Origin: Chlorokybus atmophyticus
Taxonomy: Eukaryota > Plantae > Mesostigma and Chlorokybus algae
DNA length: 44,641 nucleotides
Direction: 5' to 3'
Assembly: GCA_009103225.1 (NCBI GenBank)
Contig: RHPI01001611.1
Coordinates: forward strand, 1-44,641
A model generated the notes under the pieces. The model made no database searches. It was not told where the DNA came from and saw only the letters and a list, made by a program, of their open reading frames with translations. A program made the position numbers and the translations under genes. How positions within the stretch are numbered: the first letter of the stretch is position 1; each line of letters begins with the position of its first letter. Positions 1-44,641 of the stretch are shown here, piece after piece.

Positions 1-439
1 TGGGTGTGGACCAGGCATGGTCCCGCCAGCAGAGCCATGGTTGGTCCCACTAGTCGGGACCATCCTTGCAGACCATCTGGGCTAGGCATTAAGATACAAG
101 TAGACCCCACAGTGCGAACCAAGGATGGTCCTGCTACTCGGGACCAGTAGTGGTGATGCTTTTGACAGAACTGTGCCAAGAGCGGACCATCCTTGGTGCA
201 TGCAGCAACACGCATGGCAGACCAGCATTGGTCCCATTGCGCTCGTCATGATAACAGCAACCAGGGCTGGCCCGGTTTTTTGGGGGACCGTGGGACAATT
301 ACGTACTGTTTGGACCAGCCCTGGTCCCCGCGTGCAGACCAAGGCGGGCGACCCTGGTCCCGACCCCAAGCCGCCCGGGCGTTTTGGCCCTGGTCCGTAC
401 GTGCGGACCAGGGCTGGTCCGTGGAAAAAATTCCGTGTG
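1..439. mobile_element. End of a CAC-terminated TIR DNA transposon with GGACC/GGTCC subterminal repeats (element runs off the left edge)
   Basis: About 262-439 is an inverted, highly similar copy of 10916-11095 and 13191-13370. Homology stops sharply at ...TTCCGTGTG (reverse complement CACACGGAA). GGWCC motifs are dense from 1 to 430. Confidence 0.6.
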
Positions 440-541
440 GAAGCTCAAAGCCCACAGCAAAGCAGCAAGGGCACTCACAGCGGTGGTGCACAATCAGGTG
501 GGTTAGTCATGGCAAATAAGTCGCACGTCATGTAATGCACT

Positions 542-2274
542 TTGCTACTTATGTGTGTGCTCTGCTGCAGACACTCGTTCTCAAACAGCTCGCATTGCAT
601 GATGTACCTATTAGACGCAGTCAGAGCGCGCTACCTGGAAACACCTCAAGCACTCTTTGAAATGGACGGCTTGATGCGAAAAGGCACCAAGTCCGCTTTC
701 TTCGCCAAGCTATCAGACGCCAACCCTGAATGCCAGTTACGTACCTTTCCACATGACGTTGAATGCGTTATCAGCGAGGGCATGTTCTTGATCAACATGC
801 AGCCTGGACCAGCTTGCAACAACATAGGCGATTATGTCGAGCACCTCTTCCGTGCTGCTATCATGCCTAGGTTGTTCAACCCAGCGCTGAAGTCCATTCA
901 CATCGTTTTTGACGATCCTGCACATGCTACTGGTGTGGAGACATCATTGCAAGCGCGCAGAGACAGCGACACAACACAGCCAAGCCAGGCTGAACATGTC
1001 AGCAGACACACGCCAATACCTCGCAGCTGGCATTCACTTCTAGGGAATCGGCAGCGCAAACGCCAACTGTGTGACATCATGACACAGTTATTGCCTTCAT
1101 TGGCAGCGCTATACCTGCGTATTGAACAGCAACTCCTGGTCGCGGGAGGCAGCGATCAGGAGGACTATAGAGGCACAGCCCGGGTGGTGGAGATGACTGC
1201 ACAGGGATCTGTATACTCGTGTTCAGATGCATATGCATGCAACCATGTAAAAGCCGATAGTCGAATATGGGTGCACGCTCAGCGAACTTCAGAGGCCCAC
1301 GTGCTGATCCACAGCCCTGACACAGACACCACGAAATAGGGCTTGCCATGCTCGAGACATGGCAAGCCACGATGTCCACACAAAAGACTGTGCACATACA
1401 ACTTGCCACGTCCAGCGCATCAACGAGTCGACCCCCGTTTGTGAAGCTCAACACATTGCTATCAGCCACGCGATTGCTGCCCCAGCTCCGATTCGTACCT
1501 GAAGAGACCATAGCCCAGTTCTTGCTCAAGTTCTTTGCAGTGACCGGTTCGGATTACACCTCATTCATTGCAGGCATAAGTAAGGTTTTCTTTTGGGAAG
1601 AAGCATTAATAGCATGCACGGACTTCATTACATCAACAACTTCAACAGACATCAGCGATGACATTGGCATGTACCTCAGACTGTTAGGGACTGCTTCCTT
1701 CATCAAGCACCGCCGTTGCTTCAAAGCAATGTCAGCAGAAGATGTCTTTGTGGAGATCAACGGTATCACAGCCGGTCAGGAATCCCATGTGGCAATATAT
1801 AGTTGGTTGGAAGGCATACACAATGGGTGCTGGCACACGATTTGGAAGGAAGCAGACCGCATGCCAACTGTCCAAGCATTGCACCTTTATTGCCTGCGCA
1901 GCGTCTGGGTGTTCAAGATGTGGATGCAAGCATGCTCAGGCAACGTACAGATGCCTGACCTGGAGGAGTATGAGTACACCAAAGAAGACGGAATCTACGA
2001 GGCGGAGATGGACACAGCAGACAACTTGACTCAAGCGAGGCAGAAACGGAGCCTACTCCTCAATGGTTGCGGTTGTAAGAAGAATGGGTGCTTCAATAAC
2101 CAATGCAAATGCAAAAAGGCAGGTGTATCATGCACCAACAGCTGTAGATGCGTTGCCTGCAACAACAACCCAGACGCCATTTCGAGACCACCCAGTCTAT
2201 TAACAAGGTATGGCGTGCATGCAAATGACCTTGTCAACCCACACCAAATGCCTAACCATTCTATGACCTTATGA
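542..2274 (+). pseudogene. Academ(X)-like transposon protein, C-terminal part: XPG/FEN1-like nuclease plus tesmin/TSO1-like CXC domain; frameshifted
   Basis: ORFs 542-1339 and 1348-2274 are in different frames and join near 1330 (SPDTDT / HEIGLAML). XPG-like motifs: HIVFDD, NHVKADSRIWVH, SPDTD, FAVTGSDYTSF. Nine-Cys motif CGCKKNGCFNNQCKCKKAGVSCTNSCRCVAC near the end. Confidence 0.65.
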
Positions 2275-2297
2275 TTGCGTTGTAATAGGGACACCCA

Positions 2298-2369
2298 ATG
2301 TAGACAGGCACACCCATGCAAACAGGAACGCCAATGCAAACAGGAACTCCCACGCAAACAGGAACACCA
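2298..2369 (+). repeat. 18-bp tandem repeat, 4 degenerate units (QTGTP-type coding repeat)
   Basis: atgtagacaggcacaccc / atgcaaacaggaacgcca / atgcaaacaggaactccc / acgcaaacaggaacacca. Confidence 0.8.
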
Positions 2370-3402
2370 GTGCCAACACACACCCTTCACAACATCAGCA
2401 CACCAAGGTTGACCAGCGCCAGCGATAAAAGCGAAGACTGTGACAATCTCAACACACCGTTCCAACATGCATAAGGCCCTGTGGACAGCGATGTTGAATC
2501 TGACAAAGACCGCTCTGATAAAGACAACCGTAGTGAAGGACATGACAGCTTGCAGTCTGATGACAGCCAGTTTAACCAGTGACATTATTTACAACAACTC
2601 GGGCAATACATGCCATTTGCATCAAAACTCCTGTGGCAAACACCTAATGCGCCCGCTGCGCGCTCATGTTTGGCAACAACATATACAATACACACAGGAA
2701 GCAAAAGCGTCACCTAACACATAGAGGGTTGCATGCCTGGCATTGCACCTAAACAGCAAAACAGCAACTCAATTTATCGCGCCCATCGTACAGACAAACA
2801 CACCATGCATACTTGAAAAACAAACACAACAACTCAACACACCTGGAGCGTGCCAGGTCTTCTAGAAAATGTCTGCTGGCAGCACACCAGATGCCACTGT
2901 AGCCCGGCTCGCTCCAGCTCCAGGGTCAGCACCGTGCCCCACAAACATCTTCAACCACCACCAACGCACAAGGCCGGTCTCTAGGAGCAACCGTAACACA
3001 GGGACACCAGCGCCCCCCACATCCACACACACAAGTTGAGGCAACATAGGCGGCTCGACATCAGGGTTGACTTCAGGCCAGCGGCGCCACTGACGATCCT
3101 CATACATACTGATATGCACCTCCAGGCCACAGTTGAGGCAACACGCCAGGACACAAATGAGGTTCGGCTGGTAGCCATATGTACACATCTCCCAACCGGG
3201 CAGCACATGCTACTCATACCTGTCGTCACCAATAGGCAACCCTCCGTTTCAACGCCCCCTCCTGCCGCGCCCCACAGCCCACAATCCCTCCACAACATCC
3301 TCTACCATGCTGCGTGCCAATGTAGCTTTAAATTGCTCCCCATCAACGCGATATGCACCTGCGCCGCAGAAACATTGTCCGCTTCCCCCGCCATCCCGCA
3401 CG

Positions 3403-3470
3403 CCCCCGCCGCCGCCGCCCCCCCCGCCGCCGCCGTCGCTGCCACTGCCACTACCACCGCCGCCGCCGCC
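3403..3470. repeat. GCC-rich low-complexity tract
   Basis: cccccgccgccgccgcccccccgccgccgcc...accaccgccgccgccgcc. Confidence 0.85.
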
Positions 3471-5302
3471 AATACTGCCGTAACTAAACTCAAACACCGC
3501 CGCCCACCAAACCCTAACCCAACATATAACCACACACATTAGCGTCGTCTTAACATCATGTCAGCGTGTAGCCAGCCGCTGAACTTAGCTGACACACGAG
3601 TGACACGCGTCAAACAATGTTATGATAACACAATATAACGCATGTCAGCGACGTAATAATAACAATACTCGACAACAATCAACAACATAAGTGGTTGACA
3701 CGCGTTGACACGGCCACCAATCCAACGCAAGAGGCGCGACCACGCACAGCGTTTCGGCATCGGCGGCCCTAAACGCACCCGCAATAATCGCCATAGGCTT
3801 ACTCCTGGGCTTCCCGCCTGTGTCGTCGCTCTGCCAATGATGGGAACTGACAGACAGTCATGCTCGTCGAAATGCCCGGGAAAGAGTTTGCCTCTGCGCA
3901 ATCGCTGCGGGTTGCGAAAGTCGGCTGCAAGTCGCCGGTTCGGCGGTGACGGGGCAGCCGTTTATGCTAGGTGCCGGCAGGCTTCAACGAAGACCAGGGC
4001 AAAGGCATTGCAGCAAGCCTCGCGGGTGGCGTCGTTTCATGCCGGTCAAGGTCTGCCGCGACCGTCTGCATGGACGCGGATGTGACGCGCCAACAGAAAT
4101 ACCGGTTGCTGCAGGCTGTTCGGCCTTGAAAGTTATGACGTAGGGAGAGCTGTAAACTTGCAAACTCTGCACAGATGGCAGAGGGTTGAATACCATTACA
4201 ACTATGCCAGCAGTGTTTTCACCTGTGCTGCCCGTTGCCCGTCACCGTTTGCTATGCTGCCGTGACTGCCGTGACTGCCGTGACTGTTGCAGTTGCGCAA
4301 ACGGCAAGTAGTCCGGATCCCCGCTTGGCCGTTAATTATCGCTTTATCACCAAAACGCGCGTCAGGGTACCTGACGCGCCATCATGTCACATGATGTCAC
4401 ATGATTTATATGTCAACCAGCTGCTCGCACTGCTTGGGTTATTGTCATTAATATCTGGGGACAGCAACACGAACGGTACGCTCAGCGACAGCTCAGAGCA
4501 GCTGTCGCCGAGCTCGTTCTCATCGTCGATCGACCTAGTTGTCAGCTACTTTGAGCTACTATGACCGACGGTTTAATACTTTAAATTAATCGTAGCCGCT
4601 GGATTTTTAGGTAAATTCATAAGTTTAACGAATGCTTCAACTATACAGAGTAGACAGTGACAACATTCCCTTTAACGGCTACTCGGTTGCCGCTGCCTTT
4701 GCAGCGGCAGGGGCGGCGGCAGCGGCGGCGGCCGAGCGGCAGGTATGTATGACTGGGCGCTCTCACCCGGCCCCCCCTCCCCTCGGGACGTGTGCAACCA
4801 CACAGGGATACACGCCTCCCTGCCGCTCTGCCGCCCGTACATATGTGCCCTGCCGCCAAGTGTGGGATTACCGCAATTGCGCGCCGCAAAAATGCGATAA
4901 GCACGCGGCAGGGTGGCATGGCGTGCAAACACAACCCTCGCGCGTACACTACTCGCTCTGTTAACCACTTTGGCTTGCATGCACGCACACATTCCGCGCG
5001 TACACTACTCGCCATGTCAACCACACTGGCTTGCACACACTCATTTCTCAGTGCACTCCACTGTACACCTCGTCATCTTTTACACACAACAATGACGTGA
5101 ACTCCGACAGGTCACGATGCCCAAGCTTGCGCGCAAGACATTGGCGGTGCATGCAAGAGAATATGAATGTCTAACTTTGAACAATGGTGCGCCCGTGCAT
5201 GTGCGTGTGCGAGTGTGTGTGCGCGTTGGCACATGCACGCACGCATGCATGCATGCGTGCGTGTGCACAAGCAAAGCTGAGTTCGCGGACATGTCGTCAC
5301 CA

Positions 5303-5305
<3 letters not shown>

Positions 5306-5354
<49 letters not shown>
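5306..5354. repeat. (CT)n microsatellite
   Basis: Pure CT run of about 24 units. Confidence 0.97.
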
Positions 5355-5358
<4 letters not shown>

Positions 5359-7547
5359 GTTGCTTTGTTCGCTACAAGCACTTCATTTAAGGAAGCCTCA
5401 GCCGCGGAGAAGTACGTGTTGAATTGGTTTATTTGGCGCATGCGCAAGACGGTCACAATGGAAGAAGAGAAGCGTGGTGTAAAGCCTTGATTGCCACAAG
5501 CAATTATTGGCAGGCCAATAAAGGGGAGTGGGCATGCCCACCGGTTGACATAGATGTATGGCCTGATTTCACATTACTAGTCCCCTCAGGCTTGATGTTG
5601 GGCGCTATCAAATTCGTGCGCTTATCAAATTCCGCGCGGGGCAATGGTATAAACATGTGACAGCATGCATGTAACACACTTGTGGTGTACCGCGCTCATG
5701 CTGAAGGTGACTTAGGTGACATTTTGGGCGCCACACATCTTCTTCTCCGACAAAGTGAAAAAAGTTTCAATGCCCGTATTGTGACAAGCCTCTGTATAAT
5801 GTTAGTTGGCGTGGGAGTGTGCGGTCGGTTACCACATTGTCCGCGTCTTGTTGCCCGTACATTAACGACTACAAGTGCAAAAGCTGCAAAGATATCATGT
5901 CAGTACACTCATAATCATACGTCATTAAGCTTGTTATGCGGGATGATCTTTCGCACTCTAACATTGCGTGTGTCCACGCTATGGTTCATACTAGACGGTA
6001 CCGGGCATACATTTGCTGGTTATGATGCCAAGATAATAACGCAGCTCCCAGTAAGCGTGCAAAAGGCCTTCCCCTATGTGCTCACTCAACGGCATGGTTT
6101 CGAGGAGGCTATTGAAGTCATGTTGCGGCGTAATGTGGTAAACAATCAGAGCTTCATGGACTTTTTCGACATGCTCAAGGTAGTCCAAGCATATTGCCAC
6201 GTATGCGCAATCACGTGTGTTGACCAATATCAATTCATATATTAACTAAGTCTCCTTGTGCGCTTATCACAGGAGTTACATCATCATCACATTGGCATGC
6301 GTAAGCTCTTCACGGCGGCATTTGTTGAAGACCATACGCAGAATAACATTCCAAAGACGAGATTGCTAGGGATGCTAGGTGTCCTACAAGCGGCGGCTGC
6401 CACGATACCAGACTTTGGCGACTTCAGTGATAAAGATGGCTACTCGTGTAAGTGCGATTGCATGCATGCATCGTGTGTAAGTTGTTGCTCATTATCTTTA
6501 TGTTGCGAAATTGAACACTGATGTCTCTATAGGATATGTGCCTAAAGATGCCTACTTCTCCGACCTGTACATGCGCGAAGGAGAAAAGCGTATGCAAGAG
6601 CAGAACCGGCAGTTGAGCTTGTCAATTGGTCGCATCATCGCCATTGACCATTCGTTCAAAATGCCCAAGCAAATCCGCAAAGACAAACACAAGGTGCGCA
6701 CTTACCCACGTGCAATGTGTACACACAATCACGCACGTGTACACACCCACGCGCAAGCATACTCTACATGCTTGCACATGTGGCAATACGTGTCAACTGT
6801 TCCAGCATGAACTCGCGCACATATCGTAATATATGCGCGTGTGCACGTGCACATGCCCATGCCCACGCGCACTTGCACGCACTTGTACATATCGACACGC
6901 ATGCCAATGTTCATTGATGCTTCATTTCTACTAATCATAACGGTACATCACTCTCATACTGTGAGATTGTTCTCCAGGTGGCGGAAGCACTATTGACGCT
7001 ATACAATGAGAGGAAGCAAGTTGTGGCATATTACTTCGTCCCAAACACGTCGCTTCATGCTGTTTCACACGAGTTGCGCAAAGTAGCTGAGCGTTGTGCA
7101 TGCGTGTGGCTCCTGTGGACGATAGCAGCACTGCAGCTTGTTGCTGCTGTTCATGAGAGACACGCGTATGACGTCACTGCGTTGGCGGATGCCTTTCAAG
7201 TGGACAAGGACATGGTGTTGCAAGACGCCTTTCATTTAATGCAGCGCTACTTGCCTTGCATTTTAGACTCCTCCACAGTGAAAGGGAAATGAGTTGCCGC
7301 CGCTAAGCATGCATATAATTATTGTCAACTCGATGTGATCTAGGATTGTACGTACATACGGCAATAATCACTCGTGTTGTGGCTGTATATTGCTTTGCGA
7401 AGGGATTGTCCGCGGCAATTTACACATCCGACGACAAGGCGTTGTCTCAAGCCAAGCAACATCTTGCGTCATTGGTAAGTGATATACATTGTCACACACG
7501 CGCACGCGCACGCGCACCACATACACACACGCTCGCGGGGGGCGAGA

Positions 7548-7598
7548 CGGGGGGGAGGGGGGGGGGGGGGGGGGGNNNNNNNNNNGGGGGGGGGGGGG
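7548..7598. other. Poly-G tract containing a 10-N assembly gap (7576-7585)
   Basis: Seen directly. Confidence 0.95.
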
Positions 7599-7972
7599 CA
7601 CGGCGTTTTGAGAGGGGGAAGAGGTAGTGGTGGGGTAGAGCTGGAGAGAGAGAAAGAGAGAGAGGGAGGGTGGGAGGGGGGATGACATGTCCGCAAACTT
7701 AGCTTTGCTTGTGCACGCACGCATGCACGCATGCATGTGCCAACGTGCACTCACACTAGCACACACACATGTATGCGTGCGTGTGTTGCTAGCAGGCATG
7801 CACATGAGATAACACGCATAGACCATTTGCTTATGCAATGTTGTTCTTATCAGGGTTGGAGCCAAAAAGTTGACGAGCGGTTGGGAACGCGGCGCACCAA
7901 ACTATCGCGGCGGATTGGAGAATGCAATGAGGTTCATGCTAGTTTGCAGCAATTGCTGGTAAATGGCGCGAG

Positions 7973-8429
7973 TGTTGACATACACACGTGCAAGTGACAC
8001 GCCAACAACATTAACACAAGAGCATGACTGCTACTGCCGCCAAAGCATCCGCACACATGCTACATCGTGACCTCTCATCTTCATTGCAACAAGTCTGGGC
8101 TTTATACCCCGCCAGTCTCTACACACGTCTACATTGGCAAGCACCGCGTGCGCTATACTCAGCCGATTGCTAGTCTGTAAGCTACGCTGTCTAGCTCACA
8201 ACCAGAGCTTTTCAACGAGCTAAGCCACGCCTGCTAAGCTTACGTATCCACGAAGCTACGCGATTTCTCCCAAGGCTCTACCAAGCAGCCTGGTCCGGAG
8301 TCCGTCATCACTCGACCGTCTTGCTAAGTCTGGAGCCCACGCGCTTCTTCCTAGTACCTTCGACCCTCAACTCCTGTATGAAGGGCAAGCTGACCGGATA
8401 CAAGCATCACCCATGTAATACATTCAACA
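7973..8429 (-). mobile_element. Copia solo LTR (457 bp)
   Basis: TGTTG...CAACA termini. 5-bp TSD GCGAG at 7968-7972 and 8430-8434. The reverse complement aligns along its length with the LTR at 42423-42845. Confidence 0.9.
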
Positions 8430-8959
8430 GCGAGCGTGTCGATATTGACACAGGAAGCGTAATTTGGACAGCACAACTGAACAACTGCCACCAGCAAGCA
8501 CTCCGTCAGGTGGCATGTGGCAAGCTAAGTGGTATGCAACATGAGCTGGTCCATAATGTGTTGGTATTGCATGTGAAGTGGGATCACGCTGCAGATCTTA
8601 GCGAGGTCAAGCTGTACACAAACATTGCAAAACCTAGTTGCATGCCACATTAGCTGTAACAGTTGGGGCCCGACCACTAGGCTATGGTAGTAAAAGACAC
8701 TACCATGAGTGAGGTCTGTCACAATTTATCCCAATTCGTGACATTAGCTATGCGCGCGAGGCACCAATGCTCTGGAGGGCTGGGCAAGAGAACTTCCATA
8801 AGTTGGTGGCTCCCATAAGTTGGTGGCTCGCTCGTGCTCTAAGGCAGCAACAACAGCGCGGCCAAAGCAAACGTGCTCTTTTCCAATCTCATCACACGCC
8901 ACAATATCAATTCAGCGACGCGCAATGCAGGCGAGCCATTCTATGGCGTGTATGATCTT

Positions 8960-10758
8960 CAGGTTTGTTGTAGAATGCTTTGGCACCATTAAAGACTTCT
9001 ACTGCCTCCGTTGTTCTCAGCTTTTCCAGTATCCACCCGGGCCCGTGCCCACTCTTGTACATCAGTCTATTTGAAACTGCTAGGGATAAAGCGTGGCACC
9101 CTAGAGCCACAGCCAGCTCTTTGACCTTTTCATCGAGCGTCTTCAGTGGCAGCCTCTATCTCAGCAACTCACACGCAGAAACCTCTTCAAGATTCTTCAG
9201 CTCCAGGACATCATGGTTGCCACCCATTCGCTGACGAGCAAGCAGTATGACATGGCAAGGTCCTTAAGTCGGCAGGTACTTTACATACTGCCGGTCATCG
9301 TCCACGTCGTCCAACACTAAAAGACAAGGTGTCTCCAACTGTTCTAGTGCTGTCCGGATCTCCAACACAAAGTTGAGGTGTTTGTCCTGATCGAGGCGCA
9401 AAATGCTTGGGAGCCACGACCTGCAACATCAATAATCAATGATTTGTTGCTCAGCTTTTTGTTAAGGTTGAGTTCTTGCACACCTGCAACATACGATGGG
9501 CAGGGACATATAGAGCTGCCCAAGAGAGCCAGCTGAGGCTCTTACCTTGTTTTATCACCACCCAAGTCAATACCTAGTGGTTTTGCCAACCTCAGACAAC
9601 TGTTGTGCAATGCCTCCTTGCTGGCATCGATCCAGAGCAGCTTGTCGTACTGGTGTCGGCAGTTTTGCACATACTTCAATGCCAGCTGCGCCTTGCCTGC
9701 ACCGCCCATGCCTTGGATGCAGACGCAGCTACAATTACTCAACTTGTGACCAAGATCTGCTGGATCTTTACCCCTTTCCACAAATGCATGTTGTCACGGT
9801 ACGGCGTCGTGTTGTCTCCCTTCTCTGTGGTGCACGGCCGTTTGAGCAGCCAACAAACATCCAGGACAATGGCACGGGCGTAGGTGTTCTCGTAATTGTC
9901 ATATTCCTGCATGACCTTCATGCATACAGTTGCAACGTCTTGAACCGTTGTTTTCCACACGTCTTCATCCATGCTGCACTTTGTCCACAGCTTCCCCCCG
10001 TGATGCTCCCAGACTAAACCTGCTGAGACATTGTCAGACGCAGCTACAATTACTCAACTTGTGACCAAGATCTGCTGGATCTTTACCCCTTTCCACAAAT
10101 GCATGTTGTCACGGTACGGCGTCGTGTTGTCTCCCTTCCCTGTGGTGCACGGCCGTTTGAGCAGCCAACAAACATCCAGGACAATGGCACGGGCGTAGGT
10201 GTTCTCGTAATTGTCATATTCCTGCATGACCTTCATGCATACAGTTGCAACGTCTTGAACCGTTGTTTTCCACACGTCTTCATCCATGCTGCACTTTGTC
10301 CACAGCTTCCCCCCGTGATGCTCCCAGACTAAACCTGCTGAGACATTGTCAGATGCAGTATGGTCAGATTGAGGGACCCAAGGTTCACTAACTCCCGGTT
10401 GGTCACAAACACTATCGCATTGTACCTGCTTTACTCTCACTGCATCGATGTCGTCAAGGGTGACACTATAGCAAACTGGCAAACAGTGTTCCCGGTCCAA
10501 AAATGTGCGGAGCTCTTGCATGCAATACTTGTTGGTCAAGAACCCGGGAGACAGCACCACAACACCATATGTTGCTTTCTTCATGGCTGAGTCTATCCTT
10601 TTAGGCGAAAAAATGCCCATTCGCAATGACGTATCGTCAAAGAATACCTGTAACTTCTGCCTCTCAAGCTCGTCCTTCAACCATGCACAAAAGCCCCTCT
10701 TTGTGTCTGGAACCCGATGAGAAAGAAAGACGTCGTAATGCTTATCTTGACCAGCCAT
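8960..10758 (-). pseudogene. TIR-NB-ARC pseudogene of the TIR-NB-ARC-TPR (TNP)-like type, C-terminally truncated
   Basis: TIR motifs YDVFLSHR, VFFDD, VVVLSPGF and YCMQEL. P-loop CIQGMGGAGKAQLA, LLWIDAS, Walker B LLVLDDV (about 9300-9330) and GLPL-equivalent GCHALSLAV. A frameshift precedes the P-loop, in-frame stops occur near 9265 and 9200, and there is an internal 315-bp duplication. Confidence 0.8.
9720..10349. repeat. 315-bp tandem duplication (2 copies)
   Basis: 9720-10034 matches 10035-10349 with one difference seen (cttctc vs cttccc). Junction microhomology CAGAYGCAG. Confidence 0.92.
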
Positions 10759-10915
10759 GACTCCACCTCACACTGACAGTCCGCCACCACAATACGCCAC
10801 CGTCAACGGTGACGCAGCGCTGCGCCAGGTCAAACGAACAATGTGAGGGCGCCCAGTCTAAACACAAGCTTGAAGTGAGTGGTTAAGCTGACACAAGCTG
10901 CTAAGCTAAACTTCA

Positions 10916-11600
10916 CACACGAAATATTTTCCACGGACCAACCCTGGTCCGCACGTACGGACCAGGACCAAAACGCCAAGGCGGCTTGGGGTCCGGACCA
11001 GGGTCGCCCTTCTTGGTCCGAATGCGGGGACCATGGCTGGTCCAAACAGTACGTAATTGTCCCACGGTCCCCCGAATTCTAGGCCAGCCCTGGTGCCGGT
11101 TGAACCGACAAAATTCAGACCGAGGCTGGTCCTTTTGCATGGACCATTATTGATGAACGAAGTGCGTCGCACGTCAATGAAGCCATGGTCCGAAGCGACG
11201 GACCATGGCTGGCGCGCTCTTATAAACCCATGCATGGCGTGACCGCCGGTCATTAAGTTGAATGCGTTTGGGCCGGCTGCAGCCGGACCAGCATGAAGAA
11301 AAACCGATGATGGTTAAAAGTGCGGCAATGTAACTATGCTTTGGTGGCTAACTGCGGTCAGCCGCAGCAACTAAGCCGCAGCTGACCGCGGTTAGGCCGC
11401 TGCTGCTGGTGGCCTGGCGGGCGGCCTGGTACTCCACACAAAGAGCACCAGGCCACGCTGCAGGCCTGGTCATGCTGGCCTGGTAGCGACCAGGCCAGCA
11501 TGACCAAGGCTAAGGGCTGCGCAGGCGCCAGGCCATGGCTTCTGGCGCTGCCACCGCTGCCCTGGCACCGACCAGGCCATGACGAGTAGATGGCCATGAG
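10916..11600. mobile_element. Opposite end of the CAC/GGWCC TIR transposon family, inserted about 160 bp upstream of the TIR start codon; right boundary uncertain
   Basis: Begins CACACGAAATATTTTCCACGGACCA, inverted relative to 262-439. Internal hairpins at 11181-11210 and 11467-11506. Confidence 0.6.
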
Positions 11601-11785
11601 GCCGTTTGCTTGTCATGCCTTGATTATGCACATTTAGTAGGCTAGAAATATGCATGCTGGTTTTACAAAATCAACCACATGTGGTTGCAATCCACAAACC
11701 TGTCAACAGGCATGCAACAGCATACACTGTATGCATAGCATGCACGTAGCCGAATGCTCCAGTCGCAACCCCAGTAAACGTGAAC

Positions 11786-11875
11786 AGAACTATACTTTCT
11801 TTGACTTTACAATAAGCATACAGCTACAATAGAATTATACTTTCTTTGACTTTACAATAAGCATACAGCTACAAC
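11786..11875. repeat. 45-bp tandem duplication (second instance at 14061-14150)
   Basis: agaa(c/t)tatactttctttgactttacaataagcatacagctacaa occurs twice. Confidence 0.9.
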
Positions 11876-12499
11876 ACAACGACACACCTACCATCTGAAT
11901 CAATCACACAAGTTATGAAATATACGAATGCCACCTAAACACAGTAAAATGTGGCACATGCGCGTAACTCTCTTGCACACCTAGAGGACAACACCACAGA
12001 ATCACAATCTGGTACCTGTTGCCTTGGTAGCTGATTGGTAGCCAGCTCCTCACCCCATTGTCATTGCTGCCACACCTTGGCTGATTTGCGCAATTTGCAC
12101 GCGCGTATGTGTGTAACTATTGGTGTGCATAAGCGCGGCAAGGTGCAAGCTGAAGCGACTGTCAACGTCTGCATGTGAGTACACAGAAGTGAAATGTACT
12201 TGCGGACACATGCATGTATGCAGGCTTGCCTATACAAGCTGGCACTTTCAGACATCCACCTATGACTTTTGGAATTTAATGACCACGTAATGCTGGCTCA
12301 TAGGCCACACGGGTCAGTGGTCTATTAGCCAGCTTATAGCATGCCGTTTAAGCCACACTAGTCAGTGCAGTCCTTGAGCCAGCCTCATAGGCTGCACTGG
12401 ATAGTGTAGCCCATGAGGCTGCACTACCATAGCTGGTAGCCTAGCAAAAGTGTGTAGGTGTGCACATGCATGCACGCATGACAAAGAGCACTTGCATGN

Positions 12500-13033
12500 C
12501 ATGACCTTCATGCATACAGTTGCAACGTCTTGAACCGTTGTTTTCCACACGTCTTCATCCATGCTGCACTTTGTCCACAGCTTCCCCCCGTGATGCTCCC
12601 AGACTAAACCTGCTGAGACATTGTCAGATGCAGTATGGTCAGATTGAGGGACCCAAGGTTCACTAACTCCCGGTTGGTCACAAACACTATCGCATTGTAC
12701 CTGCTTTACTCTCACTGCATCGATGTCGTCAAGGGTGACACTATAGCAAACTGGCAAACAGTGTTCCCGGTCCAAAAATGTGCGGAGCTCTTGCATGCAA
12801 TACTTGTTGGTCAAGAACCCGGGAGACAGCACCACAACACCATATGTTGCTTTCTTCATGGCTGAGTCTATCCTTTTAGGCGAAAAAATGCCCATTCGCA
12901 ATGACGTATCGTCAAAGAATACCTGTAACTTCTGCCTCTCAAGCTCGTCCTTCAACCATGCACAAAAGCCCCTCTTTGTGTCTGGAACCCGATGAGAAAG
13001 AAAGACGTCGTAATGCTTATCTTGACCAGCCAT
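12500..13033 (-). pseudogene. Duplicate TIR-domain fragment (part of the 2275-bp duplication)
   Basis: Translation matches the N-terminal part of ORF 10054-10758 and breaks at the N at 12499. Confidence 0.8.
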
Positions 13034-13190
13034 GACTCCACCTCACACTGACAGTCCGCCACCACAATACGCCACCGTCAACGGTGACGCAGCGCTGCGC
13101 CAGGTCAAACGAACAATGTGAGGGCGCCCAGTCTAAACACAAGCTTGAAGTGAGTGGTTAAGCTGACACAAGCTGCTAAGCTAAACTTCA

Positions 13191-13875
13191 CACACGAAAT
13201 ATTTTCCACGGACCAACCCTGGTCCGCACGTACGGACCAGGACCAAAACGCCAAGGCGGCTTGGGGTCCGGACCAGGGTCGCCCTTCTTGGTCCGAATGC
13301 GGGGACCATGGCTGGTCCAAACAGTACGTAATTGTCCCACGGTCCCCCGAATTCTAGGCCAGCCCTGGTGCCGGTTGAACCGACAAAATTCAGACCGAGG
13401 CTGGTCCTTTTGCATGGACCATTATTGATGAACGAAGTGCGTCGCACGTCAATGAAGCCATGGTCCGAAGCGACGGACCATGGCTGGCGCGCTCTTATAA
13501 ACCCATGCATGGCGTGACCGCCGGTCATTAAGTTGAATGCGTTTGGGCCGGCTGCAGCCGGACCAGCATGAAGAAAAACCGATGATGGTTAAAAGTGCGG
13601 CAATGTAACTATGCTTTGGTGGCTAACTGCGGTCAGCCGCAGCAACTAAGCCGCAGCTGACCGCGGTTAGGCCGCTGCTGCTGGTGGCCTGGCGGGCGGC
13701 CTGGTACTCCACACAAAGAGCACCAGGCCACGCTGCAGGCCTGGTCATGCTGGCCTGGTAGCGACCAGGCCAGCATGACCAAGGCTAAGGGCTGCGCAGG
13801 CGCCAGGCCATGGCTTCTGGCGCTGCCACCGCTGCCCTGGCACCGACCAGGCCATGACGAGTAGATGGCCATGAG
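13191..13875. mobile_element. Second copy of the CAC/GGWCC TIR end, inside the 2275-bp duplication
   Basis: Matches 10916-11600 at offset 2275. Confidence 0.6.
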
Positions 13876-15896
13876 GCCGTTTGCTTGTCATGCCTTGATT
13901 ATGCACATTTAGTAGGCTAGAAATATGCATGCTGGTTTTACAAAATCAACCACATGTGGTTGCAATCCACAAACCTGTCAACAGGCATGCAACAGCATAC
14001 ACTGTATGCATAGCATGCACGTAGCCGAATGCTCCAGTCGCAACCCCAGTAAACGTGAACAGAACTATACTTTCTTTGACTTTACAATAAGCATACAGCT
14101 ACAATAGAATTATACTTTCTTTGACTTTACAATAAGCATACAGCTACAACACAACGACACACCTACCATCTGAATCAATCACACAAGTTATGAAATATAC
14201 GAATGCCACCTAAACACAGTAAAATGTGGCACATGCGCGTAACTCTCTTGCACACCTAGAGGACAACACCACAGAATCACAATCTGGTACCTGTTGCCTT
14301 GGTAGCTGATTGGTAGCCAGCTCCTCACCCCATTGTCATTGCTGCCACACCTTGGCTGATTTGCGCAATTTGCACGCGCGTATGTGTGTAACTATTGGTG
14401 TGCATAAGCGCGGCAAGGTGCAAGCTGAAGCGACTGTCAACGTCTGCATGTGAGTACACAGAAGTGAAATGTACTTGCGGACACATGCATGTATGCAGGC
14501 TTGCCTATACAAGCTGGCACTTTCAGACATCCACCTATGACTTTTGGAATTTAATGACCACGTAATGCTGGCTCATAGGCCACACGGGTCAGTGGTCTAT
14601 TAGCCAGCTTATAGCATGCCGTTTAAGCCACACTAGTCAGTGCAGTCCTTGAGCCAGCCTCATAGGCTGCACTGGATAGTGTAGCCCATGAGGCTGCACT
14701 ACCATAGCTGGTAGCCTAGCAAAAGTGTGTAGGTGTGCACATGCATGCACGCATGACAAAGAGCACTTGCATGCTTGCATGTGTGGACAGTGCGGTCTAT
14801 AAGCCTAATTGTAAGTGCGTGCGTGTACATTCACACATGAATCAGTTGTCTCGCAATAAACCTGGTGCCTGCGCGCATGCGCATGCGCGCAGGCACCACA
14901 AGCGCACCTTTAAGATGCTGGCGAGCATGGGCAGCTGGGGCGGGGTACTGCTTGCGTATGCGGAGCCTTCACTACACACCTCTGTCTTCTCAATAGCGGG
15001 CTGCTGATTGCCAGCTTGCGGAGCAGTCCGCATACCTGCACGTGTGCGTGCACGTGAGCGCATGCACGTGTGCCTGCCCATTCACGTGTGCGTGCACGCA
15101 TGCTTGTATGTGTGTGCACATCTCTTTCAGGAGGAAGAGGTGGGAGCCAGGGGGGGCAACACCTACTCACTGGCATAGTGTACACGCAGAATTTACTCAG
15201 CCAGTTCTGCGTGTATGAGCCAGCCTGCAACAACTGGCTAATGGGCCGCTATTCAGTGCGGCCCATTAGCCAATCAGCCAACTGCAACAAAGTATGTGTA
15301 TGTGTGTACATGCATGCGTGCATGGTGAAGCTTGCATGCCCATGAGCATGCGCTTGCGCGTGCATGTGCGTACGCGCACATATCCTCCCCCTTCCCTCCC
15401 CTTCCCCCTCCGCTTACCTTGAGATCCAGCAGTCAGCGCGATGCTGTGGGGGAATAAAGAGGGAGAAATACCTAATAGCACAGCACCGGATTGCCCACCC
15501 GTTCGACCTGTGGGAGTGATAGCTCGCACGCGTTAGTACTCATGTGCTGATGCCATAGCGCAAGGCTTGCCGCTTGCCGCAAGGCTTGTGTGCACTATAC
15601 GAGCACACGGAGTTGATCACAATGTGCGCACTGCTTGTATGTCTGCATGTAAGGGTGAAGCATGGCGTAGAGAGAGGGCACACCCACGTGCATATGTGAG
15701 GTATCAAGTGTGCATACAAGTGTAATAGCATGTGCGCTCAAGTATATGCATTCCTGAGCGTACCAGTTGAGCATTACCACCTGAGCGTCCGCCTTCTTGG
15801 CTCGCTGTCATCTGCGCCGCGTGTTGCCCAACAGCAGCAGCCTGCATATTACATTAGAAGCAGCATTGTCCATAGTCGGACGCAGTCTTGACAATT

Positions 15897-15974
15897 CCAG
15901 ACAGCCGCCTATGACTTCTGCATGTAGTGATCAGATTGGTCACTAGATTCCAGAAGTCATAGGCGGCTGTCTGG
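15897..15974. repeat. Perfect 24-bp inverted repeat with 30-nt structured loop
   Basis: ccagacagccgcctatgacttctg ... cagaagtcataggcggctgtctgg. Confidence 0.95.
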
Positions 15975-16619
15975 CTTGATCGCTGGCTCGTAGGCCGCAC
16001 TAGTCAACGATCTGAGCCAGCTTATAGGCTGCACTAGACAGCCTATGAGGCTACACTATCAAGTGCAGGTAGCCAACAAATGTGTGTATGCGTGCTTGCC
16101 TGCGTGTGACAATGAGCGCTTACGTGCTTGCATGCGCATGCCTGTGTGGACAGTGCTATGTAGGTCTATGAGACAATTGTAACAAGTGTGTGTATGTCTG
16201 TACGTGCATGCGTGTGTGCCAAGAGCCCGCAAGAAAATAAGATAGAGTAAGAGAACATGCTTCTTGCACGCACATGCCCGCGTGCGTGCACTTACACTTG
16301 CGCGTGTGTATGCGCAAGCGAACGCATGCTTGGGTGCGTGCGTGCTTGCTGAGTGCTTGACCATGCACACCTGTTCAGGGTCCACCGCTAATGTTCCGCG
16401 TCAGCTTCAGACCTTCATTGTCGATCTTCAAGGCTCCCTAAGCCTAGGTAAATGCTTGGGCTGCTCTGTTACACCTTTATGCTTGCTGAGTGCTTCAACG
16501 ACAACTATTGGCGGTGCGTTGATCATGTCTTCTAGAGGCAGGTCCGCATGCAGCTTCTTTGAAGCGCATGCGCCCATGTCCAGCTTGCGCTGCACACTGA
16601 CAGCAGAAAAAGCGTCCTC

Positions 16620-16666
16620 GGGTGCCGCATGCTCCTCATCCTCAGGATGAGGAGCATGCGGCACCC
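16620..16666. repeat. 47-bp palindrome (23-bp arms, 1-nt centre)
   Basis: gggtgccgcatgctcctcatcct-c-aggatgaggagcatgcggcaccc. Confidence 0.95.
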
Positions 16667-18516
16667 AAGGAGGGCGTGCCGCGGACATCCACAATAACAG
16701 CTGAGCCTCAGGTGCCGGCGGCCGCATGTCACCTTCAGTGAGCCTGAGGGGCCGATAACAGCGCCTGAGCACACAAACATGGTGGCGAGACTTTGTGACA
16801 AACTGAATGCGACTCACTAGCCCATCATCGGATGAGCGAGTGAGTGAGTGCATACGTGCACAAATGAGCGAGTGAGTGAGTCAGAAATGGGATGAGTCAA
16901 TGCAGGGTGAGTGAGTGAGAGAGGTAAAGAAGTGAGCGAGTGAGTGGTTGGACCTGCGATAGGAGTGCCGTGCGTAGCGTGAGTGAGGGCGACCATGCGT
17001 CTTTGAGGACGTCCGGGCAGATAGTCCTTGTTCGCGCTGCTGATGTTGATGCCTGCATGTGTATGCATGGTTGGGGAAATAACAGTTAGTAGCAGCATGT
17101 ACGTCCTGCCACTGCTACCGCCACCGCCACCGCCGCAGCAGGAGGTTAGTATAGCAAGGTACGGTTTTCAATGCTGTTCAAGCTGGTCGACCTTAGGCTT
17201 TGCTCACCTAGTGTCCGTGTCGGTGTCCGTGACTGTGTGTGTTCTCAATAATTCTCACATAACCAGCAGGCGGCTGCACTGAGGCTGCGGCCAAGCCTGA
17301 CACTCAGCTGAACGGTTGACATCCACTAGAGTGCTCGTTCGCTTGCACATGCGTTTTTCATCACACGATGCTAAGCAATTGTCCTGCCATGGCACCACGA
17401 CTAACCAACGCCAGCACCCCTAGCTTGCACCAAGTGACATACGCGTCTTTGAAGTATTGCATGACTGATCTGCGTGTGACTAGCTAGCTAGCATGCTGCT
17501 CTGGCAGGTGTGCTTGCCCCTACCAAAGTCCGCACACGACCACAAATGGCAACGCACCTTCGCCCGGTGCGCTGAAGTCAGTGTCTTTAGCTGCGCTTTG
17601 GGCTCCTTCCATCCAACGCGCTTGTCCCACCCCAGCTTGCATGAGTTGTCGTCGCCCCTCCGTTTCTCGCCTTCCGCCACTGCTCGCTCTGGTGCACGAC
17701 CATGCCGCCCGCTGCGTCCTCTAACACGATGTGGAGCCAGGCAGCATGACAAAGTGCCGCAGAGTGTAAATCCAGATCAGTGAATAAGTTGAACGGAGTC
17801 GAACCTGTCACGCATTAACAATGTCATGACTGCATTAGGCGCCAAACAGCCTACCAGTACCGGTCGCAGTGCTAGGCCTACACACAGATGCCATAAAATC
17901 CGCGGCGTATAGCTTGTATGGTAGGGTAAATGTCCCATACTTGGGGACGTTTCCGGGTTTTAAGTGTATACTGGCCGCGTTGTTCGGCTGTTGACCATGT
18001 TTGATGACGCAATAACTATAGCGTGTAATGAATTAGCGTGAAATGGTAGAGTGGATTAGTTAGAACGAGGGTGAGTAGTGGCGGCATGTCTTTGGGGTAT
18101 GGGGTCTGCCCCGACCTCGGACCGCTAAAAACGCGGCCGTTTTAACCACGAACTGTGCTGCAATTGCACCGAATTCCTAGCAATGTTGGGTCACCGTTGG
18201 TAAACAGTTGCCGTTGAGATAGTTTTCAGCATCTTTTATGCATCTCTGCAATGATTGGCTAATTCGCTGCCTTTTTCAGCAACGGCTGTTGTCACCGTTG
18301 CGATCCCATTTAATCATATTCATGCTTGACCAAATGGTGGCCTAACGATGCAATTTTTTGTTTGAATAAATCTTGACGTTAAGGCAATTTATATTAGCAT
18401 TATTTAATAATTATAACCTTGGCATTACTTACTAAAAATCTTAGCACGTACCGTGGCGTGAACGTTACGTTTAATACTAAGTTTCGTAACACTTAATAGC
18501 AGGTTGCTAGCCATGT

Positions 18517-18577
18517 TGCTTCATATCGCAACATATGTGCTTCATATCGCAACATATGTGCTTCATATTGCAACACA
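18517..18577. repeat. 21-bp tandem repeat, about 3 units
   Basis: tgcttcatatcgcaacatatg twice plus a degenerate third unit. Confidence 0.9.
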
Positions 18578-19128
18578 TCATAGATATTGTTTGCCACCTT
18601 ACATAAGTGTGTTACATCTCAAATCATATAGGCCATATGCAACAATATGCCGGCATGTGCATCGTGCACGTTGTACTCATTATTGATATGTATTTGCATA
18701 TATTTTGAGCAGTTGCATGAAGTGGGGATGTGCTTTGGACGGTCAAGATCTATATTTGACAGATCGAACGGTTGATAATTGATAAACGCCGCCTAGCCAA
18801 TGAGCGGCATGCAGGCCGCGCAGCCCGGCAGTTGCGGGTGCCGCATGTGATGCCCTTGGGGTTGAGGTTTGCGTGTGCCCTAATGCCGGCCGCCCCGCTC
18901 AATCAGCCGCACCGCTCGTTGATTTTTTTACGAACATATCTATTAGTTTTGTGTAGCTTAGGTTTTTTCCTACACAGCCATATTTCTTTGGCAAATTTTG
19001 GCCCATTATAATGGGAGATACGGGTGGGAGGTAAGGGTGTCCGGTTTAAAATTAGATTAAAATGATCTAGCCCTAAGTTGGGGACTTACAAAACGCCCGT
19101 GGTTTTCTTAAATGAAATTTCAAATCCG

Positions 19129-19527
19129 TGTAAGAAGAGGGGGTGCTCCCTCCTCCCTTTAATCCCCTACCCCAACACCGCCACCAGCCACGACGCCGTT
19201 ACCGCCGCCGCCAGGGCAACTGCCGAAGCAGAACATCACCTGGCTATGGCGGCCGTACTTATCTGTAACACTGATATCAACATGAGACTCTTGAGACTCA
19301 TATCAGCTGCGTTGGCGGTCACTGCGTTAGCAGCGCCGCCATGCGGCTGATATGAGTCTCAAGAGTTTCATGTCGATATCAGTGTTACAGATCTGTAACA
19401 CTACATTAGAGCCTTAACATAGGTTAACGGCCCTAATATGGCTTAATAGGCTTTATAATTCCATTGGGACCCTTATTTAATCTTACATAAGGGCGGGGAA
19501 CCTCTATGGAGGTAGCACACCGTTACA
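19129..19527 (-). repeat. Gypsy 3' LTR (TGTAA...TTACA), preceded on the minus strand by the polypurine tract AAGTGGGGAGGAA (19528-19540)
   Basis: Terminal TG/CA, adjacent polypurine tract, and homology to 25930-26259. Confidence 0.92.
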
Positions 19528-19649
19528 TTCCTCCCCACTTAGGTTTCAATGTCCTCATTGAAGGGTTAGCAAAGCCCCACCACGAGTAAAAAAACGAAAG
19601 TAGTCAGAGAACCAGGACCGAAGCGGTAAAGATGTCTGCTAGCACCCTT

Positions 19650-22600
19650 TTACCGTCCGCGTGTGGACACAGTACTCCAGTACCCCCGAAGAATCTCCAA
19701 GCAGTTGGTAAGATTCCTTTCGGGCTCCTATGTATTGTGCTCAACACCATACCCTTTCCATTTCACCAAATAAGACGGCGCGCGTCCGCGTCGAGGCTTA
19801 CGATAACTCAGGATTGCTTCCACCTCATACTCAAAAGTATCGTCGCCATCCACTGTAACGGGGGGTGGAGGAGGTTGAGCCCGACCGTCAGAACGGTACG
19901 GTTTCAATACACTTACATGAAACATTGTGAATGCGTATCGACTTTGGCAATTCTAAACGATACGCGTAAGTGCCGACTCAATCAATTACTTTGTAAAGGG
20001 CTTATCCAGCGAGGGAAAAACATGCGGGTACCCACTCCCTTGATGGATATGTTTTTGGTGCTGAGACCGAACAGCCCACTTCGTAGTTGGCCTCTCTACG
20101 ATGCGCACCAGCATGAGCTTTTTGTCTGTCTTGCGCTGTGCGCAGATAGTCCTTCGCCAACGCTAACCTATCCTGCATGGCCGAAGCCGTCTCGCGCGCT
20201 GCAGGTACGCGAGTTATGTCGGTAGCGGGCAACTTAATGGTCGCAGCAATCAGTGGATGCACTCCGTAATCCAAGAAGAACGGGGTTTCTTGCACACTCT
20301 CTTGCCATGCATTGTTAATCGCAAACTCAGCCATTGGCAGATAGACATCCCAATCAGACTGGTTTGGACTCACATAATGCCGGATGGTTTCCTCAATCAC
20401 CTAATTGGCGCGCTCTGTCTGACTATCCGTCTGTGGATGGTAAGCTGTGCTCATGTTCTGCTGAATATGTAAAAAGCTGCAAAGCGACTTCCAGAACTAA
20501 GCTACATATTGCGGATCGCGATCAGACACAAAGTGGCGAGGCAATCCATGGAACTTAAACACAGAGGCGACAAAAACCATCGCTAACTCATGGGAGTCTG
20601 TTTCCGTGCGGCAAGGGACAGTGTGAACCATTTCTGTTAAACGGTTCACAAAAATTGCGACTGCAGTGTGCCCTAATGCTGTCTCCGGAGCTCAGTCCAT
20701 ACTCACATTTTCCCATTTGCCATCAGGAACCGGCAAAGGTCGCAGCAACCCAGCGGGTTTCTGATGTAACGGCTTGTCACGCTAACATTTGTCACACGTG
20801 TCAACATAATGCTTCACGTCAACAGGCAACGATGGCCACCAGTACAATAGTTGCGCTGCCTTAATAGTCTTGCGACCCCCTCGAGTGCCCAGCATACGGT
20901 GGATCGTGTATTTCAGCTATGCATTTCATGCGCAACCCAGCATGGTCAGGTATCACCAAGCTGGCGCCCATATATGAGTTGTCTCTTTTGTCAAGCTCTT
21001 GTACATTCTCTTGTATGGAGAACCATGGGTCTAATGCATACCCCTGTAAAACAGCTTGCACAAACTCATCATCAGGAGGCAATGTACCCTGCGTTGCAAG
21101 CAACTGCGCACGCATAACTGCCAACAATGACGGACAGCGACTCAAAGGATCTGCCACGTTGGTCCTGCCCGGCAGGTATACCCATTCAAAGGTAAACCGC
21201 GACAGGAATTCATTCCAGCGAGCTTGCCTACGCGGAAAGTTTAGCTGTGTTGAGAAGTACACCAACGGGTTGTGATCAGTCACCACTGTGAGTTGAACTC
21301 CCTCCAAGTAACATCGCCATGTTTCAAGAGCATGCACTATACCAAGCAATTCCTGCTCAGTGGTAGTGTAGTTCACCTCTGCTGGGATGAATTTCCTACT
21401 CTTTTAAGCACATGGTCGGCCATTCTGTAGCAATACTGCACCACACCCAAGGGTGGAGGCATCGCTAATCACAGTGAAGTGTTTATTCCAATTTGGCAAT
21501 GCCAATGATGGTGCCGAAGTCAAAGCCAGCTTCACAGTTTCCTGTGCTGCTGTCCAAGAGAATGGGGCATCCTTTCGCAACAGTTTTGTCAAAGGCACCA
21601 CAACTGTAGAGTACCCCATCATAAACTTGCGAAAGTACTTTGCCAACCCCAAGAATGATCGCAATTGATGGATACTCTTAGGTTGAGGCCAATCTTCTAC
21701 CACTTGCACTTTGCGAGGGTCAGGTTTGACACACGCACCACTCACAATATGCCATAAGAATAGCAACTCTGTCTTGCAAAAGTCACACTTTGACGAGTTG
21801 GCAAACAAGCAATATGTTCGCAGTAAAGCGAACACTGCTTCTGAATGCCTTTTGTGCTCTTCTTTTGTTTTACTTAAGACAATAATGTCATTCAAGTAAA
21901 CCATAACATGCTTGCCCAGCACGTTACCAAAAATTTTAATTATTTCCTTCTGAAACACCGCAGGTACATTTGTCAGTCCAATTTGCAAATGTAACACTTT
22001 GTACTGATAATGACCTGAAGGTGTTTTGAATGCTGTCTTGTAACATCAGAAGGGTGAATACGGATTTGATGATAACCGCTTGTCAAGTCTAGCGTATTAA
22101 AATACGTATTCCCCGACAGCTTATCAAACACATCATCAGTCCGTGGTAACGGGTATTGATTCTTTACCGTGATCTTGTTCAAAGCACGATAATCTACACA
22201 CATGCGCAATTTCCCATTGTTTATCATCACAAACAAAATGGGTGCGCCAAAGGGTGAAGAACTTGGTGCAATTAATCTATTCTCCAACAACTCCTTGATT
22301 TGAGTTTCCATTTCCCCCCTCTCATTGAGGCTGAGCCTATATATAGGCCGGAACGGAGGTTCACTATCAGGAAGTAATGGTATTGTGTGCCCGACACCTC
22401 GATCAGGGGGTGAGCCTGGCAACGCGTCTGAGAATATGTCCTGATTTTTCTCAATGATGTCTGCAACACCTTTCGTAATGCCTGGCACAAAGTCATCAGA
22501 CGACGTTAAGTGCACCAGGAAAGCCGGTGTGTTTTTACGCAACGCACGCTTCATTTGCAGTGCGGTGAGAAGCGCGGGGTCAGATTGCTTATGTACCAAG

Positions 22601-23100
22601 CTATGGGACCCTCTCACAGACAGCGTCACTCGTTTACGACCCTTTTTCAATGTGCACATCATGCACCAGTATCCAATGTCATTTTGACACTTTCCTGCCA
22701 TTCCTGTCCGAGTACCACATTAACACCAGCCATGTTGATGGACACCATTATGAAGGTGAGGTTGGCATGATAGCTACCAATCTTTACCTTCATTTTGGCT
22801 TCTCCCTTCACTGGCAATGTACCCCCAGGACCGACAGCTGAAAATAGTGAGGGTTTACACGCTATTTTCAGCTGTCGGTCCTGGCACAACCCATTGTTCC
22901 TCAATAAAGTTGTGTGTTGCACCAGTGTCAATGAAGAACGAACTGGTTATTCCTTGCATTGTGCCACTGAATGTCCACAACAAAGGTACAACCCGTCCTT
23001 GAAAAGTAGCCAAGAGTCCGCGACTAATGCGAGGGTTGAGTAAAATCGCTAACAATCGCACTGTCCCTGTTTCACGCTTGCTAAATTGCTTCAACACAGT
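19650..23100 (-). pseudogene. pol: Gypsy pol (protease-RT-RNase H-integrase-chromodomain) with many frameshifts and stops
   Basis: FFIDTGATHNFI (protease). RMCVDYRALNK, DLTSGYHQI and VYLNDIIV (RT). ISDASTLGCGAVL, EQELLGIV and TDHNPL (RNase H). EETIRHYVSPNQSDW (integrase). YEVEAIL...YLVKWKGY (chromodomain). Confidence 0.93.
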
Positions 23101-23401
23101 TCCCCCTCGAGTGTGTTTCAACCATGGGCCATGATATTTAGGCACCATCACTACCACTTAAGGTTCTGTGCTTACTTTGCAACTCACTCAAAGTGTGCAA
23201 CACATCGGTAAGCATGTTAAACTCCGCATGTACCAACACACAAGCATTCTCTTCCACCTTTTCAACATCAAAAAGTGGCAACTTGCTATGTGCTTGCCAT
23301 GCATGTGTCATTACATGCACTTGGGACAGCTCATCAAACCAGTTTGCTACTAGTACAAGCAACTGGTTATCAACCACTTGAACATTAATCACGGCGTAAT
23401 C

Positions 23402-24860
23402 CTATTCAACCTTCTTGGCCTTGCCCTTCCCTTCGGTTGGGCAGTTCTTTGCGATGTGGCCAGGCTGATGACAGATGTAACAGGTGCGAGCCGCAGCAGG
23501 CATGGCACCACCAGCAGGTGCGCCACTGGTAGAAGCAGCTAATGTCTTCGCCTTCTTTGCCAGGTGTGCACTCGGATGAGAGAAACGCTTTCCTCCCACC
23601 CCCAGCGGCTTGGCCGAAACTGCCACATGTGACTTGTCCTGCACCGCCGTGTCATTATTGTACAGGTACATGCTCAGCTTCTACAGCTTGGCCAAGTCCT
23701 CTGGAAGCCAAGGAAGTCCCGTTGCCGTGTTGTAGTGCAGCTGATCACGCATATGCGCATCCAAGCCGCGTTTGTACAACTCAAACTGCTCGGTCTTGTC
23801 CATGGGCATGAGGCCGCTGTTTGCACGACCCACCAATGCCTGAAACTCCTGCAGATAGGTTGAGGCCGCCCGACCATTCTGGCGCAACTTGCTGAGCTTG
23901 TTGCGAGCCTGAGTAGCCGGGTCCATGCCACCATAGCGTTCTGTCAGGAACTGGAAAAGTGCCTCCACTGTTTTGGAAGCACCATCTTCTGTCTGCCTCG
24001 CCCATTCGGCGAGAGCATCAGATGGCATGAGCAACTCAGCAATAGCCATGTGCTCATTAACCGGGCGCTTGAGTGCCGTCAAGTAATGCTCGACAGTGAC
24101 CACCCAGTTGTGAATACTGACGCTGCCGTTAGGCTTGAACTTCTCAGGCTTGTTTAGCACTGTAACCGGCAGCCCCGCTGATGTACCAGCTGCTGAAGTA
24201 GCACGCGCCACCTGTTGGCGCAGCGCCACTAACTCAGACTGTATAGCATCGAGGCGTGCCGTCAACTGCACTAGAGTACTCGGCCAGTCAACTTGTCTTC
24301 CAAGTTAGGTCCCAAGTACCAGAATACGTCCTTGCAACGCTGTAAGGTTTCCACTCCCAAGTTGGCTAAAGCCTCAAACGCCATTCGCTTGCCTTCGCAA
24401 GGGAGAGGCTTATCATATACGGTCATGATAGCAGCCATCTTTTAATCACCTCGCACGAGTGGCGGGATGTTGTTTGCCAACTCATGTTCAAGCATGCGGA
24501 TCACCATCTGCTTGCTTGCACGAGGGAGTGTGGCAAAGTCTGTCTCATAGCCATCACGAACCGTTTGCGCCCATGCATCCCACGTTTCCTGACGAAGCTG
24601 AGGGTGGGCAGCATGTAGAGCTTTACGCTCTGAGGCATACTTTTCAATGGCCCCGCCAATAACACTCTGTGTGTCCACTGCAGCTGGTCCACTTTGAGAA
24701 GACTGTTTGGGAGAAGCTTTGCCGTCTTGCTTAGCTCCTTCCTCCTCACTGTCAGTAAGCTTATAGCTTTCACTCGTATCAGAGTAGTTCACTTCCTCTT
24801 CACTCGATGGCTCATATGATGTGGACTTCTCCACATCATCCCCTCCTTGGCCAGACATCT
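23402..24860 (-). pseudogene. gag: Gypsy gag with acidic N-terminal extension and CCHC zinc knuckle; disrupted
   Basis: ORFs 24442-24906, 23681-24271 (KPEKF...LRQNGRAASTYLQEF) and 23402-23671 (CYICHQPGHIAKNC). Confidence 0.85.
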
Positions 24861-25655
24861 GCCCAAGAATACAAGCCGTCAATAGTAGAAGTGTGCAAGT
24901 GCACAAACACGCAAGTTGTGCACTGCAAAAGTGTTAAAATCCATAGATTTTGTCTCGTCAAGTTTCAAGTGCTTAACGTGGAGTATGCAGCTCAAACAAG
25001 AGCTCTCTACACACCTTTTTAATAGAAACAAACCGCACGCGAATCCACGCGGCGGTTCACAAGTTACAACTTGTCAAAGTTTTCACTTTGTACAACTCAG
25101 CTCAACCCACAATTGTAATTGACACATAGGGTGCCAAATCTTGTTGAATCAACCCTACAGGCTGATATCAACGAGTTGTGAGTTGTGAGTTTGATATTGG
25201 CCGCTTAGAGTGACTCTGGCGGCCTCACCGCACTGACTGGCATTAATGGCAGCTGATGTTGCCACCGGACTGCCTCACAAGGGTTGGTTTTGTGAATACA
25301 ATTACACACCCTTCACACCACCACAAATCCACGTGGTGGCAAGCACACAAGCACAAGCACGGTAATGTTATCACAATAATGTGATTACAAGTGATGTGCT
25401 GGGCATGTAATGCTTGGGGGATAGGCTGCCTGAGTGGCCGCCTTCCCCTACAGCAAGCTAGGCTAGGCTAGGCTAGGCCAAGGCAGCTCGGCTGCGCTAG
25501 GCTAGCAGGCAAGCATGCAAGCTAACTACACCAGCAGCAGCGTTTAACTACTACAATAACGACATCTAACATTCATCACTACCCACCCTAGTGGGTAGCG
25601 GCTGCTAGTGTCGCCGTCGCCGCCGCCCCCGCCGCCTGCCGCCTAAGCCCGCCGN

Positions 25656-26839
25656 CATTCGCGGCCAAACTTAAGGACGTGATAGGTCGCATTGATACCT
25701 ACCCGTAGAGACTATGATGTAGGAAAACGGCTTAGTTGATTTTAAGTTATAAATTTTACAAAATGGACATTTTTGGGTTAAAAATGGGTATGATTGCCCC
25801 AAGCTTTGGGGCGTAATGACTTGGTCATGTGGTGTTTACCAGGGCGATAAACTGAATGGGGTTTTTTGCATTGAGTTTGTATGCCGATAGAGAGCTTACT
25901 TCCCAAGTTTCATGCAATTCGACGCGGATTGTAAGAAGAGGGGGTGCTCCCTCCTCTTTTTAATCCCCTACCCCAACACCGCCACCAGCCACGACGCCGC
26001 TACCGCCGCCGCCAGGGCAACTGCCGAAGCAGAAGATCCCCTGGCTATGGCGGCTGCGTTAGCAGCGCTGTCGTGCGGCTGATACGAGTCTCATGAGTCT
26101 CATGTCGATATCAGTGTTACAGATAAGTAACACTACATTAGGGCCTTAACATAGGTTAACGGCTCAAATATGGCTTAAACGGCTTTATAATCCCGTTGAG
26201 GCCCTTATTTAATCCTAATTAAGGGCGGGGAACCTCTATGGAGGTAGCACACCGTTGCATTGGACCCCGCCCTTAATTAGGATTAAATAAGGGCCTCAAC
26301 GGGATTATAAAGCCTATTAAGCCATATTTGGGCCGTTAACCTATGTTAAGGCCCTAATGTAGTGTTACTTATCTGTAACACTGATATCGACATGAGACTC
26401 ATGAGACTCGTATCAGCCGCACGACAGCGCTGCTAACGCAGCCGCCATAGCCAGGGGATCTTCTGCTTCGGCAGTTGCCCTGGCGGCGGCGGTAGCGGCG
26501 TCGTGGCTGGTGGCGGTGTTGGGGTAGGGGATTAAAAAGAGGAGGGAGCACCCCCTCTTCTTACAATCCGCGTCGAATTGCATGAAACTTGGGAAGTAAG
26601 CTCTCTATCGGCATACAAACTCAATGCAAAAAACCCCATTCAGTTTATCGCCCTGGTAAACACCACATGACCAAGTCATTACGCCCCAAAGCTTGGGGCA
26701 ATCATACCCATTTTTAACCCAAAAATGTCCATTTTGTAAAATTTATAACTTAAAATCAACTAAGCCGTTTTCCTACATCATAGTCTCTACGGGTAGGTAT
26801 CAATGCGACCTATCACGTCCTTAAGTTTGGCCGCGAATG
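25656..26839. repeat. Large palindrome: 575-bp arms (25656-26230 and 26265-26839), 34-bp spacer, starting at a single N (25655)
   Basis: The arms are reverse complements with 3 mismatches seen, all in the LTR part. Each arm holds about 300 bp of LTR and 274 bp of flank. Confidence 0.93.
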
Positions 26840-28008
26840 GCTAGCAGATATCAACAAACAACCCCCATATCCCCAAGTTGGGGGCGGTTCCCAAGTTGGG
26901 CACATTTACCCTAGTGCTCCCGAAATCTTGCTACTTTAACATGTCATGTACAGCATGATGTGCTTTTAAGTCATGTCGTGTCATGCCGGCATATGCATGA
27001 AGCAACTCAGGTCTCATGCGGGCTCCATTCTGGGCCAGAGGATTCTGGCGCATGTCACTTGTGCTCAGACTTGTTTGCTTGAGTTGCCGGCGGCACGGCT
27101 CGGTCTTTGAAACCTCAAACACCAGAGTCCACAGCAAGTCAGTCCAGTCTTCGTGTCAAAAATTTTTAGAGGGCGGCATTCTTACTACCTACCTTGTTCT
27201 CTTTGACCGGCGTTGCCAGGCCGGGGCGACAAGTTTCGTGTCACATGTCACATGTAGCCGCTGCGACAAAGTCAAGCTTACCGCAAAGACTTTCTCTCCT
27301 ACCTCTCATAGGAGTTTTCGCATTATGTTGAGCCCGCTTGTTGACGCTGTGGGCGGGAGGGAGGAGGGGGCGGGCGGCGAAGCCTGAAGCCTAAGCCTGG
27401 TAAGAGGTTGTTGTGGTTTGCTAGCCGGAAGGTGCAAGACGCCGTCAGTGCTGCCTGTTTGTGTACCGACCAGGGCAACAGCTTGCTCAAGCTTGGCTGA
27501 CATGCACACATACCGGCGTAGCAGTGTACTGCTTGCGTTGCTTGACGCTAGCCGCTGTAGCAAATCTACGGCTTCTGCATTTTGCCTTCGCGTTGTTTGA
27601 TGTGGTCGCTCACGTTCAGCCATGCTGTAGACATGTCCATAGTTGCCGCCATCATGCTCGCCAGCTGAATTGAGCAATGCCATGCTTCATGCTCGCTAGC
27701 TTATCGCAGTAGTGCCATGGCCAGTCCGACTCGCCGTAGCTTGACTGGGCTGGTATTTGGTTTAGGACAGCTTACCCCTCCACGTTGATCTGACTGGCAA
27801 GCGTACACACATTGAGTAAGTCTGGCATGCAGTCTAGTTTGCAGGAGCGTTTGCACTGATGATGCGTGACGTCGCAACAGCTCCAAGGCAATCTGATTTG
27901 TTGAACATCGATTGACCATCAACACCCTCTGGCATGCGCAGTGCCCGCTGTACGAAGGGGAAGGAGCAAGAGAGCGCATGCACGCGTGGGGCTCATCACA
28001 ACCTACAC

Positions 28009-31000
28009 ATGGCTGAACAATCGCCTCCCTGGCCCACCATCCTCGCCTGCCTGGTCGGCTTGGTTGGTTTCCTGGTTGGACTATACACATTTGTGCGCAA
28101 CAGGGGAGATGCTCGGAACAGGCAGGCAGCAGAGCTGTCTATCAAGTACGATGGTGTTTATGACGCGATGGATGTTATCAGGCACTACCAGGACAAACAG
28201 GACTTCTATGTCGACTTCAAGCAGAACCGGCCACCGGAGATTGAGAAGGCTCGGATCAAACTGAGAAACTTCTGGGATTGGGTTACAACGCAGTATGAGC
28301 GCGGTTCCATCTCCAGGGACATTCTTTCTTCCACAAGCGACTGGCTTGCGAGAGGCAACAACTACCGGTTGCTGGTGGAGCCCATCGACATTGCCAACTG
28401 GTATTCTCCAAGGGGGGGAAATTTTCATGCCTCCACCGGCAAGCATTACCTTCGCCTCTCGGTTGCCGAGGCTGTTCTGCGGCCGCGACGTTATTACCTG
28501 CTGGAGCAGGCATATCGCAATGCGTATCCCGAGAGGAATGAGAGCTCGATTGATTGCGCATTGCAGGAGCTCATCACTGCTGGGGTTACAGGGGCCCGGC
28601 AACCCGACGATGACCTCAGGCAGCAGGCTCATCAGCTCTCCAATGACAAAGCGGAGTCAGCGACAATGATTAGCAACCTGGCACTCCTATCAAATGACCT
28701 GGGCAAGCACAGTGCCCCAGTTGCAAACCGTATTGGTAAGCTGGTGACCAACACAAACAATGCCATTCCAAACGTGCTTGATGTGTCTTGTGTTGATATG
28801 TATTATGCATTTGGGGTCAAGGTTCGTGTTGATGCTGTGCAAGTCATTCCTTGTTCACCAGCTGAGTGCAAGATGGCAATTCTGTCAGTCGTAAGGCCAT
28901 AAGAACTGACTGACAAGTCGACTCGCAGAGAGGGTCGACTCGCTGTCAAAGCCTACTCATCACACACACTGCGACGTTTTCCTTAGCTATACAGAACCTG
29001 ATATTAAGCCGGATTTCATCGACAGCTTGCATCGCATTTTCAACGAAGTAGGTATCACCTGCTTTGCTAAGCTCAGCTTGCAGCCCGGGGAAACCAACCA
29101 AGCATGGGATGTCATCAGTGCCAATGTACAATCCGCTCGCATAAAGATACTTGTTCTATCTCGTGGCTACGTGGACTCCTGCTACTGCCTGGAAGAGCTG
29201 CGCGCCATGATGGAGAATCCAGACAACATCATGCCCATCTTCTATGACAAAATTGGCGACCTGAATGCCATGACAGTACAGGAAAGCATTCACAGGTGCG
29301 CGTGTTCTACTGTCGTCGCCAATCAATCAGCAAATATTCCTGATGGCCAACATGTTGTGTGTTTTCAGCACATGCCAGCGCAGTGGATACCTATTTGTCC
29401 AGAAGGAATTTGAGTACAATGAGGCTTGGAAGAAAGCATTGGATATAACGGGCCGGATGCGTGATCAGTTCAAGTAAATTGAGTCGTCACTTGTGTACGT
29501 TTGCTGTGGTGTCATGCCTGGTTTCTGACGTTTGGTCTTGGTCAGCACCACGAGTGCTTTAGCTGAGCAAGTGGCGAAAGACGTGCTGAACAAGTTACGT
29601 CCCCCTGTCTTGGAAGTCGCCATGTATCTGGTGGACATTGATCGCCGCGTTGAAGATGTACTCAAGAAGTTGAGTGCTGCTACCGCTGGAAGCAAGGTCG
29701 TCATGCTGGGTCTTTGGGGCATGGGCGGCATTGGGAAGACCACACTTGCAAAGGCGATATATAACAAACTGTACAACAATTTTGCTGGCAGCTGTTGCGT
29801 TGTAGACGTCAGGACAGAAGCTGGTCAAGAGAAGCTGGTGCAGCTGCAACTGCATATGCTTCAACAGCTGGCTGAGTTTCCCTTGATAAATGCATCCCAG
29901 TCGATTGCTGAAGGAAAGGCACTTCTGAGAAATCATTTGCAAAAGAGAAAGGTGCTGCTCTTTGTTGATGACATCTGGAGCGAGGATCAGAAAGAAGCCT
30001 TGCTCGGTCCTTTCAATCTGGAGGACGCCAACCCTCTGTTGGGTGAAGGAAGTTGTGTTCTGGTGACCTCTCGTAACCGCAAGTTGCTGAGGGGGCATGA
30101 GAAGCATACATTGGTGTGGGAAGTGTTACTGCTCGACTATCAGTCTGCTAGAGAACTGTTCTGCCAGTATGCCTTCAGGTCGCATCCAGTGCCTGTACAG
30201 TTGGAGCCAATCGTGACAAATATCATCAGGGCGTGTCAGGGCCTGCCGCTCATGCTTGAGGTCGTGGGCTCCTTTCTGGGCAAGCGCAGCAGCAGTGATG
30301 GGCAGATTTGGAAGGACACACTGGATCAACTACAGCAGGTGATGGTCGTCGAAGGTACAAGTGACAACCGATTGTGGAATTTATTGATGCAAAGTTATGA
30401 TAGGCTATTGCCTGATCTACAGCATGTTTTTCTCGACATCTGCTGCTTTGCACTGGGGAAGAACAGGGACGTTCTGCTTCCTGTGTGGGGCAAGCGTGCA
30501 CGATTGATCCTGAATCACCTGCTGGAGTTGTCTTTCATTCGCTTGGTACCAAGCAAAAGTCTGCATGCTGGTCATTGCTCGTCAGCTTTTGCTGGCAATG
30601 CTATGGTCCTTTTAGTACATGACCAGCTCCGCGACATGGGGCGAGCGATTGCCCATCTTGCCAACCCGCGCAAGCACATCTGGATGTTAAAGGCCATAAG
30701 CGACATACCTCAGAACAAGGTATGCGCGTGTTCCATGCATGGTGCTCTTCTGAGTTGCTGAAATTGCATGCGTGCATTGCGCAAAACAGAATTGTAGTCT
30801 AGAAACTCGTCACAACTTATGTATGCTGGCAATAACGGCTGTTGCCCACACATGCTGTTCAACGCAGGACTACGAGTTTGTCGAGACTTTGTCTTATGCT
30901 GGTGGCAACTGGAGTGAAACAGTATATGGCATGCCCTTCATGCCTAGTCTCCGCTTGCTAGATCTTGGCACAATTGATTGGGATGGTGCATTTCTCCGGG

Positions 31001-32241
31001 GGCTCCCCAAAGAGCTGGTCTATCTGGAGTGGGAACATCCACGCTGTTCAGCCTTGCACACTATGCTGCGCAATGTCGCGGCATGCACAAAGTTGGCTGT
31101 ACTGGTCGTAGGACAACCCATCGACAATGGATCAACTCTGCTGATCGAGTCCATTGGAAACCTCAAGGCGCTGCAAATCCTGGTGTTGAGGGGCTGCCAA
31201 TGTCTGCAAACAGTGCCTAACGAGCTTGGCGGGCTTGCTAAGCTACGGACTCTAGTTCTCACCAACGCTGGTTTGCGCATGCTCCCCCCGTCCGTTGAAA
31301 AACTCATGGCTCTGCAAACGCTTGATCTGAGCGGGTGCAGCAGATTGGAGGCGCTGCCGGAGTCCTTTGGCAAGCTCGCTGCTCTCCAAGAGCTGTACCT
31401 GAGTAAGTGTGTCAGCTTGGCAGCGCTGCCAGAGTCCTTTGGTGAGCTCGCTGCTCTGCAGACGCTGGACCTGAGTAAGTGTGTCAGCTTGGCAGCGCTG
31501 CCAGAGTCCTTTGGTGAGCTCGCTGCTCTGCAGACGCTGGACCTGAGTGAGTGCGGCAGCTTGTTTGTTCTGCCGAAGTCCTTTGGTGAGCTCGCTGCTC
31601 TGCAGACGCTGGACCTGAGTGAGTGCCGCAGCTTGGTGACGCTGCCAGAGTCCTTTGGCAAGCTCACTGCCTTGCAACAGCTGCAACTGAACGAGTGCGG
31701 CAGTTTGGGGGCGCTGCCGGAGTCCTTTGGCAAGCTCGCTGCTCTGCAAGAGCTGTACCTGAGTAAGTGTGTCAGCTTGGCAGCGCTGCCAAAGTCCTTT
31801 GGTGAGCTCGCTGCTCTGCAGACGCTGGACCTGAGTGAGTGCGGCAGCTTGTTTGTTCTGCCGGCGTCCTTCGGCAAGCTCACTGCCTTGCAACAGCTGC
31901 AACTGAACGAGTGCGGCAGTTTGGGGGCGCTGCCGGAGTCCTTTGGCAAGCTCGCTGCTCTGCAAGAGCTGTACCTGAGTAAGTGTGTCAGCTTGGCAGC
32001 GCTGCCAAAGTCCTTTGGTGAGCTCGCTGCTCTGCAGACGCTGGACCTGAGTGAGTGCCGCAGCTTGGTGACGCTGCCAGAGTCCTTTGGCCAGCTCGCT
32101 GTTATTGACAAGTTGGACCTGAGTGGATGTGGCAGCTTGGCGGTGCTGCCGGAGTCCTTTGGTGAGCTCATCGTTCGTCGAGAGCTGGACCTGCGCTTGC
32201 CACTTGGCGGCGCTACTGGAGTGCTTTGGCAAGCTTGCTGA
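28009..32241 (+). CDS. TIR-NB-ARC-LRR (TNL-like) receptor with N-terminal TM segment and unknown domain; 5 exons, about 1290-1300 aa
   Basis: Proposed exons: 28009-28890, 28931 (or 28952)-29295, 29369-29473, 29546-30719, 30868-32241. The last three introns are GT-AG with consistent phases; the first intron is inferred. TIR CDVFLSY...YCLEEL, P-loop GMGGIGKTT, Walker B VLLFVDDIW, VLVTSR, GLPL, FLDICCF, VHDQLRDMG, then 24-aa LRRs. Confidence 0.85.
31312..32175 (+). repeat. 12 x 72-bp LRR coding array
   Basis: Consensus LQTLDLSECxSLxxLPESFGxLAA; several units are near-identical at the DNA level. Confidence 0.95.
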
Positions 32242-33676
32242 CCAGGGACAGCTGTATGTCAGCGGGTACCCACACTTGCAGGTGCTGCTGGCATCAGCAG
32301 TCAGTACGCTGGCTCCTGCTGTTGCTGTTGATGATGCTGCAGCAGCAGGAGGAGCTGTTTAGCAGCAAGTATGGGTAAATGTCAGGTCTTCATTCATCTA
32401 CCACTGGACTCGTAGCTACTACAACAATAGGACAGAAGCAAGTACAGTGGCATGGCGGCACTGCCAAGAGCCTTATGTTGTCTTGCTGTTATTATTATTA
32501 TTATGTGCACAATGGACGTAGTCCGGTGCGGCAACTTGGCAGCGCTGTAGTATCAATGCCCCTAAACTGATCAACAAGTTAGCCACACACTGGAGCAGCT
32601 GCGTGGCAGGTATTGAAGTTACTGCTAATGGGTGGGGGTTGAGCATGCCTAGTGAGGTGAGAGTGAGAGTAGGGACATTGCCTGATGGTAACCAATGTGA
32701 TATAGTGATGTGTGTGGACGGCTGCCTGCATGCATGTGTGGCAATGCGGCAACAAAGTGCGAATGTCAACATGCATGATGCAGCACCCTGCATATGCAAG
32801 AACAGTGGCACAAGTAGTAGTATAGTAGCACCCTGCATACACATTCACAATTCGCAGCTGTTCAAGCGACGTGCAGACAGAGTACACACATACACATGTA
32901 CATATGTACTCAGTCAGCTCCAATTCGCCTTGAGTAACTGGCGGAAATAATGCCATAGCAGCTTCCATTCTCATGCCCCGGCAAGAAAGCTGACATGCAC
33001 ATGCTAACTTGTACACAAGCAAGCTGGCGCACACACCCACTTTCCTGCAATGACCGATAGGCGCAGACACGCTCGCACTCACTCTCTCATATGCCGACCT
33101 ACTATGTGCATACGCATCCTGACTGACACACATGAGGGTCATGTTTAGTCCCATACACTACACTGAAAGTACAGACATCCACTCCTGAACATGATCGTAC
33201 ACGCACACATTGGACATGGTGTGGAGCGCAGGTTGATGCTATGCCAGATAGGATGCGCTAACTTCTGTAAGCAGCGGTCTGAATGTCTGGCTAGCAGCCA
33301 GCCTCATTTGAGGTTGCACCGCCAGAGATGGCGGCGCTCAAGTCCACCTGCAGTCGCACAGCTGTTGCATGTCGAGGGTGCGAGCTGCGGCGTGGAATGT
33401 TGTTGTCTATAAGGTTGTCATGTTTTGCAATACTGCTACCAAAAAGAGTGGTAGGCGGGGATGGGACTTTGCCGTCAAGTGCTTGGTGCCGTGCATGCAG
33501 GTTTTAACCCAGAGCAGATTGTGTGGCGGTGCTAACCTCACAACCTCATCGCCACGACAGCAGCAGTCGACCTTGCTGGCTGGGGTGCGAGCAGCGCAGC
33601 CGCCAGGGCTGATGACGTGAAGTGCGGCTATCTGGTTGTGGCAAGGCATGGTAGCAAATGACTACTTAGCATTGGC

Positions 33677-33678
<2 letters not shown>

Positions 33679-33731
<53 letters not shown>

Positions 33732-33732
33732 N

Positions 33733-33827
<95 letters not shown>
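33679..33827. repeat. (GA)n microsatellite with a single N at 33732
   Basis: Seen directly. Confidence 0.97.
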
Positions 33828-33830
<3 letters not shown>

Positions 33831-33944
33831 TACATTACTTGCATGGTGTCTTCATTGCCATAGTCTCCACGCCTACTATTCTTCCTCGCTAACAATTGCA
33901 TGGGGGGCAAACATGTATTATACATAAAGGTAACTGTTGTAGTA

Positions 33945-34029
33945 TTGCAGACCCGGCACAGAATTTCACCAGTAGAATCTGTTCTATCAGAACAGATTCT
34001 ACTGGTGAACTTCTGTGCCGGGTCTGCAA
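33945..34029. repeat. 85-nt hairpin: 41-bp arms with one mismatch, 3-nt loop
   Basis: ttgcagacccggcacagaatttcaccagtagaatctgttct-atc-agaacagattctactggtgaacttctgtgccgggtctgcaa. Confidence 0.95.
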
Positions 34030-34098
34030 AATACGTAAAGTCGTTGACAGTACATACAGTCTGGTGTTTACAATCATTGGGAAATCAGATAGTGCAGT

Positions 34099-37000
34099 CT
34101 ACTGATGAATTCCGGCAGCACCTTGTCGGAGCATCCGTTTAGGGAGCACACATTGCTTCAATTCAGCGAGCTGATCATTTCCAGATTCCGGCAGCTTCGC
34201 CAAGCTGCCGCATCCGTGCAAGGCCAGCGTCTTCAGAGCAGGGAGCTCGCCGAAAGACTCCAGCAGAGCCGCCAAGCTGCCGCACCCGCTCAGACTAAGC
34301 GTTTGCAGAGCCGTGAGATCTCCAACAGACTCAGCGAGCAAGCGCAAACCAGCGTTAGTGAGAACGAAAATTTGTAGCTTAGTAAGCCTGCCAAGCGCGT
34401 CAGGCACCTAGTGCAGACATTGACAGCCCCTCAGCACCCGGCCAGCGCCTTGAGGTCCAATATTCTCAGTCAGCAGCACTAAGACATGCTGCAGGACTTC
34501 TTCTGATCAGGACGAGCAGTTTTGTGCATGGAGCACCAGTAAAGTGCTCAAGGCTTCACAGCGCACACATGTTCACTCCAGATAGGCTCATTAGCCCGCC
34601 CCCCNNNNNNNNNNNNNNNNNNNNNNNNNNNNNNNNNNNNNNNNNNNNNNNNNNNNNNNNNNNNNNNNNNNNNNNNNNNNNNNNNNNNNNNNNNNNNNNN
34701 NNNNNNNNNNNNNNNNNNNNNNNNNNNNNNNNNNNNNNNNNNNNNNNNNNNNNNNNNNNNNNNNNNNNNNNNNNNNNNNNNNNNNNNNNNNNNNNNNNNN
34801 NNNNNNNNNNNNNNNNNNNNNNNNNNNNNNNNNNNNNNNNNNNNNNNNNNNNNNNNNNNNNNNNNNNNNNNNNNNNNNNNNNNNNNNNNNNNNNNNNNNN
34901 NNNNNNNCCCCCCCGAATACTGCCATCCCAATCAGTTGTGCCCAGGTCTAGCAACCGGAAACTAGGCATGCCATACAATGTGTCGCTCCAGTTGACAGCA
35001 GCATAAGACATAGTCTCGACAAACTCATAGCCCTGCATTCAACAGCATGTCAACTGTAGGCAACGTCCTTGTGTGCACCATACTTGTTGTAATAAGTTTC
35101 TGGACTGCAAGTTTGTACTGATTGCAGCAACCCTCGTAAGTCAGACAGAAGCAGCATGAGAAGGTGCAATGGAACACGCGCCTTGCACCTTCTGAGGTGA
35201 GTCGCTCATGGCCTTTGGCATCCAGATGTGCTTGAATGGAGACTCCCATCCGTTGTTCCAGTATAGTATAGTAGGACGTACATTTTGCAATCATTTGGCC
35301 CATGTCGCGGAGCTGGGCGTGCACTGAAAGGATGTTGTTGCTCGGTACCCAACGAATGAGGGACAAATCCTGTAGGCGATCCAAATACCATGATGCGAGG
35401 CTGGCCCACGCTGGAAGCGGAATGTCCTTGCCCTTTCCCAAAGCGAAGCAACAGTCTAGAAAAACTGGCCGTATTCTGCCAGTGGGCGATAGCCATTCGT
35501 AACTGAGTTTCAGCCTTTTCCACAACCGGTCTTCTTGTGTACTTTCGAGCCCCTCTGCCTCATGTAGAAGATCTAGTGCGTCTTCCCAATTCTGCACATC
35601 ACTGTTGCGATGCGTGCGGAGAAAGGAGCCCATGACGTCAAGTGAGAGCGGCAGTCCCTGGCACGCCGTGATGATGTTCTCCACAATTGACTTCAAGTAC
35701 CCAGGCACTGGATCCGAGCCGAAGGCGTGTTGGCAAAATAGATCTCTGGCGGGCTTATCGTTGAGCAGCCGCACCTCCTCCACCAACGTATGCTGCTTCT
35801 CCCCCTTGAGTAAGTTGCAGTCGCGAGACGTCACCAGCACACAACTGCCCTTACCAAGCAGAGGGCTGTCTCCCCACAGATTAAAAGGACCGAGCAGGGC
35901 GTCGTGTTGAAAAGGGCTCCAGATTTCATCGACAAAGAGCAGCACCTTCTTCTCTCGCAAATGATGTTTCAGAGTTTCCTTTCCTTCAGCAATAGTGTTG
36001 GATGCGTTAACGAAGGAAATATCAGTCAGCTGTTGAAGCATAAGCAGTTGCAGTTGCACCAGCTTTTCTTGATCAGCTTCTTTCCCGACCTCAATAAAGC
36101 AGCAGCTGGGTGCAAATTTTCTGTGCAGCTTGTTATAAATCGCGCTTGCGAGTACAGTCTTCCCAATGCCGCCCATGCCCCAAAGACCCAGCATCACGAC
36201 CTTGCCTCCAGCAGCGGCTTTCAACTTCTTGAGTACGTCTTCAACGCGCAAGTCAATGTCTACTGGGTATCTGGCAACATATAAAGAAGGGCGGTCTAAC
36301 TTTCTCAGCACGTCTCTCACCACTTTATCTGCTAAAGCAGTCCTGGTACTGAAACAGAGCAAACGTCAGCAAACAATGCATGACAACCGCAGCAAAGACG
36401 TACATCAGTGGCAACTGGACTCACTTGAACCGCTCAAGCCTTCGGCCTGTTTTTGAAAATGCATGATCCAACGCATTGCAATAAGCAGATTCATTCTGGA
36501 CAAAGTGCTTCCCACCATGCAGGCATGCGCTGAAACCAAAGAACATGTTGGCAACTGCCAAGAACATATTGGCAACTACCAGGAACATCCTGCTGATCCA
36601 CAGGAAAACCGCCCGCCAGCAAATACTTCTCTTTATTGTGGTACGCAATGTGTCAAAATCTTTGTCAAAGAAGATAGGCATGACAACGTGTGTTGAGTCC
36701 TCCATCATAATGCGCAGCTCCTCAAGGCAGTACCAAGACTCTCCGTAACGAGGAGACAGAACGGGCATCTTGATGCGTGCGGACCGTACATTGTGAGTAA
36801 TGATACTCCAGGCTTCATGAGTCTCCCCTGGCTGCAAGCTCAGCTCGTCTACGAAGCAGGTGATTCCAACTTTGATAAAACTGCGATGCAGATAGTCGAT
36901 AAAGTGGTCCTTGACCTCAGGCCCTCTATGGCTCAGGAAAACGTCGCAGGGACAATGAGGGATAGTCTTTGACCGCGGCACAATGTCTCCGTCTACGACG

Positions 37001-37224
37001 CGCAGGTTGACTGGTCTGTGGGCTCCTGGAGCACTGTTACTTGAGGGGAACAAGGTCTTGCAATCAGCTGGTGAACAAGGAAGTTCGAGTTGCACAGCAT
37101 TGACACGAGCCACAAACCACAACGCACACCAACGTGTCAAACACGTTTCGATAGTACTGTTTGTGTTGGTCACCAGCTTACTGTTGAGATTTGTACTGGA
37201 GGCCAACGTGTCCATTGCGACCAT
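34099..37224 (-). pseudogene. TIR-NB-ARC-(short LRR) paralog of 28009-32241 with a disrupted LRR region
   Basis: TIR CDVFLSHRG...YCLEEL, P-loop GMGGIGKTV, VLLFVDEIW, GLPL, VHAQLRDMG. In-frame TAG at 34408-34410 (CQCLH*VP versus CQCLQTVP in the paralog), indels at 34410-34600, and only about 3 LRRs. Confidence 0.82.
34605..34907. other. 303-N assembly gap flanked by C runs
   Basis: Seen directly. Confidence 0.98.
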
Positions 37225-38025
37225 AAGCAGGCTGCACCTTGGTGGCCTGCAGCCAGACAAACTCATACTGTCAGGAGTTTGCAACGCCTGTGACGCACAG
37301 TGACATGCAACGCATGCAACCACATATGCCATCATGTTCAGTAATAACTACATGGTGTTTGCCAGGGGAACGCCATGAATTGCACCAATCGCACACTGAT
37401 GATAGGAAGCGTGTGCTTGCTCTTCCAAAGCAAGTCGCTAGCCAGAAACCCCGTCCATACACTTCTTGACAATGCACCAAGCAAGCCCAACAGTCAGTGT
37501 ACAAGAACCATATACGGCAGCAGGCGAGTTCCACATGCAACGCCTCGCGAACGGCTACGCGTAATGATCTGCGGCCTAGCACAATAACAAAGTCATTCTA
37601 GTAAAGTGCTCGCGCGCTTGCACATGCCCTTTCACACTACGTTGCCAAGCTAATCTCCTGCCATAGCGCTGCCGTCCAGCACCAGCACCGCCACCATGCA
37701 CCGAGTGGCATGCATGTGTATCAAGCATGGTTTCCCTAAATGTGGCTGCCAGCTGGCATGCTGTGCTCGCCGCAAGCAGCGGCCGCACACGACCACAGAA
37801 AGTCGGACGGCGAGACGGCAACGCACCTTCGCCTGCTGCGATGAAGTCAGGCAGCCTTCAGCTGCGCCTGGCGTCCTTCCGCCCCGCCTCCCCTGCTGTT
37901 GTCCCCCAGCCTGTGCGGGGCGGCGTCGCCGTTCAGCTCCGACACCTCCAAGCCCCGCCCCGCGCGTTTCGCCGCTGCTCAGCGCTCGCTCTGGTGCATG
38001 CCACTCCGCTGCGCCGCGCCTACTA

Positions 38026-38667
38026 GGGTAGAGGTGCCCCATTTGGCCACTCGCCCTTATTTGGCCAATGACGGTTTCATGAAGGTTGCATGCAAGGGCA
38101 AGCACTTGGGGCGGTGGTTTTTGGATGTAAAATACTACTCATCGAGGCCTACCTATCGAAAACAAAAACAATCATTAACATTTAGCAAAAAAAAGCAGCC
38201 GAAGTAACTATCAAAAAACAGCGTCTGAAACAGCACAGATTAGGGTCTGGCAGCCACACTACTGTAACTCTAATTTATTACGCGCTCGTGGCTTCAACGA
38301 CGATGGTTTCCGCTATACTTGTTCAAACTACTTGAAAGTTTGTTTGTCAAAAACAAAGTTTACGATAAGGACCACAGCCACTTTTGAAGTTTTAGGCAGT
38401 TTGGCGCGGCCAATTACAAGTTGTCAGTTCTCAAAGTTAAAATGGCCAGCTTAGGGTAAACGTGTTATCGGCCTGACCCATCTATCACCCCTACTTTCAC
38501 ACACTGTAACTTTCTCCATACTAATCCGTTTGTTCAAATACAAATACCGCCGTGTAGCTCAACTTCAGCGCTACCCGAAACGTATAGACTTCACCGCCAT
38601 ATAATGTACACAACGCTCACGACAACCCTCAAACCTCAAAAATGCGCCAAATAGGGCACCTCTACCT
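38026..38667. mobile_element. MITE-like TIR element (642 bp) with TA TSD
   Basis: TA|GGGTAGAGGTGCCCCATTTGGC ... GCCAAATAGGGCACCTCTACCT|TA; AT-rich non-coding interior. Confidence 0.85.
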
Positions 38668-40225
38668 TAAGCCGTTGACTGAATAAGCTTAACCCAATGA
38701 AATTAGGTTCGTGAAATGCACCGACAAAATGCTCCGGCCATAAAACAGGCGACCCCTGCTAACACTGCTTACCTCAGTGCTACCCACGGATTATGGGATG
38801 TGCTGCATTATGTGTACGCATCAGTAGTTGAGATTGCATTGGTATGCACGATGCTAGCATATGTGTTACGCACGCACGCAGTGTCAATAATCATGCCAAG
38901 TACATAGCCAGTATAAAATGCATACACAGCAAAATACGACAGCATAGAGCACAATACAGCAAACCAAAAATGTGTATTAAGTAATTACACTTGAAAAAGT
39001 GTTGTGCCTTCCCTCATTGTGCCTTGAACTCGTCGTAATCCTCATTGCTATGTCCTGCCTCATGAGCTCGTGCGTTATGGTGTCGAAACCCTTCATTCTT
39101 AACATGCTATGCATCATGCAAGTATAATACGGGTGTAGCGGTCACCCCCTCCCTCACCACTGAAGCTCACACATTCGCATTCGCAAATGGCAAAAATATG
39201 TTAGATACTTCGCTATTCCTGACTCAGGCTGTATGTAACCCCAACCTGCTCATAAGTAAAGGAATCAACAGGTTGAATGCAGGTTAAATAGATGTATTAA
39301 TTAAACTGTCAGCATGAACTTGCATAAGAGAGGAATTGACATGTGCACACTGAATGATAACAAACAACAACTAATGAAGCTAAGGGATCAATTGCACCAT
39401 GCAAGCAGTCAAGCACAAGTATGTAAAACACTGATGCGCATGTGTGTGATAACACTCAAGCAAAGCCAGCATGCATACGCAAGCACAGTTGGGATCAGAC
39501 TCACGGTATAGAATAGCTGAGTACTGCAGTTGTGGTTAACACTTGTTGTCTTACAAAGGAATTATGCATCTGCACATTATACTTATATGACCGAGGTAGC
39601 AACTGGCAGTTACACTAGCAACTGTTGGGCTAAGGATCTGTCTAACGCCACGGCCGTACTTCTTCAAAGCCTCCCGCTCTTCCTTGCGCCTGTTCAGCTG
39701 CGTCACGTTTTTTACACGATGACTAACTAAGGACTGAGGGGTGCCTGAGCCTGCCTGCCGCTGCCTAAAATGTTACTTTTGGACTGTTGGGTTTGCCATT
39801 GGCTTATGTGGACTGACGCAGATGGCCGCGAGCTGAAAGTGGTTGTCAATGGCATTGACCGGCCGAGAGTTGTCAACCAGTTACCCTTTGGTCAATGTGC
39901 ACAGACGGCCGTTAGCCGGTGGTCACGGACAGCTGACAATAATAGCCGGCAATTTCCTTGCCGTTACACTGCTGTTAATATATAACCATTATCGTTTGAC
40001 AAAAGTTGACAATTCTTGCCAACAGTAACATGCCATGCAGCTTGTACAAACCTTGGACTTATTGTTTGGTCTTGCAACTATAAGCCCACAATATATGCAA
40101 CGCACCGGTAATTGTGAGAGTATGTCCACTTGCAACTGAGTAGCCGACTTGCGCATGAAACTAATTACAACATTGACTCTAGCTGTCGCACTCATGCGCA
40201 ACTTGTCGACCCGTGGTGCCTGCCT

Positions 40226-41100
40226 CAGAACTTGTCCTCAACCCCCTCCTCATATTCCTCCTCCGACAAGTCTTCTGCTTTAACATCAGAGTCATCTTCA
40301 TCTGCTGCCTCGCTCGCTGACAATACAACGGCTACCTCGTCCTTCAGCTTGAATGTTGGCACCGCCGTGCACGCGCGTGTGCTTGATGGTTGCTTTAAGA
40401 GTGACCACCTGCATTTGGTAATGCTATAAGAGTGGCGTGCTGCCTGAGGACTAGCCCAACAGCATACACATGCTTACCTTGTCTTCCGCTTTGTTGCACT
40501 CCGCCAGGCAGACAGTCAGCCTGCCGCTCTGCTCATTGTTCTCTCTGACCATCATGGCAATCTGCAAGCATACTGCTTATTGCCACTGGAAACAATAAAA
40601 TAGGTCATAGATTACATGTTCATGGTACTCCGCAGCTTCTTTTTTGCGACTTGCGAGCTCCCGCAAGTAGAAATAGACTGTGCATTTGCGAGATTGGTCA
40701 TGCTGCTCATGTGCATGACATTGAAGGCTGTGCATGAGGGTGTGCATGTGGTATTGACAGTGTGTGTCATGTGCAAGATACTTGAGCATGTGCAAGATAG
40801 AATAACCGTAGCATGTGGCATTGACAGTGCATCGTAACCCACCTTGCTTATGCCAATCTTGTTTGTTCCTTCAATCATGTCGCCGTGGTCGCAGCTGCTG
40901 GTGGGTCGGATGTTCTTGAAGGCAGTATTGTGGTGTGCCTTTGCCCACTCGGAGGGGGAGCCCTGTAAGATATTGCTTTCATCATTGTTGTCATTGGCGG
41001 TGCCCTTGGTAGGCATGGTGGGGTTTAACACCAAGGACACCTCACCGGCACCTTGCCCGCCCTGTGCAAACATGGGCTTCATCACGGACCTCGACCACAA
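40226..41100 (-). other. Putative spliced gene fragment with acidic C-terminus, function unknown
   Basis: AG/GT-bounded minus-strand blocks (...NKAEDK|gtaag at about 40480) and a last block reading ...EAADEDDSDVKAEDLSEEEYEEGVEDKF*. Confidence 0.3.
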
Positions 41101-42422
41101 CGCCCACTACGCCCCTGGCAGCGCCGCCAACGATCCACCAAAAGCCACATACCCTCGGCATCACCGCCCTGTAAGGGCATAGCTTGGCGGAGCCATTGGT
41201 GTTTTCATGCGCAGGGACTGGCATTGCCAGCACTTGTCAATGGTACGAACTGCCATTGCCAGTGTACAAAGGTACCATTGCAATGGTACAAAGATGCCTT
41301 TTGGCAAAGGCATCTTCGTACCATTAAAACGGTTTAATCATGATATTTATGCAAACTCACCCCACCCTGGACGTCCAATTGCTCGATCATACCATAATAA
41401 TGGTACGACGGAGCCGTTACGCAAGTAAATGGCGGCCAAGTTTCCCGCCTCCGGCATGCAAGGGTAGCGGCGGCGGTGGCGGCGGCGGCGGCGGCGGCGG
41501 TGCGTGTTGCTGGATGTAATGTTGCAGGTTACATTGGCGACGCCTGTGTCGACGTCAATAGTGAGCTATGGGAGTCCTTTATCCGTTTCGCCACATGCGC
41601 TTCGCCACACGTAGCTCGGTCTACATGCACACTGTTAGCAGCAGGGTGTGCAACCAAAGCAAGCTGTATGTCGACCAACGTCCATTACAGTACGATGCGG
41701 ATCATGTTGAATAGGGGAGTTCGATCCAGGATGCGCACATGCTTGATGCTGAAGGACCCCTCCAGGAGACACACGCACAGCAGCAACAGGAGGAGGAGAA
41801 AGTGAACGAGGGCTTTCGATGTGTGCGTATGCCTTGGAAACCTGTGGCACGCCAACATGGAAGTGGAGGTGTCCCTTCGCACGTGTTGGAATTCAAGTGG
41901 TATGGCTCGGAGCATGCTCTTGCAGTGGCATTCGTGCAGTGCAACAACGGCCAAGGCCTGTTGGCCTCCGACATGGGGCGGATCATCAAGTGCATCCAAA
42001 ATGCACACTTCCTGACGGAAGAGCTCCAGTGGGAGACCGGTGTGCATGTGGCTAGCTACCTCCAGACTACAATTGCTGTCTCTTAATATGAGGTGTGTTC
42101 GCGGTGTGCGGTGCATGTGCTTTAACCATTAGAGCTATGTCACGTATGCACATGCGAGTGTGCTGCCGTATAAAAACTACATTACGGCTGACCTGCGCAA
42201 GCCTGGAGACCCTGAGGATTAGGACATCAGCGTCACATATATGCCGGCCAAGGTCTGTAAAATGCTCTATTTAATCTTGGGCCAGCATAGCTAATAATGC
42301 TCTTTGCAAAGAGCATTAACAGCCATGCTGGCCTTAGATAGTCGGAGTAGGAATGGCTCGCGCGGTTGTATGACAATCCAAATGCCGATAATGGCATCAA
42401 TCTCCAGTACAGTGGTGACGAG

Positions 42423-42845
42423 TGTTGAGAGTCATTCCTACATACGATCAGCATTGACCCTCCACACAGGAGTAGAAGGTCGTAAGGACGAGCACTAGGT
42501 CCGGACTTAGCAAGATGGCGTCGTCGGACCAGACTCCGGACTCCAGACTGGAGCCTTACCAACTGCTTTGTAACTCCGCGTAATGTTACTCATACTAAAC
42601 ATGAGAATTTGTTGGAAAGCTCTGGTTGTAAGGAAGACAACGCAGCTTAAAGCGCGTAAAAAGGCTGAGTATAGCTTACGCAGTGCTTGCAAACGTAGAC
42701 GTGTGTGTAAGTGGCTGGTATAAGAACCAGCGGACAACTTGTAATAGATGAATGTGATGTGACTTGTGTATGCTCTGGTGGCGGTAGCTCTGTCTCTGTG
42801 TGTCTATGCTTGCCTCAACTACATGTGCATGCTACTCCTTCAACA
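42423..42845 (+). repeat. Copia 5' LTR (423 bp, TGTTG...CAACA)
   Basis: Termini, the primer site immediately downstream, and homology to the solo LTR at 7973-8429. Confidence 0.9.
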
Positions 42846-42859
42846 GGTTATGGGCCCAC
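42846..42859 (+). promoter_or_regulatory. Primer-binding site complementary to the tRNAiMet anticodon stem-loop (half-tRNA priming)
   Basis: GGTTATGGGCCCAC directly follows the LTR-terminal CA, as in Drosophila copia-type elements. Confidence 0.88.
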
Positions 42860-42973
42860 ACTACGCTTAAGGAGTGTGGGACTAGCTTGTGTGCATTAGT
42901 AGTTCTACACTACGGTAGCTTATTGGTAGCAGAGCCTTGGGTGTCAACTGCAAGGAAGGCAGGAGCGACAAAG

Positions 42974-44528
42974 ATGGAGGCGACCCACGACAAGGGGCAG
43001 ATTGCAAAGCTAGACACCGACAACTACAACACATGGTGCGTGGAGATGAAGGCCTCGCTCATCCACAAGAAGGTGGAAGTACGTTGATCCGAAGGCACCA
43101 CCACCAACACCAGGAGCGAACACTATGTGGTTAGAGATTCAGCAGAAGCACACTCTTTGCTTGTGTTGAACAGCAAACCGCATCACTTTCCCATGCTCAC
43201 TGCATGTGAAGATGGTAGACAAGCTTGGGAAAAGCTATTAGCCGTATTCAGAGCCAAGAACAATGCCGGAAAGTTGCGTCTACGCAAGCAGCTCAGCGCA
43301 CTCATGAAGGAGGCAGCAGAACCTATCACGAAGTATGTTGCACGCGCAAGAGAGCTATCGGCAGACCTCATCAACGTCGGCCTTAACATGGGGGAGACGG
43401 AGGTAGTGCTGGCTATTGTTGCAGGGCTACCAGCAGAGTACGAGGTCGTCGCAACCCTGCTGGAGACGTCATCATCAGAGTTGACATTGGACGATGTGCT
43501 ACCGAAGCTGCTCACCGTGGAGCAGAGGGTTGTGACGAATGACGAGCAAGCTGATGCCGTGGCCTTCTACATCAACAAGCACGGGAAGAAGAGCAACCAT
43601 GAAGAGAAGAACAAGGGCAACAAGGCGGGCAATCCTCGTCACAAAGACCTCACATGCCATTGGTGTGGTTTGAAGGGGCACATTGTGAAGGACTGTAGGA
43701 AGAAACAACAGGGGCAACCTAAAGCAAGCACCAGCAACAGCGGCAACGAGCACCAACACAAGGAGAAACATGTCGCCTTCACTGCATCCAGTTCGAGGGC
43801 GGGCACAGCTTTTTGGGTGGTGGACTCTGGCTGCAATCGTCATCTCACACCAAACAAGAAGGTGATGGAGGGCTACAGGAAGCTGACGTCCACAATCAAG
43901 GTGGCGAACTTCGGTGGTGAAGTGCTGGTGGCTGAGGGAGTTGGCAATGTGCGACTTCTGTGCAAGGTTGGTAACACACAGCGAGAGGTGTTGTTACGCA
44001 ACGTTCTGCATGTCTTTAAAGCTATTGCGAGTCTATTCTCTGTGAGAGTTGCTGAGCGCTTGGGAGCAGCGATAGCGTCCCGGAAGGGTGGCTGCACAGT
44101 CATCTTTGATGGTGTCGTGCACATGGTTGGAATCGCTAATCCGGGAGGGCTCTACCATGTGGAGCAGCACCCTCATGACATTGACATTCAAGCCATGGTG
44201 GTGAAGGACAAGGAGTCGCCAACATGGTGGCATCGAAAGTTCAGGCATCTCAGCTACATCAACCTCACTCGCCTTGTCGCTGAAAAGATGGTCAAGGGCA
44301 TCCATCTCAACACAGAAGAACTCAAGAATGCATCAGGTGCACTTTGTGAACCATGCCTGGTTGCAAAGCACCATGCTATGCCATTCCCATCATCCTCTTC
44401 AAGTTGTCAGCATCCTTGCGAGCTTGTGCACATGGATGTCTGTGGCCTTATGCGCATTGTGGCGAAGGGAGGGGTCAGGTACTTTGCTACATTCCTCAAC
44501 GACTACAGCAAGCTATCCGTCATCTTTC
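42974..44528 (+). pseudogene. gag-pol: Copia gag-pol fragment (Gag, CCHC knuckle, protease, GAG-pre-integrase, start of integrase core)
   Basis: LDTDNYNTW, CHWCGLKGHIVKDC, WVVDSGCNRHL, WHRKFRHL...CEPCLVAKH and ELVHMDVCG. TGA stop at 43085-43087. RT and RNase H are absent. Confidence 0.93.
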
Positions 44529-44641
44529 AGGGTTAGGGTTAGGGTTAGGGTTAGGGTAAGGGTTAGGGTTAGGGTTAGGGTTAGGGTTAGGGTTAGGGTT
44601 AGGGTTAGGGTTAGGGTTAGGGTTAGGGTTAGGGTTAGGGT
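44529..44641 (+). repeat. Telomere (TTAGGG)n with one TAAGGG variant at 44557-44562
   Basis: About 18 hexamer units running to the end of the window. Confidence 0.98.

What the first reader, a model, noticed from the sequence alone, without database searches (positions are those of the whole stretch)
8960..37224. Subtelomeric cluster of TIR-NB-ARC immune-receptor-like genes in a probable alga
Seen: three loci within about 36 kb of the telomere. Two are land-plant-style TIR-NB-ARC-LRR paralogs arranged tail to tail; one is a distinct TIR-NB-ARC with a WIDAS motif. All keep the TIR Glu (YCLEEL/YCMQEL). One looks intact and two are decaying. Established: that Glu is the NADase catalytic residue, and TNLs are abundant in land plants but sparse in green algae. 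Inference: a telomere-proximal birth-and-death zone for algal intracellular immune receptors, carrying two architectures side by side.
Basis: partly seen in the sequence, partly recalled or inferred. Interest (0 to 1): 0.82.

Follow-up and report, generated by a model that had tools for sequence, protein, structure and literature searches.

The report
Subtelomeric algal TIR receptor gene cluster
Next to a chromosome end of the early-branching green alga Chlorokybus lie one working and two broken immune-receptor-type genes, and the working one is transcribed as a single gene that also carries a membrane anchor and the "EP" domain so far treated as a hallmark of the seed-plant immune hub EDS1.

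Summary
Three TIR/NB-ARC loci lie 7-36 kb from a terminal (TTAGGG)n array.

**Locus 2 (27934-32241, +)** is intact. Spliced RNA contigs from two studies give four GT-AG introns and one 3822-nt frame of 1273 aa. The order is TM helix, EP-like domain, TIR (catalytic Glu kept), TNL-type NB-ARC, about 14 LRRs. It is therefore not a plain land-plant-style TNL.

**Locus 3 (37335-34099, -)** is its tail-to-tail paralog, 70% identical in DNA. It has no TM-EP exon, its MHD motif reads VHA, and its LRR is cut to about 4 repeats with stops and frameshifts.

**The assembly gap (34605-34907)** hides no sequence homologous to the paralog. The frame is not kept across it, and the breaks lie in real letters.

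**Locus 1 (10767-8910, -)** is a TIR plus NB-ARC remnant of the NB-ARC-TPR (TNP-like) type. It has a degenerate P-loop, two in-frame stops and no repeat domain. Its second TIR copy is probably an assembly artefact.

**Organism:** Chlorokybus, from Chlat1 paralogs at 79-80% identity and the published telomere motif.

Subtelomeric enrichment was not tested. This scan had already noted EP-TNL fusions on other DNA of this genome.

The parts
8910..10767 (-). Locus 1: pseudogene remnant, TIR plus NB-ARC of the NB-ARC-TPR (TNP-like) type. TIR ORF is 10758..10054. NB pieces are 9793..9545 (P-loop GMGGAGKA, WIDAS), 9428..9267 (Walker B), 9263..9159 and 9155..8910 (GLPL-like). In-frame stops are TAA at 9266-9264 and TAG at 9158-9156. 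No repeat domain follows.
9720..10358 (.). 315-nt tandem duplication (two copies, 99.4% identical) inside locus 1, between the TIR and the P-loop
12499..14773 (.). Probable assembly artefact. 12500-14773 is 100% identical to 10225-12498 and is joined to it by a single N at 12499. It creates a second, spurious TIR ORF (13033..12362).
19129..26839 (-). Ty3/gypsy-type LTR retrotransposon (gag, protease, RT, RNase H and integrase ORFs) with a rearranged LTR palindrome at 25656-26839. It separates locus 1 from locus 2.
   Evidence: read from the ORF translations; not scanned against Pfam
27934..32241 (+). Locus 2: intact, transcribed 5-exon gene. Exons are 27934-28735, 28929-29295, 29369-29473, 29546-30719 and 30868-32241. 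It encodes 1273 aa (1248 if translation starts at the ATG at 28009): TM helix, EP-like domain, TIR, NB-ARC, about 14 LRRs of 24 aa. RNA contigs run on to about 32708 (3' UTR).
27934..28735 (+). Exon 1 of locus 2. It holds a hydrophobic helix (residues about 33-54; 19-aa Kyte-Doolittle mean 2.47) and an EDS1/PAD4-type EP-like domain. It is 79-80% identical to the stand-alone Chlorokybus TM-EP proteins Chrsp114S01653 and Chrsp114S01650.
31309..32169 (+). Array of twelve 72-nt (24-aa) LRR modules with a 216-nt higher-order period, inside exon 5 of locus 2
34099..37335 (-). Locus 3: inverted paralog of locus 2 (TIR, NB-ARC, LRR stump) with no TM-EP exon. Its MHD motif reads VHA. The LRR is reduced to about 4 repeats, with stops and frameshifts at 34593-34408. 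Its 5' part is probably transcribed.
34605..34907 (.). Assembly gap inside the first LRR-region exon of locus 3. The paralog comparison shows no homologous sequence is missing. The frame is not preserved across it.
43127..44641 (+). Copia-type gag / pre-integrase ORF (43127-44536) running into the terminal (TTAGGG)n array (44529-44641)

Best explanation
The last ~36 kb of a Chlorokybus chromosome carry a small, transposon-ridden cluster of NLR-type genes in three states.

**Locus 2** is a live gene. Its mRNA joins an exon that is nearly a whole copy of a stand-alone TM-EP gene (membrane helix plus EDS1/PAD4-type EP-like helical domain) to a TIR-NB-ARC-LRR body. The TIR and NB-ARC are of the type found in seed-plant TNLs.

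**Inferred mechanism for locus 2.** It is a membrane-tethered STAND switch. The LRR array diversifies by unequal exchange of 72-nt modules and senses a ligand. The NB-ARC then oligomerises, and the TIR domains, with the catalytic Glu in place, consume NAD+ to make nucleotide signals. The EP-like domain, whose seed-plant relatives bind exactly such TIR products, may read that signal in cis or in trans.

**Locus 3** is an old inverted duplicate (dS about 0.6-1.0; Ka/Ks 0.3-0.5, so it was constrained for most of its history). It has no TM-EP exon and a wrecked, shortened LRR. It is a pseudogene that is probably still transcribed.

**Locus 1** is the stump of a second receptor class, TIR plus NB-ARC of the TPR-associated, TNP-like type. 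It has lost its repeats and carries stops.

**Shown:** gene structures, splicing, domain homologies, breaks, organism.

**Inferred:** immune function, NADase activity, membrane topology, any role of the EP-like domain, and birth-and-death dynamics.
For: **Splicing and frame**
- The contigs of run X1 match the window with 0 mismatches. They skip 28736-28928, 29296-29368, 29474-29545 and 30720-30867, all GT..AG. Run X2, from another study, shows two of these joints.
- The joined exons give 3822 nt in frame with one terminal stop.
- One 925-nt contig links 265 nt of the EP exon to the TIR exons and the start of the NB-ARC exon.
- The TIR exon has no in-frame ATG ahead of its core, and stops lie just upstream. 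It therefore needs exon 1.

**Domains**
- Pfam: EDS1_EP 1.9e-12 (47.7 bits, cut-off 23.1), TIR_2 7e-12, NB-ARC 5e-31, LRR_14 1.6e-48.
- PDB: PAD4 2.1e-8, rice EDS1 1.4e-6 and SAG101 1.4e-4 for exon 1; Roq1 1.1e-37 for the NB-ARC; RPV1, Roq1, RUN1 and L6 for the TIR, with the catalytic Glu column aligned.
- The P-loop, Walker B, GLPL, RNBS-D and a TNL-like HDQLRDMGR motif are intact in locus 2.

**Relatives**
- The NB-ARC query gave 12335 hits. The best named ones are angiosperm TIR-NLRs.
- In the tree, loci 2 and 3 are sisters (99). They sit in a 99-supported clade with unnamed environmental eukaryote sequences, beside the seed-plant TNL clade.
- Stand-alone TM-EP paralogs Chrsp114S01650 and Chrsp114S01653 are 79-80% identical to exon 1.

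**Decay of loci 3 and 1**
- Loose ends of X1 and X4 contigs match locus 3 exactly at 37112-36887.
Against: - No activity, localisation or pathogen response has been measured.
- The runs are kept as contigs, so a single full-length transcript from 27.9 to 32.7 kb is not shown. Contigs break between 28212 and 28470 in the rows listed and inside the LRR array. Isoform proportions are unknown.
- The EP match covers mainly the first half of the Pfam model.
- The AlphaFold model of exon 1 was poor (pLDDT 55), and Foldseek gave no significant hit.
- The locus 3 breaks sit next to an assembly gap, where sequence quality may be low.
- Splice sites of loci 1 and 3 are inferred by homology only.
- The tree's root, on the very long locus 1 branch, is unreliable.
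Confidence: 0.8

Rival explanations
1. Two neighbouring genes, not one. A TM-EP gene (27934-28902, with its own stop) and a separate TNL sit side by side. The exon 1-to-TIR joint would then be a minor read-through or intergenic-splicing product without biological meaning.
For: - The exon 1 frame runs 56 codons past the donor to a stop at 28902.
- Stand-alone TM-EP paralogs of 258-331 aa exist and end close to the junction point.
- Locus 3 has its own ATG and a 5' coding stretch homologous to locus 2's intron 1.
- Paralog TM-EP transcripts are abundant in the same run.
Against: - The TIR frame of locus 2 has stops immediately upstream and no ATG before the TIR core, so a separate TNL could not start.
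- The only exact-match X1 contig listed across this place is the spliced one, with 255 nt or more on each side of the joint. In the rows listed, the only unspliced exact-match contig there is from X3, whose contigs are unspliced at three of the four introns and so look like DNA. Seventy further pieces were not shown.
- The joint keeps the frame through all five exons.
Confidence: 0.12
2. The decay is an assembly artefact. Loci 3 and 1 would be intact genes whose stops, frameshifts and truncations come from poor sequence near gaps and mis-joined contigs.
For: - The window holds five N runs.
- There is a clear mis-join at 12499: 2274 nt repeated perfectly.
- The locus 3 breaks begin right after the 303-N gap.
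Against: - Locus 3 differs from its paralog by at least five separate indels and stops over 200 nt.
- It has only about 4 LRRs before unrelated sequence and a (GA)n tract.
- It also has VHA instead of VHD.
- The locus 1 stops lie 700-800 nt or more from any N, inside motif-dense NB-ARC sequence. The P-loop Thr/Ser is replaced, and nothing repeat-like follows.
Confidence: 0.1
3. The contig is a contaminant or comes from a land plant, so these are ordinary plant TNLs.
For: The NB-ARC and TIR are most similar to seed-plant TNLs among named proteins.
Against: - Identity to any seed-plant TNL is only 29-36%.
- The nearest proteins for exon 1 and the LRR are Chlorokybus Chlat1 models at 61-80%.
- RNA contigs of two runs, from two studies and carrying one organism label, match at 100%.
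- TTAGGG, not TTTAGGG, caps the contig, as published for Chlorokybus.
- In the tree the loci fall outside the seed-plant clade.
Confidence: 0.02

Closest known systems
Seed-plant TIR-NB-ARC-LRR receptors (TNLs such as Roq1, RPP1, L6, N)
   Same: - The domain order is TIR, NB-ARC, LRR.
- The TIR has the catalytic Glu in the CLxEL context.
- NB-ARC motifs include a TNL-like HDQLRDMGR.
- The LRRs are of the LxxLxLxxCxxLxxLP type and hit RPS4B-like LRR models.
- Roq1 is the best solved relative.
   Different: - Identity is only 29-36%.
- A TM helix and an EP-like domain precede the TIR.
- There is no post-LRR (C-JID) domain.
- There is a 16-residue insert before the MHD-like motif.
- The loci fall in a clade beside, not inside, the seed-plant TNLs.
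EDS1 / PAD4 / SAG101 EP domain (Pfam PF18117)
   Same: Sequence homology is significant: Pfam above the gathering score, and phmmer hits on the EP domains of PAD4, EDS1 and SAG101. Shared blocks include RIxLxxFWD and YxLLxEPxDIANxY.
   Different: - There is no lipase-like N-terminal domain. Here the domain follows a membrane helix and is fused to a TNL.
- Mainly the first half of the model is matched.
- Ligand binding and heterodimerisation are untested.
- The literature treats EP proteins as restricted to seed plants (PMC10834447; 10.1101/572826). It mentions only "short EP-like sequences" in green algae (bioRxiv 10.64898/2026.05.20.726525).
TNP / NB-ARC-TPR receptors (plant TIR-NB-ARC-TPR; actinobacterial FxSxx-system TPR proteins)
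   Same: - The locus 1 P-loop region matches the NB-ARC-TPR model far better than TNL-type NB-ARCs do.
- It has an N-terminal TIR with the Glu kept.
- Chlorokybus has several catalogued TIR-NBARC-TPR genes (PMC11218826, Data Set S1).
   Different: - No TPRs are present.
- The P-loop reads GKA instead of GK[TS].
- There are two in-frame stops.
- It is a remnant, so membership cannot be completed.
Chlorokybus scaffold 114 cluster in the public Chlat1 annotation (Chrsp114S01645 NB-ARC-LRR; 01646 LRR-TIR/SEFIR-EP; 01649 TIR; 01650 and 01653 TM-EP)
   Same: It has the same gene families side by side: TNL parts next to EP-domain genes. Identity to locus 2 parts is 61-80%.
   Different: - It is a different locus. 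It has two TM-EP genes, and its EP domain is also found C-terminal to an LRR.
- The models are split.
- No model there or elsewhere in the published NLRtracker list shows TIR, NB-ARC and LRR in one protein.

Membership tests
Plant TNL (TIR-NB-ARC-LRR) | N-terminal TIR domain with the catalytic glutamate | tested here: met
   Pfam TIR_2 scores 7e-12. The CLEEL Glu aligns with the CLDEL/CLEEL Glu of RPV1 and Roq1. The same holds for locus 3.
Plant TNL (TIR-NB-ARC-LRR) | NB-ARC of the TNL lineage with intact P-loop, Walker B, GLPL and MHD-type motifs | tested here: met
   - Roq1 scores 1.1e-37, against 5e-13 or weaker for CNLs.
- The best named relatives all carry TIR, NB-ARC and WHD_ROQ1.
- Locus 2 itself gave no WHD_ROQ1 hit at E<=0.01.
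Plant TNL (TIR-NB-ARC-LRR) | C-terminal LRR domain in the same polypeptide | tested here: met
   There is one open frame across all spliced exons. LRR_14 scores 1.6e-48 and RPS4B-like LRR_13 scores 9e-18.
Plant TNL (TIR-NB-ARC-LRR) | Post-LRR C-JID domain (typical of many seed-plant TNLs, not universal) | tested here: not met
   There is no Pfam hit beyond the LRRs. The protein ends about 20 residues after the last repeat.
Plant TNL (TIR-NB-ARC-LRR) | NAD+-cleaving activity and cell-death or immune output | not testable with these tools
   This needs an enzyme assay or expression in planta.
EDS1 family (EDS1/PAD4/SAG101) | EP domain (PF18117) | tested here: met
   The score is 47.7 bits against a cut-off of 23.1. 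PAD4 scores 2.1e-8. The match covers profile positions 16-112 of 211.
EDS1 family (EDS1/PAD4/SAG101) | N-terminal class-3 lipase-like domain | tested here: not met
   No lipase hit was found. The EP-like domain is preceded only by about 30 residues and a TM helix.
EDS1 family (EDS1/PAD4/SAG101) | EP-fold helical bundle and a ligand-binding heterodimer cavity | tested here: inconclusive
   The AlphaFold2 model is all-helical but has pLDDT 55. Foldseek lists PAD4 and EDS1 chains at ranks 4, 6 and 9, but with E>0.1.
TNP (TIR-NB-ARC-TPR), for locus 1 | NB-ARC of the TPR-associated type | tested here: met
   FxSxx_TPR scores 1.5e-11 (43.5 bits) on 78 residues, against 17 bits for the whole locus 2 NB-ARC. 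Matches to TNL-type NB-ARCs reach 25 bits at most.
TNP (TIR-NB-ARC-TPR), for locus 1 | C-terminal TPR repeats and an open reading frame | tested here: not met
   No TPR or any other Pfam hit was found in 7900-8911. There are two in-frame stops, and the P-loop reads GKA.
Subtelomeric NLR birth-and-death cluster | Paralogous NLR genes, intact and decayed, with transposons, within tens of kb of a telomere | tested here: met
   
Subtelomeric NLR birth-and-death cluster | Genome-wide enrichment of NLR loci near chromosome ends | not tested
   Only this window was available. Earlier notes of the scan list many TIR/NB-ARC loci but say nothing on their distance to telomeres.

The most novel reading that the evidence does not exclude
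Locus 2 would be a self-contained ancestral form of the TNL-to-EDS1 pathway. It would be a membrane-anchored receptor in which the TIR domain makes a nucleotide signal and the fused EP-like domain of the same protein, or of the abundant stand-alone TM-EP paralogs, perceives it. The TIR-EP partnership would then predate land plants, and in seed plants it would later have been split into separate TNL and lipase-EP (EDS1-family) proteins.
Probability: 0.15. Interest if true: 0.9.

Novelty: new variant of a known kind. Interest (0 to 1): 0.64.

Why it matters
TIR-type NLRs occur in plants that lack EDS1. How they signal there, and where the EP domain came from, are open questions. The literature places EP proteins in seed plants only.

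This locus gives transcript-level proof that, in the earliest-branching streptophyte lineage, an EP-like domain is made as part of a complete TIR-NB-ARC-LRR protein. That makes the question testable: does the algal EP-like domain bind TIR products?

It also shows that the published NLR catalogue of Chlorokybus, built on split gene models, contains no complete T-N-L protein although at least one is expressed.

The subtelomeric setting, with an old inverted duplicate, a second receptor class in ruins and retrotransposons, resembles NLR clusters of land plants. As evidence for a general rule it is only one example.

Tried and rejected
- **Structure of exon 1.** AlphaFold2 on a 3-sequence alignment gave pLDDT 55. 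Foldseek against the PDB gave nothing at E<=0.001. This is no structural confirmation of the EP fold.
- **ESM Atlas for the locus 1 P-loop piece.** The machine was busy three times.
- **PDB search with the locus 1 P-loop piece.** Only chance-level hits came back.
- **The search of earlier findings by sequence and by words** returned nothing.
- **TM-EP remnant upstream of locus 3.** tblastn found none. The best DNA local alignment scored 14, against a shuffled mean of 12.1 and maximum of 16. Whether locus 3 lost the exon or never had it stays open. The weak protein-level resemblance in alignment A1 is not significant.
- **Pfam scans of 18 further ORFs outside the loci.** The only hits were a CXC/TCR domain, copia gag/pre-integrase and two sub-threshold DUFs.
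- **TPR or LRR downstream of locus 1.** None was found.
- **Window's own proteins in the public collections.** None was flagged in three word searches, so I cannot say whether locus 2 is annotated anywhere.
- Reads were laid on locus 2.
- **Restricted sequence.** The terminal TTAGGG array was not sent to any search tool.

Full report
**What the window is.** It is 44,641 nt at about 51% GC. It ends in 18.8 copies of TTAGGG on the + strand (44529-44641), the orientation expected at a right-hand chromosome end. Five N runs are present: 7576-7585, 12499, 25655, 33732 and 34605-34907.

**Organism.**
- Exon 1 of the intact gene finds only two proteins among 5.8 billion. Both are Chlorokybus atmophyticus JGI models, Chlat1 Chrsp114S01653 and Chrsp114S01650, at 79-80% identity.
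- The LRR region finds Chrsp114S01646 at 61%.
- A paper on plant telomerase RNAs reports CCCTAA/TTAGGG, not the usual plant TTTAGGG, as the Chlorokybus telomere repeat (PMC8287931).
- RNA contigs of two runs, from two studies and carrying one organism label, match the window without a mismatch.
- Earlier notes of this scan also name Chlorokybus. I took that as a lead and consider it confirmed.
- A land-plant or contaminant origin is excluded as far as these tools go.

**Gap test (done first, as asked).** The gap lies in locus 3, inside the region homologous to the start of exon 5 of locus 2.
- On the - strand the last aligned base before the gap is 34909, matching locus 2 position 31002.
- The first aligned base after it is 34585, matching locus 2 position 31020.
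- Locus 2 has 17 nt between these points. Locus 3 already has 20 real nt there.
- Nothing homologous is therefore missing. The 303 N stand for about zero bases, or for an insertion that could not be assembled.
- The homologous frames before and after the gap are out of register, whether the gap is 303 nt or 0 nt.
- Independently of the gap, the 200 nt after it carry stops at 34593-34588, 34575-34573 (a 2-nt deletion turns the paralog's Trp codon into TGA), 34509-34507 and 34410-34408. They also carry several indels relative to locus 2.

**Locus 2: structure.** Contigs of run X1 (0 mismatches) skip 28736-28928, 29296-29368, 29474-29545 and 30720-30867, each GT..AG. Run X2, from another study, shows two of these joints. 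Contigs of X3 run unspliced through three of the four introns, as DNA would. Joining exons 27934-28735, 28929-29295, 29369-29473, 29546-30719 and 30868-32241 gives 3822 nt in one frame with a single terminal stop. That is 1273 aa, or 1248 aa from the second ATG at 28009. Contigs continue to about 32708 (3' UTR).

**Locus 2: domains.**
- A hydrophobic helix at residues about 33-54 (19-aa Kyte-Doolittle mean 2.47), followed by basic residues.
- EDS1_EP, 1.9e-12, above Pfam's cut-off.
- TIR, 7e-12.
- NB-ARC, 5e-31.
- About 14 LRRs of 24 aa.

**Locus 2: nearest solved relatives.** The EP-like domain hits the EP domains of PAD4 (2.1e-8), rice EDS1 (1.4e-6) and SAG101 (1.4e-4) directly. The TIR is closest to RPV1, Roq1, RUN1 and L6, with the catalytic Glu aligned. 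The NB-ARC is closest to Roq1 (1.1e-37). WRR4-type ADR2, an RPW8-NLR and RPP1 follow at 1e-19 to 4e-17, and CNLs are at 5e-13 or weaker. All NB-ARC motifs are intact, including a TNL-like HDQLRDMGR.

**One gene or two?** Exon 1 corresponds to almost an entire stand-alone TM-EP protein, since the Chlat1 paralogs end about 12 residues after the junction region. The exon 1 frame continues 56 codons past the donor to its own stop. However, the TIR frame has stops just upstream and no ATG before the TIR core. In the rows listed, the only exact-match X1 contig across the junction is the spliced one. I therefore read locus 2 as a real TM-EP::TNL fusion gene. I give about 12% to the alternative that the joint is a minor read-through product.

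**Locus 3.** It is 70% identical to locus 2 over 28736-30986 / 37181-34923, and 77% over the first LRRs. It is convergent with locus 2, with 1.86 kb between the stop codons.
- Homology starts exactly at the first base of locus 2's intron 1. No TM-EP exon is detectable, by tblastn or by sensitive DNA alignment.
- Acceptors, and all donors except that of intron 2, are conserved. The exon 4/5 junction is out of phase at the homologous sites, although an alternative donor exists.
- The MHD motif reads VHA.
- Only about 4 LRRs remain.
- Against locus 2, Ka/Ks is 0.52 for the NB-ARC (dS 0.56) and 0.33 for the TIR (dS 0.97). The duplication is therefore old, and the copy was constrained for most of its history.
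- Loose ends of X1 and X4 contigs match 37112-37083, 37055-37038 and 36916-36887 exactly. The 5' part is probably still transcribed.

**Locus 1.** On the - strand it consists of these parts.
- A TIR ORF with YCMQEL. Its best solved relatives are the plant TIR-only protein AT1G72930, bacterial AbTIR-type TIRs, and L6.
- A 315-nt tandem duplication.
- NB-ARC pieces carrying GMGGAGKA (the P-loop Thr/Ser is replaced), WIDAS, LLVLDDVDD and a GLPL-like block. They are interrupted by TAA at 9266-9264 and TAG at 9158-9156, and they end at about 8910.

Nothing TPR- or LRR-like follows. The P-loop piece hits NCBIfam FxSxx_TPR, an NB-ARC-TPR family, at 1.5e-11. The whole locus 2 NB-ARC scores only 17 bits there. 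Locus 1 scores 25 bits at most against TNL-type NB-ARCs. It is thus the stump of a second, TNP-like receptor class.

The upstream second TIR copy belongs to a perfect 2274-nt repeat joined by one N. I read this as an unmerged contig overlap.

**Wider relations.** The locus 2 NB-ARC has 12,335 relatives at E<=0.001 among 1.84 billion representatives, none above 44% identity. The best named ones are angiosperm and conifer TIR-NLRs. In a quick maximum-likelihood tree:
- Loci 2 and 3 are sisters (SH-aLRT 99).
- They lie in a 99-supported clade with 13 unnamed environmental eukaryote sequences, one of them on a 190-kb metagenome contig beside PPR genes.
- That clade sits next to the seed-plant TNL clade.
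- The root, on the very long locus 1 branch, is not reliable.

**What is already known.**
- NLRtracker was run on the Chlat1 proteome, and two Chlorokybus TIR domains were tested in N. benthamiana (PMC11218826; bioRxiv 10.64898/2026.05.20.726525).
- The primary output lists 17 Chlorokybus entries. Seven are TIR-NBARC-TPR. Only fragments (NL, TL, T, LRR-TIR-OTHER) carry an LRR, and no model has TIR, NB-ARC and LRR together.
- The fragments on scaffold 114 (01645 NL, 01646 LRR-TIR/SEFIR-EP, 01649 T) sit next to the two TM-EP genes that my search found. This is a paralogous cluster with the same families.
- The literature places EP proteins in seed plants only (PMC10834447; 10.1101/572826). It concedes only "short EP-like sequences" in green algae.
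- This scan had already noted EP-TNL fusions on other pieces of this genome.
- The new elements here are the N-terminal, membrane-anchored arrangement and the direct splice evidence.

**Verdict.**
- The cluster itself is an ordinary-looking NLR cluster in an unusual organism.
- Subtelomeric enrichment is untested.
- The part a specialist would find surprising is the expressed TM-EP-TIR-NB-ARC-LRR gene.
- Immune function, NADase activity, membrane topology and any signal-reading role of the EP-like domain are inferences.

Noticed in passing
window 10225-14773: A 2274-nt block is repeated at 100% identity, with a single N (12499) at the junction. This is the classic signature of two overlapping contig ends joined end to end. 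It doubles the locus 1 TIR ORF and an upstream repeat.
   Followed up: partly
window 28029-28547 (run X1): Contigs about 10% different from the window cover the EP exon at much higher contig depth (475-1068, against 84-100 for the exact-match contigs). One of them carries 5' letters that encode the Chlat1 paralogs' GLITTQ. The stand-alone TM-EP paralogs therefore seem to be strongly expressed.
   Followed up: partly
public protein P0274 (Chlat1 Chrsp114S01646): This 680-aa public Chlorokybus model has LRRs (51-286), a TIR_2/SEFIR-like stretch (381-445) and an EDS1_EP hit (596-668). NLRtracker listed it as (LRR)(TIR)(OTHER). It lies beside an NB-ARC-LRR model (01645), a TIR model (01649) and two TM-EP genes (01650, 01653).
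   Followed up: partly
window 31554-31705: A contig of run X3 skips 150 nt (about two LRR modules) with 6 other letters in between. This is either copy-number variation of the 72-nt LRR modules between samples or collapse of the repeat during assembly.
   Followed up: no
window 19129-26839: A gypsy-type LTR retrotransposon has an almost perfect 575-nt inverted LTR pair (25656-26230 / 26265-26839, 99%) at one end.
   Followed up: no
window 43127-44641: A copia-type gag / pre-integrase ORF runs straight into the telomere repeats, so the element is cut off by the chromosome end.
   Followed up: no
window 33679-33827: A (GA)74 microsatellite containing one N lies between the 3' ends of loci 2 and 3.
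   Followed up: no
window 1348-2274: A 308-aa ORF has a Tesmin/TSO1-like CXC domain (2e-5). It is the only other Pfam hit above its family's cut-off outside the receptor loci and the copia ORF.
   Followed up: no
L001 (ENA ERZ25067493, contig ctg171155), 1125-4494: A 190-kb metagenome contig of an unnamed eukaryote carries TIR, NB-ARC+WHD_ROQ1 and a further 464-aa ORF in a row, next to PPR genes. Its NB-ARC belongs to the clade that holds loci 2 and 3.
   Followed up: partly
window 279-439, 10916-11076, 13191-13351: A 161-nt repeat (91% identical, inverted) occurs at the window start and just upstream of the locus 1 TIR. It is probably a small mobile element.
   Followed up: no

Follow-up and report, generated by a model that had tools for sequence, protein, structure and literature searches.

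A predicted short EDS1-type EP domain behind a transmembrane helix at the N terminus of an expressed TIR-NB-ARC-LRR receptor gene of the streptophyte alga Chlorokybus atmophyticus

In seed plants, the EDS1-family heterodimer uses two EP domains to bind TIR-made pRib-AMP/ADP or ADPr-ATP, and the EP domain is currently viewed as the hallmark of this family and a seed-plant invention. TIR receptors long predate seed plants, and algal TIR domains moved into Nicotiana reportedly signal through EDS1; to our knowledge, no reader of TIR signals has been described outside seed plants. The literature places the origin of the EDS1 family in seed plants (10.1101/572826; PMC9806590; 10.64898/2026.05.20.726525), and a 2026 preprint grants green algae only 'short EP-like sequences', without robust homology (10.64898/2026.05.20.726525). 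The gene described here belongs to a streptophyte alga.

How does the Chlorokybus protein compare with these systems? Its EP domain is predicted to share, over ~150 residues, the helical fold of the seed-plant EDS1, PAD4 and SAG101 EP domains (7XEY, 7XJP, 8ZF0, 4NFU), has the motifs FWD, YRxLVEPLDIANYY, HY and RPxRY in common with them, and is likewise linked to TIR signalling, a link known in the algal case from domain fusion. The EDS1 family has a lipase-like domain where the algal protein has a transmembrane (TM) helix; the algal EP domain is without the last 60-80 residues of the seed-plant form and does not keep the PAD4-type contacts; and it is fused in cis to a TIR-NLR, whereas EDS1 is a separate heterodimeric hub. 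Canonical TNLs (ROQ1, RPP1, RPV1, L6) have the same order of a TIR domain with its catalytic Glu, an NB-ARC domain with its P-loop, and C-terminal LRRs, but the Chlorokybus protein has ~250 extra N-terminal residues that hold the TM anchor and the EP domain, and its LRRs repeat a nearly identical 24-residue unit of the LPESFGxLxxLQxLDLSxC type. NLRs with integrated domains (NLR-IDs), such as RRS1-WRKY and RGA5-HMA, resemble it in that one of two paralogous NLRs carries a non-canonical domain of which the genome also encodes free paralogs; here, unlike in RRS1-WRKY and RGA5-HMA, the integrated domain comes from a family whose seed-plant members read the output of TIR domains. What appears to be new is the N-terminal TM-EP module on a whole, expressed TNL, an architecture that we did not find in the NLR literature searched.

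The window, the whole 44,641-nucleotide stretch of contig RHPI01001611.1 that we analysed, holds the following features of the gene and of its neighbour:

27351 to 27399, + strand: 5' untranslated exon, start approximate, with the donor GTAAGA at 27400.
27400 to 27941, + strand: 5' UTR intron, GT..AG, the joint implied by X1 record 1.
28009 to 28735, + strand: first coding exon, which encodes aa 1-242 and holds 1 nt of codon 243; it comprises the TM helix, the short EP domain and a linker helix (ORF, RNA contigs, splice model).
28033 to 28095, + strand: predicted transmembrane signal-anchor helix, aa 9-29, followed by the basic RNRGDARNRQ (Kyte-Doolittle, AlphaFold helix).
28096 to 28584, + strand: predicted short EDS1-type EP domain, aa 30-192 (Pfam PF18117, PDB matches, Foldseek, VIA).
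28736 to 28928, + strand: intron 1, 193 nt, GTAAGC..CAG (X1 joint from 28734 to 28928).
28929 to 29295, + strand: TIR exon, with CDVFLSY at aa 257-263 and the E332 codon at 29195-29197 in SCYCLEEL (Pfam TIR, TIR_2).
29369 to 29473, + strand: short exon with the end of the TIR domain and a linker (joints from 29292 to 29366 in X1 and X2 and from 29473 to 29546 in X1, both GT..AG).
29546 to 30719, + strand: NB-ARC exon, with GMGGIGKT at aa 458-465 and LLFVDDIW at aa 537-544 (Pfam NB-ARC, E 5.7e-31; RNA contigs).
30868 to 32241, + strand: LRR exon, stop at 32239-32241 (joint from 30717 to 30866 in X1 and X2; Pfam LRR families).
34099 to 37335, - strand: convergent TNL paralog lacking the TM-EP module (Pfam TIR, NB-ARC; blastn 70%; N gap at 34605-34907).

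Together, the exons on the + strand form one expressed gene whose spliced frame is open throughout and encodes a 1248-aa TM-EP-TIR-NB-ARC-LRR protein. The decisive record is a 925-nt contig of RNA run X1 (record 3), which covers 28470-28734, 28928-29292, 29366-29473 and 29546-29732 with 0 mismatches, GT..AG ends bounding each segment that it skips. It leaves out the intron 28736-28928 and joins the TM-EP exon in frame to the TIR exon, as an earlier note on this DNA had expected of a membrane-anchored TM-X-TIR-NB-ARC-LRR protein; the candidate that the TM-EP ORF is a separate gene is thereby ruled out. This joint, from 28734 to 28928, has an X1 depth of 83.5 with 255 letters on its shorter side, and its support comes from that single RNA run. 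Mismatch-free contigs span 27941-28212 and 28470-28734, with no visible bridge across 28212-28470. At the 5' end, 48 letters precede 27941 in X1 record 1, and the last 20 of them match 27379-27398 uniquely.

The receptor part is, judged by its sequence, a complete TNL. TIR, NB-ARC and LRR domains follow one another on exons linked by spliced contigs (Pfam TIR 2e-10, NB-ARC 6e-31, LRR_14 2e-48), and in an alignment covering the RPV1, ROQ1, RUN1 and L6 TIR domains, the catalytic glutamate E332 in SCYCLEEL falls on CLEEL of ROQ1, within the WCLxEL motif of ROQ1 and RPV1. The P-loop GMGGIGKT is intact and a Walker B motif is present. Near 32190, the final LRR repeat leaves the frame and continues in the ORF 32123-32362.

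The N terminus begins, in the translation of the ORF 28009-28899, with MAEQSPPW, the hydrophobic stretch PTILACLVGLVGFLVGLYTFV and RNRGDARNRQ, after which comes a helical domain containing IKLRNFWDWVTTQYERGSIS. The 19-residue Kyte-Doolittle mean reaches its maximum of 2.47 at aa 11-29, and aa 9-29 make one strong, credible TM helix, as the earlier note had also read it. From the charges, we infer that aa 1-8 lie outside and that the remainder of the 1248-aa protein is cytosolic. The TM helix contains G17xxG20xxxG24, in the AlphaFold model the helix spans aa 8-61, and a TM helix immediately ahead of the EP domain is found in 11 other relatives from several clades.

The helical domain behind the TM helix is, on the evidence of profile matches and a predicted fold, an EP domain of the EDS1/PAD4/SAG101 type in a short, lipase-less form. 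Pfam PF18117 (EDS1_EP) matches it with a score of 47.3-48.1 bits (cut-off 23.1; E 1.5e-12 to 2.5e-12) and matches every one of the 53 aligned relatives, and a phmmer search of the PDB returns only PAD4 (3e-8), EDS1 (2e-6) and SAG101. The AlphaFold model (pLDDT 88.7) finds EDS1-family structures in 24 of its 24 best Foldseek matches. VIA gives Z scores of 17.5 with OsEDS1 394-557, 17.1 with AtEDS1 361-558 and 16.3 with AtPAD4 291-461, superposing the model on solved EP domains at an rmsd of 1.8-2.4 A over 146-152 residues, and the next unrelated fold scores Z 6.6. The core motifs are present as YRLLVEPIDIANWY at aa 119-132 and RPRRY at aa 158-162, against YRxLVEPLDIANYY and RPxRY in the family; FWDW lies at 88-91, LVEPIDIANWY at 122-132 and HY at 146-147, and all 11 invariant or near-invariant residues of the EP family are retained.

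The domain is nevertheless short of a full-length EP domain, which comprises about 210-240 aa including its C-terminal helices. It corresponds to about the first 70% of the seed-plant form, with about the last 30% missing (Pfam positions 113-211; AtEDS1 559-623): the PF18117 match covers HMM positions 16-112 of 211, the structural match stops at AtEDS1 558 of 623, and in the alignment the seed-plant rows run on with DSCFWA... where the algal rows end. A Pfam search found no lipase-like domain in the ORF, and the EP domain is preceded merely by 29 residues, a TM helix.

Could such a domain bind a TIR-made nucleotide? On EDS1, pRib-ADP is contacted by D469, N472, Y473 and R493 (10.1101/2022.04.01.486681). 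As read from alignments, these residues correspond to D127, N130, W131 and R161 of the Chlorokybus domain, and across the family the pocket columns hold D in 46 of 53 members, N in 35, an aromatic residue (Y, W or F) in 50 and R in 37. The PAD4-side contacts K379, K380, Y383 and F387 are not kept, the algal residues in the alignment being S, D, A and N, and there is a length difference in the loop on which K478 and T482 of EDS1 lie. The EDS1-side residues sit in the core motif of the family, and the fold alone may explain their retention.

The module is an acquisition, as the earlier note had supposed from its absence in the collinear paralog, which it placed at 34099-37224: a tblastn search of the whole window with the ORF gives a single match and hence no second TM-EP copy, and blastn aligns the paralog with the gene only from 28736 on, at 70% identity over 2.3 kb. 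Of the span given in that note for the module, 28009-28620, the start holds and the end is arbitrary, since the fold ends at about aa 192 (28584) and the exon at 28735. Residues 236-288 of the retained-intron reading match the paralog (BLASTP E 2e-8); by this homology, intron 1 is the counterpart of the paralog's N-terminal coding sequence, once coding and now spliced out, and its splice donor is a GT within the former N-terminal coding sequence of the TNL.

The closest relative of the TM-EP segment is P0001, a 258-aa Chlorokybus protein with 79% aa identity and homology over aa 1-224, and contigs of an expressed P0001-like paralog are ~90% identical in nucleotides. In the tree, the domain and P0001 are sisters (100/99) within a Chlorokybus TM-EP clade, and P0001-P0004 are Chlorokybus relatives regarded as free proteins of 258-347 aa, so that the free same-genome paralogs of an NLR-ID domain are represented here by P0001 and P0002-P0004. 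The 5' UTR was probably captured along with the exon, because the loose end of an RNA contig at 28005 resembles the 5' UTR of the gene. By sequence comparison, then, a presumed free TM-EP gene was recently copied, and the copy, set before an older TNL, supplied the TM-EP exon together with its 5' UTR.

Short EP domains occur in other proteins of this genome. P0001-P0006 are EP proteins of 216-347 aa in which, P0005 excepted, a TM helix precedes the EP domain, and fusions to TIR or SEFIR domains occur as TM-EP-TIR-EP (P0007), SEFIR-EP (P0014) and LRR-SEFIR-EP (P0017). The other Chlorokybus EP proteins thus have the same short domain, often straight after a TM helix and in several cases fused to TIR-fold domains, but the present gene differs in carrying TM-EP at the N terminus of a complete TNL: in the P0017 type the EP domain is C-terminal, behind SEFIR, and P0007 is without NB-ARC or LRR. 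In other green algae, EP sequences lie <6 kb from TIR or TNL ORFs at four loci (L002, L003, L004 and L005, the last in [Myrmecia] bisecta). The fusion of EP with TIR or SEFIR in several independent layouts points to a functional partnership. In a metagenome scan, most matches were EDS1/PAD4 of seed plants, stemming from host DNA (L011-L067), and four further algal loci were gained. Loci that combine a lipase with an EP sequence include one of Elliptochloris bilobata (JALJOU010000074.1).

Why place an EP domain between a membrane and a TIR domain? Reasoning by analogy and from the logic of domain fusion, we tentatively propose, with a probability of roughly 45%, a membrane receptor whose in-cis EP domain receives or adapts the nucleotide signal made by TIR domains. 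The receptor would sit on the membrane with every domain cytosolic; ligand recognition by the LRRs would lead to NB-ARC oligomerisation and the assembly of a TIR NADase, and the EP domain between membrane and TIR would be a built-in receiver or adaptor for the nucleotide produced. It would probably pair first with a second EP domain, contributed either by another protomer or by a free TM-EP protein such as P0001, and this pairing would mirror the seed-plant ligand pocket of EDS1-PAD4 or EDS1-SAG101, with the TM helix standing in for the lipase-like domain in bringing the two EP domains together.

A recent capture of a free paralog would fit the origin of an integrated decoy equally well. Under this alternative, effectors attack the free TM-EP proteins, and the EP copy on the receptor senses those effectors, in the manner of the NLR-IDs RRS1-WRKY or RGA5-HMA, and transduces no TIR signal. 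The recent duplication of the module from the presumed free P0001, the sister TNL that lacks it, and the position of the locus in a subtelomeric, transposon-rich TIR/NLR cluster all suit such an origin, as does the contig depth of 474-1068 for the P0001-like paralog against 63-100 for the gene itself, although depth is a poor measure of expression. We nonetheless consider a decoy unlikely. EP-TIR/SEFIR fusions in various layouts and in several algae argue for a working partnership and not a one-off bait, and we found no head-to-head helper NLR of the kind typical of paired NLR-IDs, the neighbouring TNL being convergent (tail to tail). The retention of the 11 invariant or near-invariant EP residues is uninformative for or against a decoy.

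Another explanation is that the captured exon does no more than tether the TNL, bring a promoter and 5' UTR, and perhaps aid oligomerisation, while the EP domain stays passive. The strong TM helix, with its GxxxG, is the most certain feature of the module, the 5' UTR came together with the exon, and the EP domain is truncated, all of which accord with a pure anchor. Yet the EP core motifs are wholly intact after the capture, and the C-terminal EP domains of the NLR/SEFIR proteins P0014 and P0017 cannot anchor anything, which makes this explanation distinctly improbable.

It is also conceivable that the gene makes two products or is decaying, so that the main product is the TM-EP protein read through a retained intron 1 and the TNL fusion is minor or non-functional. 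When intron 1 is retained, the ORF does continue through it to a stop at 28900-28902 and encodes a 297-aa TM-EP protein, similar in kind to the free relatives P0001-P0004 (258-347 aa), and the frameshift in the final LRR repeat might be taken as decay. However, the sole contig specific to this gene among those listed across the region is spliced and has the same depth (83.5) as the downstream exons, and the reading frame of 1248 aa is uninterrupted and retains its catalytic motifs. An unspliced-looking contig belongs to the paralog, because its loose ends, 28736 and 28873, read by eye as the paralog's own sequence. We therefore regard this explanation as very unlikely.

The earlier note had taken the helical domain for a DUF4760-type module of bacterial origin that might act as a second effector, and the resemblance is one of layout: DUF4760 (PF15956), found in small bacterial and phage single-TM proteins, also combines an N-terminal TM helix with a helical domain of similar size. 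The Pfam match lies below the curated cut-off (16.7-17.4 bits against 25; E 0.005-0.008), covers the TM helix and the first helix, and occurs in 2 of the 53 relatives. PADLOC, PHROGs and NCBIfam gave scattered, TM-driven matches, none of them consistent; neither the BFVD viral models (best E 0.26) nor an ESM Atlas shape search (TM below 0.4) gave a fold match. Signature and tblastn searches of 185,579 prokaryotic genomes (GTDB) and of IMG/VR, the genome signature scan using a 9-row core alignment, found no prokaryotic or viral relative. One lead in favour of DUF4760 comes from an Atlas feature search, where a DUF4760 cluster with a score of 0.92 tops a group of 14 clusters among the 30 nearest; this probably reflects the common layout of a TM helix plus a helical domain. 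Given that the EP assignment accounts for the entire domain, a module of bacterial or phage origin is scarcely credible, and the DUF4760 identity and bacterial ancestry fall away.

Returning to the receptor with an in-cis EP domain, a further step is possible, though we hold it doubtful: a single-chain, membrane-bound TIR-to-EDS1 pathway, in which the protein's own TIR domain would make a nucleotide, its EP domain, in partnership with a free TM-EP protein, would bind that nucleotide, and the binding would trigger an output at the membrane. If this were true, green plants would have inherited the pairing of TIR with EP from their common ancestor, EDS1 of seed plants would have arisen later as a soluble derivative by exchanging the TM helix for a lipase-like domain, and the collinear lipase-plus-EP loci of trebouxiophyte algae (L003, L006, L008, L010) would be intermediates.

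In conclusion, the predicted model makes a structure-level case that an EP fold exists in a streptophyte from one of the earliest-branching lineages, and the gene would unite in one protein, far outside seed plants, the domain that presumably makes TIR immune signals and the one that presumably reads them. How TIR domains might signal without EDS1, and where EDS1 came from, thereby become questions that can be tested on a single protein and its TM-EP paralog.

The helical domain at the N-terminus of the focal gene is an EP domain, the C-terminal domain of the EDS1/PAD4/SAG101 family, set behind a membrane helix and spliced to a TIR-NB-ARC-LRR (TNL) body. The peptides quoted by the earlier note lie in the ORF 27934-28902 (+), read from the ATG at 28009, and a 19-residue Kyte-Doolittle scan finds one strong hydrophobic segment, aa 11-29 (peak 2.47), confirming the TM helix plus helical domain described there. 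Given the 8 mildly acidic residues before this segment and RNRGDARNRQ after it, the positive-inside rule would place the remainder of the protein toward the cytosol. Pfam assigns aa 65-172 to EDS1_EP (PF18117) at 47 bits (curated cut-off 23.1), and a sequence search of PDB chains returned only EDS1-family proteins at E < 0.1 (PAD4 2.8e-8, rice EDS1 2e-6, SAG101 2e-4), their alignments spanning FWD, YRxLVEPLDIANYY, HY and RPxRY. The first 24 Foldseek PDB matches of an AlphaFold model built from a 53-row alignment (mean pLDDT 88.7) are all EDS1, PAD4 or SAG101, and VIA-align matches it to OsEDS1 394-557 (Z 17.5), AtEDS1 361-558 (Z 17.1) and AtPAD4 291-461 (Z 16.3), with EDS1/PAD4 superpositions at rmsd 1.8-2.4 A over 146-152 residues and the best unrelated fold at Z 6.6. 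The match, at focal residues 30-192, takes in roughly the N-terminal 70% of the domain as known in seed plants; its last helices are missing here and in all algal relatives.

By eye, a donor GTAAGC at 28736 and an acceptor CAG at 28928 bring the EP exon into the TIR frame. A mismatch-free 925-nt contig of public run X1 covers 28470-28734, 28928-29292, 29366-29473 and 29546-29732, all skipped segments being bounded by GT..AG; it gives RNA evidence of the EP-to-TIR splice that the earlier note had wanted established, and speaks against a separate gene at 28009-28902. A second X1 contig runs on through 29711-30717 and 30866-31250, and run X2, from a separate study, supports two downstream joints; lacking introns, these contigs are RNA-derived. 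The 28734-to-28928 joint was observed in a single run, X1, and 28212-28470 is the span left unbridged among the mismatch-free contigs listed. Another such contig, over 27941-28212, bears 48 upstream letters mapping to 27379-27398, directly followed by a donor GTAAGA; this region is a 5' UTR exon of the focal gene. The spliced frame is open over 1248 aa.

Features of the 1248-aa product (coding exons within 28009-32241, +)
aa 9-29: TM helix
aa 30-192: EP domain
from aa 257: TIR, with E332 within SCYCLEEL aligned to CLEEL of ROQ1
NB-ARC: GMGGIGKT and LLFVDDIW both present (Pfam and motif search)
C-terminal part: LRR array (Pfam)

What might an EP domain do on a TNL? In Arabidopsis, EDS1 and PAD4 hold pRib-ADP between their EP domains, and EDS1 contacts it through D469, N472, Y473, T482 and R493 (10.1101/2022.04.01.486681). 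In alignments read by eye, EDS1 D469, N472, Y473 and R493 correspond to focal D127, N130, W131 and R161; the K478/T482 loop differs in length, and the focal protein does not retain the PAD4 contacts K379, K380, Y383 and F387. HMMER, run exhaustively over 1.84 billion representative proteins, yielded 59 relatives in all, and the best 10 of these all exceed the Pfam EP cut-off, in several layouts: TM-EP-TIR-EP (P0007), SEFIR/TIR-EP (P0014), LRR-SEFIR-EP (P0017) and small EP-only proteins. Taking the mapped EDS1 contact residues and the recurring EP-TIR fusions together, we tentatively favor, at a probability of roughly 0.45, a membrane-tethered TNL whose EP domain would receive or relay the product of its own TIR, probably by pairing with a second EP domain, supplied either by another protomer or by free TM-EP proteins. 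That the module is instead an integrated decoy we consider rather unlikely.

The best relatives are Chlorokybus atmophyticus proteins, which makes Chlorokybus the almost certain source of the window. The closest, the TM-EP protein P0001 (258 aa), is 79% identical to the focal protein over aa 1-224 and its sister (100/99) in the domain-core tree, within a Chlorokybus clade that includes P0002-P0004; all four carry a TM helix ahead of the EP domain. RNA contigs from X1, X2 and X3 match the EP exon (28026-28547) at ~90% nucleotide identity, with contig depths exceeding that of the focal gene 5- to 12-fold, and probably derive from a P0001-type paralog elsewhere in the genome. The focal TNL body and that of the convergent neighbor (34099-37335, -) are only 70% identical, with homology starting exactly at 28736. 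The 193-nt focal intron 1 is homologous to N-terminal coding sequence of this neighbor (36421-37335, -), where it is in frame with the TIR domain and, in an RNA contig, joined to sequence from upstream in the neighbor itself. Former coding sequence has thus become an intron in the focal gene; loose ends at 28736 and 28873 suggest that the neighbor's counterpart is transcribed unspliced. From these identity levels, the simplest history would be that a copied TM-EP gene, 5' UTR included, inserted before an existing TNL, and that a GT within the old coding sequence was later recruited as splice donor. A passive anchor plus new promoter would be a less probable role for the inserted module than a decoy.

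In the focal gene, the final LRR repeat carries on in another frame (32123-32362; …LLECFGKLADQGQLYVSGYPHLQVLL…), which implies a 1-nt shift of frame near 32190, be it genuine or introduced by the assembly. That the gene is decaying, or that its main product is a 297-aa intron-retention protein, seems improbable beside the spliced contigs. Elsewhere in the window, a long (GA)n-type microsatellite (33677-33850, read as RERERE…) separates the two convergent TNLs, and a 303-nt assembly gap (34605-34907) falls in the neighbor's LRR region. ORFs at 10054-10758 (-) and 12362-13033 (-), sharing roughly 178 identical N-terminal residues (starting MAGQDKHYDVFLSHR), look like tandem TIR-only genes ~2.3 kb apart; the second holds an N and then diverges.

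A DUF4760-type effector, one of the roles that the earlier note proposed, deserves very little credence: the focal domain scores 16.7 bits (cut-off 25), among 53 aligned relatives DUF4760 touches just two, the focal protein and its closest paralog, sub-threshold and over the TM helix, EDS1_EP matches 53/53, and the modeled fold is of the EDS1 family. DUF4760 clusters do occur among the nearest feature neighbors in Atlas, which we read as reflecting a common layout of TM helix plus helical domain. PADLOC, PHROGs and NCBIfam gave no consistent match, viral-model and ESM Atlas fold searches gave none, and no relative turned up when 185,579 prokaryotic genomes and IMG/VR were scanned for EP[IVL]D[IV]A[ND][YW]Y. 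Of the earlier note's interpretation, the TM anchor and the fusion to a TIR-NB-ARC-LRR are supported; DUF4760 and a bacterial source are not supported.

In 11 relatives, spread over several clades, the EP domain likewise follows immediately on a TM helix. Seed-plant rows (Ginkgo, Taxus, Kalanchoe, Arabis) fall within one clade of 16 rows (99/96), and other algal short forms make up several further clades; the two trebouxiophyte short forms (Elliptochloris bilobata, [Myrmecia] bisecta) are labeled 'EDS1 EP domain-containing protein' in UniRef. At four non-Chlorokybus loci (L002-L005), EP ORFs lie < 6 kb from TIR or TIR-NB-ARC ORFs; in L004 (569-12514) and L005 ([Myrmecia] bisecta, 8001-16934) the distances to TIR-only or TIR-NB-ARC ORFs are 1.4-5.3 kb, and L004 further includes a TNL encoded by one ORF (1019 aa). 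Four algal loci pair a class-3 lipase-like region, GHSLGG intact, with a short EP on the same strand:

L008 6009-9527 (+): lipase-like region plus short EP
L010 3409-6849 (+): lipase-like region plus short EP
L003 8213-5211 (-): lipase-like region plus short EP
L006 5188-8406 (+): lipase-like region plus short EP, Elliptochloris bilobata; annotated by NCBI as two separate genes

All four align blockwise and in the same order to Ginkgo EDS1 (P0022); they are candidates for EDS1-like genes, of lipase-plus-EP type, beyond the seed plants. On the metagenome contig L003 (5088-11168), the lipase-EP gene (-) and an EP-TIR gene (9678-11168, +) are arranged head to head. In Arabis alpina, P0009 (2011 aa) fuses two tandem lipase-EP units to a TIR-NB-ARC-LRR and, if the gene model is right, would be an independent flowering-plant EP-TNL fusion.

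The EP domain has been described as uniquely defining for the EDS1 family, with an origin in seed plants (10.1101/572826; PMC9806590), and a 2026 preprint notes earlier reports of short EP-like sequences from green algae but confines robust homology to seed plants (10.64898/2026.05.20.726525). Within the literature searched, whose coverage was incomplete, we found no description of EP-TIR or EP-NLR fusions. What sets the focal locus apart is a TM-EP module at the N-terminus of an expressed and complete TNL, and the probable history of its capture.
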